Positions 1 through 64,000 of a DNA stretch of 64,000 nucleotides are shown here, piece by piece (positions within the stretch are counted from its first letter, which is position 1; the number at the start of each line of letters is the position of its first letter). The DNA is taken from assembly GCA_964490395.1 (NCBI GenBank), contig CAZBAS010000003.1, forward strand, positions 8,636 to 72,635, given 5' to 3'. The translations under genes and the position numbers were made by a program. Source of the stretch: an uncultured Candidatus Saccharibacteria bacterium. Lineage in GTDB: Bacteria > Patescibacteriota > Doudnabacteria > UBA920. The notes below the pieces were generated by a model, which was not told where the DNA came from, did not search any database, and worked only from the letters and a program-made list of their open reading frames with translations.

Positions 1-260
1 CGTACAACTAACCGGGAAAGATGCAGGCACAAGCAAAGACATTACCGCATCGCTCTCTGAGCTCTCTACCACCGACGGCCCGAACGGGAACAATGACGGG
101 ATAGTGCAGCAGTAAGCGGGAAGCGCTTATTTCCAATCCTTTGTTCTTGATCTGTAATTACAAGACCAGACATGTTTGTCTGGTCTTGTTAATGGACGGT
201 GGGTTTATCGTTATCATTGGGAACCGCGAAGTCCTAACATAAATTCGTTGCCATGCAGAT

Positions 261-1568
261 TTATGGTGTAAGGCGTTTAACTCCACGATAGAGGTAGGAT
301 GCTTCTCGGATGCTTTCAAGCCCTAGTATCTTCATTATCATACGTTCTGCACCAGCTCCGAGGCCGCCATGCGGCGGACAGCCGTACTTAAAGAAGTCAA
401 AGTAGAATTGCATTGACTCTGGTCTTACTCCTCGGTCTCGTGCCTGCTTGAGTAATACTTCGTATCGATGCTCACGTTGTGCCCCTGTGGTTACTTCTAT
501 GCCATTCCAGAGTAAGTCGAATCCTTTAGTAATACCAGGCCTGTCTTCGAATTGCATGTGGTAGAATGCTCGTGCGTGTGCCGGATACTCTGTAACAAAT
601 ACAAACTCGTGCCCATATTTTTCTTTAATATATTCTGAAAGTTTCCGTTCTTCCTCAGGACTTAAGTCACCTTCTTTTTCAGAAGTAACACCTATACCAG
701 TTAGCACTTTCTTTGCCTCTTCCATCGTTATCTGTGGAAAGGGGAGAGTTGGTACAGTGAGTTCACGGTTGTATCGTTCTTGTATTTCTTCACCATACTT
801 TTCTTTCACTTTTGCAATAGTATACGCAAGCATCTGTTCTTCTTCTTGGATAATGTCCTGGTGCGATTCAATGAATGATTTTTCTAAGTCGAACCCTTGG
901 AACTCAGTAGCATGGCGTGTGGTAAAGGATGGCTCGGCACGAAACACTGGGCTAATTTCAAATACTTTTTCAAAACCTGCTGCCATAGCCATTTGTTTGT
1001 AGAACTGTGGCGATTGAGCAAGATATGCTTTGCGTTCAAAGTATTTTACTTCAAAAAGTTCAGCGCCACTTTCACTGGGGCTACTCATGAGTTTTGGGGA
1101 ATGTATTTCTATGTAGGAGCGTTCAATGCAGTATTCCACTAGTGCTCGCTGGAATTCGGTCCACACCTTGTATATGAGCTGCCGTTCGGGCTTGCGTAAG
1201 TCGAGAAAACGCCAGTCAAGTCGTATTTGTTGGTCTGGTTCTGTTTCACCTTTTTCAACTATTGGGATTGGGAGTTCAGGTTCTGCATGCGAGAGCACTG
1301 CAATTTGTTCGGCAACGACTTCAACCCCAGTAAATACTTTTTCTTCCAGTTTTGGCGTGCCGTGTATCTCCACCACACTTTCCAAAGTCAAAGACTTCGC
1401 TGCTTCCAGTAATTGTTTATTTGCGACGACAACTTGCGTGAGGCCTGTTATATCTCTCAGTACAATAAATAATATACCGCCTTGGTCCCGGATGGTTTGT
1501 ACCCAGCCTTGCAGCTTAACGGGCTCACCAATTTTTTCTTTGAGTTGTGAAATGAATGTTCGTTCCAT
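261..1568 (-). CDS. aspS: Aspartate--tRNA ligase, archaeal/eukaryal-type class IIb aaRS (possibly non-discriminating; Asn specificity not excluded)
   Basis: 435 aa. N-terminal OB anticodon-binding region (KLQGWVQTIRDQGGILFIVLRD) and the LDWRFLDLRKP motif both resemble archaeal AspRS. Class II motif 2 FRAEPSFTTRHATEF and motif 3 GGLGAGAERMIM are present. Confidence 0.6.
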   Translation of the reverse strand: MERTFISQLKEKIGEPVKLQGWVQTIRDQGGILFIVLRDITGLTQVVVANKQLLEAAKSLTLESVVEIHGTPKLEEKVFTGVEVVAEQIAVLSHAEPELPIPIVEKGETEPDQQIRLDWRFLDLRKPERQLIYKVWTEFQRALVEYCIERSYIEIHSPKLMSSPSESGAELFEVKYFERKAYLAQSPQFYKQMAMAAGFEKVFEISPVFRAEPSFTTRHATEFQGFDLEKSFIESHQDIIQEEEQMLAYTIAKVKEKYGEEIQERYNRELTVPTLPFPQITMEEAKKVLTGIGVTSEKEGDLSPEEERKLSEYIKEKYGHEFVFVTEYPAHARAFYHMQFEDRPGITKGFDLLWNGIEVTTGAQREHRYEVLLKQARDRGVRPESMQFYFDFFKYGCPPHGGLGAGAERMIMKILGLESIREASYLYRGVKRLTP

Positions 1569-1574
1569 AGTATT

Positions 1575-1830
1575 AGTACTAATTAAAAAACCCTTACAAA
1601 ACAGCCTAGAAAAGACTATCTTGTAAGGGCGTTCTATAAAATATAGGGCGCTGTGCCACCTTACTTTATTTACCAGTTACCTGGTAAATCTTAAGACCGC
1701 AAGTTACGGTCATCTGCTATAACGGGCTTACCCGTAGAGTTCTATTTGCCTATCGATTGTGATCGGAGGTGTTCTTCTCTCAGCTCGGCTGTGTCATCAG
1801 CGTCAAAGCTTTTCTTATTAATTTATTGTA
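1575..1830 (-). promoter_or_regulatory. Candidate T-box riboswitch leader upstream of aspS
   Basis: On the minus strand the sequence AAGTAAGGTGGCACAGCGCC (plus-strand coordinates 1647-1666) matches the T-box consensus AAnnnGGGUGGnACCGCG. Its GTAAGG can pair with CCTTAC in the 5' arm of a downstream terminator hairpin (CCCTTACAA...TTGTAAGGG followed by U6, plus-strand coordinates 1585-1629), which would give the antiterminator/terminator alternative. A GA-rich GAGAGAAGAAC element resembling stem I lies upstream. Confidence 0.45.
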
Positions 1831-1977
1831 CGATACCACATCCTGCACCGTTTGTCTATTAGCTAAGGTAATTTATCCTATACGTAAGAAAAAACTATCT
1901 TGTTTAAGATGGCTTTTCCTAGCACTGATGTATGCACTAGGTTTAGACATGTTCTATATTTTTTGATTTTAGAAATG

Positions 1978-2020
1978 ATAAAAAAAGACTTCTGCAGATG
2001 CAGAAGTCTTGATTTTTTGA
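1978..2020 (-). terminator. Rho-independent terminator downstream of the LysM/CHAP gene (hairpin with A/T runs on both sides, so possibly bidirectional)
   Basis: Hairpin aagacttctgca-gatg-cagaagtctt with flanking a7 and t6 runs. Confidence 0.55.
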
Positions 2021-2022
2021 GA

Positions 2023-3267
2023 CTATTTTGGATAGACGAACCCAGCGACGTCGTCTACGGAAAGGGTGCGGTGGGTTATTTTGTAGAGGCCTTCGTAGTT
2101 CATTTCGGAGATGTTGAAGGTGCCATTGGCGTTCACCGATTCTACGTAGGCAACGTGTCCATAAGGGCCGCCGTACATAACTGCAGCGCTTCCGGCCATA
2201 GGGATTTTACCAGTGCGGTAGCCTGCTGCTGCACCGTTGCGAAGCCATGCTTTGGCGTTGCCGTGGAAGGTAATAACCATTTTCTTTGCTACGTACCAGG
2301 TGCAGTTTCCTTTTACAAAGGAGTTTATAGTTCCTTCTATGTCTGGGATAGAGCTATAGTTTACACCAATGGAACGTTTTGCCGTTGGGGTAGGTGCTAG
2401 TGGTTTTGGTGGAGTTGGTACGGTTCCGTCTGGACACATTACGTACTGACCTGCCTCTACACTGTCCGCACCAGCGAGTCCATTGTAGGAAATAATGCGC
2501 TCTTCCGGGCACTTGAATTTACGGGCAATTCCGGCAATGGTGGTGTCTTCATCGGCTTTGATTAATACTCCTTTGACACTTGGAATAACCAAGAACCAGC
2601 CTGGCTTGATGGTATCGCTGGTCAAGTTGTTTGACCATTTGATGGTGTTTATATCTATATCGTGTTCTTTGGCAATAGACGCTATGGTGTCTCCGGATTT
2701 TGTTTCGTAGACAGTAATTTGGTTGTTGAGCAGAGGTTTAATGCTGTCGAGGGTGCTCGCGGCTAAACCTTCTTTGTCTATGGTGGTAATATTGCTATTT
2801 GTTATAGTTGCACCTGCGACTTCTGTAGTAGGGGTGGGTGCCAGCTGCTCGTCAGCTTGCGCTTCTGGGATAAGGCTGCTTGGTGCAATAGTAGTCGTGG
2901 TGCTAAATAACTTTGTATATAAAGAAACGTTTGTGCGGGCATGCCTCGAAAGGCCAACAGCGAAAAGGCTGTTGTCGTGCTTTGCGAGCGATGCATGGCT
3001 AATCAAAACATTCGCCAAGATGATGATAAGTCCCAGGCCAATAAGAACACACTCATCAGCAAACCTGAGCATGAGCTTTTGCCAGGGCAGTCGGGCAAGT
3101 CTCGTTGCAGGATAGGTGAGGAGGCTATCTACTCCTGCATTCTTAATAACGCCAGCAAGCTGCTGAGCATTCTGTGTAAATTTTTGAGAAAAGCTTTCTG
3201 AATCAGTAGGGCTTTGTGGTTTGAGTCGTTCCACTGATACTTTGTGCTTTGAAGGTATTGGGTTCAA
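2023..3267 (-). CDS. Membrane-anchored peptidoglycan hydrolase with LysM repeats and a C-terminal CHAP domain
   Basis: N-terminal TM helix. LysM-like segments TVYETKSGDTIASIAKEHDIDINTIKWSNNL and DTTIAGIARKFKCPEERIISYNGL. C-terminal CHAP-like region with a Cys/His pair (GNCTWYVAKK...YGHVAYVESV). Confidence 0.7.
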   Translation of the reverse strand: MNPIPSKHKVSVERLKPQSPTDSESFSQKFTQNAQQLAGVIKNAGVDSLLTYPATRLARLPWQKLMLRFADECVLIGLGLIIILANVLISHASLAKHDNSLFAVGLSRHARTNVSLYTKLFSTTTTIAPSSLIPEAQADEQLAPTPTTEVAGATITNSNITTIDKEGLAASTLDSIKPLLNNQITVYETKSGDTIASIAKEHDIDINTIKWSNNLTSDTIKPGWFLVIPSVKGVLIKADEDTTIAGIARKFKCPEERIISYNGLAGADSVEAGQYVMCPDGTVPTPPKPLAPTPTAKRSIGVNYSSIPDIEGTINSFVKGNCTWYVAKKMVITFHGNAKAWLRNGAAAGYRTGKIPMAGSAAVMYGGPYGHVAYVESVNANGTFNISEMNYEGLYKITHRTLSVDDVAGFVYPK

Positions 3268-3759
3268 GGTGGTATTCCGTTTCTCGTACTCTGTCCGGTC
3301 TGTGCTATGGGTAGTCCTGTAATGCTATAAGTACGTATGTTCGTGATGTCCGAGCGTCCTATGCGTTATTCTGTGGGACGTAAGGATAATGTCTGAACAA
3401 GTGAATATGCTGGTCCGCTCAATAATAATTAAAAATTAATATAGATACCGAAGCGAATTGCATGACAAGATTAATTTTATGGGTAGTTAGACCTGCATGC
3501 AAGGCGCGCGGTGGATAAGCGCCAGTTCTAAGTATACTTAAGCTAAAAAAAGTATTTTAGCTCTAATATAAGCACTAAATTGGGTTTTTGCACTTGCATA
3601 TTTTTGGAAACTAGTTTTCAAAAAATGTATTTGAGAACCTGGAATATGCCTGTATACTGTAAAAGCAGCCGCGTGGTCTAGGTATGGTATGTAAGCACAA
3701 GCGGTATATACGTGTATGAGAAGAAGACCTACTGTAGGGCTATGCCTTAACTATTTTTT

Positions 3760-6000
3760 GTGGAATCACGTCTCGATTTAACTATATTGAATAATAGACA
3801 AAGAGAAGCGGTTACTGCGCCACCAGGACCGCTTTTAGTGCTTGCCGGAGCTGGGAGTGGTAAAACTCGGGTACTTGCCTACAGAATTGTCTATATAATA
3901 GAGCAAGGTATGGTTGCCCCGGACCACGTGTTGGCTCTAACCTTTACCAACAAGGCCGCAAAGGAGATGCGGGAGCGAGTGCATACACTGCTTAGCAGTC
4001 AGAATGTAGTAGTCAGTAGTCAGTTTCAGGAACCGACAACCGACAACCGACAACCGACAACTGCTTTACCTACCTTGAGCACCTTTCATAGCCTGGGGGT
4101 AAAAATGCTGAGGCAGCATGGGTATGTTTTAGGACTGCCTAGGGTGTTTGCCATTTTAGATACTGAAGATCAGTTGAAGCTACTAAAAGAGGTCTTTGTG
4201 GCACAGAATATAGATGAGTCCATAAAGCCGCAGGTAGTGCTCCATTTTATCCATGGCATCAAAAATAGCGGTATGGCTGCTGAGGAAGCTGCGGCTGGCC
4301 TTCGGGGGTATATGGCCCAGCAGTTTATTGCGGCGTATTATGGATACCAGGCTGAGTTACATAAACAAGGCAGTGTAGATCTTGATGATCTTATTTTGCT
4401 TCCTGTTAAGTTACTTTCCGAATTCCCTGAAGTGCGGAGTTATTACCAAAACCGTTTTCGATATATTTTAGTTGATGAATACCAAGATACAAACCCTATT
4501 CAATATAAATTTTTACGTCAGTTGTCGCCGCCAGCACCGCTCTTTGTAGTGGGAGATGATGCGCAGAGCATTTATGGATTTAGGGGAAGTGACATTGCCA
4601 ATATCTTGAACTTTGAAAGAGACTTTCCGGAGAGCAAGGTTGTAGTACTAGACCAGAACTATCGTTCCACCCAGAGTATTCTGGCGGTAGCAGACAGAGT
4701 ACTACAGCATAGCGCAGAGCAGAAACCAAAAGTATTATGGACGGAGAACTCTGTGGGTCAAAAAGTGTGGGTGAAAGAACTCTCCAATGAAACTGCAGAA
4801 ACGGATTTTATAGTTGAACATATTATAGCTCTGGCCACCGAGTCGGATGGGGGTGGGGTGGCTGGGGGTGAGACAGAAGAAGTAGAAGATGTTGTTGAGG
4901 AAGATGATCGGCCATTTTCGGTTTTGGACTATATGCTGGGTCAAAAGAAGAGGGGTGCGCATACGGGAGCATCTTTTTCGAGCGCTCGATTGCCTGCTCA
5001 ACACGGGCCGTTGTCCCGGTATGCAGTATTGTATCGAACACATGCACAGTCTCGAGTTTTGGAAGCAGGCCTTCTCGCTGCGGGGATTCCATACAAAATT
5101 GTTGGTGGAGTACGGTTTTTTGACCGAAAAGAAATAAAAGACGCTATAAGCTTTCTCCGGGTGCTGGTAAATGTTCGTGATGGTATAGCGTTGGCAAGGG
5201 CTTTGGGCGTACCCGCAAAGGGTGTGGGGGATAAAACAATAGCATTGGTAAAAGATGTTATATATGGTCAGCACGTAGAGCAGACTACTGAGTGGGGTGT
5301 AACAGAAAATAGTCTCCTTATAGAGCGCGTGCAAGGCGGGCTGGGGGGGTTGCCAAATACAAAAGCCAAGACTGCAGTGGCGGCATTCTTCAGTATGGTA
5401 AGAGGCTGGGCAGCTGTTCCCCTAGATATGCCATTGCATGAATTGCTCCAGCGGATACTAACTGAATCGGGCCTGCTAGCGCACTACAAAGCAGAAGGGG
5501 AGGCGGGTGAGGTGCGGGTGGAAAACCTTCGAGAGCTAATATCGGTGGCACAGAATTTTTCGGCCCAGCCATGGCCACTAGGGCTTGCAGATTTTTTGGA
5601 AGAGGTTGCGCTTATGTCTGACCTGGATACTGTTGCTGACTCAGATGATGCTGTCACGCTTATGACACTCCATGGCGCCAAAGGGCTTGAATTTGATGTA
5701 GTATTTTTTGCGGGACTAGAAGAGGGGCTTTTGCCCCACAGTAGAAGCATGCTGGATCCAAAGGCCTTTGCAGAAGAAGTGCGACTGGCGTATGTAGGTG
5801 TAACTAGGGCGCGCCACGAACTGTATTTAACATATGTGCGTCAGCGAGGTATTTTTGGAGAATCTCGCTTGGCAGTGCCATCCCGTCTGCTTAGGGAGCT
5901 GCCCGAAAGTGCAGTGCAGTGGAAAAGTGGCAGACCAAAATCGTTGCCCGCAAGTAGTATGAATGACGGCGGGGTAGAGTATGAACCTTTTCAAGACTAA
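3760..6000 (+). CDS. pcrA: ATP-dependent DNA helicase PcrA/UvrD family
   Basis: Walker A GAGSGKTRVL, DEYQDTN (motif II), the QNYRST motif, and a C-terminal VTRAR region. Acidic and low-complexity insertions are also present. Confidence 0.85.
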   Translation: MESRLDLTILNNRQREAVTAPPGPLLVLAGAGSGKTRVLAYRIVYIIEQGMVAPDHVLALTFTNKAAKEMRERVHTLLSSQNVVVSSQFQEPTTDNRQPTTALPTLSTFHSLGVKMLRQHGYVLGLPRVFAILDTEDQLKLLKEVFVAQNIDESIKPQVVLHFIHGIKNSGMAAEEAAAGLRGYMAQQFIAAYYGYQAELHKQGSVDLDDLILLPVKLLSEFPEVRSYYQNRFRYILVDEYQDTNPIQYKFLRQLSPPAPLFVVGDDAQSIYGFRGSDIANILNFERDFPESKVVVLDQNYRSTQSILAVADRVLQHSAEQKPKVLWTENSVGQKVWVKELSNETAETDFIVEHIIALATESDGGGVAGGETEEVEDVVEEDDRPFSVLDYMLGQKKRGAHTGASFSSARLPAQHGPLSRYAVLYRTHAQSRVLEAGLLAAGIPYKIVGGVRFFDRKEIKDAISFLRVLVNVRDGIALARALGVPAKGVGDKTIALVKDVIYGQHVEQTTEWGVTENSLLIERVQGGLGGLPNTKAKTAVAAFFSMVRGWAAVPLDMPLHELLQRILTESGLLAHYKAEGEAGEVRVENLRELISVAQNFSAQPWPLGLADFLEEVALMSDLDTVADSDDAVTLMTLHGAKGLEFDVVFFAGLEEGLLPHSRSMLDPKAFAEEVRLAYVGVTRARHELYLTYVRQRGIFGESRLAVPSRLLRELPESAVQWKSGRPKSLPASSMNDGGVEYEPFQD
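4031..4058 (+). repeat. 7-nt microsatellite (AACCGAC)x4 inside pcrA, preceded by (GTAGTCA)x2
   Basis: The tandem heptamer is read directly from the sequence at 4031-4058. It encodes the EPTTDNRQPTT insertion. Confidence 0.8.
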
Positions 6001-6083
6001 GTGGAAAGTTCATAAAGTTCTTAAAGTGTAAAGTAATTCACTTTATGTACTTTCATACTTTATGAACTTTAAGAACTAATACT
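6001..6083 (+). promoter_or_regulatory. Conserved inverted-repeat element upstream of rsmA: GAAAGTTCATAAAGT ... ACTTTATGAACTTTAAGAACT
   Basis: A 14-bp inverted repeat, AAAGTTCATAAAGT and ACTTTATGAACTTT, flanks a TAAAGT-rich core. A near-identical element occurs at 18181-18265. Confidence 0.6.
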
Positions 6084-6938
6084 ATGACTATTGAACAATT
6101 ACAAACTCTCTTACATACGTACCACTTGAGGCCGGATAAAAAGTTTGGTCAGAACTTTTTGCTTGATGACAGTGTCCTGGATAAGATGGTCGATGCGGCG
6201 CAGGTAGGCGCGCAGGATTTAGTTCTGGAAATAGGGCCAGGTATAGGCAATTTGACTCAAAAGTTGTCAGAAAAAGCAGGGGCGGTGTTGGCCGTAGAAA
6301 AGGATCTTCGACTCCAGGAGCTATTGGGTGATTTGGGGAAAAAACATGCGAATATGCATGTAGCGTTTTCAGATGTACTTCATTATGACTTTGCTGCAGC
6401 GCTACAGAAGCTAGCAGGAGACGCTGGGCCGGTCCCCGTTTCGTATAAAGTGGTGGCCAATATACCATATTATGTTACGGGTAAAATAGTTCAAATCTTT
6501 TTGCGCGCACCGAGTAAGCCGCTCAGTATAACTGTGCTCGTACAAAAAGAGGTTGCGGAAAGTATAGTGGCAAAGCCTGGCAACAACAACTTATTGGCAC
6601 TTTCCGTTCAACTTATAGGATCTCCCCGTATTGTGTGTATGGTTCCGGCTACTAGTTTCCATCCTGCTCCAAAAGTGCAGAGCGCTGTGGTGCATATTGA
6701 TATTCCCACGACTGCACCGTATGGTGAGGTTGATGAGAAAGCATTTTTTAGAGTTGCCCGTTCTTGTTTTGCAGGAAAACGAAAACAAATCCACAATACT
6801 TTATCTAACAACTTACGTTTGGCTCCAGATGTTGTAGTTGCTGTGCTCAAAACCGTTGCCATAGCTCCTGCTGCTCGTCCTCAAGATTTGTCCGTTGAGC
6901 AGTTTATAGAATTGTCTCGGGCAATTTCCCAGCTATAG
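6084..6938 (+). CDS. rsmA: 16S rRNA (adenine1518/1519-N6)-dimethyltransferase RsmA/KsgA
   Basis: KKFGQNFLLDD motif and the SAM-binding segment LEIGPGIGNLT. The 284-aa length is typical. Confidence 0.85.
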   Translation: MTIEQLQTLLHTYHLRPDKKFGQNFLLDDSVLDKMVDAAQVGAQDLVLEIGPGIGNLTQKLSEKAGAVLAVEKDLRLQELLGDLGKKHANMHVAFSDVLHYDFAAALQKLAGDAGPVPVSYKVVANIPYYVTGKIVQIFLRAPSKPLSITVLVQKEVAESIVAKPGNNNLLALSVQLIGSPRIVCMVPATSFHPAPKVQSAVVHIDIPTTAPYGEVDEKAFFRVARSCFAGKRKQIHNTLSNNLRLAPDVVVAVLKTVAIAPAARPQDLSVEQFIELSRAISQL

Positions 6939-7113
6939 CATTGGCGAGCGGGTGGTAGTAGGTGAAAAATTGAATCATGCTCCATGCGGAGAGGTAGCGT
7001 GTTCAGTTAATATTAGGCATGCATTACACCATATATTTTTACCGTCATTAGGAAAAGTGCTATACTGAAACTAAATTAGGTAAGGTTATTTAGAAATAAA
7101 ATTATATTCACTT

Positions 7114-7689
7114 ATGAATACGAAGAAGCTTCTTGTGCTCACTGCCAGCATCGCGCTGCTTGCAGCTGGCTGTTCTAAAGCTAAAACCCCGGCGCAAACT
7201 CCACCTCCAGCAACTGCTCCTGCACCTACCCCTGCGGCTGCTATACAGGAATTTGACCCGGCGCAGGACTGGATTCGGTTTTACCCAGGCGAAACTACTA
7301 AGTTTAATTTGGCTATTGCCAAGACCTGGACAGGTGATGACGATGCAACCGATACTCACTTTGTACTAAGGTCACGAGTGGGTGCGGATGGAACTGCTCC
7401 CGATGACATGATTTTTGACTTTACTGTAGCCCCACTCACTGCGGGAACTCTTTCTGAACAAGTATCAGCCAATATAAAAAGTGCAAAAAGTTCAGGCCCC
7501 GTTGTGGTGAGCAAAACGGATACAGGTGCGCAATATGCATTTGCTCCAATTATTGATTCCGCAGGAAAGTCTGCGCTCGTCTTTGCTGTGCAATACCCTG
7601 GAACTCAATACATAAAAGTGAAAGTCACTGGTAACATTACGCATCCGTATATTGGTCGAGTGATGCAGAGTATTGTCCTAATGAAGTAG
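7114..7689 (+). CDS. Putative lipoprotein
   Basis: Signal peptide with the lipobox LLAAGC, followed by a Pro/Ala-rich linker. Confidence 0.5.
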   Translation: MNTKKLLVLTASIALLAAGCSKAKTPAQTPPPATAPAPTPAAAIQEFDPAQDWIRFYPGETTKFNLAIAKTWTGDDDATDTHFVLRSRVGADGTAPDDMIFDFTVAPLTAGTLSEQVSANIKSAKSSGPVVVSKTDTGAQYAFAPIIDSAGKSALVFAVQYPGTQYIKVKVTGNITHPYIGRVMQSIVLMK

Positions 7690-7690
7690 G

Positions 7691-10201
7691 ATGAAAGGAA
7701 ATTACATGGGATATATGAATAATGAACAAGGCTTTGGGCAACGAGGCCAGAGTCGGATAAGAAAAACGCATCGTGCTTTACAGGTGGATTTAAGTCGGGC
7801 CAAGCTTTTTATGGTTACCTTGGCACTGAGTCTTATATTTGGCTTACTTCCTTTGAGTGTAGTTAAGCCGCAAGGTGCTTCAGTTAGTATGCTTGGTGAA
7901 AAGACAGCTCAGGCTGATATGCTCTCGGTGCTTAGAAACTCATTTAATGGCTATACAACGAGTCAAAATCCCGGTGCGAAGCCAGCGGCAGCCACTCCCA
8001 CTAATCCAGAACAAATAGCTGCTACAGCTGCTGCGAATCATACTTTTGTGTGTCCCGATGGGCAAGTAGAAAGCGGCCGTGTTGAACGCGAAGGTGCTAT
8101 TCGCTGCGTTCCTTGTCCAACAGGGACTGTGCGCATGTTTGTAGGCGGCGGCGAAGCATGTCATCCTCCAGGGTTCAAAGTTGATTACAGCTATATCCCA
8201 GCTGGGTATGAAGTTGGGGCCAATGGTCAGATTTGTCGCTCCGATGGGCAATCTTATGCAGGATCCTTTAACCGAAGATACAAGTCCACTCAACCAAACT
8301 TTGGTGAGTGCTGTAATGGTGGGTTCCGTGACACTAAACCGGTAGTGGCCGGTAGCAGCGTGGCCCTGTTCATTTGTGGTGGAAATAATCCCGCCCAAAG
8401 CTCTACTGGCGGCAGCGCAGGTTCTGGCCAGGGAGCAACTGGCGGCAGCGGCCAAGGGGGTTCGGGAACAGCTACGGGTACGCCAGCTCCGCATACTTTT
8501 GTGTGTCCCGATGGGCAAGTAGAAAGCGGCCGTGTTGAACGCGAAGGCGCTATTCGTTGCGTGCCGTGTCCTACAGGAACAGTTCGCATGTACGTTGGTG
8601 GCGGAGAATCCTGCCATCCACCAGGATACACTGTAGATTACAGTTTCATTCCTGCTGGATATGAGATTGGCGCTAACGGCCAGATATGTCGCTCCGATGG
8701 CCAGTCATACGCTGGTTCATTCAATCGACGGTATAGATCCACTCAGGCGAATATGGGTGAATGTTGTAACGGCGGCTATCGTGACAGTAAACCTGTTGTT
8801 GCCGGAAGTAGTGTGGCATTGTTTATTTGTGGGGTTCCTACTGCAGCGCAGGCTGCGGCTGCTGGGGCGGTAGTTCCAAAGCCTTCAACACCCACCGGAA
8901 ATAATGGCCAAGGTTCTTCTGCAACCAATACGAGCGGCTCGTCTTCGTCGTCTGGTACTGGCTCGTCTACAGGTCAGTCAACAGGGGGCACGACAACTAC
9001 TGGTGGTCAAAACGGTCTTACGGGTTCTGCGACTACTGTTGGTTCGCTCGATACTGCTTCTATTTCTCAGTTTAAAGGATGGGCGTTCGACCAGGATAGT
9101 ACTTCTGCGGTTGTTGGCGTTACCTTTTATGCAGATGCTACCCTTGAAAAAGGTGGAACACCCCTTGCGGGATCTGTAAAAACCACGACGCAGCGTGATG
9201 ATGTGAACAGTACGTATGGTATTAGTGGTGCTCATGGTTTTACGGCCACCGTATTTTTGGCCACTGCTACAACTGCGTCGAACAACGCAGCAGGTACCAT
9301 AACCATTCCATTGACCATGCAGGATGGTAAAGAGCATTTGGTGTATGCATATGCCGCAGATGCTACTGGAGCAAAGAATGTTTTAGCGGGAAGTCCTAAA
9401 TCGGTTTCTTTTGGGAGCGCCAATTGTACGACTACGACAACGGGCACTGGTACAAGCGGTAGAACTACCCCTGGCCAAGTGGTGGTAGGTAGTCCTGGCG
9501 GCGTTGGATCTGGTGGTTCAGGCGGTTGTTCCGGGTCAACGGGTAGTGGCGGCGCAGGTGGGTCGAGCAGACACAATTACCTTACCCCTTGTGATGGGGC
9601 AGGTATAGCAGGCAAGGACGATCCAGCTATCGTGGTAGAAGTCAAAGCCGATGGCACCATAGTGGGAAGTGTGGATACTAAGAATGTAAGCGACGCGGTG
9701 GTTAAGATAAATGGGACAACCACTACCAGTAAAACCTTTACCCTCAAAGCAGGTGATAGTATCTCGGTTACTACTAAGAACGGTACGTATTCTGCCGATG
9801 CGGATGGCCTTGCAAAAGGTGAGAATGCTTCCATCCTCGTTCCTATGCCTTGTATTCGAATAGGGTATGACGATGTGCTTGGTGGTCAGCAGTGCGGCGA
9901 CGGCCAAGATGGTACCTGTGCCGATGAGCTTGATGCGTTTATAAACGTAGAAAGCATTCAAAATGCGGGCATAAAAGATAGCGATTTTGAAATATGGTAC
10001 AAGGTCAAAGGTGGTAAGTACGATACTGGCGGTTGGAAAAAATATGACTGGAAGAACTGCGGCCAGTATAGTAACCATTGTATTCGCTTGGCAGGTGCAG
10101 GTGTGATTTATGCCAAAACCAAGATAATTGCTGGCACACTTCCTGGAAGCTGGAGCCTCACTGCTCAAAAAGAATTTGATGTTGCAAAAGGCAAGTTCTA
10201 A
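7691..10201 (+). CDS. Large secreted Cys-rich surface protein with a duplicated module and a GWAFD-type domain
   Basis: 836 aa with an N-terminal TM/signal sequence. It has two near-identical Cys-rich modules of about 115 aa (HTFVCPDGQVESGRVEREGAIRCVPCPTGTV...ECCNGG...LFICG), Gly/Ser/Thr linkers, and a domain GWAFDQDS...RDDVNSTYGISGAHGF that is shared with the ORF at 48964. Confidence 0.6.
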   Translation: MKGNYMGYMNNEQGFGQRGQSRIRKTHRALQVDLSRAKLFMVTLALSLIFGLLPLSVVKPQGASVSMLGEKTAQADMLSVLRNSFNGYTTSQNPGAKPAAATPTNPEQIAATAAANHTFVCPDGQVESGRVEREGAIRCVPCPTGTVRMFVGGGEACHPPGFKVDYSYIPAGYEVGANGQICRSDGQSYAGSFNRRYKSTQPNFGECCNGGFRDTKPVVAGSSVALFICGGNNPAQSSTGGSAGSGQGATGGSGQGGSGTATGTPAPHTFVCPDGQVESGRVEREGAIRCVPCPTGTVRMYVGGGESCHPPGYTVDYSFIPAGYEIGANGQICRSDGQSYAGSFNRRYRSTQANMGECCNGGYRDSKPVVAGSSVALFICGVPTAAQAAAAGAVVPKPSTPTGNNGQGSSATNTSGSSSSSGTGSSTGQSTGGTTTTGGQNGLTGSATTVGSLDTASISQFKGWAFDQDSTSAVVGVTFYADATLEKGGTPLAGSVKTTTQRDDVNSTYGISGAHGFTATVFLATATTASNNAAGTITIPLTMQDGKEHLVYAYAADATGAKNVLAGSPKSVSFGSANCTTTTTGTGTSGRTTPGQVVVGSPGGVGSGGSGGCSGSTGSGGAGGSSRHNYLTPCDGAGIAGKDDPAIVVEVKADGTIVGSVDTKNVSDAVVKINGTTTTSKTFTLKAGDSISVTTKNGTYSADADGLAKGENASILVPMPCIRIGYDDVLGGQQCGDGQDGTCADELDAFINVESIQNAGIKDSDFEIWYKVKGGKYDTGGWKKYDWKNCGQYSNHCIRLAGAGVIYAKTKIIAGTLPGSWSLTAQKEFDVAKGKF
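8039..8838 (+). repeat. Intragenic tandem duplication: two units of about 345 bp (8039-8385 and 8492-8838) with high nucleotide identity
   Basis: catacttttgtgtgtcccgatgggcaagtagaaagcggccgtgttgaacgcgaagg... occurs twice with only scattered substitutions. Confidence 0.8.
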
Positions 10202-10213
10202 TACACGAGCATA

Positions 10214-10243
10214 TAAAAAACCACAGAAATCTGTGGTTTTTTA
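10214..10243 (+). terminator. Rho-independent terminator after the 7691..10201 gene
   Basis: aaaaaaccacagaaatctgtggtttttt: a 6-bp stem, a 4-nt loop and a T6 run. Confidence 0.6.
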
Positions 10244-10336
10244 TATGTGCTTTTTATGTGGCATGTACGTTATTCTTCTGTGCTGGTAAATACCACCTGG
10301 TAATTATTATTTTTTTGTTCATTTATGGTATACTAA

Positions 10337-12055
10337 TTGCAAAGGTTAATAATCTATCTTTTGAAACAAATGAAAATCGCGAATCAACAAAAGTTAATTA
10401 TAGGCGTTGCCGCTTTGGCAATAGTCGCGCTTATTACTACTACCATTTGGAGCCGTCCCGGGTTTTTGTACCAACCCCCAACTGCAGCCCAGCGCCAAAT
10501 TGCCCAAGACAAACAAAAGCAAGAGTTGGAAGAGTATCGCAAGTACTTAGCAGATATTCAAGCTGATCCCGGCGCTAGTCAAGCAGTAATTAGCAAAACA
10601 ATAGATTCAAAAGTGCTATCTGCGCAAGTAAAGGCCGACCTGGGTGCGGCCAAGCCCCCATTGACCCCTCACGTGGATGCTTCCCGTTTTGCAGTAAGTG
10701 CTGATACGAGCCGTACCGCAATAGACACTTACTTGAATGGGGTAAAGCCATTACTTGAGAAAATAAGTGAGTTGCCCGCAGATTCTTTGAATTCCGCACT
10801 CGGTGCTGAGCCAGACCCAATCGCGGCTCGTTCTTTACAGGGCGTTTCTAGTAATGCAATTTCTGATCTGTATAATATGACTGTGCCTAAACCAGCCGTG
10901 GAGCTGCACACATCTATTATTGCTGCACTTTCCGTACATGGTCAGTTTATTAACGACGCCGTAAGTACATCGTCTTCTGTTGCCCCGCGTGGTGCTGCGC
11001 GGTGGAGTAACACGTATCCGACATACGCAGCAGCTCAAATGCAGCTTGCAAATGTTAATACTGCAGTTCAGGCGCTGGGTCACCAGTATGGCCTTTTGGG
11101 GGATGGTGAAAAAACCGCACAGAATGGATTTATAAAAACTGCAAATGCGCAGGTGCCCGTTTCGGTAATAACCAATATCCCTCAATGGCTTGAGCTTGCT
11201 ATCCGGCAGGCAGTGAGTACGGTGATTTTAAACTACATACGGAACCAAGTGCTTACTTGGGCCCTTCGGTTTGATAAAGATCATACCATTGCCAACTTCT
11301 TGTACTATGGCAATGCTCTTACCACTAAGAACACTGAAGATTATTTAAAGAAATACGCAACCGAGGAGCAGGGCTTTGATAATGTAGATAGGGATATGAT
11401 TAAAAATCTCATCCCTCAGTTTAATTGCGGTAGGTTAGACGAAGAAGCGTTTAAAAAAGATGTACGGGCTAAAGTTCTAACGTACTTAGGTTTTAATCCT
11501 TCCGCACTTTCCGCAACTGACATAAGTGATCCTGATTATTATACGAAACTATCGAAGACTGCCACGCTCAGGGGCGACCCAACTGGACAAGGGTATGCCC
11601 TATGGGCCCAAAGCCTAGCAGCTGTGACCCAGGGCGAAAGTGAGAAAAGCGGTATTCTAGAACAGTTGTCCTCAGGTAAAAAAGCCGGGTATTCTGCTCA
11701 GGGGACTCAGAAAATTGTAGAATCTGTGGATCTGGTAAGCGGTAAGATTACTTCCGCCATAAATGCCATGTTTAATATTGGTCCAACAACAGCTGCCACT
11801 GGTTTAACTGGTGCGGTGGCGGGCATTTTGACTTCGGTTTTGCAACAGCTTGTGGTTCAGGGGACTGTAACGTTGAGCGAGCAAACAAAATGTATAAAAA
11901 CCGCAGTATATAATCCCATTATTCCCGGTGATTTTACACCGAGCGGGGGTGATGTAAATGTTTCGCAAATTACTCAGTGTGTTTCAAATCCGGATACGTG
12001 TAGAGATTTGCTTTTCGCCAATCCGAACGGCTCAGTTGGTGTGAGAAAGCCGTAG
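10337..12055 (+). CDS. Hypothetical membrane-anchored protein
   Basis: 572 aa with an N-terminal TM helix (IIGVAALAIVALITTTIW). No recognisable catalytic motif. It lies in the T4SS-like locus. Confidence 0.45.
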   Translation: MQRLIIYLLKQMKIANQQKLIIGVAALAIVALITTTIWSRPGFLYQPPTAAQRQIAQDKQKQELEEYRKYLADIQADPGASQAVISKTIDSKVLSAQVKADLGAAKPPLTPHVDASRFAVSADTSRTAIDTYLNGVKPLLEKISELPADSLNSALGAEPDPIAARSLQGVSSNAISDLYNMTVPKPAVELHTSIIAALSVHGQFINDAVSTSSSVAPRGAARWSNTYPTYAAAQMQLANVNTAVQALGHQYGLLGDGEKTAQNGFIKTANAQVPVSVITNIPQWLELAIRQAVSTVILNYIRNQVLTWALRFDKDHTIANFLYYGNALTTKNTEDYLKKYATEEQGFDNVDRDMIKNLIPQFNCGRLDEEAFKKDVRAKVLTYLGFNPSALSATDISDPDYYTKLSKTATLRGDPTGQGYALWAQSLAAVTQGESEKSGILEQLSSGKKAGYSAQGTQKIVESVDLVSGKITSAINAMFNIGPTTAATGLTGAVAGILTSVLQQLVVQGTVTLSEQTKCIKTAVYNPIIPGDFTPSGGDVNVSQITQCVSNPDTCRDLLFANPNGSVGVRKP

Positions 12056-12111
12056 GTCGTAGGCGAGTTAGGTTCGTTTGCCTCGTGCAGCTGTGCTGAG
12101 TTAGTAAACTA

Positions 12112-15100
12112 TTGAATGATTTTAGTTTCACCATGAAAGCGTCTATACCTTCACGTATAAAAATAATAGTATTTCGACTGGCAGTATTCGCGCTTTTGGC
12201 CGGTGTTGTTGCGCCTGCCTATGCACAAGTGAGCCCACGGGGTATTGTCACTGGGACTCCCCCTGGCCGAGTATTACAGGCTCAACAAACCTCAAACTGC
12301 TTTGTCCCCACGTTAAAAGTAACACCCTCAGAAGTAGACAAGAGTGGGAGTTTGAAGTTTGAGGTTAATGTAAAAAACACCTGTACCACGAAGCAAACCG
12401 CATACGTAAAAGTTCTTTATAACGACACCCTATTGCTGCGCAATGTAACTCCGGGCGGCGCTTTTGGGACTCCGCCGGCAGAGCTTTCCGGGGGGGCTTC
12501 CAAAGATTTTGCTTTCGATGTTGCCGTGGGGGGTATCCAGGGCCTTACCAAAACTACTAATTTTCATGCCCAGGTTACCATGTCGAGGTCGCCGGATGCG
12601 AAAAGCGAGCCCGTTCCGGTGGTTATGAAATTTATAACCGACGAGAACCCGGTCGGTAGTGCGAACTGTTTGTTGTTGAACTTGATAGTCGCGCCTACGG
12701 TTATTAAAGCACAAAGTGAGACATTAGCTTTTGGATTAAAGTTAAATAATAATTGCACGGGGGGTATCGGGCCCCAGCTGGCCGTTCTGTATAACAAAGA
12801 TCAGCCCATAAATCCTATCGCCAACCCCCCATGGCTTGCTCCTGGTGCCTCTGACCAAGTAAACTTTTCCTGGGGCGCCGGGGGGCTACAGGGTTTGACT
12901 GGTACTACTAATTTTTATGCTGTTGCAAAATATACAGACCCGGCTAGTAAGAAGGAAGTTTCAGTACGCAGTAATGTAGTAGCGGTCTCAATGGAATTTA
13001 GTGGCGTAACTCCGGGCGATGGCGGCGCCGGGACTGGAGAGGGCGCTACATTACCTCCTGGTGCGCAAACCCCTACGGCCGGTGGCGCTACCAGCTGTAT
13101 TAGCATTACCAGTGGGCCAATTTGCGTCATCAACTATGTTATTGCCGCCGTGGTGCAGGTATTTAACTCGATAGTTAAGTATGTTTTGCTCAGGTTTTTG
13201 GGGCCATTTATTGAAGCGCTTGTTTCCATTCGGACTTATACTGATGATTTTGCGCAGGTTATATATAGTGCCTGGCAGATACTGCGCAACCTTGGAAATA
13301 TTTTCTTTATTTTGTCCATTGTGGCAATTGGTGTGGCAACGGTTTTCCGCATATCGGGATACGCTGTTAAGGATTTGCTGGTAAAGCTTATTGTTGGTGC
13401 TATACTCATAAACTTTAGTTTAACTATTGCCCAGGCTATATTAGGCATTGCAGATACGGTTACCAATCAATTCTTAGGACCAAATACGGGAGCAATACGC
13501 GCTATTGTGAATCCGTTGGTTACTACGAATATATGGGCGAATGTAACTGCGAACGCTGGTGATTTTTCATCGTCTATTCAGGGTGTATTTAGTTTCTGGC
13601 TCAGCTTTGCCGCCTTTGTCGCATTCTTGGGTGTAGCATTTTTGTTGTTCTTCCGCATTATAATGCTCTGGATACTGCTCATGCTGTCCCCATTGCCTTA
13701 TGTAGCTATGGTCTTGCCCGCTACGCGCAAGATGTCTAAGACCTGGTGGAGCAAGTTCATACAGTGGGCATTTAACGCGCCTATAGTGGCGTTCATGCTG
13801 AACCTTACTGCTACTATTACTGTTGCAAATAGTAATATCATCCAAAAACTGGCGAACGTCCAAACTGGTAATAGCAGTGAAGTGACTACATTTATGTTCG
13901 CAGTGGCAGGGCAAGCAATTCCTATAGCCTTTTTGTTCATGACCGTGAAAGCCGGTGCTTCTGTGGGTAAGGGTGCTGCTGGATTTATAGATAAAGCCAT
14001 AGACAAGGGTGCTAAAGCGGCCTTCCTGCCAGCGGCGCTTACAGGTGCGGCAGTTGGCGGCGCTGTTGGCGCGGGTGCTGCTGCGGTTGCTAAAACTGCA
14101 AAGAATGCCGCTGCTGTTCCCCTTGATTTGGCAAAGCTTAAATTCGCAGAGGGCCGGGCGTCACGATTAAATGATATCGCAAATGACAAGGCAACTACAG
14201 GAACTAAAATAAAAAGCTTTTTGGCGGGAGATAGAAGTATTGGAAAGATGCTGGAGGCTAAGCGTAAGCGCTACGAGGGTGATACTAAACACTATAAAGG
14301 GGCAAGCGAAGAGTATCTGAAAGATATAGAAAAGAATCGGTATAGCTGGGCAGGGGCAAAAGTTTTGGGAAATAAAATAAAAACCAAGGGCTCTAACCTC
14401 GCGGCGAAGCTTCAAGGTGCTGATACTGTACAAGATCTTGCTAGGTTGAAGACAGACCAAGAGCTCCAGCAAAACCTGAAAGATGCCAAATATACCGGAT
14501 CCTTGACCGATACAGATGCTATGAAACAGCAAATTGAGTTAGCTAAAGAAGCACTGAAAGATCCGAAAATTTCTGATGACGCAAAGAAAGATAAAGAGAA
14601 GCTCATTAAGACTCTTGATGACACTGTTCGAAACATGGAAATCCGTGCTAATAACAACGAGCTCTCCAAAGCTGCAAGTGTCGGTGCTAATGAGTTGAAT
14701 AAGGTTATCCACGAGCTTAGGGAACCCGCCCAGACACAATTGGCCAAGTCAGAGTACGCACCTTCCTACATTGCCGATAAACACCGCCGCGAGAATACTA
14801 AAGGTGCTGCGTCGCGCCTTCCAAGTGAATACAGTCTTGGTGAGTACGCAGATTTCTTCAAGAAGGCTGTTGCTAAGGGCGACAAATATGGTGCTTTACT
14901 TGCGGCGCAGACCATAGAGCAAGAAGGCGACACCAAAGACATGCTTAAGCAATTTGGGTATACAAATAACTCTGATGGGCTTAAGAAGTTTTATAAAGAC
15001 TATTTCCGCAATGGTACTAAAGGTTTTGATGTAGGTGCGGAGACTTATACGACTTTGCTTCGGGAGAGTGATAAACGAACTAAGTCAGCAGGAGACTGGG

Positions 15101-15873
15101 ACTTGGCTGGTAAGATTAAGTACGATACTGGTAGTGGTAAATATGAAGAAGACGGTGCTGGTCGTATTGGAAAGAACGTAGATAAGCGCATAGGAGAAGG
15201 GTCTATTAATGATATATGGCGTGGTATGACAACGAAAACTGCCATGACGTATAACATAGATGCCGAAAGCGGTGAAGGGAAGTGGGGTTTGAGTGATCAC
15301 ATGATTGAGGCTCTTAAGAAGATGAACCCGGGGGATCCGATGTCTATGCAGGCATTGACTCGAACAAATAGTCCTATGGCTCGTAACATAACTACTTTAA
15401 ATGGGAGCCTTAAAGATGATCCGAAGGCGTTAAAAGAGATTGAAATTCAGTTTAAGGACGCGATTAAGGAAGCCTCAAAAGCACGAGGAAGAACAGAGCA
15501 GCAGCAAACAGAAGATGCTGATAAAGCATATATGATGGTCAAGTACGCAAGCAATGATATGACTGCTGCTGAAGCTTCGGTAATTAAGGACGTTGTAACC
15601 CAAGTAAATGATGAGGCAGCTATCCTCAGTGGTCGTCGTCCAAAGCAGAAAAATAAAGATAAAGACAATAACCAAGCTAATAGCAATAATCAGAATAATA
15701 ATCAGCCCCAAGCAGGCCAGGCGCAAAACAATCAGGGCAATAATTCTGGACAAAACAATCAACGGCGTCAAAACCGTCCCAGAGGTGGAAATGGCCAGCA
15801 GGGTGGCGGGCAGCAGCCTCCTACAAATACGCCACCTTCCTCTACTGGGCCCAAGCTTAAGCTGAAGCAGTAA
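12112..15873 (+). CDS. VirB6/TrbL-like polytopic membrane protein with N-terminal repeated extracellular domains and a long charged, Q/N-rich C-terminal tail
   Basis: 1253 aa. A signal peptide is followed by two domains of about 100 aa that each end in GG(L/I)QGLT(G/K)TTNF(Y/H)A. A block of at least six TM helices (roughly 13100-14000) resembles TrbL/VirB6. A K/D/E-rich predicted coiled coil follows, and the tail is N/Q-rich (NNQANSNNQNNNQPQAGQAQNNQGNN...). Confidence 0.5.
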   Translation: MNDFSFTMKASIPSRIKIIVFRLAVFALLAGVVAPAYAQVSPRGIVTGTPPGRVLQAQQTSNCFVPTLKVTPSEVDKSGSLKFEVNVKNTCTTKQTAYVKVLYNDTLLLRNVTPGGAFGTPPAELSGGASKDFAFDVAVGGIQGLTKTTNFHAQVTMSRSPDAKSEPVPVVMKFITDENPVGSANCLLLNLIVAPTVIKAQSETLAFGLKLNNNCTGGIGPQLAVLYNKDQPINPIANPPWLAPGASDQVNFSWGAGGLQGLTGTTNFYAVAKYTDPASKKEVSVRSNVVAVSMEFSGVTPGDGGAGTGEGATLPPGAQTPTAGGATSCISITSGPICVINYVIAAVVQVFNSIVKYVLLRFLGPFIEALVSIRTYTDDFAQVIYSAWQILRNLGNIFFILSIVAIGVATVFRISGYAVKDLLVKLIVGAILINFSLTIAQAILGIADTVTNQFLGPNTGAIRAIVNPLVTTNIWANVTANAGDFSSSIQGVFSFWLSFAAFVAFLGVAFLLFFRIIMLWILLMLSPLPYVAMVLPATRKMSKTWWSKFIQWAFNAPIVAFMLNLTATITVANSNIIQKLANVQTGNSSEVTTFMFAVAGQAIPIAFLFMTVKAGASVGKGAAGFIDKAIDKGAKAAFLPAALTGAAVGGAVGAGAAAVAKTAKNAAAVPLDLAKLKFAEGRASRLNDIANDKATTGTKIKSFLAGDRSIGKMLEAKRKRYEGDTKHYKGASEEYLKDIEKNRYSWAGAKVLGNKIKTKGSNLAAKLQGADTVQDLARLKTDQELQQNLKDAKYTGSLTDTDAMKQQIELAKEALKDPKISDDAKKDKEKLIKTLDDTVRNMEIRANNNELSKAASVGANELNKVIHELREPAQTQLAKSEYAPSYIADKHRRENTKGAASRLPSEYSLGEYADFFKKAVAKGDKYGALLAAQTIEQEGDTKDMLKQFGYTNNSDGLKKFYKDYFRNGTKGFDVGAETYTTLLRESDKRTKSAGDWDLAGKIKYDTGSGKYEEDGAGRIGKNVDKRIGEGSINDIWRGMTTKTAMTYNIDAESGEGKWGLSDHMIEALKKMNPGDPMSMQALTRTNSPMARNITTLNGSLKDDPKALKEIEIQFKDAIKEASKARGRTEQQQTEDADKAYMMVKYASNDMTAAEASVIKDVVTQVNDEAAILSGRRPKQKNKDKDNNQANSNNQNNNQPQAGQAQNNQGNNSGQNNQRRQNRPRGGNGQQGGGQQPPTNTPPSSTGPKLKLKQ

Positions 15874-15894
15874 AGTCTTTATATCTAAAATAGT

Positions 15895-17130
15895 ATGGAA
15901 GAGTCTGAAGTACAACAAATAGCCGAAGAAGCAGATGAGGCCATTGCGGCCTTAGACGTTGCTGCTGCCCGAAATCTACTCAAACAGCTGGACGGTTTTG
16001 GTGTAACCCCAGAACAGGGTGATGCTGCCGGGGTATTGTATAGAGACTTGCTTTTCGTGAGGCTACCACAGCTTGCTGCTCCACAATCGACTTGGCTTTT
16101 GCAACATTGTGTACTTGCTGGTCTTATGTTGCCAGATTTTGATTTATCTGCCCGTATAGTCGATGCTATGTCGATTGTGTTTGATGAAGACGAGCGGGTA
16201 GCGTTGGTAGCTAGGTTTGTGGAAGCAATAGAGCAGGGAACTGAGTTACTCGGCACGAGTAACTTAACTATAGAAGGTGCTGAGTTTCCTCCCACTGTTC
16301 AGTCTTGGATAAAAGATTACAAATTATGGCCCGCACCTTCCCCAGAGCGCAAGGGGTTAGACGAGCTTAATTATGCTAATCAAAGCCCAAACGCCAAGAA
16401 GCTTGACCAGGTTTCACGAAATTCCCTCTTGGGTGTACTTGGTTTGTACGATACGCTTCACAATAGTATTGTTGCTTACAACAATCTTCCGGAAATATAC
16501 GTGGAAGACCATCCGCGCGCAAATTTATCTGCCCTTGCTGCAAGTCCAGACGAATTTGATTCCTTAAAAGCAGCTGATGACGCGTATGTACAAGCAGCGA
16601 AAAGTATTGTGCAAAGTGATAGTATCGCCTATGCGTCTTCGCCAGTAGCGCCACAGAGGGGGTCAGTTGCGCCGGACAGCTTTAGTCCATCCCCAAACAT
16701 ACAGGGCGTGTTGGTGCAAACCCCGTTGGGTGTTTCAGAGAATAGTGGGCTCGACATGGTTGCTCCGACTATTGCTGACGAAGATGATCATGTGCCGACT
16801 TCGAGCATGTCCGTAACGCAACGCAATGATGGTTCAGTCTCTCAAGGTGCTCCTACTATATCTGATGGGTCATTGCCTGTCGCGGCATATGAGGCGCCAG
16901 AAGACTTGTCTCATTCTGCCTCCATTCCAGCGCAGGGTCCTATACGAACAGGTGTGCGACCAGTGCCGTTGGCCACTGCGCCGGTTTCCAAGCTTGTTTC
17001 GCCTATTAAGCTTGCAAAGCCTGTACCGAGTATGGATGAGCTAAAACATGAGGCAGAAGCCAGGCGGGATTCTGTTCAGGCAGACATAGATAGTAAGCTC
17101 AATAGCTTAAAAAAGAAAGCGGGCGAGTAG
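15895..17130 (+). CDS. Hypothetical acidic protein in the T4SS-like locus
   Basis: 411 aa, strongly acidic with a Ser/Pro/Val-rich C-terminus. No known motif. Confidence 0.4.
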   Translation: MEESEVQQIAEEADEAIAALDVAAARNLLKQLDGFGVTPEQGDAAGVLYRDLLFVRLPQLAAPQSTWLLQHCVLAGLMLPDFDLSARIVDAMSIVFDEDERVALVARFVEAIEQGTELLGTSNLTIEGAEFPPTVQSWIKDYKLWPAPSPERKGLDELNYANQSPNAKKLDQVSRNSLLGVLGLYDTLHNSIVAYNNLPEIYVEDHPRANLSALAASPDEFDSLKAADDAYVQAAKSIVQSDSIAYASSPVAPQRGSVAPDSFSPSPNIQGVLVQTPLGVSENSGLDMVAPTIADEDDHVPTSSMSVTQRNDGSVSQGAPTISDGSLPVAAYEAPEDLSHSASIPAQGPIRTGVRPVPLATAPVSKLVSPIKLAKPVPSMDELKHEAEARRDSVQADIDSKLNSLKKKAGE

Positions 17131-17176
17131 CACTGCGCTTCACTATACTGCACTGAAGATCTATAAAAACAAAGCT

Positions 17177-18166
17177 ATGGTAAATCAATCACAATTAGAA
17201 ACAGTGCGAGAGCTTGTACGTACTTCAAAAAATCTCTCAGACGCAGAGCGTACTGAGTGGCTGGGTTTGCTTGGCTTCATGAACGATAAGCAGCTCTCAG
17301 ATTTATCTGCTATTTTGCAGTCGGCTTCGCCGACCCCAGAACCGCCCAAGGTAATCATACCGGTGAAAGTTATTGCTCCTGAGCAAATAGCAGCACCTGC
17401 AGCAGAGCTGGACCTTCCAGCACCTACGCCTACAAGTCGACCCGCTATACCACCCATTGCAACTCCCCCTCCTGGGGCGAATACTGTTTCAGCTTTCATC
17501 AATCGCAATTTTGCTACAGAGCTTCATCGCACTCCTGTTCCGCCATCTATTCCAGAAGAATCAGCGAAAAAAAACATTTCTACAACACCTGTCCCAGCCC
17601 CGCCTGAATTGATCGTTCCTACACCTCCGGCAAGGTCCGTGAATATGTCGGACATTGCTGCTAAGGCGCCAGCTGCGCCAGCGGCAGAGCCTTTGGCGGC
17701 GCCAAGTGTGAACATTCCTCCAAAGCCAATTGCTGCAACCTTGGCACCAGAACCTGCGGCAATTAGCCTGCCTCAGCGCGCACCCGAGATTGTAACTCCA
17801 CCGACTCCAGAACCTTCAGAAGAAAATGATGCTCTTCCACAAGTAGATGAAGAAGTAGTGGCGCCCCCTAAAAATTTAGAAGATGTACGACGGTTAAATG
17901 TGGCAACGCTCCGGGGTAGGGGTGTGCTTGGCATAGAAACAGAACTTAAAACCTTGTGTCAGAAGTTTGGCTATTTTTCAGTACAATTTGCGCTTGAGCA
18001 CTCGCCGCTCTATCAAACCTATTTAGCAGTAGGTAGTCGTGTGCTCCAGCAGCACCAATCGTTTGAAGGTGTACAGGCTGAGCTTGCTGCAGGAAATAGA
18101 CCATATTTAACTAAGCCTGAATTTGAAGAAATAAATGATTTATTACAGCGCATAAAAAGCGGGTAA
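17177..18166 (+). CDS. Hypothetical Pro/Ala-rich protein in the T4SS-like locus
   Basis: 329 aa with PAPxP-type low-complexity sequence in the middle and a structured C-terminus. Confidence 0.4.
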   Translation: MVNQSQLETVRELVRTSKNLSDAERTEWLGLLGFMNDKQLSDLSAILQSASPTPEPPKVIIPVKVIAPEQIAAPAAELDLPAPTPTSRPAIPPIATPPPGANTVSAFINRNFATELHRTPVPPSIPEESAKKNISTTPVPAPPELIVPTPPARSVNMSDIAAKAPAAPAAEPLAAPSVNIPPKPIAATLAPEPAAISLPQRAPEIVTPPTPEPSEENDALPQVDEEVVAPPKNLEDVRRLNVATLRGRGVLGIETELKTLCQKFGYFSVQFALEHSPLYQTYLAVGSRVLQQHQSFEGVQAELAAGNRPYLTKPEFEEINDLLQRIKSG

Positions 18167-18180
18167 TATGGTATAATTAG

Positions 18181-18265
18181 TACAGTTCGTAAAGTTCATA
18201 AAGTAGAAAGTTCATAAAGTATGACTTTACAAACTTTAAGAACTTTATAAACTTTCAACGTATTC
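18181..18265 (+). promoter_or_regulatory. Second copy of the conserved element (AAAGTTCATAAAGT)x2 ... ACTTTACAAACTTTAAGAACTTT, upstream of the virB3-like gene
   Basis: gtaaagttcataaagtagaaagttcataaagtatgactttacaaactttaagaactttataaacttt matches 6001-6083 closely. Confidence 0.6.
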
Positions 18266-18709
18266 ATGCAGTTTCCCGTTCCACAATTCACCGAAGTAGA
18301 GGATAAAATTATAGGCCCTTTAACTGTTAAGCAGTTTTTTATTTTGCTGCTGACTGGGGGCATTATATTTTTTGCGTATTCTCTCTCTAAAGACTATTAC
18401 GTAACTGGTGCTGCTGGCGTATTGGTTGGCATACCGGGACTTGCCGTGACTTTTGGTCAATTCAATGGAAGGCCTATGTATGTCTCGGTATTCGTTTTTC
18501 TGAATTACTGGACCAGGCCTAAATTTTTTATTTTTCATAAAGAAGCAGAGGGTCATACCACCACTACAGTGAAAAACTTGCAACCAGCGCCAGAGCCCCC
18601 TAAAAAAACAGAACCAGGTGATGACCCTCGTAGTAGACTGCATAGAATTCAGTATCAATTAGAGCAGCGTGCAAGCCAAGAAGCAGAACTGTTGCAGCAG
18701 CGGAAGTGA
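18266..18709 (+). CDS. Small two-TM membrane protein, VirB3/PrgI-like (inferred from position)
   Basis: 147 aa with two adjacent hydrophobic helices. It lies immediately upstream of the VirB4 ORFs, which is the usual VirB3 position. Confidence 0.35.
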   Translation: MQFPVPQFTEVEDKIIGPLTVKQFFILLLTGGIIFFAYSLSKDYYVTGAAGVLVGIPGLAVTFGQFNGRPMYVSVFVFLNYWTRPKFFIFHKEAEGHTTTTVKNLQPAPEPPKKTEPGDDPRSRLHRIQYQLEQRASQEAELLQQRK

Positions 18710-18786
18710 GAATTGTGAATTAAGAATGGCATGATATATTTCTCTCTTAATTCATACTTCATAATTCATAATTCTAGACTTTAGTT

Positions 18787-19494
18787 ATGGCCCTAGAAAT
18801 GCAAAAACCAAATCAGGCAAAAGGAGTATCTACCAACAATGCATTGCGAATTGCAGAAATACGCGATGATATTGTTATTATGCAGGACGGCACGCTACGA
18901 GCAGTCTTGGCCATCTCTTCTACAAACTTCGACTTAAAAAGTGAAGAAGAGCAGAATGGCATTGTCTATGGCTACCAACGCTTTCTCAATTCACTAGATT
19001 TTCCTGTGCAAATTCTCATGCAGAGCAGAAGGTTGGATATTGCAGATTATGTTGGCCGCCTTAAGGTGACTACGAGCCACCTAACCAATGAACTGCTGAA
19101 AATGCAGGCGAGCTATTACATGGACTACATAGCAGAGTTGGTAGCCAGTGCAAATGTAATGAGTAAGAATTTTTACATAGTTGTACCTTTATCTCAAAGT
19201 GTGACCCCTGCTGCGGGCGGGTTTCTTTCCAAAATTTTTGGCGGTGGCGTGGCAAAACAGACAACGCAAAAACTTGATAACTTAAAACATTACTCTGAAC
19301 AGCTCCAGCAGCGCATAGACTCCGTTATGGGCAACTTGTCTGGGGTGGGGCTGCGCATTGTCCGGCTCGATACGGGTGCGCTCATTGAACTTTACTATAA
19401 CTCTTATAACTTTGAGTCGGCGCCTACACTTGATAGCAGTACCCTTGGTGATATAAAAGTAATAAATGCTCCCGGGAGTCCGACGGCCAGTTAA
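18787..19494 (+). CDS. VirB4/TrbE-like ATPase, N-terminal domain fragment (split gene)
   Basis: 235 aa. The motif IVIMQDGTLRAVLAISSTNFDLKSEEEQNGIVYGYQRFLNSLDFPVQIL matches the conserved VirB4 N-terminal region (DG.L.A...G.D....E.E). It ends 35 nt before the ATPase ORF, which starts in a different frame. Confidence 0.5.
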   Translation: MALEMQKPNQAKGVSTNNALRIAEIRDDIVIMQDGTLRAVLAISSTNFDLKSEEEQNGIVYGYQRFLNSLDFPVQILMQSRRLDIADYVGRLKVTTSHLTNELLKMQASYYMDYIAELVASANVMSKNFYIVVPLSQSVTPAAGGFLSKIFGGGVAKQTTQKLDNLKHYSEQLQQRIDSVMGNLSGVGLRIVRLDTGALIELYYNSYNFESAPTLDSSTLGDIKVINAPGSPTAS

Positions 19495-19529
19495 TGCGCC
19501 CTATTTTTTGAAATTGTCTTTACATAGCC

Positions 19530-21380
19530 ATGAGTTTATTCGCAACCAGAACACCCGAGCAAATTGCTCAAGAAAAAGAAAAATTGCAATCTGCAAAATC
19601 TGCGTCCCAGGTTAACAAGCAGGTTGCTGAGCTGGAAAAAATATACCAAGAAGGTGTAACGTCTTTAAAAGATTTACTTTCACCTACGGCGCTTAAGTAC
19701 GAAAGCTCCTATTTTTTGCTGAACGGTAAATACGGTCGCAGTTTTTTTGTGCTTGCGTACCCTCGGTTTCTTTCTACGAACTGGCTTTCGTTTATTATCA
19801 ATTCTGAGGGTGAACTGGACGTATCCATGTTCATTTACCCAATTGATTCCGCAACTATACTGAAAAAGCTCAAGTCTAAAGTTGGTGAAATTGGTTCACA
19901 GCTTAGCATAAACCAAGAAAAAGGAGTTGTGCGAGATCCAATGCTTGAGACGGCGTACCAGGATGTAGAGGGTCTGCGCGACTCGCTCTTACAGGGAACA
20001 GAAAAGTATTTTCGTTTTGCTCTCTATTTCACTATATATGCCGATAACGTCAAAGATTTGGACGAAGCTTCTACGGTGCTGGAGAGTGAGCTCGGAGCAA
20101 AGCTTGTGGTAACAAAACGCGCGCTTATGCAGACTGAGCAAGGGTTCATTTCCACCCTACCCTATGGTCTGGATGAAATGAATATAGGTAACAATCTAAA
20201 TACAAGTCCACTTTCTACAACCTTTCCGTTTGTATCACCCGACCTTACGAGCAATGATGGTATTTTGTATGGTATAAACCGGCACAACAACAGTCTTATT
20301 TTGTTCGACCGGTTTAAGATGGAAAATGCGAATTTTGTGGTATTCGCGAAGTCTGGTGCTGGGAAGTCGTATACGATAAAACTTGAAATTCTGCGTAGCC
20401 TCATGGTTGGTACTGAGGTCTTGGTTATTGATCCAGAAAATGAATACCAACATTTGGCCGAAGCCGTTGGCGGAAGCTTTATAAACATATCCTTGAACTC
20501 TCAGTCCCGTATAAACCCATTTGACCTGCCGCGCGGATTGGAAGGGGAGAGCCAAGAGGACATTATGCGTAGCGCCGTTATTTTTCTGCTCGGTCTCATG
20601 AACCTGATGCTGGGCCAGCTCGATCCGACTGAAGAGGCAATTATGGATAAGGCTATATGGCAAACCTATGCCAAGAAAGATATAACCGTCCAAAGTGATT
20701 TAACCAATGTAGAATTTCCTACCATGGGCGACCTTGTAGAGGTTCTGCAAGGCATGGTGGGCGCAGAGAATTTGTCGCAAAGACTTTCTAAATACACCCA
20801 AGGTACCTTTTCGGGAATATTCGACCAGCAAAGTAACGTTGGCTTGGTCAATAGTTTAGTAGTATTTTCTATTCGCGACCTGGAAGATATACTTCGCCCT
20901 ATTGCCATGTTCGTGCTGGTGAACCATATTTGGAACTTGGTGCGCAGTGAGCTTAAGCGACGCATCTTGGTGCTTGATGAAGCGTGGGTTATGATGCAGC
21001 ATGAAGATAGCGCCCGGTTTATTTTTGGAATTGCAAAACGATGTCGTAAGTATTATTTGGGGCTCACTACCATTACTCAGGACGTAGCTGACTTTATGGC
21101 ATCGCCTTATGGTAAGCCAATTGTAACGAACTCATCTATCCAGCTGCTCTTAAAACAGAGTCCTGCATCTATAAACATAGTCGCAGAAACTTTTTTCTTG
21201 ACCGAAGGCGAAAAATATTTACTCCTTGAAAGCGAAGTTGGGCAAGGGATATTTTTTGCAGGCACGAAACACGCTGCTATTGAGGTTCATGCTTCCTACA
21301 TAGAAGACCAAATTATTACGACCGATCCAAAGCAGCTCATGGAAATAAAAGAACAACAGGCCGCTGCTCCGGCTGTGTAG
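19530..21380 (+). CDS. VirB4/TraC/TrbE-like conjugation/T4SS ATPase (C-terminal RecA-like domain)
   Basis: 616 aa. Walker A FAKSGAGKSYT and Walker B VLDEAWVMM (the DEAW motif is typical of VirB4). Confidence 0.7.
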   Translation: MSLFATRTPEQIAQEKEKLQSAKSASQVNKQVAELEKIYQEGVTSLKDLLSPTALKYESSYFLLNGKYGRSFFVLAYPRFLSTNWLSFIINSEGELDVSMFIYPIDSATILKKLKSKVGEIGSQLSINQEKGVVRDPMLETAYQDVEGLRDSLLQGTEKYFRFALYFTIYADNVKDLDEASTVLESELGAKLVVTKRALMQTEQGFISTLPYGLDEMNIGNNLNTSPLSTTFPFVSPDLTSNDGILYGINRHNNSLILFDRFKMENANFVVFAKSGAGKSYTIKLEILRSLMVGTEVLVIDPENEYQHLAEAVGGSFINISLNSQSRINPFDLPRGLEGESQEDIMRSAVIFLLGLMNLMLGQLDPTEEAIMDKAIWQTYAKKDITVQSDLTNVEFPTMGDLVEVLQGMVGAENLSQRLSKYTQGTFSGIFDQQSNVGLVNSLVVFSIRDLEDILRPIAMFVLVNHIWNLVRSELKRRILVLDEAWVMMQHEDSARFIFGIAKRCRKYYLGLTTITQDVADFMASPYGKPIVTNSSIQLLLKQSPASINIVAETFFLTEGEKYLLLESEVGQGIFFAGTKHAAIEVHASYIEDQIITTDPKQLMEIKEQQAAAPAV

Positions 21381-21424
21381 AGTATGCAGAAGGTGTAATG
21401 TTCATGTTAATTTAGACCATTGCT

Positions 21425-22723
21425 ATGTCCACAGGCGTTGGTATACCTCAAACTAGTAGTAACCCGAATACAAATGCCCAGCTGCAAAAAGCCGCAGCGT
21501 GGGCTTTTGCTATTGACCAAGGTAGGCAGGCGAGAAGCAAAGAAGATGCGCTGTTGCTCGCGCGCATGTACGAAGCAGCGGCAGCAGTACATGCTACTGA
21601 ACTGACCTACGATGCGCTGCAGCGCGTTATAGATGAAGAAAAACAACGGCGTGCAGCCGGGGTTGTGCTTATTGCCCAAAGCAATCCGTTTAGAGATGTC
21701 CCCAATATTGCCGAGGCGCACCGTGGTGCATATAACCAGGCGAAACCCGAAGAAAAAAGCCAAGTACGCAATAGACTAACTCCAGAGAAGCAGGAAGCGC
21801 TGACTGAACTTGAAGATGAAACAGAAAACGATGATGAAAACAGTGCGCCAGTAGACGAAGTCCCAGCAGCTAAACCTATTCCTGCACCATTTCCCGGAGC
21901 AAGTCCCCAAGAGTCAGAAGCAGATGAAGATGGGCAGGCAGCAGAGGGCCCTGACGCTGCTGAGCAGGCGCAATCCGAGGAACCCGAGACTGATCTTCCT
22001 GGTATTGACGCGCCTTTTCCTGGTGGCTTTTTCGCTGCGGGGGGCGGGGGCGATAGTCCAGCAGAGAAGAAACCAGGTGGTCCCCAGATGTGGTTTGATA
22101 AAATAGGCGCAAATGTGGCCCATAATATAAAGGGCCAAAAAGTTATGTTGTATGGGCAGCGTGCAGAAGCCCTTGGACGTGCGGGCCGCATTGCCAGTCG
22201 GGCCATGCGCAAGCGTGGCGGTCCAGCGCAGTTTGGTAACGCAAAGAAATTAGAAAATTTAGCTCGGAGCACTCAAAAAGTGGGAAAGGCTCTCCAAAAA
22301 GGAGGCAAATACCTTGCTGCTGCTCAGGCCGTTAAGGAGTTTGCATCGGGAGACCTTAAGAAAAGTGTTGCCACGGCGGTCCGTACTGGTGGTAGCATTC
22401 TTATAACCCAGCTGGCATTTTGGGTGTCGGGCCTGTTCGGCCTTACGATAAAAGGCTTGGTTGTTACCGCTGTTGTGTGGAATATTATTTTAATTGCGAG
22501 CAAGCTCTTTAAGCTGAGCATTCCGAGCTGGATGAAGTGGTCTATTATCGCGTTTGATATTGCCTTGCCAATGCTTTTGGTGCTTATTGTAATAGCTTTA
22601 TTTGTTGTTTCTTGTTATATATCTCATGGAAATTTTATCACCGACCTATTGTCTGGGTTCGTAGGACTATTCTCGAGTGTGGTCGGAGGCTTTAATCAAT
22701 TTTGTACCGGCCTTGGCATTTAA
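21425..22723 (+). CDS. Hypothetical protein with an acidic low-complexity centre and a C-terminal multi-TM region
   Basis: 432 aa. The D/E/A-rich middle is followed by three or four TM helices at the C-terminus. No known motif. Confidence 0.4.
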   Translation: MSTGVGIPQTSSNPNTNAQLQKAAAWAFAIDQGRQARSKEDALLLARMYEAAAAVHATELTYDALQRVIDEEKQRRAAGVVLIAQSNPFRDVPNIAEAHRGAYNQAKPEEKSQVRNRLTPEKQEALTELEDETENDDENSAPVDEVPAAKPIPAPFPGASPQESEADEDGQAAEGPDAAEQAQSEEPETDLPGIDAPFPGGFFAAGGGGDSPAEKKPGGPQMWFDKIGANVAHNIKGQKVMLYGQRAEALGRAGRIASRAMRKRGGPAQFGNAKKLENLARSTQKVGKALQKGGKYLAAAQAVKEFASGDLKKSVATAVRTGGSILITQLAFWVSGLFGLTIKGLVVTAVVWNIILIASKLFKLSIPSWMKWSIIAFDIALPMLLVLIVIALFVVSCYISHGNFITDLLSGFVGLFSSVVGGFNQFCTGLGI

Positions 22724-22908
22724 TTATTTTATATTTTTTGGTCTAATTGTGGTATACTATAAGCACGTTTTGGACGTTTGAAACAGAACTGTACCCAGTT
22801 GAAATTCTCCAGATTCTCCACCGTTGGTATACGAATCTCAACCTGGGTATGTAAAAATTTTATCTGAATGCATTACACGTATTGTGATGCGAAGAAATTC
22901 TACTGGGT

Positions 22909-24090
22909 ATGAACAAAAAAGCCATTACAATTCTTGGGGCAATCTTCCTGCTTATTGTGGGAACCCTTGGATTTTTAATTTATCAGCGAAGGTCTAGTAC
23001 AAATACCAATACTAATACCGCTACAAATACCCAAACGCCACCTCCGACTCCTACTCCTACTCCGACTCCGGTTGACCCAAATCCTACTCCGACTCCTACT
23101 CCTACACCTGTTCCCACACCAACCCCTACACCAACAGGTAATGGACTTACTCCGGTTCAGCTGACCAATGATCAGGTAGTGAGTCCTGTGCTCTTTTACC
23201 AAGGGAATGGTATGGCTTATTTTAATGCACAGGGGCAGCTCTTTCAGGCAGAATTAGATACAACTACAGCAAAGTTTTCACTTACCAACAAAAGAGAACT
23301 GGGCGTACCTCCGAAATCTGGCATAACAAAAGTGTATTGGCCAGCAGCGGGTAACAACTATCTTGTTGAGCTGGGTAGCGGCAGCACTAAGAAGTGGAGT
23401 GTGTATGTGAGTGATAAAGGTTTGTATGTGGATGTTCCCTCACAAGCTACTGCTATAAACTGGATGCCGGACGGAGAGCAGCTATTGTATCTTTGGCTCG
23501 ATAAAGGCAAGACCAATCTTAACATTTCTCCTGCAGACTTAAGCACTTGGCAAGTAGTAACTGACGTATGGGAAAATGACGATGATATAGCTGTATCGCC
23601 AGACGGCCGAACAATATTGTTTTGGCGTACTGCAAGCACTGACAGCACCAATAAAATAAACATGGTGACTCCAGATGGGAAACTGTTCCGAACTGTTGTA
23701 AAAGATGGGTTTAATACTGGCGCCGTATGGAGCCCTGATAGCCAGAGGTTTGCATTTAACCGAAAAGATTCAAGCGGTAAGCAGCAACTCTGGGTAGCGA
23801 ACATGACTACGGGTGAGGTGCAGAATATGAACCTCGCAGCTTCTGTAACAAATGTAGCCTGGTCTCCAGATGGCCGTATGCTATATGTTGGCTTGCCCGC
23901 AGATTCGGGTACTGGTGCTGTGGTCCGAATAGATGTTCCCACAGCTACCGATAGGCAATTAACTTTGAATGGTGATTTTGAGCCTTCTCAAATGTTTACG
24001 AGCGCCGATGGTAGAACGCTATTCTTTAAGAATAACCTCGATGGTGGATTGTATTATGTAGATGTCGGTAGCGTATCTACAGCACAATAA
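22909..24090 (+). CDS. Membrane-anchored TolB-like PD40 beta-propeller protein with a Thr-Pro linker
   Basis: N-terminal TM helix, a (TP)n linker, and repeated PD40-type motifs WMPDGEQLLY, VSPDGRTILF, WSPDSQRFAF and WSPDGRMLYV. Confidence 0.6.
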   Translation: MNKKAITILGAIFLLIVGTLGFLIYQRRSSTNTNTNTATNTQTPPPTPTPTPTPVDPNPTPTPTPTPVPTPTPTPTGNGLTPVQLTNDQVVSPVLFYQGNGMAYFNAQGQLFQAELDTTTAKFSLTNKRELGVPPKSGITKVYWPAAGNNYLVELGSGSTKKWSVYVSDKGLYVDVPSQATAINWMPDGEQLLYLWLDKGKTNLNISPADLSTWQVVTDVWENDDDIAVSPDGRTILFWRTASTDSTNKINMVTPDGKLFRTVVKDGFNTGAVWSPDSQRFAFNRKDSSGKQQLWVANMTTGEVQNMNLAASVTNVAWSPDGRMLYVGLPADSGTGAVVRIDVPTATDRQLTLNGDFEPSQMFTSADGRTLFFKNNLDGGLYYVDVGSVSTAQ

Positions 24091-24167
24091 CAGTACTTTT
24101 TGCTCGCTATTCTGAAAAAGGCAAGGTAAACACCGTCAAATAATAAAACCCAAATAACAAAGAAATT

Positions 24168-24201
24168 CTCCGCCCAAGGCGGACCCGCCTCGGGCGGGCA
24201 A
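24168..24201 (+). repeat. GC-rich double-hairpin repeat element (ccgcc-caa-ggcgg a cccgcc-tcg-ggcggg)
   Basis: A second, inverted copy occurs at 30003-30035. Compensatory changes (aa/tc versus ga/tt) preserve the hairpins. Confidence 0.6.
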
Positions 24202-24309
24202 TCCCTAAATTCTAAATTTTGAAAACGGCAACGTTTCGATTTTTTGGAAATTGGGTGTAGAGTTTTTTTGTTTTTTGTTATGTAAGACTTTCAGTTTTAA
24301 TATATCGCT

Positions 24310-25641
24310 ATGGCAAAAACAGTTAAACAATTTGTGTGCAGTAACTGCGGGTATGCAACCAGCCGCTGGCAGGGGAAATGTCCAGAATGCGAACAATGGA
24401 ATACGTTTGTTGAAAGTGCCGTAGCCACTACGAAAGGCGGTGCCCCAGCAGTGGTTGGTAAGCCACAAAAACTGAGCTCGACCACAGAATCCCATGCTCA
24501 GCGTTTTCATAGCGGTATAGGAGAATTTGATGTTGTGCTTGGTGGTGGGTTTGTGCCTGGGGCGCTGGTCCTGCTCGGCGGTGATCCCGGTATAGGAAAG
24601 TCTACACTGGCGCTCCAGGCGGCGTTAGCTTTAAGTAAAGAGGGGGAGCAAGTGCTCTATGTTTCAGGGGAGGAATCTGCCCATCAAATTAAACTGAGAA
24701 GTGACCGTATAGATAAAAAGGTGGACATGCGGGTACTCTGCGAAACAAACCTTGAGACCATACTCGCTACCTTAGACGCTGAAAAACCAGCGCTCGCAAT
24801 AGTAGATTCCATCCAAACAATCACTAGCGAACAGGTAAATGGGGTGGTAGGCGGCGTAAGCCAGGTTGCTTTTGCTACCAATAGTCTTATGCGCTTTGCA
24901 AAGTCGTCGCACGTTACTTTGCTCATAATAGGCCATGTAACAAAAGAAGGCATGCTCGCTGGCCCTAAGACTCTAGAGCATATGGTGGATACCGTACTGT
25001 ATATGGAAGGGGAGCGGTTCACTAGCTTGCGGCTTCTGCGGTGCAATAAGAATCGGTTCGGTAGCACCGGTGAAGTAGGGGTGTTCGATATGACCGAAGG
25101 TGGGCTTGTGGAAGTTAAAAACCCCGCAGCACTTTTTTTGGAACATCGGACTGCAAACGTTGCGGGTACCTGTGTAACCGCTATATTGGAAGGGAATAAA
25201 GTATTGCTTCTCGAGGTTCAGGCGCTGACTAACCCGACAAGTTTTGGATATCCCAAACGCGCTGCGAGCGGGTTTGACGCCAATCGTTTGCAGTTATTAC
25301 TCGCAATAATGGAAAAAAGGCTGGGAGTGAAAACTTCTGGTCATGATGTGTACGTGAATGTGGCAGGCGGCTTTCAACTTGATGAACGTGCGGCAGATTT
25401 ACCAGTAGTGCTCGCAGTCCTATCTAGTATGAAAAACAAAGCTTTGCCCGAAGATTTGGTAGCATTTGGAGAAGTGGGGCTCGCTGGGGAGGTGCGCGGA
25501 GTGACGCAAATAGATAAACGCTTAAAGGAAGCAGAAAAACTTGGGTTCGGAAGCATTATCACTGCGCACGTTAGCAAGCAAAAATCTAACCCGAAACTTC
25601 GCGGTATTAAGTTCATAGGAGAACTAAAAGAGTGGGTCTAG
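24310..25641 (+). CDS. radA: DNA repair protein RadA/Sms
   Basis: N-terminal Zn ribbon CSNCGYATSRWQGKCPEC, Walker A GGDPGIGKST, and a Lon-like C-terminal domain. Confidence 0.85.
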   Translation: MAKTVKQFVCSNCGYATSRWQGKCPECEQWNTFVESAVATTKGGAPAVVGKPQKLSSTTESHAQRFHSGIGEFDVVLGGGFVPGALVLLGGDPGIGKSTLALQAALALSKEGEQVLYVSGEESAHQIKLRSDRIDKKVDMRVLCETNLETILATLDAEKPALAIVDSIQTITSEQVNGVVGGVSQVAFATNSLMRFAKSSHVTLLIIGHVTKEGMLAGPKTLEHMVDTVLYMEGERFTSLRLLRCNKNRFGSTGEVGVFDMTEGGLVEVKNPAALFLEHRTANVAGTCVTAILEGNKVLLLEVQALTNPTSFGYPKRAASGFDANRLQLLLAIMEKRLGVKTSGHDVYVNVAGGFQLDERAADLPVVLAVLSSMKNKALPEDLVAFGEVGLAGEVRGVTQIDKRLKEAEKLGFGSIITAHVSKQKSNPKLRGIKFIGELKEWV

Positions 25642-26495
25642 GCACCTTGAAGGACTTTTCTGTCGTCAGCTGGAATGTACAAAGTACATTCCGCCGTCCT
25701 CCTGCCTTTCGCTGGGATTCTTTATGGCATATTGTCGCAGGGTATACCTCGTTTACACGAGTAGCGCCGGCTTTGGAAAAAATGCACGCCGATATTATCG
25801 TATTACAAGAAATTCACGATGCAAAGGAAAAATTTGAACGGTATAAATTTTTTTTAGAATACAATGTATATATACCTGCTTTAAATAGCAAGGTATATCA
25901 TGGGCAAAAAGGCTTTAATTCAAACGTTGTGTTGACCAAGTTCCCCATTGTAGCCTCTAAGGAAATTTCATTTCCAACTACCAAGAAATACGCTGAGCAC
26001 TGTTCCCGTGTTGATATGTTGGTCGATGATCAAATTTTGCGAGTGTACGCGTGTCATTTTCCGATTTTTGGAGTTGGTGTAGCGACTCGTGCTACACTTT
26101 TGGACTATGTGTTGTCGGATGCTGCTACTCATGCGGGACCAATAATCATTTGCGGAGACTTAAACACAACCATCCCCCGAAGCGGTTGGAGAAGAGCTGT
26201 AGTTAGGCTCTGGCACCAAGTTTTTAGAAACGAGCTGATGGTAGATGGTAAAATTGCGCGGGAAGATGAACGATACGTAATTAAAAACATTTTAAACCGC
26301 CACGCTTTCACTGATGTGCTAGATATCAACGCACCAACGTGGTCTCCTATTAAATCGATCCATGGAGAGCTTTTTGGCTTAAAACTGGATTGGTGCATGA
26401 TCAAAAAACTGCAAGTACAGTCTGTGCACCTTGGCCAGTATATCTCAGATCACAGATCGATACTGGTACGGTGTGCTCTGCCGGAGGTGCAGTAG
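25632..26495 (+). CDS. Endonuclease/exonuclease/phosphatase (EEP) family protein
   Basis: VVSWNVQS, VLQEIHD, GDLNTT and SDHRSILV motifs. The start overlaps the end of radA by 10 nt. Confidence 0.6.
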   Translation: MGLGTLKDFSVVSWNVQSTFRRPPAFRWDSLWHIVAGYTSFTRVAPALEKMHADIIVLQEIHDAKEKFERYKFFLEYNVYIPALNSKVYHGQKGFNSNVVLTKFPIVASKEISFPTTKKYAEHCSRVDMLVDDQILRVYACHFPIFGVGVATRATLLDYVLSDAATHAGPIIICGDLNTTIPRSGWRRAVVRLWHQVFRNELMVDGKIAREDERYVIKNILNRHAFTDVLDINAPTWSPIKSIHGELFGLKLDWCMIKKLQVQSVHLGQYISDHRSILVRCALPEVQ

Positions 26496-26516
26496 TTTTC
26501 TGCGCGAGCAACGACA

Positions 26517-28667
26517 TTATTCTAGGTGCAAGTTTTCGCTGAGCGATGTGGCAAGACTTGAGAGCATCGGGTAGCGTAAAAGCTCGGGGTCGTGCGCAAT
26601 GAGGGTTTGGGCGGACTTTCGTGCGTTTTCAAGAACTTGCAAACTCAAATAGCGGCCATACTTGAATGTAAAACCAGTTTGGCTCGTTCCAAAGAGGGAG
26701 CCAAACCCGCGTGTATGCATATCGTATTCTGCCAAAGCAAATCCGTCTCTGGTGCGAGCGAAAAAGTCCAGACGTTCAAAACTTGCTTCTGTATCACTAA
26801 ACAGAAAACAATATGACTGGTTTGCGCCTCGTCCCACGCGGCCGCGGAGCTGGTGCAACTGCGCTAGTCCGAACCTGTCTGCCCCTTCAATGAGTATGAC
26901 TGTGGCATTTGGTATATCAATACCTATTTCAATCACAGAAGTAGCAACAAGTATATCTGTTTCTTTATTTTTAAATGCCAGCATGGCGCCATCTTTATCT
27001 GCGCCTTTTAAAGAGCCGTGCACTAGGCCAAGCTTGAGGCGGGGGAAGACTTCTTTCTGAAGGCGCAAGAATTCTGCCTTTGCAGATTTAATCTGTAATT
27101 TATCTGATTCTTCTACCAGAGGAGTAATAATAAACGCTTGCCTCCCACTGGCAACTTCTTTTCGTATAAATTCATATGCACCTGCTCGTTTTGCTTCTGG
27201 CACCACCCAAGTTTTAATGGGTAGTCTGTCCTTTGGTAGTTCGGGGATGGTGGATACAGCAAGGTCGCCATATACTGCGAGGGCGGCAGTGCGGGGGATG
27301 GGCGTAGCTGACATGGACAATAAGTGGGGCACCCATGCTTTTTTCTTTGTCAGCTTTTTTCTGGCTATTTTTTTAGCACTGGCATCGTCCTTATGAAGTT
27401 CCAGGTCCCTAGGCTTGGGCATTTCGTGGTCCTTGAGAGAGAGCAAGGACCTACGCTGCAACACTCCAAAGCGATGCTGTTCATCTATTATTATGAACGC
27501 TGCATTTTTGAAAGCAATATGCTCTTGCAGTAATGCGTGAGTGCCTATGACTAGAGAAATTTTACCTTCAGAGAGTAGCGCGTCGCACTCTTTCTTTGTT
27601 CTGCTTTCCCCGCCCGTCATATGGAAGTTTCTGGTATACAGAGCTATAGCTGAAGCTGGTAATGTAAAGAGCGCGTGCTGGCGTACCATCCCATCAAAAT
27701 GTTGTTTAGCCAGTACTTCGGTAGGTGCGAGCAGTACAACTTGAAGCCCTTGTTCTATGACTTGTAGGGCCGCAAGAACGGCTACTATTGTTTTGCCACT
27801 GCCCACGTCTCCCTGGAGAAGGCGGTTCATGGGGTGCTTATGCTCGAGGTCTTGCAAGCATTCCCATAACGCTTTTTTCTGTCCGTTGGTGAGGGTAAAC
27901 GGTAGCTTAGTGATTAGCGATTTTATATACGCTATATTTGTTTTAATGCTTGGGGCGGCCAAGGCCTTAAGTTGGATCTTATGCTTCTCTACCGCGAGCT
28001 GCTGCACGAGACTTTCTTCAAATGCAAGTCGGGTCTGAGCTTCCGTTACATCATCGTGGGTTTCTGGGAAATGTAAGTGTTGTATCGTAGCCGCTATGGC
28101 TGGAAGCCTATAATTTTTTAGTATTTCACCGGGGATGAGTTCTGGTAGTTCTTTTGCTGCAGGAAGTGCGGTATGCACCAACGTACGAAATGTTTTAGGG
28201 AATAATCCTTCGGGTAAACGATATATGGGAACGAGTCTGCCGGTATGAATATGGTCTTCTGCCACTTTTTCATAAATAGGGTTGGTGAGTTGGAGGCGAT
28301 TTTGATACAGATCAACCTTGCCCGAAAGCAACACTTCGTCTCCTTTTTTTAAGCTTTCTGCAATATATCCTATGTTGAACCAGGTAACTTTAAGCGATCC
28401 TGTACTATCTGAAATAATTGCCTCAGAAAGCATTTTTCTACTCGGAAAAGAAAACCTGGAAGAGATAGTCTTTATAAAACCTCTCACTGTTACGACTTCG
28501 CCCGGCCTGAGGGCTTGTATGTCCGTAAACTTAGAAAAATCTAGATAACGAGTGGGGTAGTATCGTAATAAATCTTCAACAGTGTAAATATGTAAATTTG
28601 CCAAAGACTTAAGAAGCTTTGGCCCTACTTTAGGTAATTGTGATACGGGTGTTTCAGGAGAGTACAT
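26517..28667 (-). CDS. recG: ATP-dependent DNA helicase RecG
   Basis: OB wedge domain, helicase motifs GDVGSGKT and IIDEQHRFGV, and a C-terminal helicase domain. The 716-aa length fits. Confidence 0.85.
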   Translation of the reverse strand: MYSPETPVSQLPKVGPKLLKSLANLHIYTVEDLLRYYPTRYLDFSKFTDIQALRPGEVVTVRGFIKTISSRFSFPSRKMLSEAIISDSTGSLKVTWFNIGYIAESLKKGDEVLLSGKVDLYQNRLQLTNPIYEKVAEDHIHTGRLVPIYRLPEGLFPKTFRTLVHTALPAAKELPELIPGEILKNYRLPAIAATIQHLHFPETHDDVTEAQTRLAFEESLVQQLAVEKHKIQLKALAAPSIKTNIAYIKSLITKLPFTLTNGQKKALWECLQDLEHKHPMNRLLQGDVGSGKTIVAVLAALQVIEQGLQVVLLAPTEVLAKQHFDGMVRQHALFTLPASAIALYTRNFHMTGGESRTKKECDALLSEGKISLVIGTHALLQEHIAFKNAAFIIIDEQHRFGVLQRRSLLSLKDHEMPKPRDLELHKDDASAKKIARKKLTKKKAWVPHLLSMSATPIPRTAALAVYGDLAVSTIPELPKDRLPIKTWVVPEAKRAGAYEFIRKEVASGRQAFIITPLVEESDKLQIKSAKAEFLRLQKEVFPRLKLGLVHGSLKGADKDGAMLAFKNKETDILVATSVIEIGIDIPNATVILIEGADRFGLAQLHQLRGRVGRGANQSYCFLFSDTEASFERLDFFARTRDGFALAEYDMHTRGFGSLFGTSQTGFTFKYGRYLSLQVLENARKSAQTLIAHDPELLRYPMLSSLATSLSENLHLE

Positions 28668-28737
28668 ATTAGGTATGGTATCAATTGCCTATATGAATAA
28701 CAAGAGTAGCTTGATAGCTACTCTTTATATATTTATT

Positions 28738-28814
28738 ATGGTGACTCTGGCTGGAATCGAACCAGCGACTTTCTCCTTCGGAGGGAGACGCTCTAATCCA
28801 CTGAGCTACAGAGC
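28738..28814 (-). tRNA. tRNA-Arg (anticodon CCG)
   Basis: The reverse complement is GGCTCTGTAGCTCAGTGGATTAGAGCGTCTCCCTCCGAAGGAGAAAGTCGCTGGTTCGATTCCAGCCAGAGTCACCA. It folds as a cloverleaf with anticodon loop CTCCGAA and an encoded CCA end. Confidence 0.85.
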
Positions 28815-28973
28815 CGTCAGGCAAGTGACGCAGATGTGTTATTGATATTTGCCTATAATATACTACTGCTCGTCTGATGGAGGCTTGGCGAAGTAGGAAG
28901 CTGTAGGGCCACGGAGGCACTTTATATATTGTACGGAAAAGAAACAGTCGCCACAAGGGCGACTATTTTTGCA

Positions 28974-29447
28974 TTAAAATTTTAATTTGTGGGCAATTCT
29001 CTGCGAGAACGAAGGGGTGGTGTGTTCTGCTTCGGGTATGTGTCTGGCTATGAGACGTCGGACAGTAGTTGGGTCTTGGTCTGCAAGCTCGACAATGATG
29101 GTCTGCTTGAGGTATGTACTCGCTTCAAGATTCAGCGTTTTGTGCTCGGGAGTGTCTACCATCCAAAAATGTTGAAAATGTTGGTAGGGTATATAGAGTT
29201 CTCCAAGAGTTACTCCTTCGTTGTCTAGCTTAACAGTAACAAGTGCTGGTTTTCGTCTTGAAAAGAACAAGATAAGTGCTCCTAGGATGAGCATGCTGGT
29301 TGCCCCAAAGTAATCAGCAGTAATTATTTTATAGCCGACCAACAACACAGTGGCTACGATAAGGATGGCGTACCAGCCCAGCGATTTTTCGTAATGCTGG
29401 AATTCTGGCGCTTCCCATTCTAAGAATTGTTTATTTTTATCTGACAT
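28974..29447 (-). CDS. Hypothetical membrane protein
   Basis: 157 aa with two TM helices near the N-terminus. No catalytic motif. Confidence 0.4.
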   Translation of the reverse strand: MSDKNKQFLEWEAPEFQHYEKSLGWYAILIVATVLLVGYKIITADYFGATSMLILGALILFFSRRKPALVTVKLDNEGVTLGELYIPYQHFQHFWMVDTPEHKTLNLEASTYLKQTIIVELADQDPTTVRRLIARHIPEAEHTTPSFSQRIAHKLKF

Positions 29448-29641
29448 GGGTTTGTATGAGAGAGGGATCTATATGTATAGTATACCATTGAACGTTCGGT
29501 CCATGTACTGCACTGCTCGTATATTTGTCTTGCTGCTGTCAATAGCTTACTGCTATCTATAGCTGACACGCTTCGTCGAACCTTTAAACTATTGCCGCTA
29601 GTAGTATAGGCGGAAGTCCGATATATAGCCTCGGCCAAGCG

Positions 29642-29730
29642 TGGCGGAGAGGGGGGGATTCGAACCCCCGAGGCTTTTTACACCTGACGGTTTTCAAGAC
29701 CGTTGCACTAAACCACTATGCGACCTCTCC
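29642..29730 (-). tRNA. tRNA-Ser (anticodon TGA)
   Basis: The reverse complement is GGAGAGGTCGCATAGTGGTTTAGTGCAACGGTCTTGAAAACCGTC...CGGGGGTTCGAATCCCCCCCTCTCCGCCA, with a long variable arm and anticodon loop CTTGAAA. Confidence 0.85.
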
Positions 29731-29991
29731 AGATATATTCTTTTCTTTAGTTGGGCCAAATAACCATTTAATTCGCTCTCTACCTTTGCCGCTTTTTAAG
29801 AATAGTTCTTCTCGACGAGCGTCTGTTTTTGAAATAAAGGCTTCGTAATACAAAACTTCCCAGGGCCTACCATTTTTAGTTGATTGAACCTTGCCAGTGT
29901 TGTGCCGTACTAACCTAGCTTTCAAATCGTCCGTGCTGCCTTTGTATAGTGATCCGCTTTTTTTGCTTTTTAGGATATATACGTAATGCAT
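29716..29991 (-). CDS. GIY-YIG nuclease-domain protein (UPF0213/YhbQ-like)
   Basis: MHYVYILKSKKSGSLYKGSTDDLKARLVRHNTG is a classic GIY-YIG core. The 91-aa ORF runs 15 nt into the 5' end of the tRNA-Ser gene, so the true stop may lie earlier. Confidence 0.7.
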   Translation of the reverse strand: MHYVYILKSKKSGSLYKGSTDDLKARLVRHNTGKVQSTKNGRPWEVLYYEAFISKTDARREELFLKSGKGRERIKWLFGPTKEKNISGEVA

Positions 29992-30002
29992 ATATTAGTT
30001 TT

Positions 30003-30068
30003 TCCGCCCGAGGCGGACCCGCCTTGGGCGGGCAAGACCACCGCACTAGACCACTATGCGACCTCTCC
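30003..30068 (-). pseudogene. Truncated tRNA-Ser 5' half (about 37 nt, through the anticodon stem) fused to the GC-rich double-hairpin repeat
   Basis: The reverse complement is GGAGAGGTCGCATAGTGGTCTAGTGCGGTGGTCTTG followed by CCCGCCCAAGGCGGGTCCGCCTCGGGCGG. It matches tRNA-Ser(TGA) only up to the anticodon loop. Confidence 0.6.
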
Positions 30069-30436
30069 CAGCGGGCCATTCTTTTTTATGCGGCCCTATT
30101 TCTAGGAGGCATTGATAATATTATACCAGCATTGAGGCAAATTAGGCTAGTATCGCTTTTCTAAAGTATTCTGAATCTGAAAATACGAAAAACAGCCATA
30201 TCTCTAGAATTAGGCTGTTTTTCTGTGTCCGTCATTACTATTTGGCCTCCATTGCTGTAAGCACGGGGGCAAGTAATGGTGGAGTAGTTTATGCGAAATT
30301 TTATATCGCATAAATAGTGTATGTGTCTACGCAAGAGGCGGTCGCCTCATTGCTATCCGGTGTGGGCAAATCCGTGCCGGAGTCTTCCAGCCCTTAGGGG
30401 GGGGCAAGCGCTGGAAAGTCCGAAACCGATGAGAGC

Positions 30437-31537
30437 CTATTTGGAATATTGAGGGCTTGGGTTCTCGACTATGAAGCTGCTTTGTATGGCTGAGCTTTCT
30501 GGTTCGGTAGGGGCTTGGTTGTTTTGCTCATTTTCGTCCCCGGGTACGGGCTTTTGCTTCTCGGTTTCAACGCCCTTTACTTTGCCTGTATTCTGGAGGG
30601 TAACAACAATCTTCTTTGCCGTTAAAATTTTATTCGTTTCGGTTGCGGTTACCGTAACTTGCATGCCTGCCTTAAGAGTAGGCTTGGTTACAGTGTTTTT
30701 CCCGTCGGTAATTTCCGTTGTGTCAGTAAGGACGATAGTATCTTTTCCAACAAATAATTCTTTTTCAGAAATTTTTGCAATGCTACCCGTTACAACGGTT
30801 GGCTGGAGTTTCGCAAGGGTTGATTCGTTCGAGGCTGCAACCAATTTTTGAGCTTCAGCAATGGTTTTGCTTCCCGCAGCAGTAGCTTTAAGTGCGGTCT
30901 CGGCAGCGTCTTTGACTTCAGGATCTTGAGCAGTATGTATAATTGCAGCTTGCTGATCTATAGCACTTTGGAGTTTGTTAAGGAGGTCAGGGTTTTTTTG
31001 AGCTATAGCAACTTGCCGCACTGTTTCAATGGTTTGTTGGGTTTCGGCGGTAAGGTGTGAAAGGGCTGCAGCTTTTACTTTGGAGTCAGTATTTGTGTCC
31101 GCAAGTACGCTTTGAGTATCTTGCAGTCTGTCGTTTACATATTGAATCTGTAGGTTCGCCTTGGCACTTTCGTCGCTCATAAGGCTCAGGCGTAGTCCGT
31201 GGCCGCTGCTCTTGTATTCATACCAATTACTGCCTGGCTTGCTTTGTATAGCTACAATGCCTGTAAGAAGCAACCCAACAACTAAGGTTGCGCCGCCAAT
31301 ATAGCTGGCCAGATTCATAAGTTGTAGGCCACGCATGACCGGCGCCGCAGCAGGGTGTATTATATACAATCTTTGTTTGTGTGGAGTGGGGACTGCTTTG
31401 GTAGGGATATCTGAAATCTTCAGGGCTAACTGCGCAAGTGCATGAAGACTGCTATCTTGGTCGCGCACAGAAACACCATCTCTACGGTTAGAGAGGAGCG
31501 ATTCGAGCTGTTTTGCTTTGTGACTATTCTGGAACAT
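30437..31537 (-). CDS. Membrane protein with a DUF5667-like extracytoplasmic domain; putative anti-sigma factor or sigma-associated partner
   Basis: 366 aa with a single TM helix (LMNLASYIGGATLVVGLLLTGIVAI). Its start is 4 nt downstream of the sigma factor stop. The helical Q/A/T-rich ectodomain is followed by a TVT-rich C-terminus. Confidence 0.45.
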   Translation of the reverse strand: MFQNSHKAKQLESLLSNRRDGVSVRDQDSSLHALAQLALKISDIPTKAVPTPHKQRLYIIHPAAAPVMRGLQLMNLASYIGGATLVVGLLLTGIVAIQSKPGSNWYEYKSSGHGLRLSLMSDESAKANLQIQYVNDRLQDTQSVLADTNTDSKVKAAALSHLTAETQQTIETVRQVAIAQKNPDLLNKLQSAIDQQAAIIHTAQDPEVKDAAETALKATAAGSKTIAEAQKLVAASNESTLAKLQPTVVTGSIAKISEKELFVGKDTIVLTDTTEITDGKNTVTKPTLKAGMQVTVTATETNKILTAKKIVVTLQNTGKVKGVETEKQKPVPGDENEQNNQAPTEPESSAIQSSFIVENPSPQYSK

Positions 31538-31541
31538 GTAT

Positions 31542-32135
31542 CTAAATGCGGATATGATTTTTAAGTATAGTACGAAGCTCGGTGAGAGCTCTGAATTGAA
31601 TTATGCGAATATTTCCTTCAGACTTTCTAAGCATATGCGCTATTTCTGCAATTTCGAACCCTTCAAGGAAGCGTAGGCGAATGACTTGTTGTTGCTCAGA
31701 ACTGAGTTTCTCTAGCGCAGTAACAATAACTCGCTGGTCAGATTGTAGTTGCAGTGCATCTATTGCATCGGATTCATGGGCGGCAATATTTTCTGCTTCA
31801 TCAATGCTAACGAGTGGGTTGGCTTTTCGGTAATGATCTATGACGCTATTACGCGCAATTTGGAATATCCAACCGCTGAGTTTTGTGGGTCCACCTTTAA
31901 GGGTAGGAAGCGCGCGAAATACTTTTATAAAAACTTCCTCAGTAATATCTTCTGCGGTTTGTTGGTGGCTCGTGCGATAGTATATAAAGCGGTATATGCG
32001 GTCGAAGTATGCATCGTAGAGCTTACCTAGGGCCGCACTATCACCAATCATCGCCGCATCGAAAACATCAGTCTCTATGGATGGTTCTGATAGTGATTTT
32101 CCTTTTATACTACTAGAGACGAAGGGTATGTTCAT
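31542..32135 (-). CDS. RNA polymerase sigma-70 family (ECF-type) sigma factor
   Basis: Region 2 (DRIYRFIYYRTSHQQTAEDITEEVFIKVF...WIFQIARNSVIDHYRK) and a region 4 helix-turn-helix (RLRFLEGFEIAEIAHMLRKSEGNIRIIQFRAL). Confidence 0.75.
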   Translation of the reverse strand: MNIPFVSSSIKGKSLSEPSIETDVFDAAMIGDSAALGKLYDAYFDRIYRFIYYRTSHQQTAEDITEEVFIKVFRALPTLKGGPTKLSGWIFQIARNSVIDHYRKANPLVSIDEAENIAAHESDAIDALQLQSDQRVIVTALEKLSSEQQQVIRLRFLEGFEIAEIAHMLRKSEGNIRIIQFRALTELRTILKNHIRI

Positions 32136-32212
32136 TTTGTTACAAAAGTGGCTAGTGTGCGCCCAATATGGTCCACGTATGGCACATTATACCACTTTTG
32201 CCCTGGTTTTGT

Positions 32213-32923
32213 TTAGGAAATGAAAAGACTTAATTGGCTTACCGCTGCTATGGCGGCGGTTTCAGTTCTTAACGTAAAGGGGCTCAGTAGGAGGGGGGCT
32301 GCTTGGCATGAAAGGAATAAGGCTTCCTCTGTCTTGGACCACCCACCTTCTGGCCCCACGAGCAAAGAAATATTTTTTGCATCGGTGAGTATTGGACTTG
32401 AACTGGTGATAGTCTGTGTTGCGTGTTGAGATAGATACAGTAGTGGTAATAAGTTTTTTGTGTGTACAATGTCTGGAAGTGCACCGAGAGAAATAGCGGC
32501 CCCGCGTGTACGGCCGCACTGCTTTGCTGCTTCTGTTGCTATTTTTTCCCATCTGGCTATTTTTTCAGGTCGTACGGTGAAAGGGGAGCGGTCTGCGGTA
32601 AATATAATTATTTCGTGTACCCCAAGTTCGGTTGATTTTTGTATAATTATGTCCAGAGCCTGTTCCGCTATAAGCGCTTGGCAGAGTGTAATGTGAGTTG
32701 CATATTCTTTTGGAGCAGCGAGTTTTTGTATCGGGATAAATCCCAGGCTTTTTTTGCTCAGTTTTTCTACGGTGCATAAAAAGCGCGCCCGTTGTGAGTC
32801 CTGCACCTCTATTTTTTCTCCCACTTTTATACGCCTCGACAGGAGAAGGTGTTTGGCTTCTTCTCCTTCAAGTACGCTAGGGGTATCCAGTTGCAACGAT
32901 TCTGTGGTAAGAAAATAAGACAT
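32213..32923 (-). CDS. rsmE: 16S rRNA (uracil1498-N3)-methyltransferase RsmE
   Basis: LLVGPEGGWSKTE motif, C-terminal LRTETAAIAAVS, and an N-terminal PUA-like domain. Confidence 0.75.
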   Translation of the reverse strand: MSYFLTTESLQLDTPSVLEGEEAKHLLLSRRIKVGEKIEVQDSQRARFLCTVEKLSKKSLGFIPIQKLAAPKEYATHITLCQALIAEQALDIIIQKSTELGVHEIIIFTADRSPFTVRPEKIARWEKIATEAAKQCGRTRGAAISLGALPDIVHTKNLLPLLYLSQHATQTITSSSPILTDAKNISLLVGPEGGWSKTEEALFLSCQAAPLLLSPFTLRTETAAIAAVSQLSLFIS

Positions 32924-33134
32924 AGGGGACAGATAGGACCTATAATACGCGGGTCCTTGAAACTTTGACGTTATAGTAAGTATCCGCTAAAATATGATAG
33001 CTAATTTAAAGCAATCAGACCATAGCAGTTTGAAGTTTTTTTACCTCGATAAGTAGTAAATGTGGCGTGAAGCAATGCAGCTTTGCTGCTTGCGAACGCG
33101 CCGCTGGGTAGGGCTTCAGCGGCATATATATATA

Positions 33135-33224
<90 letters not shown>

Positions 33225-33225
33225 G

Positions 33226-33258
33226 AAAAAGACTGCTCACGTGTGGGCAGTCTTTTTC
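33226..33258 (+). terminator. Rho-independent terminator after tRNA-Ser(GCT)
   Basis: agactgc...gcagtct hairpin followed by ttttt. Confidence 0.55.
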
Positions 33259-33393
33259 TGAATGGGGGATTCGAAAAGAGCGTTCTGCCACCAGCAGAAT
33301 TTCATGCGAATACTTGGAGCATGAAATAGCGGCGGGGTCGCGTTAGGTGAGACTGTATGCCAGCTTTGTGGCAGAAAGTCCACCGTGGGTGAC

Positions 33394-33450
33394 CGAATCC
33401 CCCCCTCTCCGCCAGAAGAAAAGAGACTACCAAATGGTAGTCTCTTTTCT
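33394..33450 (+). repeat. Direct repeat of the tRNA-Ser(GCT) 3' end (24 nt, cgaatccccccctctccgccagaa) followed by a second strong terminator hairpin
   Basis: 33394-33417 is identical to 33204-33227. It is followed by aagagactacca-aa-tggtagtctctt and a T-run. Confidence 0.7.
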
Positions 33451-33452
33451 GT

Positions 33453-33977
33453 TTGCTGTATGGTGGTCTGTGGCCTATACTTAAGGTAATACATAATATA
33501 GTGATATCTAGTATGTTTATAAAATCATTGAAGACAAGCTTGGTATATGGCCTTTTGGTCTGGGCCATTCCTTTTGTGCTCGCATTTATACTCTTTCCGA
33601 TACGGAACAGTGACCGTATATTCTTTGAGAGCATTATGCCTGTTGCGCTTGTAGTGACAGTGGTTGTATTAGCTCGTATTGCTCGTAATAAAGAGTTTTT
33701 ACGATCATGGCAAACTGGCGCTCTGTGGTTTGTAATATCCGTGGTCCTTGACCAAGCCTTTTTTACCTGGGGACCACAAAAAATTTCCTTTACCGATTAC
33801 TGGAAGGACATTGGGTTTGTGTACCTAGTGATACCCGTTATAACCTGGGCAGTGCACTATGGTGTATCTAAGCGTGCTCCAATTACAGCTCATGAAGTTA
33901 GTAGTGATACATATAGCCAAAATGTAAGCAGTCATAGTGAGATGTCACCAGTGAGCGATGATAAGCTAGCGCAATAG
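33453..33977 (+). CDS. Hypothetical polytopic membrane protein
   Basis: 174 aa with four predicted TM helices. Confidence 0.45.
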   Translation: MLYGGLWPILKVIHNIVISSMFIKSLKTSLVYGLLVWAIPFVLAFILFPIRNSDRIFFESIMPVALVVTVVVLARIARNKEFLRSWQTGALWFVISVVLDQAFFTWGPQKISFTDYWKDIGFVYLVIPVITWAVHYGVSKRAPITAHEVSSDTYSQNVSSHSEMSPVSDDKLAQ

Positions 33978-34053
33978 CCGATAATACCTCCAATCTGGAT
34001 TGATCGAATATAAAAAGAGTGCCCTTTCTAATTCAGGCACTCTTTTTGATATT

Positions 34054-35016
34054 TTATTTCTTTCTAGTGTCAAACCAGGCAATGGTTTTTTTGAGGCCGG
34101 TTTTGAAATTTACTTCTGGTTTATAGCCCAGAACTTTCTTTGCTTTAGAAATATTTGCATGGCTGTGGCGCACATCACCTACGCGGGTCGGACGCATTTC
34201 AATGGATAGCTTTTTACCCGTGTATTGTTCTATCAGCTTTCGCGTTTCTAAGAGCGTGGTGCGTTCTCCGCCTGCTACGTTAAACGCTTCGCCATTTATT
34301 CGTTTCTCGCAGAGCATGGCTTTTATGTTTGCTTGGACTACATTGTCTACATACGTAAAGTCGCGCGACTGCAGGCCATCACCTTCTAAAAATAGCTCTT
34401 TGCTGCCCGGAAAGTATAGTGCTTCAAGCCACCCCGAGACTACCGTTGAGTAGGGTGAATTGCCAAACTGGCCAGGACCAAATACATTGAAGTACCTCAG
34501 TACGGCGGTATCGAGACCGAATAAAGACGAAAATATTTTGCAGTACGGCTCGCCTACATATTTTTGGAGAGCATAGGGGGACTTTGGGTTGATGGGTGCG
34601 GTTTCTGGAGTAGGGAGCTGGTCTGCGCCGCCGTATACGGATGATGAGGAAGAGTATATAACGCGCTTTACTCCATGATTTTTTGCTGCTTCCAGAACTG
34701 CTACTGTGCCCACAATGTTGTTCTCTGTGGTCTCAACCGGAAATTCTACGCTTACTGAAACGCGGGGCATGGCAGCAAAGTGAAACACGTATTCTGGTTT
34801 GTGCTTCTTGAAGACTTTATCTAAAAACTTCCTGTCTGTTATGGATCCTTTATAAAATGTTATTCCTTTGTCTAAGCGGTCTTTTCTGCCAGTGGAAAAG
34901 TTGTCTATGCCAATAATTTCAGTTTTTGGAAACTGTTTTTTAAACGTAGCAACAAAGTTGCTGCCAATAAACCCAGCTGGGCCAGTTACAAGTATTGTCT
35001 TTGGTGATTTCTTCAT
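34054..35016 (-). CDS. NAD-dependent epimerase/dehydratase (extended SDR; UDP-sugar epimerase/decarboxylase-like)
   Basis: N-terminal Rossmann motif ILVTGPAGFIGSNFV, a YxxxK-type catalytic region (YALQKY), 320 aa. Confidence 0.7.
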   Translation of the reverse strand: MKKSPKTILVTGPAGFIGSNFVATFKKQFPKTEIIGIDNFSTGRKDRLDKGITFYKGSITDRKFLDKVFKKHKPEYVFHFAAMPRVSVSVEFPVETTENNIVGTVAVLEAAKNHGVKRVIYSSSSSVYGGADQLPTPETAPINPKSPYALQKYVGEPYCKIFSSLFGLDTAVLRYFNVFGPGQFGNSPYSTVVSGWLEALYFPGSKELFLEGDGLQSRDFTYVDNVVQANIKAMLCEKRINGEAFNVAGGERTTLLETRKLIEQYTGKKLSIEMRPTRVGDVRHSHANISKAKKVLGYKPEVNFKTGLKKTIAWFDTRKK

Positions 35017-35190
35017 ATATATAAAACTAATGACTAAACTAGACCAGCAAGTGTACCAGAGTCAAGGTATTAAATCAACCCCTGTGGGCGTGTCTAGATG
35101 GTGCCCATCTAGACGGGCTTATACGTTGCCTGGTTCAAAGAATAAGACCTGGCAGCGGTGAGCGCGTGCCAGGTCAAGGTGTACGAAAGT

Positions 35191-35694
35191 CTAAGCTTTC
35201 TTTTTGTTCCAAAAGCGATCGGACGTCTCGCCTTTGACTTCATCTGAAAGCGTGTAGTCAATTGGGATTTGTATATCACAATCGGCATGTGTGCACTGCC
35301 AACATATAACGTCCCGTCCCGAAACCATTAGTTTCATAGGGCCATTGTGCTGCTCGCAGTACTCTACGCTTTCAGCGAGTTTGATAAGGGTTTCTACCCT
35401 CCTCCTGAACCTCTTGGCAAATTTTTCTCTATTCCTATACCGTGGAGTCTTTTTCATCTTCCACAGCACTTCTTCCTGTTTTTTGCCAATGAGAATTGTT
35501 TTTACCGCTTTTGTGCCCTTGGGTAAGGGGCCAGAGGCGGTGAGAGTGGTCCAGATAATTATACTGAGCCACTCGTTTATTTGTTTACTCAGCTTGCGCT
35601 GAGCGTTGATATTTCTGCTATTGATGTTGGCGCATGCAAAGCCTAGGCCAACTAAAATTTCGAGCAAGCGACGTATGCCTTCCGACATACTCAT
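35191..35694 (-). CDS. Hypothetical protein with a Cys4 zinc-ribbon-like motif
   Basis: 167 aa; CEQHNGPMKLMVSGRDVICWQCTHADC. Confidence 0.4.
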   Translation of the reverse strand: MSMSEGIRRLLEILVGLGFACANINSRNINAQRKLSKQINEWLSIIIWTTLTASGPLPKGTKAVKTILIGKKQEEVLWKMKKTPRYRNREKFAKRFRRRVETLIKLAESVEYCEQHNGPMKLMVSGRDVICWQCTHADCDIQIPIDYTLSDEVKGETSDRFWNKKKA

Positions 35695-35845
35695 AAGTCA
35701 CCTCCAAAGAAAGAGGGTGGTTAACGTGCCCGCGTTAACGTGCGATCTGCTCGATTGAGCAGTTTAGGAAGGATTTTGTTTGCTCAATACTATGCTTTAT
35801 AGAACTGTTGGTCAAGCTTGTTGTGCACAATGTTCGTTGTCTCCA

Positions 35846-36601
35846 TTAATCTTGTGCCAAAGCTATGCACCACACACTTAGAGCATGGCTTTGTTTCAGC
35901 GCTTTTGCTGCTTCGAGTAGTGTACTACCTGTGGTAGTGACGTCGTCTATAAGCAGTACTACTTTGCCGCCCAAGTCTAGTCCGGGCTGGACCATAAAGC
36001 AGCCTTTGACATTTGCTATGCGCTTGTCTTTCTTCAAATCTTTTTGCGTTTTGGTGGGTCGGGTCCGCACGAGGATGTCTCCGTATGTGAGCGCGAGTGT
36101 ATCCGCAAGGGTTTTTGCCAAAATTTCTGATTGATTATATCCTCGCCAGCGTTTCCGCCTTGTATGGAGGGGTAGAGAAGTAACTACTACGTGCTCTCTA
36201 TTCAGAATGCTCAATTCGCCCTCAAAATGGTGCGCAATGAGTGCGCCATATACTTTGAATACAGAAGGAATAAAATTGTATTTACCAGCAATAATGCTTT
36301 CTGAACAACCAGGACTTTTGTATTGCATTAAGCATAGGGTTCGGTCTGGAGTTAAGGTGTTTTTACAGGGTACGTGAGTAAGTCCAAACGGGCTTGGCTT
36401 TGTGCAGACAATGCACCGCTGTTGCTCTACTAGGTCCATGCGGGCCAGGCAGTTTGTACATATAGGTTCCTTCCACTCTTTTGTACACACAACACACCGT
36501 ACTGGTAGTATTGTATTCAGGACGAAGTTGTATATATCAGTTATAACGGGGTGCATATTGCGGGTCGCAGAATTATGAATCACGAATCGTGAATTAAGCA
36601 A
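35846..36601 (-). CDS. comF: ComF family protein (competence-associated phosphoribosyltransferase-domain protein)
   Basis: N-terminal Cys-rich Zn finger (CVVCTK...CTNC...CIVCTK) and a C-terminal PRTase motif VLLIDDVTTTGSTL. Confidence 0.7.
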   Translation of the reverse strand: MLNSRFVIHNSATRNMHPVITDIYNFVLNTILPVRCVVCTKEWKEPICTNCLARMDLVEQQRCIVCTKPSPFGLTHVPCKNTLTPDRTLCLMQYKSPGCSESIIAGKYNFIPSVFKVYGALIAHHFEGELSILNREHVVVTSLPLHTRRKRWRGYNQSEILAKTLADTLALTYGDILVRTRPTKTQKDLKKDKRIANVKGCFMVQPGLDLGGKVVLLIDDVTTTGSTLLEAAKALKQSHALSVWCIALAQD

Positions 36602-36633
36602 AAGCCCTCCGGGTGGAGGGCTTTTGAGTAAGT

Positions 36634-39186
36634 CTACGCTGGGACTGCTATGCGGTTTTTTGATTGCTCTATTTCAAAGCTGACAGCGCCGTTGGTAACG
36701 TTTGCAACAATGGTGCTGCCTGGGCCAACATGTGCTTGAATAATTTTTTCTGCGAGCGGGTCCTCTACTAAGGTTTCTATATTTTTGCGAATGAACCGCG
36801 CTCCCTGCATGGGGTCAAAGCTTTGTTCAGAAATAAACTTTGCGAGCTGTGCACTTGGCTTAAAGTGTATTTTCTGTTCTTTCAGTCTTGTCGTAAGTTC
36901 TGTGAGTTGCAAACCGGAGATCTTTCTCAGTTCTTGCATGCCCAGAGGCCTAAATACCAGAACTTTATCTATGCGGTTCACAAATTCTGGCCGGAAGTAC
37001 TGCTTCACTTGTTCTAGCACGCCAGATTTTATGCGTTCGTATTGCTCATCGAGCTCAGCTGGCTTTGGAGCTGCTGATTTTTCTGCTTCCTTGTCCGCAA
37101 AGCCAATTTTCGCTGCCTCACGGGTAAGTTCTTGCATGCCGAGGTTTGACGTCATGATGATGATGGTGTTGCGGAATGAGACTGTTTTGCCTTGGGCGTC
37201 TGTGAGAATGCCGTCTTCCAGGATTTGCAGGAAAATGTTAAAAACATCCGGGTTGGCCTTTTCTATTTCATCGAACAGTACTACTGAATACGGCTTCCGT
37301 CGTACGGCCTCGGTGAGTCGTCCGCCTTCATCATACCCTACGTATCCGGCAGGTGCGCCTACCAGCCTTGAGACATTGTGGCGTTCCATGAATTCAGACA
37401 TATCTACCCGAATGAGCGCGTCCTCATCTTGGAATACTTCGCGGGCAATAACCTTAGCAGTTTCAGTTTTCCCTACACCGGTTGGTCCAAGGAATACAAA
37501 TGAGCCAAGCGGACGCTTTGGATTGTGGAGGCCAGCTCTGGAGCGACGGATGGCTTTCGCTACTTCCGTCACAGCTTCGTCCTGGCCTACTATGTGACCC
37601 TTGAGAGTATCCTCCAAGGAAGAGAGTCGTCCAATTTCCGTTTGGGTAAGTTTGTCCAAAGGGATCTTGGTCATCATGGAAACAGTGTGGGCTATGTGCT
37701 CAGCGGTTATTTCCTGTGTTGGCTTGTCATTTTCTGTCTTAAGCTCTTCTTCTAAGTTCTGTTTTTGCTTAAGCAGAAGGTCCTCTTGGAGTCGCAAGTG
37801 TTCTGCGGTGGCAAAATCACCTTGCCATACTGCCTTGGTCTTTTCTTCTTCAAGACTCACAAGATCCGTTTCCACTTTCTTCTTTTGTCTTAGCACCTTA
37901 GAGTTTTCGGCAAGGCTGCGGAGAAAGGCAGCGGTTTCGTCTACTAGGTCCACTGCTTTGTCGGGAAGGTAGTGGTCTTGTATATAGCGAGTGGAAAGGT
38001 CTACCGCGGCTTTGAGCGCGCCATCGGTTATGGTTACATGATGGTGCTTTTCATAGTTAGGGCGAAGACCTTTGAGTATGGCCATGGCTTCTGCTGGGCT
38101 TGGCTCTTCTACCAGAATAGACTGGAACCTGCGTTCTAGTGCAGAGTCGTGCTCTATGTGTTTTTTGTACTCAGCTAAGGTAGTGGCGCCAATAATGCGA
38201 ATTTCTCCTCGGGCCAGAGCTGGCTTTAAAATGTTTGCCGCATCTAAGCTGCCAGTGGTGGCGCCTGCGCCTACCATGGTGTGCAGCTCATCTATAAAGA
38301 GGATAATATTTGGGTCTGCTTTTACTTCGTCTATAATTTGCTTTAAGCGGTTTTCAAACTCACCTCGGAACATGGACCCTGCTACTACCAGTGCGAGATC
38401 GAGACTGAGAATACGTTTGTCGAGCAGAACATCGGGTACTTCACGCTTGGCTATAGCAAGCGCAAGACCTTCTACTATGGCAGTCTTGCCTACGCCAGCC
38501 TCACCTATGAGTACAGGGTTGTTCTTTGTGCGTCGTGCCAAAATAGACACCATGCGCTCTATTTCGTGCTTGCGGCCAATAACGGGATCAACTTTTCCCT
38601 CGTTAGCCTTTTTGGTAAGGTCAGATGCAAAATACTCGAGCGCATTTCCTTTTTGCGGGACATTTGCTGGCCCACCTTGTGGTGCGTTCGGCATGCTTGA
38701 TGGGGGAGTATCGCCGTTTTCTGCAGGGAAGCGAGAAATGTTTTCAAACACTGCGAGTAGATTGTGCTCTAGCTCGTGACTGTCGCTACCAAGTTTTCGT
38801 AAAATGGTCTTGGCCCGGTTTTCCGGCATGGAAATAAGTCCATAGAGAAAATGCTCAGTACCAATGAATTGGTAGCCGAACTGACTTGCTGCTATGGCGG
38901 CGCGTTCAATGCCAAGCTTAAGGTTTTCCGAAAGGACTGGTTTCCAGCGCTCTATTTTAGAATTTGCATTTGCTGCGTCTATCTCCGGGCGAAGGCGCTC
39001 CAGAGTTATTTGGTTTCGAGTAAGTATTTCTGCGGCAAAAGAGTTTTTTTCCGCAACAATACCGTATAGTAAGTGCTCTGTTCCTATGTGGTCGCATTTG
39101 AGCTCTTCAGAGATCATTTGCGCTGCGATGAGTGCATTCTTGGCGCGAGAGGAAAGGCGCTCTAGTATGAAGTTGAAGTTTGTCAT
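36634..39186 (-). CDS. clpC: AAA+ chaperone ATPase ClpC (Clp/Hsp100 family)
   Basis: Two Clp_N repeats, NBD1 Walker A GEAGVGKTAIVEGLA, NBD2 GPTGVGKTE, and a short middle domain that favours ClpC over ClpB. Confidence 0.8.
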   Translation of the reverse strand: MTNFNFILERLSSRAKNALIAAQMISEELKCDHIGTEHLLYGIVAEKNSFAAEILTRNQITLERLRPEIDAANANSKIERWKPVLSENLKLGIERAAIAASQFGYQFIGTEHFLYGLISMPENRAKTILRKLGSDSHELEHNLLAVFENISRFPAENGDTPPSSMPNAPQGGPANVPQKGNALEYFASDLTKKANEGKVDPVIGRKHEIERMVSILARRTKNNPVLIGEAGVGKTAIVEGLALAIAKREVPDVLLDKRILSLDLALVVAGSMFRGEFENRLKQIIDEVKADPNIILFIDELHTMVGAGATTGSLDAANILKPALARGEIRIIGATTLAEYKKHIEHDSALERRFQSILVEEPSPAEAMAILKGLRPNYEKHHHVTITDGALKAAVDLSTRYIQDHYLPDKAVDLVDETAAFLRSLAENSKVLRQKKKVETDLVSLEEEKTKAVWQGDFATAEHLRLQEDLLLKQKQNLEEELKTENDKPTQEITAEHIAHTVSMMTKIPLDKLTQTEIGRLSSLEDTLKGHIVGQDEAVTEVAKAIRRSRAGLHNPKRPLGSFVFLGPTGVGKTETAKVIAREVFQDEDALIRVDMSEFMERHNVSRLVGAPAGYVGYDEGGRLTEAVRRKPYSVVLFDEIEKANPDVFNIFLQILEDGILTDAQGKTVSFRNTIIIMTSNLGMQELTREAAKIGFADKEAEKSAAPKPAELDEQYERIKSGVLEQVKQYFRPEFVNRIDKVLVFRPLGMQELRKISGLQLTELTTRLKEQKIHFKPSAQLAKFISEQSFDPMQGARFIRKNIETLVEDPLAEKIIQAHVGPGSTIVANVTNGAVSFEIEQSKNRIAVPA

Positions 39187-39487
39187 ATACGAATATGTCC
39201 GATCCGAAACTACGTATGATGCGAATCTACGAATAACTGCAAATGCGGAAAGTTTTGGTATCGTATGTTAAATATACTATTAGCAGTCTATCAATGAGAG
39301 TGATAATTGTCAAATGTCAGAAAGTGAACAGTGGATAGTGAACAGAAAAGCATTTAGTAATTACTTTCCACCGTGCACTAATGCAATGTTACACTTATAG
39401 TATACAGTACTAACTCGTGAATAATTTCTGAAGTTTTCTCTCTTTTCAGTATTCGCTATTCCTTATTCTTAATTCCGCGCCTCACCT

Positions 39488-39988
39488 ATGTGGAAACGGG
39501 TAAAAAAAGCAAAGGATGTAACCTCGGTGGAAGAAGCATACTCATATGCCCTTCGCTTACTTGAGGTGCGTTTTCGAGGTGAGGATGAATTAGAAGGTCG
39601 GTTAAAAGAAAAAGAATTTACAGGTCCTACTATTGCAAGCGTGCTGGAAAAGCTTAAAGGATTAAAATATGTAGATGATGGCAGGCTTTTGGAAGGCCTA
39701 ATACGTGAATATAGAGAGTTTGGGTTATATGGGCCGGCATATATAAAGCAAAAACTTCTACAACGTAAGCTCCCTAAATCGCACATAGAAAAAGCACTGA
39801 AAGAATTTTACACACCCGAAGACGAGCTTGCGACTGCCCGCAAATATAAGCAGAAACAAAAAATACCTAATACCATAGATGACTCTAAAGAAAAACAGCG
39901 CATAATGCAACGTTTTCTCCGTCGAGGTTTTAATCTGGGCGTGGTGTTTAAGGTTTTTGGCACATCGGGAAGCGATTCTGAAGAATAG
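39488..39988 (+). CDS. recX: Regulatory protein RecX
   Basis: 166 aa built from three-helix repeats (AYSYALRLLEVRFRGEDELEGRLKEK...YVDDGRLLEGLIREY...KQKLLQRKLPKSHIEKAL), typical of the RecX family. Confidence 0.55.
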   Translation: MWKRVKKAKDVTSVEEAYSYALRLLEVRFRGEDELEGRLKEKEFTGPTIASVLEKLKGLKYVDDGRLLEGLIREYREFGLYGPAYIKQKLLQRKLPKSHIEKALKEFYTPEDELATARKYKQKQKIPNTIDDSKEKQRIMQRFLRRGFNLGVVFKVFGTSGSDSEE

Positions 39989-40050
39989 AACGCATACCAA
40001 AAAGCATATGTCGTATCTCATAGGCGCCATGCATGCACGGCGCGGCTGGT

Positions 40051-41052
40051 TTAATGTTTCCGCCAGTATTCCATGTTGACTCTGCCTGCACGAAGATCTT
40101 TCCAGTATTGGTCGTCCATGCGGCCGTTGCTCCATCGAAATAGTTCATTTCTGACGAATTCGAATTTTTTTTCCAGTAACGGGTCGCCTAGTGCTTGTGT
40201 GTGAGCATACTCCGGTGATTCCATAAGCAGACGGACATCTTCGGGTTGCTTTTCATTTGCGGTACCTGCAAAAGAGTAGGCAGATGATTCGCCTTGTGGG
40301 CGCGATGGGTCTTTGAAGTACTGCCATATTAGTGGTGCGTGTTTAAGCTGGTTTGCGTAAACTACATTTCGGTATGCATTATCATTTCTAACAAACTCAT
40401 TGAAGTGTTCATCAAGGGCGTGGTATGTTTCGTGGGACGCGCCGTATAGTACTGGCTTTTTAATCCATGAATAAATATGGTGTGGGCTGAATACTGATGC
40501 TCCGTCTATACTAAGCAAGATTATTTTTTCTTCTTGAATATAGGCCCCGTCCATATGGTCACGGTTACCATTTTCATCCACGGCGGCTAAGTCTGTAACC
40601 AAATATATTTTCTTAAGTTGCAATTTTTGTATAAGCTCCGGGGGGAACTTTTCCATTTCTTGTTTAAGCAAATGGATGCCATCACGGAGCTGGGCGAGTG
40701 ATGTTGCCTTTTCGCCAGTGTAGTGTAAGGTACCGCTAGGAAGTGGTATGGTTTCGGTGGCGGTTTCTACTGTCCGGGGTTTAACCTCATAGCGAATATC
40801 TGCCCCAGCGAGATCAAGCTTGAAACCATATGCTGTTTCAAGCTCTTCAATGGTGCTCTCCAACTCTTCCATTGTGCTTTCTGGGTTTATTTCCGTTTCA
40901 AGAGTCTCTTTGAGCCACGGGTAGTTCATTAAGAAGCCTGCTGCCCCTAGGCCAATTGCGGCTTTTTTTAGAAAAGACCTTCGGGTTATGGGGTTTTCTT
41001 GTATGGTGGGTTCTTCCGATGTGAGGTTAGCGCCTCGATTGCGTTCACTCAT
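40051..41052 (-). CDS. Hypothetical Tat-signal secreted protein
   Basis: Twin-arginine motif RRSFLKKAAIGLGAAGF. 333 aa with no assignable domain. Confidence 0.45.
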   Translation of the reverse strand: MSERNRGANLTSEEPTIQENPITRRSFLKKAAIGLGAAGFLMNYPWLKETLETEINPESTMEELESTIEELETAYGFKLDLAGADIRYEVKPRTVETATETIPLPSGTLHYTGEKATSLAQLRDGIHLLKQEMEKFPPELIQKLQLKKIYLVTDLAAVDENGNRDHMDGAYIQEEKIILLSIDGASVFSPHHIYSWIKKPVLYGASHETYHALDEHFNEFVRNDNAYRNVVYANQLKHAPLIWQYFKDPSRPQGESSAYSFAGTANEKQPEDVRLLMESPEYAHTQALGDPLLEKKFEFVRNELFRWSNGRMDDQYWKDLRAGRVNMEYWRKH

Positions 41053-41098
41053 TTTTTCTGTATTAAAATATGCAATCCGAAATCATCAATCTGCATTT

Positions 41099-42007
41099 CT
41101 ACAGGTTCATTTCCCGTAGTCGTTTTATGCGGTCTGCGACTGGCGGGTGGGTGTTGAAGAGGTTTGCGAACCAGCCAACGCTGCCTTCTTGGTTTTTAAG
41201 TGGGTTTGCTATGTAGAGATGGGCTGTTGCTTTGTTCGCTGCCTCAAGTGGCTCTTTGTCTGCTGCTATTTTTTCGAGTGCGCTGGCAAGGCCTTCGGGG
41301 TAGCGGGTAAGGAGCGCGCCAGAGGCGTCTGCTAAGAATTCGCGTTGGCGGGAGACTGCAAGCTGGATGAGTGTCGCTATAATAGGGGAAAGCAGTGCGA
41401 GCACAAGGCCTACAATGGCAAATGCTTGGTTGTTTCCGCCTTCGCTATCGTTGCTACGCCTGCGACCTCCGCCCCACATGCCTATACGCACAAACCAGTC
41501 TGCCACAAGTGTGATTATGCCAACTAGTACAACTACTAGGGTCATAAAGCGAATGTCGTAGTTGCCAACGTGCGAAAGTTCATGGGCTATAACGCCCTCG
41601 AGTTCGGTTTTGTTTAAGCGAGTCAGTGCTCCCGTAGTAACGCAGACCACAGCATGTTGTGGATCGCGGCCAGTAGCAAAAGCATTTATGGCTGTATCTT
41701 CTATTATATAGATACGTGGCACGGGGAGACCTGCGGTTATGGTGAGGTTTTCTACAAGTCGGTATAAGTCGGGTGAGCCTTTTCTATCTATTTCCCGAGC
41801 ATGCGACATGGCCAGCGTAATTTTGTCGGAAAAATAATACGAAATAAATGCAGAAATACAGGAAAACACCACCGCAAAAGCTAAAATTCCAGGCTGACCA
41901 TAGGCACGGCTAAAGACATAACCAAGTGCGATGATTATAAGTAGGAACAAAAAGATAAGTAGGACGGACCTGCGTTTATTCTGACCAATGGCGGTATATG
42001 TAATCAT
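41099..42007 (-). CDS. htpX: Zinc metalloprotease HtpX (peptidase M48)
   Basis: HEXXH as AHELSHV, four TM helices, 302 aa. Confidence 0.8.
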   Translation of the reverse strand: MITYTAIGQNKRRSVLLIFLFLLIIIALGYVFSRAYGQPGILAFAVVFSCISAFISYYFSDKITLAMSHAREIDRKGSPDLYRLVENLTITAGLPVPRIYIIEDTAINAFATGRDPQHAVVCVTTGALTRLNKTELEGVIAHELSHVGNYDIRFMTLVVVLVGIITLVADWFVRIGMWGGGRRRSNDSEGGNNQAFAIVGLVLALLSPIIATLIQLAVSRQREFLADASGALLTRYPEGLASALEKIAADKEPLEAANKATAHLYIANPLKNQEGSVGWFANLFNTHPPVADRIKRLREMNL

Positions 42008-42074
42008 AAACTCGAATATCTAATATCGAAATCCGAAGTAATTTTCAAATTTAAATACTTAATACAAGAATACC

Positions 42075-42440
42075 CTAAGCTGTACTTTTTCGGATAATAG
42101 ACCCAAAAATTTTTGTTAGCTCATTTGCTTCTTGGGTTAATTTTTGCCTTTCTTGCTCACATTCTTCTGTGTCCACATAGATTAGCCTTAGCCAATAGCT
42201 GCTCTCTTTGGCTTCTTTGCGAGATATTTTAATGCGCATTAGAAAGTCTTTTTGGCTAAAACCTTCGTTTGCTTCTATGTAGTTTGCCCCAACAGAACCG
42301 GAAGAGCGTATAACTTGTTTGCCGTCTTCTATATTTGCAATAGTTTTTGGTAGTCGTTTAACAAATGTTCGTACATTTTTTGCGAACAGAAATGTCCTTT
42401 CCTCTAAATCATATTGTTTTTGATTTACAGTATGGAGCAT
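42075..42440 (-). CDS. Four-helix-bundle protein (TIGR02436 / S23-intervening-sequence protein family)
   Basis: The segment RSSGSVGANYIEANEGFSQKDFLMRIKISRKEAKESSYWLRL matches the family signature. Confidence 0.6.
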   Translation of the reverse strand: MLHTVNQKQYDLEERTFLFAKNVRTFVKRLPKTIANIEDGKQVIRSSGSVGANYIEANEGFSQKDFLMRIKISRKEAKESSYWLRLIYVDTEECEQERQKLTQEANELTKIFGSIIRKSTA

Positions 42441-42491
42441 CTATCCTTGATTCGAATTTCGTATTTTAGATATTCGAGTTTGCAGGTGAAG

Positions 42492-43040
42492 TTAAAACTT
42501 CACCTGAACAGGTTGTCCCTCTGGCCCTTTTTCATCTATATCGAAGTACTCTCGGGCTTTGAAGCCTAGGGCTCCAGCGAAGATGTTTGTAGGAACAGTT
42601 TGGATTTTCGTGTTGTAGTCTCGGACAGTGCCGTTGTAGAAGCGCCTCGAGGCCTGAATTTTGTCTTCAGTGTCGGTAAGGTCGCCTTGGAGCTGCATAA
42701 AATTCTGGTTGCTCTTAAGGTCGGGGTAGCTTTCTGAAAGCGCAAATAAGGATTTTAAAGTACCAGACAAGGCATTTTCATCTTTTAGCTTTTCTTCCAT
42801 GCTGCCAGCGTTCATAGCTGCGCTGCGGGCCTTAACCACATTCTCTAACACGGTAGATTCTTGCTTGGCGTACCCTTTTACTGTCTCTACTAAGTTAGGA
42901 ATGAGGTCGTAGCGGCGCTTGAGCTGCACTTCTATGTCGCTCCAGGCTTCATCTACGCGGTTCTTGGACTTAATGAGTGAGTTGTATATGCCAATAGCCG
43001 CAATAACTATAACGACTAAAATTACTATAAATATGATCAT
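42492..43040 (-). CDS. lemA: LemA family protein
   Basis: N-terminal TM helix followed by [36 protein letters not shown] perfect 11-bp inverted repeat (caggtgaagtt/aacttcacctg) overlaps the stop codon. Confidence 0.75.
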
Positions 43041-43934
43041 ATTATTTACTTTTTAATGAATAACCATTAGTACTCTTAAAACATTGCCCTTTCAGTATAG
43101 CACCAAATGCTTAATCTTTTCCGCACACCTCTCTTTAGATAGAGAGTGGCCGTGCCTGTGGCTGGAGTCATTAATCCTTATATCAGCTGCCCTTAGCACT
43201 ATCGGAAAATCAGTTACTATACTCCTGCGCGGCCGCGATTTTTCATAGTTACTGAGTTATTGTTAAGAGAAAGGGGGGTTGGGATAAAATTTGCAGATAT
43301 TCCGATAGGTTTGCAAAATTGTTATTTGCAAAGGACCACGGTTTTAAGTATAATAATGATCCTTCCTCTTTCTCCTCTTTCTTTCACAACAGCCTCCCGC
43401 CTCGTTTATTACCAATTTCATTCTTTGTTTTTTCAAACAAGAATTCATTTACCGTAGCTTCTCAGCTCGTAAATATAAGCATTCTGCTTAGAAATTGATT
43501 TTGAAACAGCCTGGCTGAAAGAAAAGATAAAATATTTTTGCAAGCGCAAGAATAGAAAAGGATAGGAATATTATCATACTTTAATTTTAACCCTCGGTTA
43601 ATTTTAAAAAGATAATAAGTTAGTTTCCACTTCGTTAGGAGGGGAATCGTATTTTGAAAGCGAGTAGGCTTTTGTATAAGAAATTTGTTTACAGTATACT
43701 GTTGACCTTTAATAGCTTTGCTGTTAAAACAAATTCCTTATGCACTATGCAAACTCCTTTCGAATCCTTAAAGGGTGCCATTGGCTCCCTTTTCTATTTT
43801 ATTTGACTGCATATAGTTTTCCTAATACTATTTTGATATGCAATACCGTGTGCAAAATTTTGTAGCAATTATTATTACCTTGCAGCGCGCAAGGTAAGGG
43901 ATGTTGTGTTAGCTTAGTCCAAGCACAAAATATC

Positions 43935-43966
43935 CTCTGGCCTTGTGCCAGAGGTTTTTATTTTGT
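43935..43966 (+). terminator. Rho-independent terminator at the end of a 950-bp ORF-free region
   Basis: cctctgg-ccttgtg-ccagagg followed by tttttatttt. Confidence 0.55.
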
Positions 43967-43990
43967 GCTTTTTTTGTTTAAGGAGGACAT

Positions 43991-44233
43991 ATGCGGCAGG
44001 AAGTAGAAATGTTATTGCGCGGTGTGGGAGACCATCTGCTACGAGCAGGCGGGCGTTTGGTTGCCAAAAAAAAGCCAGAAGAAGTGCCACTGGGGTGCGC
44101 GCTCCTAGTTATTGCTATTTTCTTAATGGAAAAGGCAGGGGTTCACTCTATACGAAGGCTCGAAGAGCGTGCGTACTGGATAGGGCTTCAGCACATCGTT
44201 GGATTATTTGGCTACTCGCTCGATAAGGAGTAG
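43991..44233 (+). CDS. Small hypothetical protein (80 aa) with a strong Shine-Dalgarno sequence
   Basis: aaGGAGGacat precedes the ATG. There is one hydrophobic helix. Confidence 0.45.
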   Translation: MRQEVEMLLRGVGDHLLRAGGRLVAKKKPEEVPLGCALLVIAIFLMEKAGVHSIRRLEERAYWIGLQHIVGLFGYSLDKE

Positions 44234-44333
44234 TATAGATTCCTGATTTGTAAAAGCGTCAAGTTGGACTTGTTCAGCGGGCGCTTTTTGTTTTACAGCA
44301 TTTTGATATACTGTCCCTAAGTAACTTGTTTAT

Positions 44334-44684
44334 ATGGTTATAAGAAAAGTAGAGGCACAAGAATTCGTTATACCGGGAGGGACCAAAGGAACATTGTACC
44401 CATCGAAGCCTCAAGATGCATTTAGTATTGCGCAAGTAGAAATAGATGGTCGTTACCCTGCGGAGGGTTACTCATATAATGATAGGTGCACAGAAACCAT
44501 TATTGTTTTGGAAGGTGCATTTACGTTTTACTGTGGAGGCCAGCGGGGAACTATAGAGGTGGGTGATGTTATGAGTGTAGCTGCCCCGGAGCGGTATATG
44601 CTGGAAGGCAAAGGGCGGGCGGGGGTGTTTATAACGCCTGGCTGGGATAGTGCTCAAAACCATATAGTGCAGGAAGAGGCTTGA
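44334..44684 (+). CDS. Cupin-domain protein
   Basis: 116 aa with a beta-rich cupin_2-like pattern (GTKGTLYPSKPQDAFSIAQVEIDGRYPAEGYSYNDRCTETIIVLEGAFTFY). Confidence 0.45.
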   Translation: MVIRKVEAQEFVIPGGTKGTLYPSKPQDAFSIAQVEIDGRYPAEGYSYNDRCTETIIVLEGAFTFYCGGQRGTIEVGDVMSVAAPERYMLEGKGRAGVFITPGWDSAQNHIVQEEA

Positions 44685-44856
44685 CCGTTTTTAGAATTTT
44701 AATTATTATTTTCTTAATGAAATTTGCATATTCAATTTTGCCTCTTAGCCTCAACCTCCTTCTTACCCAGAAGGCGGTGGTTTTGGCTAGTGCGTAGAAT
44801 TTTGTACGTACCGCTAAAGTTTACCGCCGCAAGGCGGTTTTTTTGTTTTGTGATTC

Positions 44857-46191
44857 ATGCGGCATTATTTGAAAAGTAATGCCACATCAGTCTCAAATCA
44901 TTACAAAACGACTGATAGGGTAGCGGCACTACTCGAAAGAACATTTCAATTTGATGCTCGCCAAGCATCTAGTTTTCCAGGAGGAAACGTGAAGCAGAAG
45001 ATTTTTCGTCTTACAGTTTATCATGCGGCAAGCATTTCAAACCGCCTAGCAGTTCTGGTGGTTTATCTGGCTCAAGTTTTTCGCAGCCGAGGGCTTCAGG
45101 CACTGCTTGAAAACGATCAATTGGCCTTGGTTTACTTAGGCCTTGAGAGTATTATTAGCAAACCAAGTGTTCGCGGAAAAGTTAAACCTGCGCGTCTAGA
45201 AGCCTATCGTCTTATCCAGAAATTTATTCCAAATTTTGGTTGGACGGTCACTCGATCGCGGCTTGGAAAACCTGTAGTTCGATTTCAAAATTATCCGACG
45301 GTGGCAGGTAAACAGCCATCGATCCAGGCTTTGGTTGCCCATGTGCTGGGTATAAAGACACTAGATTTTAAAGCGAGAGCAGTTGACCCGGTTTGGCAGC
45401 CGCTTCTTGATTTAGGAGAGGCTGGTGTAGCCCTGCGTGAATTTATCGGCGAAGTGGGCGTCACTCCGCCGGCGCTGGTAGTAAATTCGATTGCTAACTG
45501 GCTTACAGTAGCGCTGAGCGGTAGTAAATCTACTCTCGTCTGTGCAGTATGCCCAGACTGGGAAGTGGGCGAGGACGGACGTTACACCTTTTCCGGCCTT
45601 GGTTCTGGTGTGGGTCTGGTAGCGCAACGAGCTCTCGCCAAGCTGCCTGCGTGGGAGAAGTTTTGTCTACGCTGGGGTTTGAATGTAAGCTTGGTGGTGG
45701 CTATCGGAGACTTTGAGGCAACTGAAGAGGCTTGCGCGCGTGTTGGGTTGACGACGGAGTTGTTTATGCAACGTCTGCGTCTTAGCCAAAACGCGTTCGC
45801 GCAAGCTTCTACGGAAGTTTTGAGTTTGCCACTTTTGACACCGTTTATCACAGAGCTTGGGCCCTGGCTTCAGTATTACGATGAGGCCAGGCAACTATTA
45901 ACTTTTAATAATTACTCCGGATCGCTTCGGTGGTCTGCCCATGTGCTTGATAAAATTGCGCAAGCGCGCAGCTCACTTTATAAGCGCTGGTTCAAAGTGA
46001 GTAAGGTTAATGCTACCGAGCTTGCCCTAAAGCAGGGCGCGGAATACGCAGCAATTGGCAAAGTGATTCAAGAATCGAGTCTGGATAATCCTCTCATATT
46101 GGCGTTTGACCACGATGTCATGACGCCGTTCTGGCAGGCGTTACTTCCAGAGCCAGTAGCCCTTGTGTATCACAAAGGCCAAAACTACTGA
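44857..46191 (+). CDS. Hypothetical protein (444 aa); GC-richer than its neighbours
   Basis: No recognisable motif. Codon usage is visibly more G/C-rich than in flanking genes. Confidence 0.4.
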   Translation: MRHYLKSNATSVSNHYKTTDRVAALLERTFQFDARQASSFPGGNVKQKIFRLTVYHAASISNRLAVLVVYLAQVFRSRGLQALLENDQLALVYLGLESIISKPSVRGKVKPARLEAYRLIQKFIPNFGWTVTRSRLGKPVVRFQNYPTVAGKQPSIQALVAHVLGIKTLDFKARAVDPVWQPLLDLGEAGVALREFIGEVGVTPPALVVNSIANWLTVALSGSKSTLVCAVCPDWEVGEDGRYTFSGLGSGVGLVAQRALAKLPAWEKFCLRWGLNVSLVVAIGDFEATEEACARVGLTTELFMQRLRLSQNAFAQASTEVLSLPLLTPFITELGPWLQYYDEARQLLTFNNYSGSLRWSAHVLDKIAQARSSLYKRWFKVSKVNATELALKQGAEYAAIGKVIQESSLDNPLILAFDHDVMTPFWQALLPEPVALVYHKGQNY

Positions 46192-46295
46192 GCCAGCGTC
46201 TCTGCTTCACAAGCCTACTCGTGTTCCGCGGCTCGACAATAGACGAGTCGCGGAGCACGCTTTCCCAATTTTATTTTTGTTCTTACAATTGTTAT

Positions 46296-47417
46296 ATGGC
46301 AAAGTTAATTTACAATAATTCCAAAGACAGCACCTTCCGATATGCGGTAGGTGGTTTTGAAGTCGCTGATCCAACATTTGTATTAGATACTGACGGTAAA
46401 CGATTAATTTTTCTAGATCATCGTGAGTTTGGCATGTTCAAAACCCAAAATGCGAATCCAAATATTGAAGCAGTATTGGCTAATCCTTTGTGGGAGGAAG
46501 CACTGAGTATGCCTGGTGATGAGCGAGTAGAGGTTCGGTTCGGGTTCGTGATGTTACAGAAGTACAGACTGCCTACTAATCCGTTAGATGTCCCTCCAAA
46601 TTTTCCTATATTTATGGCAGATGGTTTACGCCGTTTAGGTGTAAGGCTAGATGCCGTTGACTCACTCTATCCAGAACGACTGCAAAAGAATAAACAAGAG
46701 ATAGAGTATATTCGTGCGGCTCTTGTAGCCACTCAGACGGCATTTAATTGCATTCAAGCAGTGCTCAAAGAGTCGAGCATTGTAGGTGATGAAATATTTT
46801 GGAACGACAAAGTTTTAACCTCTGAGCTTTTGAAAAGCGAAGCAGAACGAGTTTTACTAGAAGCTGGGATGAGCAGCGACGAAGAAATGGTTATTTCATG
46901 CGGCGGGCATGCGGCAATACCGCATCATCGAGGCGAAGGGGTGTTGCGGCCGCATACGACCATCGTCTGCGATATTTTTCCGAAGCATAAAAAAAGTGGT
47001 TACTATGCTGATATGACTCGCACATATGTGAAAGGGGAGCCAAGTGAATATGTACGAAAAATGTACCAGGCAGTAATAGACGCTCAGCAAAAAGGATTCG
47101 ATTCTATTCGAGCAGGTGCCCGAGCTTTAGATGTCCACACAGCTGTAGAGCAGGTATTTATAGATGCAGGTTTCCATACAGGTGATCTCGGTTTTATACA
47201 TGGTACCGGACATGGTTTGGGCTTAGATATACACGAACTGCCCTATATAAATAGAAACCATAGTGGCGTATTAGAAAGTGGGCATGTCGTAACGGTAGAG
47301 CCTGGGTTGTATTACGATGGGCACGGAGGTGTACGCATTGAAGACGTTGTAGTGGTCACGGAGGATGGTGTAGAAAATCTTACCCAGTACCCTAAGGATA
47401 ATTGGATAATAAGTTAG
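46296..47417 (+). CDS. M24 family metallopeptidase (Xaa-Pro aminopeptidase / creatinase-like)
   Basis: HGTGHGLGLDIHE and VTVEPGLYYDGHGGVRIEDVVVVTEDG motifs. The start was moved to the internal Met at 46296 (MAKLIYNN), which has better context than the ORF-track start at 46221. Confidence 0.7.
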   Translation: MAKLIYNNSKDSTFRYAVGGFEVADPTFVLDTDGKRLIFLDHREFGMFKTQNANPNIEAVLANPLWEEALSMPGDERVEVRFGFVMLQKYRLPTNPLDVPPNFPIFMADGLRRLGVRLDAVDSLYPERLQKNKQEIEYIRAALVATQTAFNCIQAVLKESSIVGDEIFWNDKVLTSELLKSEAERVLLEAGMSSDEEMVISCGGHAAIPHHRGEGVLRPHTTIVCDIFPKHKKSGYYADMTRTYVKGEPSEYVRKMYQAVIDAQQKGFDSIRAGARALDVHTAVEQVFIDAGFHTGDLGFIHGTGHGLGLDIHELPYINRNHSGVLESGHVVTVEPGLYYDGHGGVRIEDVVVVTEDGVENLTQYPKDNWIIS

Positions 47418-47898
47418 TAAGCCCTGTCGTGTAGTTTTCGAATTTGCAGATTCGTTTTTCATATGTGCGACTATGTGGGCGCAAGCCGTTTTTTATTTTA
47501 TGAAAAAATAAACCGTCCTCTAGGGGCGCAGGTCTTGGTATTGACTATAAAGTGTTTCGCGTGTAAAATTCTTTTTCGGTCACTTATGGAGTATGAATAT
47601 TCATACTTGCGATCCATTCATTTCCACACCGCTTATTCGTGTGCGCTTTGCTTAAGCAAGCTCCTTCTGAAGCGAGTGCATGAGAAATGTATGATACTTT
47701 ATCTCCGTTTGTACAAATCTAAAAGAGGTGTTTTTACTTGGGCCAGATATTCAGTTCCAGTGCGGACCATCGTAGTGATAAGTTCTGTAATGGACTGAAC
47801 TTGTGGCCGAAGATGCACTTCGGTAATTTGCCTATTTCGTTTGTGAAATATCCGCAATTAACGTAGTAGGCGCCAACCTTATAACCTGGAGGACGAAA

Positions 47899-48069
47899 AT
47901 GCTAGTAGCTTTGTTAGGTGTAGCCAAGCAGTTGTTAAGTTTAAAGGCAACGTGTCCCACGTGCGGCAAGACTTTTACCGCATTTGGCAATACGTATATG
48001 ATTGGGTTACATAGGAGGAATGGGGGCACTGGCCTCTGTACCTATACGGGAACAGTGAATGCTTCGTAA
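47899..48069 (+). CDS. Candidate small ORF (56 aa) containing CPTC...C, in an ORF-poor region
   Basis: GGAGGA lies 8 nt upstream of the ATG. The translation is MLVALLGVAKQLLSLKATCPTCGKTFTAFGNTYMIGLHRRNGGTGLCTYTGTVNAS. It is followed by a long near-perfect hairpin at 48095-48137. Confidence 0.25.
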   Translation: MLVALLGVAKQLLSLKATCPTCGKTFTAFGNTYMIGLHRRNGGTGLCTYTGTVNAS

Positions 48070-48327
48070 GCGAAGAGACAAAAAGATGTCCATTGCAGGA
48101 GTTGTAAAAGCTCCGCAATGGACATCAAGTCCCCGTAATTTAACTTAAAAGGAGAGTGTCTTCTCGAAATTGGTATGAAAGAAGTAAAAAGCAGAGTTCT
48201 GAGTCGAAATGCGACCCAGGACTTTTTTATTAGTTCAACTTGGTGTTGTTTGTCTAAGCTTTGTCATAACCAACAATACTTACTCAAGTATGGTATAATA
48301 AAAGGGCAATTTTAGTGGGTAAAAAAC

Positions 48328-48921
48328 ATGAAACAAAAAAAAGATGATGTGCTGGGCTTGCCAGAGAGTATGATGCCAGACAGAGGGCATAGAACTGGCC
48401 TTGGGCCAAAGGTGCACGTACCATCGGGTCGCGGTGGTAGGCCTTTTTCGGGTCGCACTGCTACGTATATAGTAGTGGGCGCGGTAGTGTTGGCAGTTTT
48501 GGTATACATCCCAACCTATATTAAAAACCACAAAAAACAAGCAGCATCGGAAACGCAAAAAATTACTGTGCAGGTAAACCGCTTGCCCGAGGGTTTGCCC
48601 GCAGACTTACCGTTCTTGGGTTCAGAAAAAGTTGTGCATAATTTTTCTGTAGAAACAGCGGACCAAGGCACTGGCGCAGTTCGTCAGTGGCAGGTGAATA
48701 AGTCTGTAGCGGAAATTACAGAAAGCTATAAAACGTACTTTAAAACATTTGGCTGGGAAATAGTAACCGATGCGAGCCAGGGCGGCATGGCAATACTGGG
48801 AGCAGGTAAAAGCGGGGACTTTATGACTGTATCTATAAAACAAGTTGCTGGCGATGGCGCAGGAAGTACCATTGAAGTGAGTGTGCGCCGCATTCCCGAT
48901 AGTACCGTAGCTGCGGACTAA
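48328..48921 (+). CDS. Hypothetical membrane-anchored protein
   Basis: 197 aa with one TM helix (YIVVGAVVLAVLVYIPTYI) and an extracytoplasmic C-terminal domain. Confidence 0.45.
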   Translation: MKQKKDDVLGLPESMMPDRGHRTGLGPKVHVPSGRGGRPFSGRTATYIVVGAVVLAVLVYIPTYIKNHKKQAASETQKITVQVNRLPEGLPADLPFLGSEKVVHNFSVETADQGTGAVRQWQVNKSVAEITESYKTYFKTFGWEIVTDASQGGMAILGAGKSGDFMTVSIKQVAGDGAGSTIEVSVRRIPDSTVAAD

Positions 48922-48963
48922 TTTTTATATACCTTTTTGTATTTTGAACTAATGTAACGCTTT

Positions 48964-51774
48964 ATGAATTCGTTTATCTCGTCTAAGGAATATACCCGCC
49001 ACGCCTGGTCACTGCTGCTTAAGGTTGGTTTCGCAGCTTTACTTGTGGCTGGTTTCTTTTTAATGGGGCACTCCCAAACTGCTATTGCGGAAGGGTGTCC
49101 AGATAGCCAACGGGTTACCTTTGAAGGTAGTCGTTCGAGTGGCGGTGTAGGTCAGTTTTGTGAATATGGGAGCCCTCAATGTCCTTCTGGTTACCACCTG
49201 TCCAGCTGCGGGGCTACATCACTCGACGCGCCTTTGCCTTCGGGCCCAGGTACTTGTTCGGTTGAGTGTACCTGTACGTCGGATGACTATTCATGCATGG
49301 GTCCACCTCCACCCCCAGGTCCAACACCTCCGCCTCCACCGCCTTCTGGCACCCCAAGTGGAAATATTCGTGCCAATCCAAACCCCTGCAGCATTACAGG
49401 GTCTGCTTCAGCGTGCACTTCTAACATTACGTGGAATACGGATTATGTAGATTCAGTGGAAGTTATGGTTCGGAAAAACAATGGCCCCGAAGCATTGTTT
49501 AGTACAAATGCAACTTGTGGCGGCACAGCTTGCCCTGCTCCGTGGATTACCGCTAGCCCAGATTACTTTGATTTTACACTCTATGGTTTTAGCGGTGGCG
49601 TACGTACTTCTTTAGATACCGTGAGAGTTACTGGCGTGCGCCAAACTCCTCCAGATACTCAGCCTCAGGGAAATTTTGAAAATCTTACCTGCAGCCCTGC
49701 AGGTAGCGGCGGCAGCATACAAGGCTGGGCATTTGATGCAGATAGTCCAAGTATTTCTATAGATGTCCATATATATAAAGATGGTCCTGCGGGTGCGGGT
49801 GGTGTGTTTGTTGGCGTTATTCGGGCCGATGCCTATCGTCCAGACGTAAACACAGCGTTTGGTATTGCCGGTAACCATGGGTTTTATATGAGCCCATTGC
49901 CAGCAGCACTGCGTGACGGTGCGACTCACCAGGTATATTTGTATGCCATTAACACAAACGGCACTGGTCCAAATCCGCTTATAAACGGTTCACCTAAACC
50001 AGTACAGTGCCCTGTAGAGCCTACCTGTCCAAATACGCAACTCTTTGCTGTAGCCCTTGCAGATACTACCATTCGTGTAGGCGAAACTACTCTGGCGTTT
50101 GCGCCAAACGGTTGGAGTGGTGGTACTTTTACTACTTCTAACTCTGGGGTTGCCAGTGTGGCAGCGCCACAAGGCTCGTCTGCTGTTATAACCGCTAAAG
50201 CTGTGGGTGTTACCAACATAGCCGGGGAAGGATGGACCGCCTCGAACGGTGCTACTGGTTGTGGTCTTGGCTCACAGCAACTTTTTGTGGAGGCGGCAGT
50301 AGCTACCGGCTCTATTCAGGCCAATCCAAACCCTATTAAAGTATGTGTACCCGAGACAACGGGGGCTACCAATATAACTGCTAAGGCAGACGCGCCTGCA
50401 GAAGTAAGAATATACAATGCAAATGGCCAACCAGACGGCGCGGTGCTATTTACCCTGCTCGCCAATGAAACTAAAACTATTCCAACAGGAAATTGGGTAA
50501 AAAATGGTACCGAGTTTAGGCTGAGAACTACTGGTAATGGCGCAAAGCAGCTTGCTTCAGTAACCGTGGGTGTAAATGCCGAAGATTGCAAACAAGTTGA
50601 AAAGCCAATAGTAGATTTGAAAGCCGTGCCAAACCCCGTTGACTATGGTAGTTCAAGCAATCTTATTTGGCGCCAAATTGGCGGACCAGCAGATGAATGT
50701 AAAGCAATAGCAGGACCAGGGTTCAACACCAATGGCGCTGTAGAAGGAAATGACCAATCTGCTCCGTTATTTGCAGAATCAACATTTACTATTACCTGTA
50801 AAGGTCCGGGGGGTGCAGATACTAAGAGTGTTACGGTAAGCGTGCGGAGTGAAGTCGGCGGCCCCATAGATGCATGGGTAGACAACACCAACACCGCGAG
50901 CGGCTCTGGGCTTGGTGTGGCAGTAGACTGTGGGACTATTTTGGGAACGTGGACAAAACCAAAAGCGGGTGTAGATGGTTACCGCATTTATTACTACAAT
51001 ACCAACTCTGCATCGTGGATTATGCTTAAGCAGGTGCCTGCAGCTCAGGTGCAAGGATATGGAACAAGAATTGGACAAGTGTTTACACCCCCAAGTGTAA
51101 ATACACCGTATAGATACCGAGTGTATACCTATAAGGGTGCGCAGGAAGGCGTTGCAAAAAACGATGCATTCGGTTCTCCTATAGCTGCTGTGCCTTGTGA
51201 CGCAGGCGAGGGTGACTTATCTCCATCTAACAAAGACATTATTCGCATACGCAACAAAGACTTGGTATGGGATGCAAAAACAACGCAGGATCATGCCATA
51301 GAGCCAGCATTGCCTATAGTGGCGGGTGATAGCGTGAAGTTTGCTATTAACCTTGTGAACGGCGGCACCACGGCTATATCTACACCTATTAAAGTAGATG
51401 ATTTGCTTACCAACGTTGTAAAGCCTGCAGTTGCTGGCGGATTCAATTTGTCAGTAAGTTGTGAGGCAAGTGGCCAGTGTCAGCTCAAAAATTTTGCGTA
51501 TGATCCTGGTACTAACCGCATGAGTATGATAGTTGCGCCAACGCCCGGAAACAGCCTTGCACCGCTGTCTGGTGAAGTGTGGACCATAACCTTTACCACA
51601 AAAACACAAGCACCTGCTGGGCAAGTGGGAAGACCGTTCAGGTTCCAAAATGTTGCTTGCTTGAATTTGCCCGCAGGGGTGCCGTGTGAGAAAGATGTGA
51701 CCACGCCGCTTCTCATAACGCCATACATTTTAGTACTACCAGCTGGTGCGCCAACGTTTGAGGAAATACAATAA
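48964..51774 (+). CDS. Large secreted/surface protein with a Cys-rich N-terminus, a poly-Pro linker, a GWAFD-type domain and Ig-like (Big_2-like) domains
   Basis: 936 aa with an N-terminal TM/signal sequence and a PPPPPGPTPPPPPPSGTP linker. The domain GWAFDADS...RPDVNTAFGIAGNHGF...HQVYLYA is shared with the 7691 ORF. A Big_2-like segment is also present (ASVAAPQGSSAVITAKAVGVTNIAGEGW). Confidence 0.55.
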   Translation: MNSFISSKEYTRHAWSLLLKVGFAALLVAGFFLMGHSQTAIAEGCPDSQRVTFEGSRSSGGVGQFCEYGSPQCPSGYHLSSCGATSLDAPLPSGPGTCSVECTCTSDDYSCMGPPPPPGPTPPPPPPSGTPSGNIRANPNPCSITGSASACTSNITWNTDYVDSVEVMVRKNNGPEALFSTNATCGGTACPAPWITASPDYFDFTLYGFSGGVRTSLDTVRVTGVRQTPPDTQPQGNFENLTCSPAGSGGSIQGWAFDADSPSISIDVHIYKDGPAGAGGVFVGVIRADAYRPDVNTAFGIAGNHGFYMSPLPAALRDGATHQVYLYAINTNGTGPNPLINGSPKPVQCPVEPTCPNTQLFAVALADTTIRVGETTLAFAPNGWSGGTFTTSNSGVASVAAPQGSSAVITAKAVGVTNIAGEGWTASNGATGCGLGSQQLFVEAAVATGSIQANPNPIKVCVPETTGATNITAKADAPAEVRIYNANGQPDGAVLFTLLANETKTIPTGNWVKNGTEFRLRTTGNGAKQLASVTVGVNAEDCKQVEKPIVDLKAVPNPVDYGSSSNLIWRQIGGPADECKAIAGPGFNTNGAVEGNDQSAPLFAESTFTITCKGPGGADTKSVTVSVRSEVGGPIDAWVDNTNTASGSGLGVAVDCGTILGTWTKPKAGVDGYRIYYYNTNSASWIMLKQVPAAQVQGYGTRIGQVFTPPSVNTPYRYRVYTYKGAQEGVAKNDAFGSPIAAVPCDAGEGDLSPSNKDIIRIRNKDLVWDAKTTQDHAIEPALPIVAGDSVKFAINLVNGGTTAISTPIKVDDLLTNVVKPAVAGGFNLSVSCEASGQCQLKNFAYDPGTNRMSMIVAPTPGNSLAPLSGEVWTITFTTKTQAPAGQVGRPFRFQNVACLNLPAGVPCEKDVTTPLLITPYILVLPAGAPTFEEIQ

Positions 51775-51859
51775 CACTATCCAAATTTACTAATAAGACA
51801 AATCTACGGATGGCTACGGATAAATGCACAAAAACCAATAACCTTAAACAAGATTAGTT

Positions 51860-52729
51860 ATGAACGTAAAAGTGAGTAAGAAAAAAACAATTGAAGAGAG
51901 CGATGAGGGTTTGGAAGATATTTTAGAGGACTTAGAGCAGGACGAAGCAGAAGTAACCCCGGAAGAAGCCGCGCTGGTGGCAAATCGTCGCATGGCAAGA
52001 GTGGCCTATTATAGCGCAGCGGCGAGTATTGTCACTGTAATTATATTTGCCTGGCTGGCAAGTTTCTATGTAATTAACCTCGAAACAAAGCTCAATGAGT
52101 CGAGCGCTGCTACCATGCAGCAACTCGATGGTCGCATATCTAAGCTTGAGTCTTCGGGTCTGGCAGCTCAAAAGCCAGCCGAACCAACGTTTGTGAACTT
52201 TACTGTACCGGAGAATGCTCCTCGACTGGGCTCTAGCGATGCCAAAGTAACCGTGGTGGAGTTTGCGGATTTTCAATGTCCATATTGCGGTAAGTTTCAG
52301 GAAACAGTGTATACACAGCTGAAGAAAGACTATATAGATACAGGTAAGATTTCGTTTGCATACCAAGACTTTACCTTCCTGGGTGAAGAGTCAGATGTGG
52401 CTGCGCAGGCAGCAAAGTGCGCAGGTGAGCAGGGTAAGTTCTGGGAATATCATGACTACTTGTTCTCTCACCAAAAAGGGGAGAACCAGGGCGCATTCGT
52501 GGCCAAGAACCTCAAGACGTTCGCTAAAACTTTGAAGCTTAAAACTGCAGATTTTAATACCTGTCTCGATTCTGGTAAATTTGCAAGTGCCGTAGAAGAG
52601 GAAACCGCGGGCGGCCGCGCCCTAGGCATTACTGGAACTCCAACTATTTTAGTAAACGGCAAGGTTTATGTAGGTGCTTTGCCCTATGCAACCTTTAAAC
52701 AAGCCATTGAAGAAGCTTTGGCAAAGTAA
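51860..52729 (+). CDS. dsbA: DsbA-like thiol:disulfide oxidoreductase (thioredoxin fold)
   Basis: N-terminal TM anchor and the active site FADFQCPYCGKF with a downstream DsbA-like region. Confidence 0.7.
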   Translation: MNVKVSKKKTIEESDEGLEDILEDLEQDEAEVTPEEAALVANRRMARVAYYSAAASIVTVIIFAWLASFYVINLETKLNESSAATMQQLDGRISKLESSGLAAQKPAEPTFVNFTVPENAPRLGSSDAKVTVVEFADFQCPYCGKFQETVYTQLKKDYIDTGKISFAYQDFTFLGEESDVAAQAAKCAGEQGKFWEYHDYLFSHQKGENQGAFVAKNLKTFAKTLKLKTADFNTCLDSGKFASAVEEETAGGRALGITGTPTILVNGKVYVGALPYATFKQAIEEALAK

Positions 52730-52789
52730 TTTTCCACTTAGTGCCTTTCAAAATATGGTATAGTATTAATAAAGTAATTATTTATTCTC

Positions 52790-53338
52790 ATGAAATATAC
52801 ACTTATTGCAATTGTACTTGCCGCAGTTATTGTGGCTGTAGTGGGTTATATAGTCTTAAGTGCTAAAGACAATACTCCGTCATCGCCCGCGCCTGCGAAA
52901 ACACAGCAGCAGAATTCTTCTACGACAAAGCAGTCGACCGATGCAAAGCCTGCCCCTGGTGCTGAAGCGGCCACTGAATCAAAAAATCCACTGGCTACGT
53001 TGAAGTTCCCTGGTTCTGGGGCATCCAAAGAAGACTATACAGCGTTTAATGAAAAGGTGTATGGTATGTCGGTGGCGGTAAACAAAATAACCATAACTGG
53101 CTGTGTTGCTGATCCTTTAGTTATCCGTGTTCCCAAAGCCACTCAGTTCACAATTCACAATAACGACGCAACTGAGCACAAGCTTTCTAACTTGGGTAGC
53201 ACTACTCCCGTAGTCTTGCCAGCAAAGGGAGATGCGCAGGTCACCCTTAAAGATATAGGGGTGTATGGGTATGCGTGTGACGCTACTTCACAACGAAGTG
53301 TAACTGCGGGCATTGTGGCGGTTATGGATGCAAAATAA
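52790..53338 (+). CDS. Membrane-anchored cupredoxin-like domain protein with a non-canonical ligand set
   Basis: ITITGCVADPLVIRVPKATQFTIHNNDATEH...GVYGYACDATSQRSVTAGIVAV follows the cupredoxin_1 pattern (G.Y.f.C....G.i.V), but the second His and the Met ligands are absent. Confidence 0.4.
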   Translation: MKYTLIAIVLAAVIVAVVGYIVLSAKDNTPSSPAPAKTQQQNSSTTKQSTDAKPAPGAEAATESKNPLATLKFPGSGASKEDYTAFNEKVYGMSVAVNKITITGCVADPLVIRVPKATQFTIHNNDATEHKLSNLGSTTPVVLPAKGDAQVTLKDIGVYGYACDATSQRSVTAGIVAVMDAK

Positions 53339-53404
53339 CGTACGTTGTTTATAGATTTTACATAAATACTGGCCGCGTGCCAGTATTTTTAGTATCATAG
53401 AAGT

Positions 53405-54703
53405 ATGAGACATTTACCTGTGGCGACGCAAAAGCGCATTGTATATATCCTAGGTGGTCTGCTTTCTATTGCGATCGTAGTTCTGATTGTAATGCAGCGG
53501 CATGCAGTGCTGTCTAGGCAAGGCGCTACCGTTACGGGTACTGATATGGCACAAGCTGCACCGGATTATAGTGCAGATATTGATGAAGTGGCTGCACATG
53601 AAAGAGATTGGAATTTTGAACAAACGCAGACATTTTTTAAGTCTCTTGCCGAGCGAAAAGGCGGAGAGTATGCGTATGAGATTTTAAAAAGAGCACCGCT
53701 TCCACCCAATATGGATTTGCATTTACTTGGGCACGTGGTGGGGGATGTGTTGTATAAACAGGAGGGTGTGGCAGGCATGCGAGTGTGTACTCAAGATTTT
53801 CGAAATGCCTGTTCGCACGCAATTGTAGTAGGTTTGTTTGGCGACCAGGGGGAGGCGGCTTTGCCTCAAATAGTAGAAGCATGCAGGAAAGCTCCTGGCG
53901 GAACAGGTGCGTATACTATGTGCTTTCATGGTCTAGGGCATGGTATCTTTGCCGCCATGGCCTACAATGTGCCAAATACAGTTGCTATGTGCGCGAAGAC
54001 AGGCAGTGCGCCTGGATCACAAAGCCGGGAAGCAGTTGAATGTGTAGGGGGGATGATCATGGAACTGATGGGCGGAGGTGATCACGATAAGGAGCTGTGG
54101 GCGAAAAAGCGCGCTTTGTACGTAAGTGATAGTCAGCCGCTTCGTCCGTGTATTGACTCAATAATCCCCAAGGAGGCGAAGTATATGTGCTATGTATATC
54201 TTACTCCCCACCTATTTCAGGCCGCTGGGGCAGACTTGGGTCATCCAACTCCAGATAATTTTAAAAAAGCTTTTACCTTTTGTGATGTTCTTCCTGCGGC
54301 AGACGTTTCGGATCGCGATGCGTGTTTTGGAGGTTTTGGCAAGGAATTTACCGTACTTGCTCAGGACCGTGATATACGACAGAATTCACTCCTTCGTATC
54401 CGTGATGAACAATTAAAATTAGTGTATTCGTGGTGTAAACTGACTCCAAATAAAAACGGGAGTGCCGCGTGTATTGTAAGCGCAATGAATTCGTTGTATT
54501 GGGGGGCTGAGAATCCTGCTTCCTTGCCCATACGCTTTTGCAAACAGATTGATGACTCGTATCTAGCGGGATCTTGCTATACTGCATTTTTTTCTGCGGT
54601 TCGCCAATATGCTCGGACGCCTCAAGATCGAGCCGCCGTCTGTAATCAGATGCCTGATGCGTGGCAAGAGCCGTGTAAAAATGAACTCATTTCTCGTTCC
54701 TAA
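53405..54703 (+). CDS. Cys/His-rich membrane-anchored extracytoplasmic protein, paralog family member A1
   Basis: N-terminal TM helix. Motifs HLLGHVVG, CTQDFRNACSHAIVVGLFG, MCFHGLGHGIF and ECVGGMIMEL are shared with 57856 and, more distantly, with 54706 and 58966. Confidence 0.55.
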   Translation: MRHLPVATQKRIVYILGGLLSIAIVVLIVMQRHAVLSRQGATVTGTDMAQAAPDYSADIDEVAAHERDWNFEQTQTFFKSLAERKGGEYAYEILKRAPLPPNMDLHLLGHVVGDVLYKQEGVAGMRVCTQDFRNACSHAIVVGLFGDQGEAALPQIVEACRKAPGGTGAYTMCFHGLGHGIFAAMAYNVPNTVAMCAKTGSAPGSQSREAVECVGGMIMELMGGGDHDKELWAKKRALYVSDSQPLRPCIDSIIPKEAKYMCYVYLTPHLFQAAGADLGHPTPDNFKKAFTFCDVLPAADVSDRDACFGGFGKEFTVLAQDRDIRQNSLLRIRDEQLKLVYSWCKLTPNKNGSAACIVSAMNSLYWGAENPASLPIRFCKQIDDSYLAGSCYTAFFSAVRQYARTPQDRAAVCNQMPDAWQEPCKNELISRS

Positions 54704-54705
54704 TT

Positions 54706-55980
54706 ATGAAACTTCATCCTCGTAAACATATTTCACAGTTATTGCGAAGCCCGTTACAAACGGGCTTGCTCGTGCTTGCGGTGGGAATGGGGGTAATCGC
54801 TCTTTTATACGCACGAGGTGTGCGGGTCCATACCGCAAACGATGTTTTCAACAGAAACGTTGTTAGTGGCACCATGCGGGAGGAAAAACCCAATCTTAAA
54901 ACCTATGCTGATACGTTAGTTGCGCAATGTGCTCATAGCGAGTATCACCCAACGTGCTACGACGACGCTATTCCTAAGCTAATGGACACCCTTACGATGG
55001 AACAGGCTTTTCAAGTGACAGCGATGGTGCAAGACCGAGATAGGAGCTATGCGTATTGCCATGTGTTAGGTCATAAGCTATCAGCAATTGAGGTTGCGAA
55101 GGATCCTAGTAAATGGAAAGAAGTCATTACTCGTTCTCCTCGGGGCATTTGCTCAAACGGAGCAATACACGGTGCGTTCCAGGAGCGGTTCAGGCGCGAG
55201 TCTTTGACCGATCAAGAAGTGGTTGACTTAAAACCAGAACTCCAAGATGTGTGTGAACCTCGCGGGGCTTGGAAGCCAACCGGTTTAGAGCAAGGCAGTT
55301 GTTACCATGCCCTTGGGCATTTAACCATGTATATTACCGATGGTCATATTGAAAAGGCTGTTGCTCTCTGTGGCGATTTGGCGTTAAAAAAGAACGGCCA
55401 AGCAGACTGGCGACAATTGTGTTATGATGGCTCATTTATGCAAATATTCCAACCACTTGAGCCGGATGATTTTGCTTTGGTGAAAGGTAAACAACCTACT
55501 AAAGAGCAGCTGCCCAGTTTCTGCAGTAAATTTTCAGGACTCATGCGCGGCCCTTGCTGGAATGAAGCGTGGCCGCTTTCGCGTGATCAGATTCTAACTG
55601 CCAAAGGGTTGGATCGGTATTGTGGAAGTCAGTTTTTGTCAGTCAAAGCGGACATTGATCGCTGTTATACTGCATTGTTCTACGTAGTTACGGCACAATT
55701 GGGTTTGGACGTTTCTAAGGTTGGTGGGTTTTGTACCGGCCTTACAGATGCGGTGCATCGCGGTGCTTGTTTTGCCAATGGTGCGGGCCGTATGATAGAA
55801 ACGGATTATAGAAATATCCCTACCGCGTTAGATCTGTGCGCTCACTCTCAAGACGCGCAAGAGGCTTGTTACGGGGAATTGTTGAAAGATGTAAGTTATG
55901 ATTTTCCTCCAGGCTCTCCTGACGCTGCTAAACTGTGCGCTGGTATGCCTGAGCCGTGGAAAACAAAATGCGTTCGATAG
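54706..55980 (+). CDS. Cys/His-rich membrane-anchored extracytoplasmic protein, paralog family member B1
   Basis: Starts 3 nt after A1. Motifs CHVLGHKLS, ICSNGAIHGAFQERF, SCYHALGHLTMYI and LCYDGSFMQIF align with those of 58966. Confidence 0.55.
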   Translation: MKLHPRKHISQLLRSPLQTGLLVLAVGMGVIALLYARGVRVHTANDVFNRNVVSGTMREEKPNLKTYADTLVAQCAHSEYHPTCYDDAIPKLMDTLTMEQAFQVTAMVQDRDRSYAYCHVLGHKLSAIEVAKDPSKWKEVITRSPRGICSNGAIHGAFQERFRRESLTDQEVVDLKPELQDVCEPRGAWKPTGLEQGSCYHALGHLTMYITDGHIEKAVALCGDLALKKNGQADWRQLCYDGSFMQIFQPLEPDDFALVKGKQPTKEQLPSFCSKFSGLMRGPCWNEAWPLSRDQILTAKGLDRYCGSQFLSVKADIDRCYTALFYVVTAQLGLDVSKVGGFCTGLTDAVHRGACFANGAGRMIETDYRNIPTALDLCAHSQDAQEACYGELLKDVSYDFPPGSPDAAKLCAGMPEPWKTKCVR

Positions 55981-56053
55981 AGTTTTAAAATGAGGAATAA
56001 GGCAATATATGCGGCCCTGCACGCGTAGTGCTCTTATATCCTTAGCGAAGTGG

Positions 56054-57685
56054 TTAATTTAGTGAAGCAGCGAAAACCGTAATAGGAGTGGTGTCGTATA
56101 CGCTCGTGATGTAACTGTAATTTGGGTGTTGCTGCGCAAATGGCTCTAGGCAATTTTTTCGTGCTGAATCTTGGCCGCGACACACTATGTACCAGACTAC
56201 GGGGGCGCTAGTAGATATTCTCGTGTAACCACTCGGTGTTGCGGTGGTGATGGAAGTGAGTTGCATACCCAACTTTTTTTCAAGGGGTGCCCATAGGTAT
56301 GCGGTATGTTCGCTGGTAAAAGTGTCATTGTCATAGCCAAAGACGGCAACATCAAAAAAGTAGTAATCCTTTAAGCCCCTTTGCGTTTTTTGACCCTCTA
56401 TATTTTCTATAACGCTTTGTAGTATATTGTTTTTTTGTTCAATGGATGCTTTTACTAAAGCGGGCTGGGAAAGGCAGAATAGCGTAGCGTGGGTGGCTAG
56501 CAATATACTTAACATGCAAAATATCCAACGCGCTGATTGAGCGATTAGCGCGCTCATGAGGAGGGTTAGGAAAATTATTTCCAGGGGCAGAAGGGGTAAA
56601 AAGTAATATGACCATACATTTTGTAAAAAAGATGCGGCAATTATGAAAAGCAAAAAAGCGAGCGCGATGATGCCAAGTACCTTCCGTTGTACGCGCGCGC
56701 TTTTATATACGCCATATGCCGTGAGCAGTGTGGTGAGTATTATTTGAAATATATAGGAAAACCTGGTATTCCCCAGGCCGAGTAGCTGCTTTGTACTCGA
56801 TGATATTTGCCGAGCAAGTTGCAAAAAGGTGTCCTGTAATCCGTGCTCAGTAGGGTTGCTAAACCCAGCAGCGAAGTTAGAGCGGTGAGGGTGTACTACT
56901 AAGCCCAAAAGCAGCGGGCCATATAATACCAGTAGCATACTCGTTACTAGGCCCAGAACTATTACCCTATCTCTCGTTGAAAACTGCTTCAATTTCCAAG
57001 CGTATACTGTGTACCAAATAGGAAAAAGTAAGAAGAATGAGTTGTGCACAGCTCCGGCAAGCAGGGTAAGAACCAGGCTCCATATGAGTGGAGTCCGTTT
57101 GTTTGTGAAAAGTGCTCGTGCCCCGCTTGTGTAGGCAAATACGGCCATTGAGAGCATGAAATATGGTTGCCACACTGATTGGGAATATTCTGTAATATTC
57201 GGTAGATAAAAAAGAAATAAGCTGGCTGCAAATAGTCCTGCCCACTTATCTGTGAGCTGTTTTACTACATAATACAACGATATGCCTGCGGCTATTTGGC
57301 TTGCTATGTTTACTAAAACGAGCATGAGCGGGCTGTCCCACAACCATAAGCATGGTGCAAGAAGCCAGTAGTATATAGGGCTATTAAAAAAACCGGCTAA
57401 GGCGCCGTTCCATGGCCCGGCCAATGGAATTTCCCAGCCCAAGGCTGCGTGCCGGGCTATAAGATAGTCTCGCAGTGGCTCTGCTTGGGTGTGGTCCAAG
57501 ATGGGGTAATGAAGCTGAAAAAGGCGAATGAACACCGCAGAGCCAATCAGTATGAAAAAGAGGGCCGTTACAGGGGTGGGGTGCAGTGCTTGGAGTGCTA
57601 GATCTTTAAAAAAAGACTCTAAGGTTTTTATTCTATTTCTAAGCCACTGCTTTACGGCATTAAGTGGTGAAGGTGTTGGGTGCAT
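56054..57685 (-). CDS. Polytopic membrane protein, probable GT-C fold glycosyltransferase (ArnT/PMT-like)
   Basis: 543 aa with at least 11 TM helices, a first periplasmic loop carrying acidic residues, and a soluble C-terminal domain. The architecture is typical of GT-C enzymes, but no diagnostic motif was verified. Confidence 0.35.
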   Translation of the reverse strand: MHPTPSPLNAVKQWLRNRIKTLESFFKDLALQALHPTPVTALFFILIGSAVFIRLFQLHYPILDHTQAEPLRDYLIARHAALGWEIPLAGPWNGALAGFFNSPIYYWLLAPCLWLWDSPLMLVLVNIASQIAAGISLYYVVKQLTDKWAGLFAASLFLFYLPNITEYSQSVWQPYFMLSMAVFAYTSGARALFTNKRTPLIWSLVLTLLAGAVHNSFFLLFPIWYTVYAWKLKQFSTRDRVIVLGLVTSMLLVLYGPLLLGLVVHPHRSNFAAGFSNPTEHGLQDTFLQLARQISSSTKQLLGLGNTRFSYIFQIILTTLLTAYGVYKSARVQRKVLGIIALAFLLFIIAASFLQNVWSYYFLPLLPLEIIFLTLLMSALIAQSARWIFCMLSILLATHATLFCLSQPALVKASIEQKNNILQSVIENIEGQKTQRGLKDYYFFDVAVFGYDNDTFTSEHTAYLWAPLEKKLGMQLTSITTATPSGYTRISTSAPVVWYIVCRGQDSARKNCLEPFAQQHPNYSYITSVYDTTPITVFAASLN

Positions 57686-57855
57686 ATACTGCTAAAAGTT
57701 GGTAATCTATGTTCGTAATTGCTAAGCAAGGGTTGTATCCCGGTGTAGTTAGTGTCGATACCTAATCCGGGGCAATGGTATGAAGTGTACGTAGGTATTA
57801 TACCGTAAGCGCATCTCTTCTGTGGTAAAATAGCTATGTTGGCAAGCGACAGAAT

Positions 57856-58962
57856 ATGAACCAAAAAAATAAAATATACATACTATTTGCAGGCGTACTT
57901 CTGTTGGCAGTGATTGCTGCGGTATATTTTGTAGTGGTAAATAACCGGGGTGTAGAACCTCTGGTAACGGTACCGGCTAGGGAAGATGTAAGTATAACTA
58001 CGCAAGAGGGCGTTGCTGCACTGCGTACTTCATGGGCAGATTTGATAGGTAAACAGGGGGGAAAGGCTGCATATGAAGTGTTTTCTAAGCAAACTGCGCA
58101 GTTCCCGCTTTCGGATCAGCACCTCTCTGCTCATATTTTTGGCCAACAATTATATAAAAAAGAAGGCCTTCCTGGTGTAGTAGTCTGTAATTCAGATTTT
58201 GGCTTCGGATGCTTTCATGGTTTTTTTGGCGCAGCGGTTGCCGAGGGTGGGCTTGCGCAAGTTGCGTCACTAGATAAGGTGTGTGTTACAGCATTTGGCT
58301 CCCTGGGCACTGGCTGTCAGCACGGCATTGGTCATGGAATTATGGAGTACTTTGGCTCGGGTCATTTGGAAGATGCCCTGGCGGCATGTAAAGATACAAC
58401 TCAAAAAAGCTTTTTGTTTGGCTGTACTTCTGGAGTGTTTATGGAATACAACGCTCCTACCATACTATCTGATACTGCCGCCCAAACAGAAGCGCGTCCT
58501 TTGGATAAAAAGCACCCTCTTCTGCCTTGCACAGATTTGCCCAATAGGGGCTTTAGACTTTCGTGTCTATATGAACTTGCTCAGTTTTGGCAGCGGACCA
58601 ATCCATTTCCCGTCATGGGTGAATGGTGCGGGACTCTTACCGTTCCTGAGGAAAAGTCTGTGTGCATGTATGGAGTGGCAAATATGATTGCCGTGCGCAC
58701 CAACTTCGACGTTTCTGCTGCCGTGCAAGAATGTAAAAATTTTTCTACCACTGCCTTGGTTAAGGCCTGTGCTGCTGGGGCTGCCTGGTCGTTCTATGCT
58801 CAGCCAGGTAAAAAAAGTATGGTCCCTGCAGTCTGTAGTGAAGATGCGTCTTGTTTGCGAGAGGCAGTCTTAATTTGTAATTTTATGCCCAATCAGGCGG
58901 ACAAAGCAGCGTGTTTAGTCTCGAATGATTTAACTCCACCTAACAGAGAAGATAAACACTAA
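57856..58962 (+). CDS. Cys/His-rich membrane-anchored extracytoplasmic protein, paralog family member A2
   Basis: HLSAHIFG, CNSDFGFGCFHGFFG, GCQHGIGHGIM and GCTSGVFMEY align closely with the motifs of 53405. Confidence 0.55.
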   Translation: MNQKNKIYILFAGVLLLAVIAAVYFVVVNNRGVEPLVTVPAREDVSITTQEGVAALRTSWADLIGKQGGKAAYEVFSKQTAQFPLSDQHLSAHIFGQQLYKKEGLPGVVVCNSDFGFGCFHGFFGAAVAEGGLAQVASLDKVCVTAFGSLGTGCQHGIGHGIMEYFGSGHLEDALAACKDTTQKSFLFGCTSGVFMEYNAPTILSDTAAQTEARPLDKKHPLLPCTDLPNRGFRLSCLYELAQFWQRTNPFPVMGEWCGTLTVPEEKSVCMYGVANMIAVRTNFDVSAAVQECKNFSTTALVKACAAGAAWSFYAQPGKKSMVPAVCSEDASCLREAVLICNFMPNQADKAACLVSNDLTPPNREDKH

Positions 58963-58965
58963 CCT

Positions 58966-60423
58966 ATGTCTTCCAAAGTATTCAGTTTCTGTGTTCGGTT
59001 TTTAGTTCCATTTTGCATTGTGCTCGGTTTGGGGCTTTGGGGTGTGTGGCACTGGCATGTCTTACACCTGTCTCAATCGCCACGGGTTACCGTTGTGGAG
59101 CTCACTGACTCGGGCTTCTTGCCTTCCCATATTTCCGTGGACGTGGGACAAACAGTTCGTTTTGTGAATAAGTCCTCCCATGACTTTTGGCCTGCATCGG
59201 ACTTGCATCCGACTCACACTCTGTATCCTGAATTTGATGCGCATGCACCTATCGGAACGAATGGTGAGTGGGCTTTTGTGTTCACGCGAGTTGGGGAGTG
59301 GCACTATCACGATCATCTTTCGCCGAGTATGCGAGGGGTTGTAGTGGTGGGAGGGCTTTCTGGTAGTTCGGAAACTAAAGAGTGCTCTGTGGTGGCCGAC
59401 AAATCGGAAAAGCAGGCCTGTTGGAACCGAGTCATTATTTCGCTGCTTAACACAAAAGGGGTCGCAGCGGCGTTGCAATATATAAGTATGGCGTATACTC
59501 AAGATTCTGTTTTTGCAACAGACTGTCATGACTATCTCCATAAAGTGGGCGAAGCCGTGTATGATCAGCATATTCCACTTACGAGTGAGCTGGGTCCCGA
59601 GACGAATTTTTGCGGGTATGGATTTTTCCACGGGTACATGGAGCGTCTTCTAACGGTCTCAGGGGACATAACAGAGGCATCGGTGTTTTGCGAGAAAGTA
59701 AGCACTGTGGCTGCTCAGGTTACAGCGGATGCATGCTTGCATGGATTTGGCCACGGACTGTTTGCATCTGCTGTAGAAAAAGGTGGCGGCAACCTTCTTC
59801 CAGAATCTGTAGTCGCCACAGCCTTGGTGGGTTGTGAAAAATTGGGCGGGGGACAAACAGAGAAGGCTGCGCGTTGTTCCTCAGGGGTGTATATGGAGTT
59901 GGGGACGGACGAAGGCGCAGGACAATACAATTTACACATCAATGCTACGGATCCGCTCGGTATATGTATGATACAACCCACTATATACAAGGCTGACTGT
60001 TATCGCCAGATGCAGGTCGTAATCTTGAATATCGCGAATGGTAATATACGAAAAGGCCTTGAATACTCCGAACGCATGCCTGATGCAGATTTTGCGGCAA
60101 CCAGTGTGGAAACCTACATGGGTGGTGCGACCAAGTTGGGTCAGGATGGGGTAAAAGATGCAACAGCAAGTTGCAGGAATATAGTGGCAAAGTTCCAGCC
60201 AGCGTGTATAAGTGGTATCGCCCTGGCGCATATGCTCCGCGGGGCACCTGGTAAGGAGGCTGTGCAGGCTCTGGAGTACTGCAATGGCGACCTGTTAACA
60301 AAAACAGAAGGTATGGCATGCCGGTCGTATGTCATCCGATACGCCCGGAATGCCTACAATCCCTCAGTGCTGCAAACTATCTGCGCTTCTTTGCCTGCCA
60401 GTGAGCAGTCGGAATGTAAATAA
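58966..60423 (+). CDS. Cys/His-rich paralog family member B2 with an N-terminal cupredoxin-like domain fusion
   Basis: Starts 4 nt after A2. The N-terminal domain VVELTDSGFLPSHISVDVGQTVRFVNKSSHDF...GEWHYHDHLSPSMRGVVVV follows the cupredoxin pattern with His in place of Cys. The CHDYLHKVG, FCGYGFFHGYMERLL, ACLHGFGHGLF and RCSSGVYMELG motifs follow. Confidence 0.55.
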   Translation: MSSKVFSFCVRFLVPFCIVLGLGLWGVWHWHVLHLSQSPRVTVVELTDSGFLPSHISVDVGQTVRFVNKSSHDFWPASDLHPTHTLYPEFDAHAPIGTNGEWAFVFTRVGEWHYHDHLSPSMRGVVVVGGLSGSSETKECSVVADKSEKQACWNRVIISLLNTKGVAAALQYISMAYTQDSVFATDCHDYLHKVGEAVYDQHIPLTSELGPETNFCGYGFFHGYMERLLTVSGDITEASVFCEKVSTVAAQVTADACLHGFGHGLFASAVEKGGGNLLPESVVATALVGCEKLGGGQTEKAARCSSGVYMELGTDEGAGQYNLHINATDPLGICMIQPTIYKADCYRQMQVVILNIANGNIRKGLEYSERMPDADFAATSVETYMGGATKLGQDGVKDATASCRNIVAKFQPACISGIALAHMLRGAPGKEAVQALEYCNGDLLTKTEGMACRSYVIRYARNAYNPSVLQTICASLPASEQSECK

Positions 60424-60465
60424 ATTCCTGCTATACTATACGTAAATCCGAGTTTTACCCAAGCA

Positions 60466-61017
60466 ATGCTCATAAGTCTCATAGAGATGAACTTTTTTAA
60501 ATATTTTATTCTATTTATAGTTCCCTTTTTACTTTTTACCCCAGTGTATGCGCACGTTGCGGGTTCTTCGTGGGAGCAAGTCTATGGTGATTATAAAGTA
60601 GATGTAGGGTATGATCCTACAACTTTTACTGTGGGTGAACCGCAGCGATTAGATTTTAATGTAGTCAAAGAGCAGGGTGGGGAAGATGTACCTTTTGCAG
60701 ATGTATGGGTGCGTATAGCCCAGGGAAATAAAACAGTGTTCGCGAGCGGTATACACAAACCAAGCCTCGGTAAAACAGGTATGACCTTTACGTTTCCTGA
60801 GGCAGGGGAGTACTTGCTTTCTGCGCGGTTTGAAAACTCCAGTGGTACTGTGGTAGATTCAAGTTTTCCTGTAACCGTACAGGCAGTGCAGCCAGACCCT
60901 GCTACAACCAAATCTACAAAAAATAAAACAGTCCTTTTGTGGGCTGGCTGGTCTGTGGCGTTTGTAAGTACTGGCGTTGCCGTGTACGCATTCGCGCGTA
61001 AGAAAAAAGCAATATAA
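60466..61017 (+). CDS. YcnI-like (DUF1775-type) putative copper-binding protein with N-terminal His after the signal peptide and a C-terminal TM anchor
   Basis: The signal peptide ends ...PVYA|HVAGSSWEQ, so His would be the first mature residue with a nearby Trp. It is followed by a beta-rich domain of about 120 aa and a C-terminal TM helix (LWAGWSVAFVSTGVAVYAF). Confidence 0.4.
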   Translation: MLISLIEMNFFKYFILFIVPFLLFTPVYAHVAGSSWEQVYGDYKVDVGYDPTTFTVGEPQRLDFNVVKEQGGEDVPFADVWVRIAQGNKTVFASGIHKPSLGKTGMTFTFPEAGEYLLSARFENSSGTVVDSSFPVTVQAVQPDPATTKSTKNKTVLLWAGWSVAFVSTGVAVYAFARKKKAI

Positions 61018-61021
61018 CACT

Positions 61022-61576
61022 ATGAACCAAAAAACAAAATATATACTAAGCATAATTGTAGGTTTTGTTTTAGTATTTGCCATTGGCATTTCGGCAATAA
61101 AGATTTTTCGCGCAAAACGCAGCACAGCACCCGAGGCGGACGTCTCTGCTATAACAAATGTGCAGCCGGTTCAGTCAAAAGTATTAACACCCGTCCAAAA
61201 ACAAGTGCAAGAGCTTCGCGCTGAGCAATTTAGTTTGCCCGCAGAGGTTCGATCTGCCGATTTAGTATTTGCAGATTTGCCACCTGTACTTCAAACTGCA
61301 TTCAAGAAGCACGCAGCAAGTGCAACGGTGTACGGAGTTACGTATGCTCAAGATAAAATTGGTTTTCGCTTAGAACAAGACGTTGCCATGCCCATGGATA
61401 AGCTCGCGCAGCAGTGGCAAGACCAGCTCATGGCCTCTAAGCAGTTCTTAAGCTCTAAAAACGATCCAACCGAAATTGTCTATGCTGCAAAGATAGAAAA
61501 CTACAAAGTGCTTTTAACATTTTCACAATTGACGAGCAGCTCCACGGGGGAGAGTATACGCGCAATAGAAGAGTAG
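61022..61576 (+). CDS. Hypothetical membrane-anchored protein
   Basis: The start was moved to the internal Met (MNQKTKYILSIIVGF) to avoid a 41-nt overlap with the upstream gene. One TM helix. Confidence 0.4.
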   Translation: MNQKTKYILSIIVGFVLVFAIGISAIKIFRAKRSTAPEADVSAITNVQPVQSKVLTPVQKQVQELRAEQFSLPAEVRSADLVFADLPPVLQTAFKKHAASATVYGVTYAQDKIGFRLEQDVAMPMDKLAQQWQDQLMASKQFLSSKNDPTEIVYAAKIENYKVLLTFSQLTSSSTGESIRAIEE

Positions 61577-61583
61577 TATATTT

Positions 61584-62432
61584 ATGAATATTAACAGACG
61601 CGAATTTATCAAAACAGCTGCAGCCGCTACAGTACCTTTGCTTGCAGATACAACGGTTGGCCGTGCAGCCGAACTGCTTGATGCTGATAGAGAGAATAAG
61701 AAAGTTGAATATAAAGAACCTGCACCGGAAGTTGATCGGCAACGCCAACAAGCAGCTTGTTATGTGCGTGCCCTTAAATATGAGCCTGGAAAAGGATTGC
61801 AGTCGGAGCAGGGAAGTGGGACCTTGCTAGGGTCTGGTTCAGATTTGTACATTGTAACTGCTTACCATGTTGCAAAGGCTTTTGGAAAGGAAGGCGCATC
61901 GGTATATATCCCTGGCGCTCGTGCGTGCAATGCGCGTATTGTGTACTCAGACAATGAATTAGACCATGCCCTCATGAAGATTAGTTTTTCTGGGTCTGCG
62001 GAGGACGCTGAAAAAAGTTACAAAGAAATGGCTGAGCGAAGTTACGGCTTGAGTGATAGCTCTCCGACGGCGGAGGCACACGAAGAAATTCCTGCTGGTC
62101 CATTTTTTATCTATAATGAAGGCGCTATTTCAGGGCAACAGGGTGGAGCTGTAGATACTCGTAGGGTGGCCATTAATCCAAAAAAAGTTCGACAAGTTCC
62201 TTATTCATTGGAAAATGGTGCGCCCAGGGTGCAGACTCTTTTCTTTGAGGGTGTAACTTTTAATCATGGCCAATCTGGTAGTTTGGTATACGATGCTGAC
62301 CGGCCTGTAGGCATAGCGTTTGCAAACGTCAAAGTAGATGGGAAAAGTGGCGTTCTTCTGGTCCCCTGGGGAAAGGTGAAAGATTCCATACGGCAATATG
62401 AGCCCCTGGCGAAAGACATTGCAAAAAAATAG
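61584..62432 (+). CDS. Tat-signal trypsin-like (S1 family) serine protease
   Basis: Tat motif RREFIKTAAAATVPLLA, a His-containing TAYHV segment (GSGTLLGSGSDLYIVTAYHVAKAF) and a Ser-containing GQSGS segment (NHGQSGSLVYDA). Confidence 0.6.
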   Translation: MNINRREFIKTAAAATVPLLADTTVGRAAELLDADRENKKVEYKEPAPEVDRQRQQAACYVRALKYEPGKGLQSEQGSGTLLGSGSDLYIVTAYHVAKAFGKEGASVYIPGARACNARIVYSDNELDHALMKISFSGSAEDAEKSYKEMAERSYGLSDSSPTAEAHEEIPAGPFFIYNEGAISGQQGGAVDTRRVAINPKKVRQVPYSLENGAPRVQTLFFEGVTFNHGQSGSLVYDADRPVGIAFANVKVDGKSGVLLVPWGKVKDSIRQYEPLAKDIAKK

Positions 62433-62665
62433 GCATATGCTGATTTCTGCCTATATTATCAATAGTAAATTTTTCTAAATTTGCATATTTTCCATGATAA
62501 TGGTATAGTACGCAAAATGGATTTGTTAATCATCACTCGTGTGTTTTTGGATAGATATAACGTTTACTAAGAGTTTACATTTATCCAATAGGATGCGAAG
62601 CCTATAGCTGTCATAAATCATGGCAGTATACTGTCACTCCATCATCGGACGATGATAGGTAGTGA

Positions 62666-63379
62666 TTGACCGAAACCTGTTCTCTTCAGCGAGTTAGGAG
62701 GAAACTCATGCGTAAGCTGTTTTTTGTCGTCGCAATTTTATCCCTGCTTCCATTAGCTGTGAGGGGGCAGGAGAAGCAAACTTTTTCCGTCAATGGCTAC
62801 AGTCTCATTTTAGAAGTAGGGCAGTCAGCCGTCTATAAAAATCAGGAAATGACGATGCGGTCTGATAAGGAAAATTTTTGTCTCAAAAATGAGACTGGTG
62901 CCTGTATTGAAGGGTTTACAGGGGTCGTAAGTGGCGTAAAGCTCATTCTCGCGGATGCAAAAGGGGGTAGGCTGCCTAAGCAGATATATCTCCGTGAAAG
63001 AGTTACGACCATAGCTAGCTATAATGGCTGGCGTGCTAGGGATCCTTTTGAAGTAAAAGTTCCCTTTGTTATTAACTCTGATAGAAAAGTTGGTATTATT
63101 ACCGATATTCAATCATCGGGTTATACCATCAAGGATGTCATAAGCGAGACCGAGGCTGAGTGTGACTGCGACCTGCAACCTCACGAAATAGAAAGAGTTC
63201 GATTTTCATACCTTATGTCTTTTCTATTTGGCGGAGCTTATTTTCGCCAGGAGCTTTGGCTAGTAGAGAAGCGAGGTGATGAACATTTAATCGGGACCTT
63301 GGTCTGGCAACACACAGGAAAAGAGGTGTTGCTAAAGGGCATGGCGAATAATAGCGGTGAGGTGATCGCCGCTCGATAA
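62666..63379 (+). CDS. Hypothetical secreted protein
   Basis: 237 aa with an N-terminal signal peptide. No known motif. Confidence 0.4.
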   Translation: MTETCSLQRVRRKLMRKLFFVVAILSLLPLAVRGQEKQTFSVNGYSLILEVGQSAVYKNQEMTMRSDKENFCLKNETGACIEGFTGVVSGVKLILADAKGGRLPKQIYLRERVTTIASYNGWRARDPFEVKVPFVINSDRKVGIITDIQSSGYTIKDVISETEAECDCDLQPHEIERVRFSYLMSFLFGGAYFRQELWLVEKRGDEHLIGTLVWQHTGKEVLLKGMANNSGEVIAAR

Positions 63380-63732
63380 AAACAATGCAGTTTAAGCAAA
63401 GGAACCAAATAGGGATAATCGGCCAATTCGATTAGACTTCTTTGGTTCCTTTTAGTTTATGCTTTGACCCCTTGCTATTTATATATGGAAGTGGTATACC
63501 GTATTTAATTTACATACGTGAATATGGTTTCGCGTCCCGTTGGCTACATATAAGCTTTTGCTTACTGGGTACCAATAGGACGAGAAATTGGCAAGCGCTA
63601 AAATTTCTCCTATATGTAACTGAATGCCAGTTGCATAGCGCACTACAACTTTATACGCATGCATCGTAAGCATGAAATAAAGTAGTATTGCTGGGTCGCG
63701 TTGTTCTTTTCTTTTTCATCTGGAGGTAAGCG

Positions 63733-64000
63733 ATGAAATTTAAACTATTCTGTCTTGTTGGGCTGGGTTTGCTTGGGCTGGTAATGGTTAGTCAAAACTC
63801 TACACCTGATAATCCGTTCCCTTCGTCCTCAGTGCAGGCCGCACCAGTTATTGCAGCTCGTTCGGCCGCTTGCTATTTGCGCAAGATATCTGGGGGTAGC
63901 GGGCAAAACCAATTTCAGCAGGGAAGTGGTACTCTGTTGCAGATTGGGGGATTGCCAGGGACGTATGTTTTAACTGCTTATCACGTCACCCATGGTATGG
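63733..64000 (+). CDS. Second trypsin-like serine protease paralog (5' part; runs off the window)
   Basis: Translation from the ATG at 63733: signal peptide MKFKLFCLVGLGLLGLVMV ... GSGTLLQIGGLPGTYVLTAYHVTHG. This is homologous to the N-terminus of the 61584 protein. Confidence 0.5.
   Translation, partial: MKFKLFCLVGLGLLGLVMVSQNSTPDNPFPSSSVQAAPVIAARSAACYLRKISGGSGQNQFQQGSGTLLQIGGLPGTYVLTAYHVTHGM

Follow-up and report, generated by a model that had tools for sequence, protein, structure and literature searches.

Results

Two repeat-armed elements in a conserved syntenic block

The window (the whole 64-kb stretch of DNA that was analysed) belongs to a Patescibacteria genome and encodes sortase, LysM-CHAP and CLIPPER-domain proteins as well as a PrgI/TrsD-like/VirB4 secretion module, the closest named PrgI homologues being those of Candidatus Doudnabacteria (58% identity). 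Two intergenic elements are the subject of this report. The first, E1 (6005-6077, 73 bp), is preceded by the stop codon of a uvrD/pcrA-like gene (5998-6000, 4 nt before the element) and followed by the ATG of rsmA at 6084, the product of which carries the Pfam RrnaAD domain; the second, E2 (18182-18255, 74 bp), lies between an upstream stop codon at 18164-18166 and the ATG of a prgI/virB3-like gene at 18266. A preliminary description had assigned the two elements to unrelated operons; rsmA and prgI/virB4 in fact sit in one conserved syntenic block, which the relatives have in common and which comprises uvrD, rsmA, large hypothetical genes including a VirB6/TrbL-like one, prgI, a trsD-like gene and virB4.

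The same description had reported two conserved inverted-repeat elements, and this was confirmed: each is 70-80 bp long and consists of two repeat-built arms around a short loop. On the plus strand, the left arm of E1 (6005-6034) contains four AAAGT units starting at 6005, 6014, 6023 and 6030 (spacings of 9, 9 and 7 nt from start to start), separated by the spacers TCAT, TCTT and GT; it is followed by the loop AATTC (6035-6039) and by a right arm (6040-6077) of four ACTTT units starting at 6040, 6049, 6057 and 6066, with a half unit ACT at 6075-6077. The left arm of E2 (18182-18220, plus strand) begins with a degenerate ACAGT at 18182 and continues with AAAGT units starting at 18191, 18200, 18207 and 18216 (spacings of 9, 9, 7 and 9 nt, including the degenerate unit), and after the loop ATG (18221-18223) the right arm (18224-18255) carries four ACTTT units starting at 18224, 18233, 18242 and 18251. 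Right-arm units of both elements read (A/G)AACTTTA, and within the G-poor right arm of E1 lies AACTTTAAGAA, which is present in both elements just 5' of the start codon. The elements end close to start codons, as had been noted: counted from the last full unit, the distance to the ATG is 13 nt for E1 and 10 nt for E2. Neither ATG has a Shine-Dalgarno sequence, and such sequences are almost lacking at the start codons of the window.

The sequence said to occur once in one element and twice in the other, AAAGTTCATAAAGT, was found as exact matches at 6005 (plus strand), 6057 (minus strand), 18191 and 18207 (both plus strand), and the shared 21-mer was recovered at 6057-6077 and 18224-18244 with 90% identity. 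A perfect 14-bp inverted repeat does exist in E1, at 6005-6018 and 6057-6070, the bounds of 6004-6074 first given for it being slightly loose. The arrangement AAAGT-N4-AAAGT was observed 10 times in the window, where 0.26 occurrences would be expected, nine of the 10 being inside E1 and E2, and the 14-mer, with up to two mismatches allowed, gave 12 matches against 0.79 expected; the pattern in the window is thus real and highly non-random. The divergent order, with ACTTT units 5' of AAAGT units, was not found within the 64-kb window.

TTCATAA repeats at 18746-18775, once regarded as a recurrence of the same core, form a separate family of 7-bp direct repeats, which occurs again on the minus strand at 36569-36598 before a comFC-like gene. 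Both arrays have the same orientation and the same distance to the downstream gene, and the ATTCATA heptads of the window are also present in locus L178.

Position of the elements relative to promoters

Promoters that can be recognised in the window match the extended -10 motif TGnTATAMT, at a distance of 20-50 nt 5' of the ATG. One of them, TGGTATAAT (18169-18177, plus strand), is found directly 3' of the upstream stop codon and immediately 5' of E2; the same type precedes other genes of the window, and at prgI it is conserved in the relatives L209, L213, L124 and L217. E2 had been taken for a possible promoter of prgI; the canonical extended -10 lies upstream of it instead, and no match to TGnTATAMT was found inside E1 or E2. 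Because this promoter immediately precedes E2 and is conserved in four relatives, E2 would constitute a 5' UTR, with a predicted transcription start of prgI at about 18184, where base pairing of the E2 hairpin begins. A promoter scan found no promoter-like site in E1, and rsmA is therefore probably co-transcribed with uvrD. An intrinsic terminator was rejected as an identity for either element, as no terminator-like site was found in E1 or E2 (both have A/U-rich stems that are not followed by a T run) and ordinary terminators are present elsewhere in the window.

Distribution of the architecture in other genomes

A scan of one genome per species with the pattern AAAGT-N4-AAAGT, 0-30 nt, ACTTT-N4-ACTTT returned at least 119 stretches. 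Among the stretches listed, at least 41 other Patescibacteria assemblies had the same architecture, from the classes Saccharibacteria, Zambryski-, Nomura-, Roizman-, Gottesman-, Magasaniki-, Falkow-, Peri- and Berkelbacteria; the remaining listed matches were mostly from Bacteroidota, in addition to a Planctomycetota type with units like GCCTAAAGT and GAGCTAAAGT. E1 and E2 are therefore two copies of a dispersed class, for which we use the name repeat-armed imperfect palindrome: n copies of (T)AAAGT at a period of 7-9 nt, a short loop and n copies of ACTTT(A). The unit consensus in Patescibacteria is (G/A)T(T/C)(T/C)AT-AAAGT-(T/C). Of 250 unit spacings, 158 were of 9 nt, 58 of 7 nt, 33 of 8 nt and one of 10 nt; an arm holds 2 to 13 units and an element measures 55-110 bp. 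Convergent pairs outnumbered divergent ones by 52 to 2 in the loci, and by 11 to 2 when one seed match per locus was removed, and 10 orphan one-armed arrays were met in the loci examined. Loci with one copy carry more, at roughly one per 15-30 kb; the window has two in 64 kb.

The elements occupy short gaps between co-directional genes, including gaps internal to operons, and begin 0-10 nt past a stop codon, with the last unit mostly 10-16 nt 5' of an ATG. Of 34 elements, 17 have an ORF start at a distance of 5-25 nt from the outer end of an arm, compared with 11.7% of random positions. This positional bias, the absence of which would have counted against a positioned family, together with the recurrence of the architecture in many genomes, bears out the earlier suggestion of a small positioned repeat family. 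Several elements separate tRNA genes, with about 12 nt on either side, and others were found within ribosomal-protein operons and tRNA clusters; the downstream genes, identified by eye from N-terminal protein sequences, include rplF, rpsC, rplB, obg, nusB, mreB, pth, nrdR, dnaB and rnhB. Because these are unrelated housekeeping genes and tRNAs, the class does not define a regulon. A recognisable promoter is near only about one-quarter of the elements, and such promoters can precede the arrays, lie within them or follow them. In L021, a member of the distant class Zambryskibacteria, an AAGT-type element lies 11 nt before the prgI homologue; an extended -10 is found in its loop, a position from which transcription would cover the right arm alone. 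The next intergenic gap of L021 holds an orphan array of four AAAGT units (6854-6883).

A search of Rfam at gathering thresholds returned only tRNAs in the window and no family for E1 or E2, and a known RNA family was accordingly rejected; with permissive settings, the two elements gave only chance matches to microRNA hairpins, far below threshold. A literature search of limited coverage, hence weak evidence of novelty, found no description of such elements. Palindromes with arms of short tandem repeats are thus seemingly an undescribed kind of dispersed intergenic element.

Turnover and conservation in relatives

The close strains L206/L207 (UvrD 95% and RsmA 98.6% identical) retain E1 with five changes, namely three spacer substitutions, a 2-nt insertion that turns a 7-nt unit into a 9-nt unit, and a terminal half unit that has lost its T. 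None of the five falls in any of the eight cores (P ~0.02 by our calculation), and at E2 one of about nine changes does so (P ~0.003, likewise our calculation). The genus-level relatives L122 and L124 (UvrD 82%, RsmA 67-70%) have no array at rsmA, and the uvrD-rsmA gap is only 31-33 nt in them. Since L209 and L122 come from the same assembly, genome GCA_964648985.1 has E2 and not E1.

At the prgI locus, five genomes have in common the stop codon, the promoter TA(A/G)TGGTATAAT and ATGCAGTTTCC, and the start codon is kept; the 80-125 nt between the promoter and ATGCAGTTTCC differ among them. The leader is an AAAGT element in L209, L210 and L212, a decayed AAAGT element in L217, an unrelated palindrome built on ATTCGTATAT and ATATAC in L213, and another unrelated palindrome, CGAATCTACGGATAC and GTATCCGTAGGTTCG with one G.U pair, in L124. 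Between E2 and its counterpart in L209, 3 of 42 positions differ in the right arm and about 8 of 44 in the left arm, including one core change; the proteins next to E2 are only 37-70% identical between genomes that retain it. Judged by these substitutions, the cores are under purifying selection relative to the spacers.

These comparisons do not sustain the earlier proposal of an operator or promoter shared by two operons. The same arrays elsewhere precede unrelated housekeeping genes and tRNAs, and the unit spacing of 7, 8 or 9 bp, variable even between strains, is unlike phased binding to double-stranded DNA. Comparison of related upstream regions points the same way: the rsmA copy is absent in genus-level relatives, and the prgI element has been exchanged for non-homologous palindromes with the promoter retained. 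We therefore reject an operator of a specific regulon on the grounds of unrelated downstream genes and element turnover in relatives.

Predicted folding of the elements

Both E1 and E2 are predicted to fold as long hairpins (z about -4 to -5), and four of five prgI leaders fold as one hairpin from the predicted start (z = -4.75, -4.2, -3.4 and -6.3), the value for the L217 leader being -1.35. In E1 of L206, three of the five changes (the 2-nt indel and two T-to-G substitutions) together give the sense RNA a 16-bp helix that includes three G.U pairs; the sense RNA folds at -31.4 kcal/mol in L206 against -25.1 kcal/mol in the window, with -20.7 kcal/mol for the antisense. For E2 the values are -21.2 kcal/mol (sense) and -26.3 kcal/mol (antisense), and of the 32 elements with an assigned orientation, 22 are more stable in the antisense strand and nine in the sense strand.

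Whatever the flavour, the two arms always carry complementary cores. No covariation of the arms was found across 54 elements, in which mirrored spacers were exact complements in 3 of 89 cases, compared with 11 of 191 non-mirrored pairs, and mirrored unit lengths agreed in 38 of 89, about as expected by chance. Because direct-only arrays occur in the same slots (L021, 6854-6883; the window, 18746-18775), a hairpin cannot be a universal requirement. Since long perfect palindromes are unstable in bacteria, we infer that the forms which persist may be interrupted ones, in which perfect pairing is confined to short cores and the spacers are mismatched.

Other cores at the same sites

From 80 metagenome loci gathered via a TrsD-like homologue, 72 prgI upstream regions were obtained, and AAAGT arrays were present in almost none of them. 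Most prgI genes of the wider Patescibacteria leave no room for such a leader, the gap being shorter than 40 nt in 33 of 59 non-redundant loci, and of the 17 longer gaps only four gave a significant fold over a fixed span of 90 nt. Many prgI gaps nevertheless contain tandem arrays with a period of 7-9 nt that are built on other cores, frequently in the form of convergent palindromes; these cores include TAGCTT/AAGCTA (twice in L135), AGTAAG/CTTACT, ACAAAT/ATTTGT, GAAATT/AATTTC and ACAAC/GTTGT. The same core is reused within a genome, as in E1 and E2, the two TAGCTT palindromes of L135 and the four AAGT-type copies each in L012 and L058. Because other gaps carry arrays with different cores, AAAGT is one flavour of a general architecture, and each genome appears to have its own core flavours.

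Separately, uvrD itself contains an in-frame palindrome with a period of 7 nt (about 4003-4067); in L206 this insert is wholly different and its flanks are near-identical.

Discussion

We tentatively favour, at somewhat less than even confidence, a model whereby E1 and E2 belong to a REP-like repeat family that is transcribed as stem-loops in 5' UTRs or between cistrons; the elements would then be transcribed cis elements, not operators. E2 would make up nearly the whole 5' UTR of a prgI-trsD-virB4 mRNA, and its RNA would form one long A/U-rich stem-loop from the predicted 5' end to about 12 nt before an AUG without a Shine-Dalgarno sequence; E1 would form a stem-loop between the cistrons of a joint uvrD-rsmA transcript. 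Likely effects would be protection of an RNA end or segment, in the manner of 5'-terminal stabiliser hairpins and REP elements, and control of ribosome access; the G-poor 3' arm resembles A/U-rich translational enhancers of the T7 epsilon type. A structural role is favoured because prgI leaders keep a long hairpin with unrelated sequence, and the repeat-built arms together with the fast turnover suggest that the elements may arise and be replaced by local duplication and slippage or by some mobilising activity. A purely structural model is nevertheless without an explanation for the reuse of one core at several loci of a genome, and the readings discussed here are not all mutually exclusive.

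To our knowledge, almost nothing is known about the control of gene expression in ultrasmall Patescibacteria, which have few regulators. The repeat-palindrome family, dispersed, fast-evolving and placed exactly between a stop codon or promoter and the following start codon, is a concrete candidate either for a means of post-transcriptional regulation or for a novel type of selfish DNA in genomes that have undergone reduction. One family copy, E2, precedes type IV secretion genes, and genes of this kind have been reported as essential for epibiotic growth (preprint 10.1101/2025.01.22.634366); the genetic tools that exist for one Saccharibacterium (PMC10633639) would make the family testable.

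Among known systems, REP and BIME sequences of Enterobacteria and Pseudomonas are single imperfect palindromes of 20-40 bp that carry a GTAG or CGTC head and are accompanied by a RAYT (Y1) transposase; they are extragenic, numerous in a genome and often operon-internal, and REPs are transcribed as stem-loops and affect the stability of mRNA segments (see also PMC3733652). E1 and E2 are similar to them in being dispersed imperfect palindromes of genome-specific sequence in short co-directional gaps, including those of operons. They differ in that their arms are tandem units with a conserved pentamer and free spacers and in that the elements measure 55-110 bp; moreover, no GTAG or CGTC head was found in E1 or E2, the ends of which read GTGG-AAAGT and TACAGT, and no RAYT transposase was present among the ~40 window proteins scanned. 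The favoured model also draws on 5'-terminal stabiliser stem-loops, such as those of the E. coli ompA and the B. subtilis aprE and ermC leaders, which block decay that depends on the 5' end. Here the likeness is that the hairpin of E2 and of its replacements starts at the predicted first transcribed nucleotide; the known leaders, however, are short, unique and followed by a Shine-Dalgarno sequence, whereas the present ones are 70-120 nt long, repeat-built and dispersed, with no Shine-Dalgarno sequence.

The elements might instead be selfish or mutationally generated DNA without function, of a REP-, RPE- or MITE-like nature or produced by slippage and template switching, and tolerated in permissive gaps; we regard this as less likely than the favoured model. 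Presence and absence at orthologous sites (E1 lacking in L122 and L124, E2 present in L209), the different flavours in the same slot of relatives and the copies inside ribosomal-protein operons and tRNA clusters are all as expected of such DNA, and so is the replacement in L206 of the in-frame palindrome of uvrD, which recalls the Rickettsia palindromic elements. The latter are selfish palindromes of a reduced symbiont genome, intergenic as well as in frame (compare the uvrD insert at 4003-4067); their copies, however, have a consensus of 100-150 bp, whereas here only a core of 5-6 nt and the architecture are common. It is difficult to reconcile functionless DNA with the purifying selection on the cores, with a right arm of E2 that is nearly invariant although the neighbouring proteins are so divergent, or with the AAGT-type element before prgI in the distant Zambryskibacteria locus. 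Transposition in particular would predict features that were not seen: at the elements and loci examined, there was no target-site duplication, separate terminal inverted repeat or transposase, the copies within a genome are not near-identical as after recent transposition, and no locus examined had a pair of arrays enclosing an ORF. A MITE would carry terminal inverted repeats within a target-site duplication and be related to an element with a transposase; ACTAA does flank E1 (5995-5999 and 6075-6079), but its right-hand copy belongs to the terminal unit and has been lost in L206, and no such flanks occur at E2, which is unlike a MITE. Even if the elements were merely tolerated junk, their sites would still be hot spots at which sequence turns over very rapidly, one of them inside a helicase gene.

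A third model, which we consider unlikely, places the function on DNA: each (T)AAAGT would be a site for a small oligomerising protein, and the array would repress or insulate a neighbouring promoter. Ribbon-helix-helix repressors such as omega, ParG and MetJ coat tandem repeats of 7-8 bp, direct and inverted, and the arrays of omega (pSM19035), ParG and MetJ resemble the present ones in their contiguous 7-8 bp units in both orientations, their location beside promoters and the specification of only a short core. Several of our observations are readily accommodated by protein binding, namely the conservation of cores while spacers drift, between strains and across phyla, the reuse of one core at several loci per genome, the great excess of convergent over divergent pairs and the lack of the latter in the window, the existence of direct-only arrays, the varied position of promoters relative to the arrays and the lack of maintained complementarity between arms. 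The known arrays, however, keep a fixed register, are confined to one plasmid or regulon and lie near a ribbon-helix-helix gene, whereas units of 7, 8 or 9 bp within one array, and the switch from 7 to 9 between strains, would break such a register, and the arrays here lie before unrelated housekeeping genes, within operons and between tRNAs, with a recognisable promoter near only about one in four of the elements. The core is also swapped at the same site in genus-level relatives, and a matching swap of the regulator would therefore be needed, in genomes of about 1 Mb. Among the ~40 larger window proteins scanned, there was no ribbon-helix-helix domain, and an ECF sigma factor was the only regulator-like match. 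LytTR response-regulator sites consist of two 9-bp direct repeats about 12 bp apart with a loose 9-mer consensus; AAAGTTCAT fits this consensus, but the units are contiguous, with a period of 7-9 bp, and also inverted, and LytTR binding was rejected.

It is also conceivable, though improbable, that the elements form a general and hitherto undescribed class of cis elements, in Patescibacteria and some Bacteroidota and Planctomycetota, in which arrays of a conserved pentamer with 2-4 free nt between copies serve as multivalent single-strand docking sites for the multi-OB-fold ribosomal protein bS1 or a ring-shaped RNA binder, in place of a Shine-Dalgarno sequence, with the opposite arm as an anti-enhancer and with lineage-specific cores. 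The recognition of single-stranded RNA that would underlie it, with the pentamers as a multivalent docking site either for bS1 (ACUUU acting as in epsilon-type enhancers) or for a TRAP-like ring, is in our view quite improbable in itself. Flexible spacers of 2-4 nt between invariant pentamers are typical of single-strand binders, the G-poor right arm ends 10-16 nt before AUGs that have no Shine-Dalgarno sequence, and in E2 it is this arm that is better conserved; yet elements between tRNA genes cannot serve translation, the orphan array of L021 presents AAAGU and not ACUUU beside the AUG, and the cores of other genomes are unrelated. The resemblance to an enhancer lies in AACTTTAAGAA, present in both elements and similar to TTAACTTTA, which we take to match the T7 gene 10 'epsilon' leader. 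We regard the (A/G)AACTTTA units and AACTTTAAGAA just 5' of the start codon as a lead only, for epsilon is a single copy beside a strong Shine-Dalgarno sequence, whereas here there are four tandem copies, no such sequence and a complementary arm. TTAACTTTA itself has been described as a translational enhancer (PMC10011478).

That the right arm is a promoter giving leaderless or nearly leaderless transcripts, through overlapping -35-like TTTACA and -10-like TAAACT or an ECF-type GAAC...CGT, is very improbable: the promoter scan did find TTTACA-16-TAAACT inside E2, the distances of 10-16 nt to ORF starts and about 12 nt to mature tRNA 5' ends are nearly constant and an ECF sigma factor gene lies in the window at 31542-32135, but E1 has no promoter-like site, the clear promoters of this genome are TGnTATAMT with leaders of 20-50 nt (one of them just 5' of E2), the mirror-image arm would drive antisense transcription of the gene 5' of the element, and the ECF motif, rejected on this ground, is present in E2 as GAAC-15 nt-CGT and lacks its CGT in E1. 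Three further identities were rejected outright: an oriT of the secretion system, by the presence of the same arrays beside housekeeping genes elsewhere; a DNA uptake sequence, by copies that are few and clustered in arrays, not singly scattered; and a phase-variable simple repeat, by units that are non-identical and by strains that differ in substitutions and a 2-nt indel, not in unit number.

Scans of viral collections were uninformative, as they returned mostly simple 2+2 palindromes, with 72 convergent against 25 divergent stretches, and only three extended arrays.

Conservation of the secretion-system core

When 18266-21380 of the window is compared with the loci of genus-level relatives (L209, L213, L217, L122 and L124), the core proteins of the secretion system retain 91-99% identity (VirB4, 97-99%; TrsD-like protein, 95-96%; VirB6-like core, 95%), whereas the neighbours of this core reach only 37-70% identity in the same relatives (RsmA, 67-70%; the 15895 gene, 37%). 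The ORF that the preliminary description had taken for the N-terminal part of VirB4 does not belong to VirB4 and is a separate TrsD/TraC-like gene.

Repeat leaders and expression signals

The trsD-like gene (start, 18787) is preceded on the plus strand by 7-bp direct repeats, AATTCAT / ATTCGTG (18746-18775), which recur on the minus strand before a comFC-like gene (36569-36598). These repeats form a family distinct from the AAAGT elements, the palindromes with AAAGT and ACTTT arms found in many Patescibacteria loci; their orientation is identical at the two genes, and they end 11-12 nt from the start codon. The same heptads lie upstream of prgI in a metagenome locus (L178, ~3250-3290), and the leaders that carry them are nearly G-free.

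Short-repeat leaders built of TTCGNAT / CTACGGAT-type words precede clpB (39187-39240), an M48 peptidase gene (42008-42074), a gene for a 23S-IVS-like protein (42441-42491), an unannotated gene at 47463-47798 (47430-47462) and a DsbA-like gene (51801-51825). The palindrome standing in L124 in place of E2, the AAAGT/ACTTT-armed palindrome before prgI, matches their CTACGGAT words. Some 100 nt ahead of the clpB-like gene, which occupies 36634-39186 on the minus strand, is a CIRCE-like inverted repeat, TTAGCAGTC-N9-GAGTGATAA (39280-39306), suggestive of HrcA-type heat-shock control of this gene.

Across the whole window, Shine-Dalgarno sequences are essentially absent at start codons, and promoters carry an extended -10 element (TGnTATAMT) but lack a clear -35. 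On the minus strand, an ECF sigma factor is encoded at 31542-32135, beside a gene for a DUF5666/5667 protein.

Hypervariable insert and twin hairpins

The uvrD/pcrA-like helicase gene (ORF 3760-6000) carries a hypervariable insert, an in-frame tandem-repeat palindrome at ~4003-4067 composed of AGTAGTC x2.4 and then AACCGAC x4.4, with outer AGCAGT/ACTGCT. At this site the close strain L206 has a wholly different palindrome (CAAACGT x3 ... ACGTTTG) between flanks near-identical to those of the window, and L124 and L122 differ again.

A G+C-rich twin hairpin, CCGCCCRAGGCGGACCCGCCTYGGGCGG, occurs in two copies that are 92% identical (24166-24201 and 30000-30035). Similar twin hairpins are found in unrelated Patescibacteria loci, within AAAGT elements (L032, L101) and upstream of prgI (L134, L164). 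Adjoining the second copy is a partial duplicate of tRNA-Ser(tga), whose 5' part is repeated (29642-29730 and 30033-30068; 89% identical, 338 nt apart); this duplicate has the appearance of a scar left by integration or the remnant of an attachment site.

Follow-up and report, generated by a model that had tools for sequence, protein, structure and literature searches.

Type IV secretion systems (T4SS) have been reported in about 80% of Patescibacteria genomes, mostly without a relaxase (Quinonero-Coronel 2025, PMC12102498). In that study the Patescibacteria VirB4 clade was monophyletic and nested in MPF-FATA, TrsD, PrgI and VirB6 were widespread and relaxases rare, and the neighbours of the T4SS genes included ksgA and, in ABY1, recG, radA and comF; its VirB4-positive list includes a Doudnabacteria genome. 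In Southlakia the T4SS, which has no recognisable coupling protein or relaxase, was found to be essential (Wang 2023, PMC10633639). The role of a system which is nearly universal, and essential in the one species tested, is a main open question of Patescibacteria biology.

A 64-kb stretch of DNA (hereafter the window) was analyzed, in which a chromosomal T4SS of the type reported in CPR lineages had been predicted from the sequence alone. The locus at 10337-22723 on the plus strand is very probably a chromosomal, vertically inherited Patescibacteria (CPR) T4SS, derived from conjugation machinery of the MPF-FATA type found in monoderm bacteria, in a Doudnabacteria-like genome. Its core genes encode a VirB6/TrbL-like protein of 1253 aa, PrgI/VirB3, a TrsD-like protein and the VirB4 ATPase. 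The interpretation given in the original prediction is thus supported, yet the conclusion is already in print and is not new: relaxase-free chromosomal T4SS have been published across ultrasmall CPR/Patescibacteria, and the window carries a further example, in an intact copy. The nearest relatives of the locus were found in Patescibacteria MAGs, mostly labelled Doudnabacteria, and the lineage is Doudnabacteria-like, not Saccharibacteria. For comparison we used 80 related loci from Doudnabacteria, Moranbacteria and Paceibacteria MAGs; counts out of 81 include the window's own DNA (L001). The features discussed below are as follows.

2023-3267, minus strand: peptidoglycan hydrolase with two LysM domains and a CHAP domain (Pfam LysM 1.8e-17, CHAP 3.2e-17)
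7114-7689, plus strand: 191-aa protein with signal peptide and lipobox-like motif LLAAGC (sequence motif)
7691-10201, plus strand: 836-aa Cys-rich protein, membrane-anchored or secreted (24 Cys, two 133-aa repeats)
10209-10248, plus strand: terminator-like hairpin, 18-bp stem followed by a T-run (consensus scan only)
10337-12055, plus strand: 572-aa N-terminally anchored extracytoplasmic protein, all-alpha (AF2 model)
12112-15873, plus strand: extended VirB6/TrbL-like polytopic membrane protein, 1253 aa (TrbL family matches, Foldseek)
15895-17130, plus strand: 411-aa acidic protein, D+E 14.4%, no TM segment (composition)
17177-18166, plus strand: 329-aa Pro-rich protein, 14.6% Pro, no TM segment (composition)
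18266-18709, plus strand: PrgI/VirB3-like protein, 147 aa, two TM segments (PF12666)
18787-19494, plus strand: TrsD/TraC-like protein (NCBIfam TrsD, VirB4_plasma and CD1110; PF26593; phmmer)
19530-21380, plus strand: VirB4 ATPase, apparently of monoderm (MPF-FATA/CD1110) type, 616 aa (P-loop_TraG, NF045971, PDB 4ag5)
21425-22723, plus strand: post-virB4 membrane protein, 432 aa (iterated HMM, gene position)
22909-24090, plus strand: PD40/TolB-like beta-propeller protein, N-terminally anchored (PD40 6.4e-14)

Core components and their conservation

All genes described in the original prediction were present as intact plus-strand ORFs. Profile searches for VirB6/TrbL, VirB3 and VirB4 gave scores above cutoff for VirB3 and VirB4, and TrbL was reached only via relatives of the window's protein. 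The VirB4 ATPase was recognized by Pfam (P-loop_TraG, 2e-24) and by the NCBIfam profile for CD1110-family VirB4 (NF045971, 346 bits, cutoff 325), and its sole match among PDB sequences was 4ag5, the VirB4 of Thermoanaerobacter (7e-45). The Walker A (AKSGAGKS) and Walker B (ILVLDEAW) motifs, as read from the sequence, were intact. When compared with plasmid proteins, the best matches were CD1110-family VirB4s of Bacillota and Actinomycetota at 27-37% identity, and these were outscored by far by >8000 Patescibacteria-type VirB4 homologues. The best matches, taken together with the published tree (PMC12102498), suggest placement of the protein in MPF-FATA. The predicted two-TM VirB3-like protein matched Pfam PrgI (PF12666, E 1.7e-7, 32.1 bits, cutoff 27) and contained two hydrophobic segments.

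The TrsD-like gene had been missed in the original prediction. Its product matched NCBIfam TrsD at 2.2e-6, which is under the full-length cutoff, and positions 99-233 of VirB4_plasma at 3e-7; it carried a precomputed TraC-like annotation (PF26593), and in a phmmer search it matched, at 2.5e-29, the gene preceding virB4 on a Pontibacillus replicon. The CD1110 profile was split between two genes, with positions 12-154 covered by the TrsD-like protein (1.3e-4) and positions 158-730 by VirB4. Because it fills profile positions absent from VirB4, the TrsD-like protein is, judged by profile coverage, the stand-alone counterpart of the N-terminal domain of full-length VirB4. The gene was detected in 77 of the 81 loci, and PrgI adjoined TrsD-VirB4 in 66 of the 81.

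The 1253-aa protein had been described as VirB6/TrbL-like, with N-terminal repeats, a putative long coiled coil and a Q/N-rich tail; the repeats and the Q/N-rich tail were found. Its layout comprised a signal peptide, then a pair of Ig-like repeats of ~105 aa each (about aa 60-290; 35% identity, E 5e-14), a core of seven TM segments (about aa 305-755) and, beyond it, a charged ~600-aa tail in which a Q/N/G-rich stretch was read at the end of the sequence. The window protein itself scored below threshold against TrbL (PF04610, 18.5-20.6 bits versus 25.9); 18 of 31 family members matched TrbL, the best at 6.9e-8, and four relatives carried precomputed PF04610 or PF19590 annotations. When an AF2 model of the membrane core was searched against the PDB with Foldseek, the top matches were the R388 TrwI/VirB6 chains, with a probability of 1.0, an E value of 0.01 and modest TM scores of 0.31/0.42, which lie below 0.5. 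On the basis of these family matches and the structural model, the VirB6 assignment appears to hold with moderate, not strong, confidence. Hydropathy and the positive-inside rule point to an N-out/C-in topology. The tail was ~31% charged and gave weak profile matches to TolA, vimentin and dynactin; a whole-alignment VirB6 profile searched against the PDB returned only low-complexity helical proteins (TolA, vimentin), because of the charged tail, and was uninformative on the core. Only the core was conserved among relatives, both ends being hypervariable even where the relatives' core was 89% identical.

With respect to selection, VirB4 shared 98.5% protein identity and 83% DNA identity with its counterpart in the related locus L002. 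Since dS was saturated, dN/dS ratios were unusable and were dropped, and only dN values were compared: these were 0.013 for VirB4, 0.076 for RadA and 0.149 for RecG, so that non-synonymous change in VirB4 was 3-11 times slower than in neighbouring radA and recG. VirB4, PrgI and TrsD were each under stronger constraint than the adjacent DNA-repair genes. The locus is real, and selection on it is strong. It might be proposed that an ancient conjugative system is decaying here and no longer functions, given the lack of VirB8, VirB2, a T4CP and a relaxase in the window and the loss of the hydrolase domain after virB4. Every ORF was intact, however, as were the Walker motifs, VirB4 dN was far below the 0.076-0.149 of adjacent repair genes (with dS saturated), and Southlakia cannot do without the orthologous system (PMC10633639), which together leave decay extremely unlikely.

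In the functional system that we favour, the membrane core would consist of the extended VirB6-like channel protein, PrgI/VirB3, and VirB4 with its N-terminal domain encoded as the separate TrsD-like gene. ATP hydrolysis by VirB4 would power assembly and transport through the VirB6/VirB3 translocon, presumably at host-cell contact. The Ig-like ectodomain and tail of VirB6, together with the 572-, 411- and 329-aa proteins, would make up its clade-specific, fast-evolving parts.

Accessory proteins and the cell-wall hydrolase slot

The 191-aa protein had no Pfam or NCBIfam match, and none was detected by tblastn in the related loci; it is clade-specific and probably forms a separate transcript with the following 836-aa gene. 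Giant Cys-rich proteins had been predicted in the plural between 7114 and 22723; the 836-aa protein with its 24 Cys was found there, and it was the only one. Its two 133-aa repeats were 81% identical, its residues 461-572 resembled residues 252-347 of a 936-aa protein encoded at 48964-51774 (34%, 9e-14), and it was detected in only 3 of the 81 related loci. The terminator-like hairpin downstream of this gene places the probable start of the T4SS operon proper at about 10337.

The true start of the 572-aa ORF is probably the ATG at 10373, which would give 560 aa. The protein had 13 homologues, none annotated; its AF2 model was all helical (pLDDT 65.5), and its position directly upstream of virB6 was conserved in the closest clade only. 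It was considered as a VirB8, a VirB5 or a hydrolase and rejected as each, since neither Foldseek against the PDB (best E 0.29) nor sequence searches of PDB and Pfam gave a match. The acidic and Pro-rich proteins of the original prediction were both found as described, and neither had a Pfam, NCBIfam or PDB match. The 411-aa gene is a clade-specific insertion in the virB6/prgI interval, present in 11 of the 81 loci (window included), all of Doudnabacteria type, at 23-36% identity. The 329-aa protein, in which the N- and C-terminal parts were conserved, was present in 18 of 81, again all of Doudnabacteria type. The TolB-like propeller was also recovered, its PD40 gene lying just past 22723, where the locus had been predicted to end; it is a conserved neighbour, found downstream of virB4 in 32 of the 81 loci. 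Elsewhere in the window, an RNA-family search of a low-GC, ORF-poor stretch at 43040-44334 gave no credible family.

The membrane protein with C-terminal TM segments that had been predicted corresponds to the 432-aa product of the gene following virB4. Its N-terminal part is acidic and disordered; it also has ~4 hydrophobic segments and, at the C-terminal end, a conserved Cys motif, and was matched by only 3 cluster representatives among 1.84 billion. No hydrolase domain was found in it by Pfam scan. With an iterated HMM, every short protein encoded after virB4 in the clade was linked to it, as was the TM region of a protein in locus L014 which ends in Peptidase_M15, and SLT domains occurred on the proteins occupying the same slot in loci L025 and L017. 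Position and partial sequence equivalence indicate that the 432-aa protein is probably the membrane module of a VirB1/PrgK-like hydrolase from which the enzyme domain has been lost; loss of the hydrolase domain from this slot can apparently happen. The LysM+CHAP gene, also missed in the original prediction, lies 4 kb upstream on the opposite strand, and in 17 Moranbacteria-type loci a homologue immediately precedes virB6 in the same orientation. Its product is a candidate VirB1-like hydrolase of the T4SS, encoded apart, the link in the window being drawn from those loci. Passage through the cell wall would probably be served by the 432-aa membrane module and this separately encoded hydrolase.

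Turnover was fast in the exposed and accessory parts: both VirB6 ends, the post-virB4 protein and the 572-, 411- and 329-aa proteins. The contrast between the conserved core and these fast-changing parts could guide the choice of targets in structural or genetic work.

Chromosomal setting and absent components

The order UvrD-KsgA-...-VirB6-PrgI-TrsD-VirB4-...-PD40-RadA-RecG was common to the 80 related loci, which indicates a vertically inherited chromosomal locus and not a mobile element. On either side of the locus, the flanks of 7 kb and 41 kb consisted of housekeeping genes, and GC content was even over the whole 64-kb window. As originally noted, there was no sign of a relaxase, T4CP/VirD4, VirB11 or integrase when ORFs >=100 aa over the whole 64 kb were scanned with Pfam, and a heuristic screen of the 80 related loci for an extra Walker-A ATPase of T4CP type found none at distances up to 10 kb from virB4. 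Most Patescibacteria genomes have a VirD4-like gene far from virB4 (PMC12102498), so that a coupling protein may exist outside the 64 kb.

In Patescibacteria T4SS a VirB2-like pilin gene or array is frequent near virB4, though not universal. When ORFs of 50-170 aa in the window were screened heuristically by hydropathy, no VirB2-like pilin emerged, and the only proteins returned were PrgI and an unrelated 157-aa protein; Pfam and NCBIfam scans of the window gave no match to pilin families, and the T4SS locus has no intergenic room for a pilin gene. No VirB8-like protein was found in the window, nor were ComB-type VirB7-10 homologues by Pfam or NCBIfam. With neither VirB8-like nor VirB2-like protein found, the machine is incomplete by the Gram-positive or Saccharibacteria template.

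The locus might alternatively be the mating-pair-formation module of a conjugative or integrative element whose relaxase, coupling protein and integrase lie outside the window. VirB4, VirB3, VirB6 and TrsD are all conjugation-derived, and the sequence beyond the window ends was seen for a few hundred bases only (~0.5-0.8 kb per end, from Logan contigs with the same proteins), where nothing informative was found. Partial tRNA-Ser duplications at 30033-30068 and 33387-33420 might also speak for such an element. These repeats are far from the T4SS locus, however, and an ICE bounded by tRNA genes was rejected, as they flank a 91-aa GIY-YIG gene or sit 160 bp from the tRNA. There is no integrase in the 64 kb, GC is uniform and the flanks are housekeeping genes; moreover, uvrD and ksgA on one side and radA and recG on the other flank the same locus in several classes, and this housekeeping synteny in dozens of genomes argues against an ICE. 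Only 15 relaxases near virB4 were reported in 3,035 Patescibacteria genomes (PMC12102498). A conjugative element is accordingly very improbable, and the predicted chromosomal, non-conjugative T4SS of CPR type agrees with the conserved synteny, with the absence of relaxase, T4CP and integrase, and with the literature (PMC10633639; PMC12102498).

Substrate, direction and comparison with known systems

That Southlakia requires the system (PMC10633639) hints at a part in host-dependent life. DNA-processing neighbours in the window include RadA, a ComFC-like protein (35846-36601), RecG, RecX and UvrD. We lean slightly, and tentatively, towards uptake of host macromolecules, especially nucleic acids, because relaxase and T4CP are absent in cis and the conserved neighbours process incoming DNA, and because in Southlakia comEC is dispensable yet the T4SS is essential (PMC12857230). 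The linkage to RadA, RecG and ComF may instead be inherited gene order without functional meaning. Almost as plausible is export of proteins, namely effectors or toxins delivered into the host cell or onto its surface with no coupling protein involved, in the manner of Bordetella Ptl or Brucella VirB. Protein-secreting T4SSs without a T4CP exist (PMC12102498; PMC12857230), effector delivery is what the literature most often speculates on (PMC11665869), and the fast evolution of the 836-aa protein of the upstream unit and of the 572-, 411-, 329- and 432-aa proteins of the operon is of a kind that effectors or host-specific adaptors would show. Against export, Pfam, NCBIfam and PDB searches revealed neither an effector-like domain nor a secretion signal, and the neighbourhood is rich in DNA-processing genes, not toxin/immunity genes. 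A system serving adhesion or contact only seems quite unlikely.

A more specific form of the uptake reading, which we consider speculative and unlikely, is a T4SS with neither pilus nor coupling protein, in which the VirB6 ectodomain recognises the host surface, the ~600-aa tail replaces the coupling protein, and host nucleic acids are imported. If this were true, the Ig-like ectodomain would stand in for pilins and adhesins, RadA, ComFC, RecG, RecX, UvrD and an EEP nuclease would process the imported nucleic acids, and the T4SS would be a nucleotide-supply route of these auxotrophic bacteria. The locus adds a well-resolved Doudnabacteria-type example of the T4SS.

When compared with the Patescibacteria T4SS of Southlakia epibionticum ML1 (SEML1_0006-0019), the locus is likewise chromosomal, with VirB4, TrsD, PrgI/VirB3 and VirB6, a cluster free of relaxase and coupling protein genes, a hydrolase slot following virB4, and ksgA, recG, radA and comF among the neighbours. 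It differs in showing neither a VirB2-like pilin array (heuristic screen, 64 kb) nor a hydrolase domain on the post-virB4 protein. The window also differs in two extra cytoplasmic genes between virB6 and prgI, seen in Doudnabacteria-type loci only, and in class, being Doudnabacteria-like and not Saccharimonadia.

With MPF-FATA systems (pGO1 TrsC-TrsD-TrsE, pCF10 PrgH-PrgI-PrgJ-PrgK, CTn2 CD1110) the locus shares PrgI, a VirB4 over the CD1110-family cutoff, and the order VirB6...VirB3-TrsD-VirB4-hydrolase slot, given for pGO1 and pCF10 in PMC12102498. In contrast to these systems, the window yielded no relaxase, no T4CP and neither a VirB8-like protein nor a surface adhesin, the locus lies off mobile elements, and identity to plasmid VirB4s is just 27-37%. 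The 898-kb replicon of Pontibacillus sp. ALD_SL1 (NZ_CP062975.1, 351-361 kb), typed as non-mobilizable, has the same order around a short CD1110-family VirB4, namely large membrane protein, small protein, TrsD-like protein, VirB4 and peptidoglycan endopeptidase. It differs in an annotated pilin-like gene (Mbov_0395 family), its VirB4 identity is 34%, and its VirB6 and PrgI equivalents were undetectable by pairwise search.

DNA-uptake systems (Helicobacter ComB, archaeal Ced) resemble the locus in having a VirB4-type ATPase without relaxase or coupling protein and a neighbourhood of recombination and competence genes. The window's VirB4 scored only 47.7 bits on CedB (cutoff 700) and 17.7 bits on CedD (cutoff 600), and ComB-type VirB7-10 components were not found in the window. 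Finally, the VirB6-like protein can be likened, by description, to the extended VirB6 class (PMC12857230), which includes the Rickettsiales Rvh VirB6 paralogues, F-like TraG and TcpH of pCW3, and in which a polytopic core is likewise joined to large hydrophilic extensions. The window protein differs from these in combining an Ig-repeat N-terminal ectodomain with a ~600-aa tail, both of them hypervariable.

Layout and extent of the locus

Open reading frames on the forward strand were closely packed in one run from 7114 to 24090. The run and the genes around it were as follows.

2023-3267, -: LysM+CHAP hydrolase, by homology
[quoted passage not shown]
6084-6938: ksgA, upstream of the run
7691-10201, +: 836-aa Cys-rich protein
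10337-12055, +: 572-aa protein
12112-15873, +: VirB6/TrbL-like protein, 1253 aa
15895-17130, +: 411-aa protein
17177-18166, +: 329-aa protein
18266-18709, +: PrgI/VirB3
18787-19494, +: TrsD-like protein, 235 aa
19530-21380, +: VirB4, 616 aa
21425-22723, +: 432-aa protein
22909-24090, +: PD40 propeller
24310-25641: radA, downstream of the run
25632-26495: EEP-family nuclease, downstream
26517-28667, -: recG, downstream
35846-36601: ComFC-like protein

A strong terminator-like hairpin (10209-10248) was found just after the 836-aa gene, which was detected by tblastn in only the three closest related loci; a 191-aa gene had no tblastn match in any related locus. In our reading the T4SS operon proper spans 10337-22723, and 7114-10201 is an adjoining unit for secreted proteins that may or may not belong to the T4SS. 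Among the Cys-rich secreted proteins of the original prediction, the 836-aa one has two 133-aa Cys-rich repeats (81% identity), and the proteins described as acidic, as Pro-rich and as hydrophobic at the C-terminus all fit that description. The predicted propeller protein exists, but lies just past the end of the predicted locus (22723).

GC content was even throughout the window, and the remaining genes were housekeeping (sigma factor, RsmE, ComFC-like, ClpB/C, RecX, HtpX, LemA and peptidases) with further families of Cys-rich secreted proteins. A 936-aa Cys-rich protein (48964-51774) shares with the 836-aa protein a domain of ~110 aa (34% identity, 9e-14) which has a GWAFD...HGF-type motif and no Pfam match. 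A group at 51860-60423 includes a DsbA-like thioredoxin (51860-52729), weak sub-threshold cupredoxin-like matches (52790-53338 and 58966-60423) and four N-terminally anchored paralogues, each having 16-18 Cys (53405-54703, 54706-55980, 57856-58962 and 58966-60423; pairwise E down to 3.5e-20), none of which had an above-threshold family match. The region 43040-44334 has few ORFs and lies in the part of the window with the lowest GC (0.38); nothing reached the Rfam gathering score there, the only match being a sub-threshold 29-bit bglG-cis-reg (43869-43993). A gene for a 91-aa GIY-YIG nuclease (29716-29991, -; Pfam 1e-14) adjoins tRNA-Ser(tga) (site 29642-30068). It is flanked by direct-repeat copies of 36 nt from the tRNA's 5' part (29695-29730 and 30033-30068, 89% identical), and the arrangement resembles a small insertion of mobile or homing type. 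In one related locus (L007, 11891-12226) a comparable small GIY-YIG-like ORF was located directly 3' of virB4. At tRNA-Ser(gct) (site 33135-33420) the final 34 nt recur 190 bp downstream (33197-33230 and 33387-33420, 88% identical), and this pair may represent an att-like scar whose copies enclose next to nothing.

Components of the T4SS

The VirB4 ATPase recognized in the original prediction was identified by P-loop_TraG (2e-24) and by the NCBIfam model NF045971 (VirB4-like, CD1110 family; 346 bits, cutoff 325), with both Walker A and Walker B legible; its sole match in a PDB sequence search was Thermoanaerobacter VirB4 (4ag5, 7e-45). Likewise, the VirB3-like protein proved to be a two-TM PrgI/VirB3 (PF12666, 32.1 bits; gathering score 27). 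The TrsD-like gene between them had been overlooked. Its product aligned to positions 12-154 of the CD1110 VirB4 profile and VirB4 itself to positions 158-730, and it matched NCBIfam TrsD (2.2e-6) and, at 3e-7, the N-terminal region of a mycoplasma ICE VirB4, with PF26593 (TraC-like) as precomputed annotation; the VirB4 N-domain is thus a separate gene here. This protein is the commonest T4SS-associated protein in Patescibacteria, where it is also a separate VirB4 N-domain (PMC12102498).

Assignment of the 1253-aa protein as VirB6/TrbL-like, as first proposed, was moderately well supported. While its own TrbL match was sub-threshold (18.5-20.6 bits against 25.9), TrbL was matched by 18 of 31 members of its family (best 6.9e-8), and PF04610 or PF19590 was precomputed on four relatives. 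An AF2 model of residues 297-700 (pLDDT 75.8) gave as top PDB fold matches the R388 TrwI/VirB6 stalk chains 8rt9_F, 8rtd_L and 7o3v_F (prob 1.0, E 0.01-0.045, TM 0.31/0.42). The N-terminal repeats were confirmed as two copies of ~105 aa (35% identity, E 5e-14). Judged by hydropathy and the positive-inside rule, the protein would carry a signal peptide and cross the membrane seven times, so as to expose the Ig-like repeats at the cell surface and keep the tail in the cytoplasm.

The 572-aa protein, encoded upstream of virB6, has an N-terminal anchor and is wholly helical; no relative with a known function could be detected. Neither the 411- nor the 329-aa protein has a TM segment or gave a family or PDB match, and loci of Doudnabacteria type are the only ones with their genes between virB6 and prgI.

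The 432-aa protein encoded after virB4 matched only three cluster representatives among 1.84 billion. An iterated HMM from the related loci joined it to every short post-virB4 protein of the clade with VirB4 at least 82% identical, to one in a 74% locus (L013), and to the hydrophobic region (aa 229-494; E 9e-9) of the L014 protein, which ends in a Peptidase_M15 domain. The equivalent proteins of L025 and L017 have an SLT lytic transglycosylase domain (2.6e-17 and 2e-4, respectively). These links and domains mark the slot as probably that of a membrane-anchored VirB1/PrgK-like cell-wall hydrolase, whose enzyme part the window's protein appears to have lost while retaining the membrane module. 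In 17 Moranbacteria-type loci a homologue of the LysM+CHAP hydrolase immediately precedes virB6 in the same orientation, and we infer that this hydrolase serves the T4SS in the present genome.

Conservation and turnover of the locus

Window proteins were compared by tblastn with 81 loci (80 relatives from MAGs and the window's own DNA), and dN was calculated against the relatives L002 and L004.

Loci matched by tblastn, and dN against L002 and L004
VirB4: 81/81; 0.013; 0.076
TrsD: 77/81; 0.038; 0.153
PrgI: 66/81; 0.028; 0.235
VirB6: 53/81
PD40: 32/81
RecG: 22/81; 0.149; 0.310
RadA: 19/81; 0.076; 0.219

Gene order was invariable: UvrD-KsgA-(variable)-VirB6-(411, 329)-PrgI-TrsD-VirB4-(variable membrane/hydrolase gene)-PD40-RadA-RecG. 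VirB4 was 98.5% identical to that of L002 as protein but only 83% as DNA; the comparison was limited to dN because dS was saturated. The dN values indicate tighter constraint on the ATPase core than on the adjoining DNA-repair genes. The exposed and accessory parts turn over fast: while the VirB6 core (~aa 305-755) was 77-89% identical to its closest relatives, the ectodomain (aa 95-305) and the tail past 755 could not be aligned with them, and the 411-aa protein was 36% identical to its L002 counterpart.

The closest VirB4s (up to 99% identity) came from MAGs whose informative labels were Candidatus Doudnabacteria, and farther loci (57-62%) from Moranbacteria, Paceibacterota and Azambacteria. 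Many TPA MAGs with near-identical Doudnabacteria- or Moranbacteria-type loci were titled 'uncultured Candidatus Saccharibacteria' or 'uncultured Bdellovibrionales', and one 'Acidobacteriaceae'; such titles look like placeholders or binning errors, unfit for taxonomy. Five related Doudnabacteria loci (L009, L011, L012, L016 and L017) have an additional gene, absent from the window, between the post-virB4 and PD40 genes. Its ~185-aa product has a TM segment near the N-terminus, terminates in a conserved '...WLV.D..I' and gave no Pfam match; it may be the VirB8-like component that the T4SS otherwise lacks.

As had been predicted, no relaxase, coupling protein (T4CP, VirD4), VirB11 or integrase was found among the ORFs of 100 aa or more in the 64-kb window. 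A heuristic Walker-A screen of the 80 related loci (every ORF of 350 aa or more lying up to 10 kb from virB4) recovered VirB4, RecG, RadA, UvrD, ClpB, IF-2 and DnaA (the last two recognized by eye from N-terminal sequences) and no coupling-protein-like ORF. The locus thus reads as chromosomal and vertically inherited, not as an ICE.

Proposed function and comparison with known systems

Homology shows that the locus encodes an ATPase of the VirB4 class, whose N-domain is detached, together with a VirB3-like anchor and a polytopic protein resembling VirB6. VirB4, VirB3 and VirB6 build the inner-membrane part of the T4SS in solved systems such as the R388 structures. VirB4, the TrsD-like protein, PrgI and VirB6 would here make up a translocon that is powered by ATP and spans the single membrane of a monoderm, with passage through the cell wall aided by the LysM+CHAP enzyme and organized by the hydrolase-less membrane module. 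The 572-aa protein and the variable ectodomain of VirB6 would face the host.

DNA export is unlikely since the window has neither relaxase nor coupling protein. Known T4SS-like systems without both include DNA importers, which is one reason why we lean slightly towards import of host macromolecules; the probability of effector export, as by the Ptl or Brucella systems, is nearly as high. Uptake is also favored by the conserved neighbors RadA, RecG, ComFC-like, RecX and UvrD, although this neighborhood may be mere inherited order with no bearing on uptake. A further argument is that these organisms cannot synthesize nucleotides and that in Southlakia comEC is dispensable while the T4SS is essential (PMC12857230; PMC11665869).

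The Southlakia T4SS, earlier found to be essential, is nearest to Gram-positive conjugative T4SSs, with no recognizable coupling protein or relaxase (Wang et al. 2023, PMC10633639). A survey found VirB4 in 2,417 of 3,035 genomes as a monophyletic clade nested in MPF-FATA, with TrsD, PrgI, VirB6 and VirB2-like proteins widespread, relaxases rare, and ksgA (in class ABY1 also recG, radA and comF) as common neighbors; a class Doudnabacteria genome was scored VirB4-positive in its supplementary table (Quinonero-Coronel et al. 2025, PMC12102498).

The best plasmid matches to the window's VirB4 were CD1110-family proteins of Bacillota and Actinomycetota (27-37% identity). A Pontibacillus replicon typed as non-mobilizable has the same local gene order as the window and a TrsD-like gene (phmmer 2.5e-29), with a peptidoglycan endopeptidase as its own downstream gene. 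This relaxase-less cluster (NZ_CP062975.1, 351-361 kb, on an 898-kb replicon) adjoins flagellar genes and comprises a pilin-like gene, a large membrane protein, the TrsD-like gene, a short VirB4 and the endopeptidase; it may be a Firmicute counterpart to the repurposed Patescibacteria system.

Compared with the Saccharibacteria template, the window has no VirB2-like pilin gene in 64 kb by heuristic screen and no hydrolase domain in its post-virB4 protein, whereas two extra cytoplasmic genes are present and VirB6 bears Ig-like repeats. A VirB8-like protein was not recognized in the window, as in most Patescibacteria. Conserved synteny, the missing mobility genes and the match to the published system uphold the original reading of a chromosomal, non-conjugative CPR-type T4SS, and the locus is this published system met in one further lineage.

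Follow-up and report, generated by a model that had tools for sequence, protein, structure and literature searches.

We focused on positions 51860 to 62432 of the window, i.e., the whole stretch of 64,000 nucleotides of DNA that was analyzed, where every open reading frame was found at the coordinates listed in a first-pass annotation made from the letters of the DNA. On the forward strand, the locus begins with the genes for a membrane-anchored DsbA-like thiol:disulfide oxidoreductase (51860..52729) and for Cup (52790..53338), a small, N-terminally anchored cupredoxin-like protein of 182 amino acids. These are followed by four solenoid paralogs, namely, A1 (53405..54703; 432 amino acids, with a transmembrane [TM] anchor), B1 (54706..55980; 424 amino acids), A2 (57856..58962; 368 amino acids), and B2 (58966..60423; 485 amino acids), the last of which combines a TM anchor, an amicyanin-like cupredoxin domain, and a solenoid. 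Further downstream on the same strand lie the genes for Ycn (60466..61017; 183 amino acids), with a signal peptide, an N-terminal His, a beta-sandwich, and a C-terminal TM anchor; for X9 (60977..61576), a small, N-terminally anchored protein; and for a serine protease of the Trypsin_2 family whose Tat-signal match is weak (61584..62432). A polytopic GT-C-like (PMT_2-like) glycosyltransferase is encoded on the reverse strand between B1 and A2 (56054..57685), and its gene divides the array in the window into two transcription units. Outside this interval, we found a large secreted or anchored surface protein of 936 amino acids upstream on the forward strand (48964..51774) and a second, partial protease from 63733 to the end of the window. 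The locus represents a rearranged version of a real, conserved, and previously undescribed operon of ultra-small bacteria (Patescibacteria/CPR), which occurred in no other group among the genomes sampled here.

The four solenoid proteins are paralogs, as had been noticed in the first-pass annotation. Their pairwise E values are 2e-18 for A1-A2, 7e-10 for A1-B2, 4e-7 for A2-B1, and 6e-7 for A2-B2, with A1-B1 (2e-6) and B1-B2 (0.004) as the weakest, and a family hidden Markov model (HMM) recovers them with E values from 1e-110 to 1e-66 (4e-94 for B1 and 7e-81 for A2) while matching no other protein of the window. Each of them has one N-terminal hydrophobic anchor, which supports the extracytoplasmic, membrane-anchored location ascribed to them, and shared motifs are indeed present, in the form of two HxxxH motifs and one CxxGxxM[E/Q] motif per protein. 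These lie at nucleotides 53720-53734, 53927-53941, and 54041-54064 (CxxGxxME) in A1; 55060-55074, 55306-55320, and 55420-55443 (CxxGxxMQ) in B1; 58120-58134, 58321-58335, and 58423-58446 (CxxGxxME) in A2; and 59527-59541, 59740-59754, and 59875-59898 (CxxGxxME) in the solenoid of B2. The coupling within the A1-B1 and A2-B2 pairs is as tight as claimed, although the intergenic gaps are 2 and 3 nucleotides, respectively, rather than 3 to 4.

The synteny of the locus is conserved across a comparison set of 83 related loci; the 79 loci that were retained out of 150 confirmed species genomes appear without exception to come from Patescibacteria. Across the 83 loci, the paralogs fall into four old subfamilies (A1, A2, B1, and B2) and form same-strand arrays with as many as 11 members, where 294 of 305 neighboring pairs share a strand and 91% of the gaps measure at most 20 nucleotides. 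B1 types occur in 67, B2 types in 61, and A2 types in 58 of the 83 loci. The usual gene order is A1-A2-B1, with the A2 type usually immediately 3' of A1 (neighbor counts of 49 for A1->A2, 37 for A2->B1, 12 for A1->B1, and 11 for A2->B2). This order, together with the finding that B2 is nearer to A1 than to B1 and that B1-B2 is the weakest of all pairs, contradicts the earlier scheme of two subtypes, A and B, arranged as a duplicated two-gene module. We also found natural fusions with up to seven modules. Given the arrays, the shared strand, the short gaps, and the natural fusions, the paralogs probably act jointly. One giant fusion additionally contains a GH3 glycosidase domain (E value, 6e-61), but this is a single case that could be a gene-calling artifact.

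The family is very large, with 14,242 representative clusters at an E value of ≤1e-3, and none of the 1,158 homologs of A1 is annotated. Profile searches placed the solenoids in no known family, and neither Pfam nor NCBIfam, neither the sequences nor the folds of the PDB, and none of the literature searched gave a match. Both the family and its gene arrangement are undescribed to the extent of these sources, as the first-pass annotation had suspected. We propose the name His4 disulfide-stapled solenoid for this new family, whose features (an N-terminal TM anchor, two HxxxH motifs, core Cys pairs, and same-strand paralog arrays) are found in all four proteins of the window.

The AF2 model of A1 (pLDDT, 92.7; pTM, 0.85) is an all-helical solenoid of ∼20 helices, in agreement with the alpha/alpha-repeat fold predicted earlier, and its structural matches are generic or designed repeat proteins only. 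HEAT/ARM and designed solenoids reach TM-scores of ∼0.2 and identities of ≤15% against this model, and known HEAT/ARM proteins are cytosolic and devoid of disulfides. A1 has 16 conserved Cys residues, all of which are kept in a 42-sequence alignment, with one at 41/42. Among 334 family members, the Cys count is even in 314 (94%), and the presence of Cys co-varies between positions (phi, 0.98 to 1.0), i.e., Cys residues are gained and lost in pairs. Since the counts are even and the changes pairwise, the Cys residues appear to behave as disulfide pairs and not as the metal ligands that they had been taken for. The nearest structural analogy for this Cys pattern is that of the Sel1-like Hcp proteins of Helicobacter, secreted helical-repeat proteins in which disulfides staple helix pairs. 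However, the solenoids differ from them by the lack of a single regular short repeat, by an invariant four-His site, and by their TM anchor, and neither the four paralogs (E value, ≤1) nor 42 A-type members (E value, ≤0.1) gave a Sel1, TPR, or HEAT Pfam match.

The disulfide pattern fits production by the neighboring DsbA, which had been correctly recognized at the start of the locus. This protein matches Pfam Thioredoxin_4 (E value, 1.2e-39; 136.5 bits) and DSBA (3.3e-19; 69.9 bits) and carries a TM segment (residues 48 to 76) and a CPYC motif (residues 140 to 143; nucleotides 52277-52288), and it thereby combines a thioredoxin/DSBA domain, a CxxC motif, and an extracytoplasmic location. DsbA adjoins the array in 8 of the 83 loci, with a CP[FY]C motif in all of them, and is an occasional neighbor.

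Residues H106, H110, H175, and H179 are conserved at 98 to 100% in the 334 members, across all four subfamilies. In a mixed 37-sequence alignment, H138 is invariant as well, whereas the 334-member comparison shows that His138 is replaced by Asn in B1 and that M219 is kept in three subfamilies and is Asn in most B2-type members. For this reason, the universal signature of the family is the four His residues of the two HxxxH motifs, and no other residue of the site is universal. Judged by its conservation, this His cluster is a plausible candidate metal site, as had been suggested, and copper remains plausible for it. The same cluster, with conserved Glu/Gln and Met residues nearby, could instead form the catalytic mono- or di-metal center of an extracytoplasmic enzyme, either a hydrolase or an oxygenase, with envelope glycans, lipids, or host-derived molecules as its targets, in which case the paralogs would differ in substrate. 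Deoxyhypusine hydroxylase, a HEAT-repeat di-iron enzyme, offers a precedent; the lifestyle of Patescibacteria depends on scavenging from hosts; GT-C and GT2 genes are occasional neighbors; and there is the one GH3 fusion. We nevertheless consider an enzyme unlikely: our searches returned no sequence or fold likeness to any enzyme, the GH3 case has the caveat given above, and enzymes seldom need 4 to 11 co-transcribed paralogs, some of them fused. The SOR Pfam matches in 5 of 42 members are weak, below threshold, and cover SOR profile positions 112 to 227, which presumably lie away from the iron-binding residues of SOR.

A fusion of B2 with a cupredoxin domain, as stated in the first-pass annotation, is well supported. 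The domain lies between the TM anchor and the solenoid (∼nucleotides 59062-59370), and a profile of 34 such modules matches amicyanin with an E value of 9.3e-8 over 94/105 residues. Fusions of cupredoxin and solenoid recur, with Cupredoxin_1 scores of 46 to 68 bits in the fused relatives, above the gathering cutoff, and the module is either fused to B2 or forms a separate anchored protein. Both the B2 domain and the stand-alone versions align along the whole length of amicyanin but, unlike amicyanin and plastocyanin, are membrane anchored or solenoid fused and have four invariant His residues (HPxH and HxH) plus Trp and Asp. In B2, these His residues are found in the motifs WPASDLHPTH (nucleotides 59188-59217) and YHDH (59305-59316), and the invariant positions are W75, P76, S78, H81, P82, H84, D91, W102, G110, W112, H115, and H117. 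The HMMER alignment with amicyanin places Asp/Asn at Cys92 and Phe at His53, with His95 and Met98 opposite nonconserved residues, and the alignment of domain homologs contains no invariant Cys, showing that the type-1 copper ligand set His-Cys-His-Met is absent from the B2 domain.

The identification of Cup as a separate cupredoxin-like protein is more tentative. Cup matches Pfam Cupredoxin_1 with an E value of 4.7e-4, below the gathering cutoff, and its 26-sequence profile reaches the C-terminal cupredoxin domain of NirK (8e-4), PDB entry 4hcf (1.2e-3), and plastocyanin (3e-3). Entry 4hcf is deposited as “Cupredoxin 1.” Residues C105, P109, N124, G157, C163, and G174 are invariant in Cup, H130 is mostly kept and replaced in several members, and the alignment shows no C-terminal His/Met loop after the Cys and hence no complete type-1 copper site. 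Cup is present in 25 of the 83 loci, mostly just 5' of A1. The earlier suggestion of a redox system, with true blue-copper cupredoxins as electron carriers that serve the Cys/His/Met clusters of the paralogs in either direction, could draw on the real cupredoxin fold and on the conservation of Cys, His, and Met in the paralogs, but the replaced type-1 ligands of B2, the missing loop of Cup, and the even, pairwise co-varying Cys residues argue against it, as does the absence of cytochromes, quinone-linked proteins, and other redox partners from the 83 loci. We regard this reading as highly improbable, and it is largely refuted by the lost type-1 ligands in the amicyanin alignment together with the paired Cys residues.

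The third His-bearing module is Ycn, which had been called YcnI-like and noted for its N-terminal His. This residue, H30 (nucleotides 60553-60555), is invariant in alignments of 28 and 31 sequences and follows Ala29, which is conserved at ≥90%; the cleavage site, as read from the sequence, would place H30 at the mature N terminus. Eight strands of a beta-sandwich (∼nucleotides 60565-60882) are followed by a C-terminal helix or hydrophobic segment, and E37 (≥90% conserved), D63, and W81 (both invariant) are candidate copper-site residues. This architecture mirrors that of YcnI, a mono-histidine-brace Cu(II) protein of Bacillus subtilis in which a signal peptide and an N-terminal His precede a beta-sandwich that is followed by a C-terminal TM helix (PMC8424229), and E37, D63, and W81 recall Glu50 and Trp137 of YcnI. 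Nonetheless, Ycn does not belong to DUF1775, as it matches neither the family model nor the solved YcnI chains. A second invariant His, as in a bis-His brace, is absent from both alignments. The best compact structural matches of Ycn are the copper-binding beta-sandwiches CrdA, FtrA-P19, HftA, and PmoD, and the HftA/FtrA-P19 group includes a cobalt-bound Tp34 entry. CrdA of H. pylori belongs to the CopC family and is itself devoid of any His (PMC9182242). From the CopC/PcoC proteins, including CrdA (PDB 9ll2), Ycn differs by its C-terminal membrane anchor, by an identity of 9%, and by the lack of a CopC Pfam match.

These matches bear on a possible ferrous iron uptake system like FtrABCD or EfeUOB, in which Ycn and the altered cupredoxin would oxidize and bind iron before handing it to the solenoids for further transfer. 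In its favor, EfeO and FtrB have cupredoxin domains that belong to Pfam Cupredoxin_1, the family matched here. Such a system is very unlikely, given that none of the 83 loci contains an Ftr1/EfeU-type permease, a polyferredoxin, a DyP peroxidase, or any other component of these systems, that generic Ig-like domains match Ycn at least as well as the P19-type proteins do and CopC-family CrdA ranks above the latter, and that P19 proteins are not known to use an N-terminal His. The solenoid family also lacks a counterpart in the FtrABCD, EfeUOB, and P19 systems.

Tentatively, we favor a surface assembly for metal capture or relay, with copper as the probable metal. The core of this assembly would be single-pass, membrane-tethered extracytoplasmic alpha-solenoids of the four subfamilies, including the cupredoxin-fused B2, whose helices may be braced by 7 to 10 disulfides made by the membrane-anchored DsbA that is sometimes encoded beside the array. 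The site of each paralog would be built from its two HxxxH motifs, which lie on two helices with a single helix between them, and Met and Glu/Gln are usually close by. To this would be added an amicyanin-derived cupredoxin domain that has exchanged the blue-copper Cys/His/Met ligands for four invariant His residues (HPxH plus HxH), as well as the C-terminally anchored, CopC/YcnI-like beta-sandwich of Ycn with its invariant His as the putative mature N terminus. Most likely, solenoids and His modules would then form a hetero-oligomer at the outward side of the membrane. There it would capture a transition metal ion, for which copper is the leading candidate, and either buffer it on His-based sites or pass it between them, possibly in the order N-terminal-His protein, four-His cupredoxin, and four-His solenoids.

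Against this reading, none of the genes that recur in the 83 loci encodes a metal transporter, P-type ATPase, permease, or metalloregulator, and no riboswitch was found. Few copper enzymes are known from Patescibacteria, which makes it hard to see why as many as 11 paralogous copper-handling proteins would be needed. It is also conceivable, if rather doubtful, that the array is a multisubunit extracellular metalloprotein machine of a previously undescribed kind for chemistry at the symbiont-host interface and not for simple metal homeostasis. If so, four-His solenoids would be wired to a repurposed, Cys-free cupredoxin and an N-terminal-His brace protein in a combination known so far only in Patescibacteria, for example for a copper-dependent oxidative attack on the host envelope or for metal piracy from it.

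The commonest neighbors of the arrays are fibre-like surface proteins. The 936-amino-acid protein of the window, with weak fn3 as its sole Pfam match, is 57% identical over 812 amino acids to a protein just 5' of DsbA in the related locus L004, so that a surface protein of 936 to 1,073 amino acids lies upstream in both. In other lineages, a different, repetitive fibre-like surface protein holds the upstream same-strand position in 31/31 matches, as does a 238-amino-acid partner in 34/38, and genes for type IV pili, GT2, and GT-C are found near the array in some loci. These neighbors fit a structural or adhesive role equally, in which the solenoids would form a cell surface scaffold that anchors, assembles, or displays the upstream proteins or contacts the host, with the His residues being structural (e.g., binding zinc) or interfacial. 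Paralog expansion and giant multimodule fusions likewise suit a modular surface structure. Still, the four His residues remain almost invariant although the subfamilies are only 15 to 25% identical, a pattern expected of catalytic or ligand sites more than of interfaces; the partner modules, too, concentrate invariant His residues (the four of the cupredoxin domain and the N-terminal one of Ycn); and structural zinc is hardly needed in proteins with that many disulfides. A scaffold is thus a serious but not a likely explanation for the array.

The protease at 61584..62432 matches Trypsin_2 (E value, 5.4e-7; 30.9 bits versus a cutoff of 27.6 bits), and its TAT_signal score of 17.6 bits is under the 22.7-bit cutoff. 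Two Tat-signal proteases had been counted as part of the system; the second lies outside the interval, and with proteases in 0/83 related loci, the gene at 61584..62432 is a neighbor outside the conserved system. X9 has no Pfam family and is conserved only in the closest relatives, with homologs straight after Ycn in L004 and L021 only; its translation probably begins at the ATG at 61022, because this internal Met precedes the hydrophobic segment.

The GT-C-like gene, found in 9 of the 83 loci, is an occasional neighbor and not a core part either. Its product has ∼8 or more hydrophobic segments and shares homology with PMT_2/GT-C proteins (E value, 5e-24, against the PMT_2-annotated protein of L001), in line with the earlier description of a polytopic GT-C-like protein on the opposite strand. 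Seven of nine family members match PF13231 (best E value, 9.5e-8), while the copy in the window has no Pfam match and no PDB sequence match. Asp72, invariant in nine sequences, comes after the first hydrophobic segment, suggesting that it is located in the first extracytoplasmic loop.

Ten substantial ORFs, nine on the forward strand and one on the reverse, occupy the interval 51860-62432, as the first-pass annotation had placed them. A DsbA-like protein (51860-52729, +) is followed by Cup, a small cupredoxin-like anchored protein of 182 aa (52790-53338, +), by the Cys/His-rich proteins A1 (53405-54703, +) and B1 (54706-55980, +), and by a 543-aa polytopic membrane protein on the opposite strand (56054-57685, −). 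Next come the Cys/His-rich proteins A2 (57856-58962, +) and B2 (58966-60423, +), the 183-aa N-terminal-His protein Ycn (60466-61017, +), the small anchored protein X9 (60977-61576, +), and a trypsin-like protein with a weak Tat-signal match (61584-62432, +). As had been noted, all four Cys/His-rich proteins carry one hydrophobic segment, at the N terminus, and their pairing is indeed tight, although the gaps are 2 nt (A1/B1) and 3 nt (A2/B2) rather than 3 to 4 nt. The longest X9 ORF shares its first 41 nt with the end of Ycn; a start at the ATG at 61022, 4 nt past the Ycn stop and just ahead of the hydrophobic segment, is more likely. For B2, the ATG at 58966, 3 nt beyond the A2 stop, looks the better start; the identical database protein P0121 is annotated with 467 aa, 18 residues shorter, which would cut the transmembrane (TM) anchor. 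A scan of the operon for promoters and terminators gave no more than chance-level matches.

The four Cys/His-rich proteins are genuine paralogs, with BLASTP E values from 2e-18 (A1-A2) to 0.004 (B1-B2), and an HMM of the family (334 members) matched them at 1e-110 to 1e-66, with no further match in the window. Their division into subtypes A and B does not hold, since the weakest of the six pairwise matches is that between B1 and B2, and B2 is nearer to A1 (7e-10) than to B1. None of the four matched any model in Pfam-A or NCBIfam, and comparing PDB sequences with 4- and 42-sequence profiles of the family returned nothing meaningful (malonyl-CoA decarboxylase, E = 1.4; MYLIP, E = 0.006). A weak Pfam match to SOR (E = 0.003), seen in 5 of 42 members, was dismissed as spurious. 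With A1 as the query, an index of 5.8 billion proteins yielded 1,158 relatives, all unnamed or “hypothetical”, and those with organism names came mostly from Patescibacteria/CPR bins. An exhaustive HMMER search with a mixed-subfamily profile against 1.84 billion cluster representatives (clusters at 50% identity) retrieved 14,242 representatives at E ≤ 1e-3 and 2,619 at E ≤ 1e-30. When a single genome of each GTDB species was scanned, relatives were confirmed in 150 genomes, and 79 of these loci were fetched. Hand-named lineages include Parcubacteria/Paceibacterota, Kaiser-, Yanofsky-, Nomura-, Sung-, Doudna-, Davies-, Colwell- and Adlerbacteria, and Microgenomates; the titles “uncultured Saccharibacteria” and “uncultured Gammaproteobacteria” look like automated MAG labels. 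The family is very large and undescribed and appears to be restricted to Patescibacteria, and we found no description of it in the literature on Patescibacteria with cupredoxin, DsbA or cysteine-rich proteins. Some members are giant polypeptides with four to seven tandem modules, namely P0191 (3,580 aa, with an additional GH3 glycosidase domain and LRV/HEAT repeats at its C terminus), P0193 (2,143 aa), P0209, P0213 and P0216, which could be real fusions or gene-calling read-throughs.

Every ORF in 83 related loci was typed according to which window protein it matched best. A1 is present in all 83 loci, followed by B1 (67), B2 (61), A2 (58), Ycn (29 to 30) and Cup (25), while the GT-C-like membrane protein (9), DsbA (8) and X9 (2) are rare and the trypsin-like protease was found in none. 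Within ±10 kb, a locus holds a median of 4 and a maximum of 11 paralogs; neighboring paralogs lie on the same strand in 294 of 305 pairs, and 91% of the gaps are ≤20 nt. The locus is syntenic in related genomes, in conserved same-strand, multi-paralog arrays. The prevailing order is Cup (optional), A1, A2, B1, further copies of B2, B1 or A2, a cupredoxin-only ORF (optional), and Ycn. The first-pass annotation had described a duplicated two-gene module; instead, we find four old subfamilies, with A1-to-A2 (49) and A2-to-B1 (37) transitions prevailing over A1-to-B1 (12) and A2-to-B2 (11). Given this typing and these counts, the window holds one copy of each subfamily in a minority order, with the GT-C gene interposed. 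Its closest relatives, L004 and L021, keep the same frame (DsbA-Cup-A1-B1-B2-...-Ycn-X9) without GT-C and A2.

An AlphaFold2 model of A1 built from a 42-sequence alignment (mean pLDDT 92.7, pTM 0.85) comprises a TM helix (residues 6-38), a short disordered linker and about 20 helices. Its best Foldseek match in the PDB had an E value of 0.016, with TM-scores of ∼0.2, and only HEAT/ARM, importin-type and designed repeat proteins were retrieved. Model and matches bear out the alpha/alpha-repeat fold suggested earlier, and the predicted fold is uninformative on specific function. In the 334 full-length members, which span all four subfamilies, H106 is conserved in 100% and H110, H175 and H179 in 98% each; these four His make up two HxxxH motifs, one on helix 105-127 and one on helix 167-184, with one helix between them. 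Also universal are G178, G216 and Cys 160, 173, 196, 213, 262, 344, 356, 413 and 424. M219 is present in A1, A2 and B1 and is Asn in most B2 members, while H138 is present in A1, A2 and B2 and is Asn in B1.

The Cys residues, which had been counted among the likely metal ligands, behave as structural pairs. All 16 Cys of A1 are conserved in the A-type alignment (one of them in 41 of 42 sequences), the number of Cys outside the anchor is even in 314 of 334 proteins, and variable Cys columns are gained and lost jointly (128/249, phi = 1.0; 293/307, 0.99; 379/391, 0.98; 131/140, 1.0). Given these even, covarying Cys and the adjacent membrane-anchored DsbA (CPYC), the simplest reading of the sequences is that 7 to 10 disulfides would brace the solenoid. 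A guess that sequential neighbors pair (128-136, 160-173, etc.) is partly contradicted by the 128/249 covariation. On that reading, the four His, together with Met and Glu/Gln, are left as a candidate ligand site. Judged from helix positions, H110, H175, H179 and M219/E220 plausibly cluster, with H138 far away. That these residues mark a metalloenzyme family is unlikely in our estimate: invariant His would suit an active site, and the fold matches of A1 include no enzyme or metalloprotein.

The N-terminal domain of B2 occurs in two settings, fused to solenoids or as a stand-alone anchored ORF of ∼130 aa, often immediately upstream of Ycn. A 34-sequence profile of this domain gave a full-length alignment to amicyanin (E = 9.3e-8), supporting the cupredoxin-like fusion proposed before. 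Within this alignment, however, the type 1 ligands are absent, with Phe at the position of His53, Asp/Asn at Cys92, and nonconserved residues at His95 and Met98. The invariant residues are instead W75, P76, S78, H81, P82, H84, D91, W102, G110, W112, H115 and H117, within a motif WPAS[DN]xHPxH ... [FY]H[DN]H that contains four His and no Cys. By sequence, the domain is a cupredoxin fold carrying a new site, and the replacement of the type 1 ligands by four His leaves a blue-copper electron transfer role, and hence the redox part of the original proposal, unsupported. Together with the structural behavior of the Cys, this leaves the Cys/His/Met redox system first proposed largely excluded. Cup itself matched cupredoxins less well (E = 8e-4 to 3e-3); two Cys are invariant and one His is partly conserved, and its alignment contains no His/Met loop.

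In Ycn, the predicted signal peptide ends in ...A|H, and this His is invariant in 28 syntenic and 31 database homologues; in the database alignment, S35, D63, W81 and R83 are also invariant, with E37 conserved to at least 90%. In the AlphaFold2 model (pLDDT 90.3), eight strands form a beta-sandwich, and a TM helix lies C-terminal to it. Together with the signal peptide and the N-terminal His, this layout corresponds to that described for YcnI, in which Glu50 and Trp137 complete a Cu(II) site with the N-terminal His (PMC8424229). The best compact structural match was Helicobacter pylori CrdA of the CopC/PcoC family (9ll2; score 11.7, root mean square deviation 2.5 Å, 102 of 108 residues), followed, at 9.6 each, by cobalt-bound Tp34 (3pjl), HftA (8t7m) and FtrA-P19 (7r4z), the latter two with iron and copper bound, and by PmoD (8.7; 6cpd); generic Ig-like and macroglobulin domains score equally high. 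The label “YcnI-like” therefore stands for the layout and the invariant His, and Ycn is a member of neither the YcnI nor the CopC family. A survey of N-terminal-His proteins (“signal strapping”) does not mention Patescibacteria. An iron system of the Ftr/Efe type, to which the FtrA-P19 match might point, is very unlikely; in an unbiased clustering of every ORF from the 83 loci, transporters, ATPases, regulators and redox partners did not recur.

The other neighbors are more variable. The opposite-strand protein matches a PMT_2-annotated protein (E = 5e-24), seven of nine relatives match PF13231, and Asp72 is invariant, so the GT-C-like assignment is retained by homology, although the gene is not a regular part of the array; a nine-sequence profile matched no PDB sequence. 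Six recurrent neighbor clusters (c1, c2, c4, c10, c11 and c20) have no match in Pfam and therefore give no functional clue. The commonest extra neighbors are an unannotated fibre-like repetitive protein, for which 31 of 31 matches lie upstream of A1, and a 238-aa partner (34 of 38 upstream), all on the A1 strand. These raise the alternative that the array is a structural or adhesive scaffold tied to the upstream surface fibres, which we consider rather unlikely; both proteins lack Pfam matches and are absent from the window. The fibre-like protein (∼600 aa) is rich in Thr, Ser, Gly and Ala, and the two share a motif like IDHPLDPxNKxLxHSxVESPD; examples of such upstream genes, among loci L005 to L083, are L035:3-1874 and L044:3387-4103. 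In the window (48964-51774, +) and in L004, the upstream position is taken by a surface protein of 936 to 1,073 aa; the 57% identity to the protein upstream of DsbA in L004 shows that synteny reaches beyond the interval. The 936-aa window protein is secreted or anchored and combines a Cys-rich module at the N terminus with a poly-proline linker and numerous Ig-like segments.

The array members are extracytoplasmic and membrane tethered, encoded in conserved multi-paralog operons and sometimes fused into one polypeptide, and they are regularly associated with the four-His cupredoxin-fold module and the N-terminal-His beta-sandwich. Given that three protein types of the operon carry invariant His on extracytoplasmic domains, and that two of the three descend from or resemble copper-protein folds, the most economical reading is a surface assembly for metal capture, relay or buffering, copper being the leading candidate. 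We hold this reading tentatively, at somewhat less than an even chance. Its working would be similar to that of CopC/YcnI/PCuAC and cupredoxin-like metallochaperone sets, here built from new parts, and a categorically new system is improbable. The resources we searched contain no description of the solenoid family, of the four-His variant of the cupredoxin, of the Ycn family or of the operon architecture, and for the solenoids and the gene arrangement this agrees with the initial impression (no Pfam, NCBIfam, PDB-sequence or literature match).

Patescibacteria account for a large part of the diversity of bacteria; they are tiny symbionts living on other cells, and many of their genes have no known function. 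The solenoid family is among the larger unannotated ones, surface located, in a conserved operon and with a simple signature of four invariant His. If metal is bound, the disulfide-stapled solenoid would be a new metal-site scaffold and the B2 domain a clear case of a blue-copper fold with a swapped ligand set, and the system would show how minimal-genome organisms obtain or detoxify metal outside the cell. If the array is instead a scaffold for surface fibres, it would bear directly on the attachment of these cells to their hosts. Under either reading, the family merits a Pfam/DUF entry as well as a structure, and its ectodomains are of a size that allows direct biochemistry.

Downstream of the array, about seven loci (L003:13570-15005, L045:14767-15249 and 5 to 6 others) encode a 160-aa protein and then a 318-aa polytopic membrane protein, neither with a Pfam match. 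In the window, a partial ORF running off the end (63733-64000, +) shares 48% identity over 44 aa with the trypsin-like protein and is presumably the second of two Tat proteases said to close the locus; only the first lies in the interval, and neither belongs to the conserved array. The sole Rfam matches across the window are three tRNA genes (28742-28815, −; 29645-29730, −; 33135-33221, +), with no rRNA gene or riboswitch and no other Rfam element near the operon. Housekeeping and stress genes lie upstream of the array (36634-43040, −), among them a ClpB-type AAA+ chaperone (36634-39186, −), an M48 peptidase (41099-42007, −) and LemA (42492-43040, −), and a LemA gene is likewise found upstream of the array in L004.
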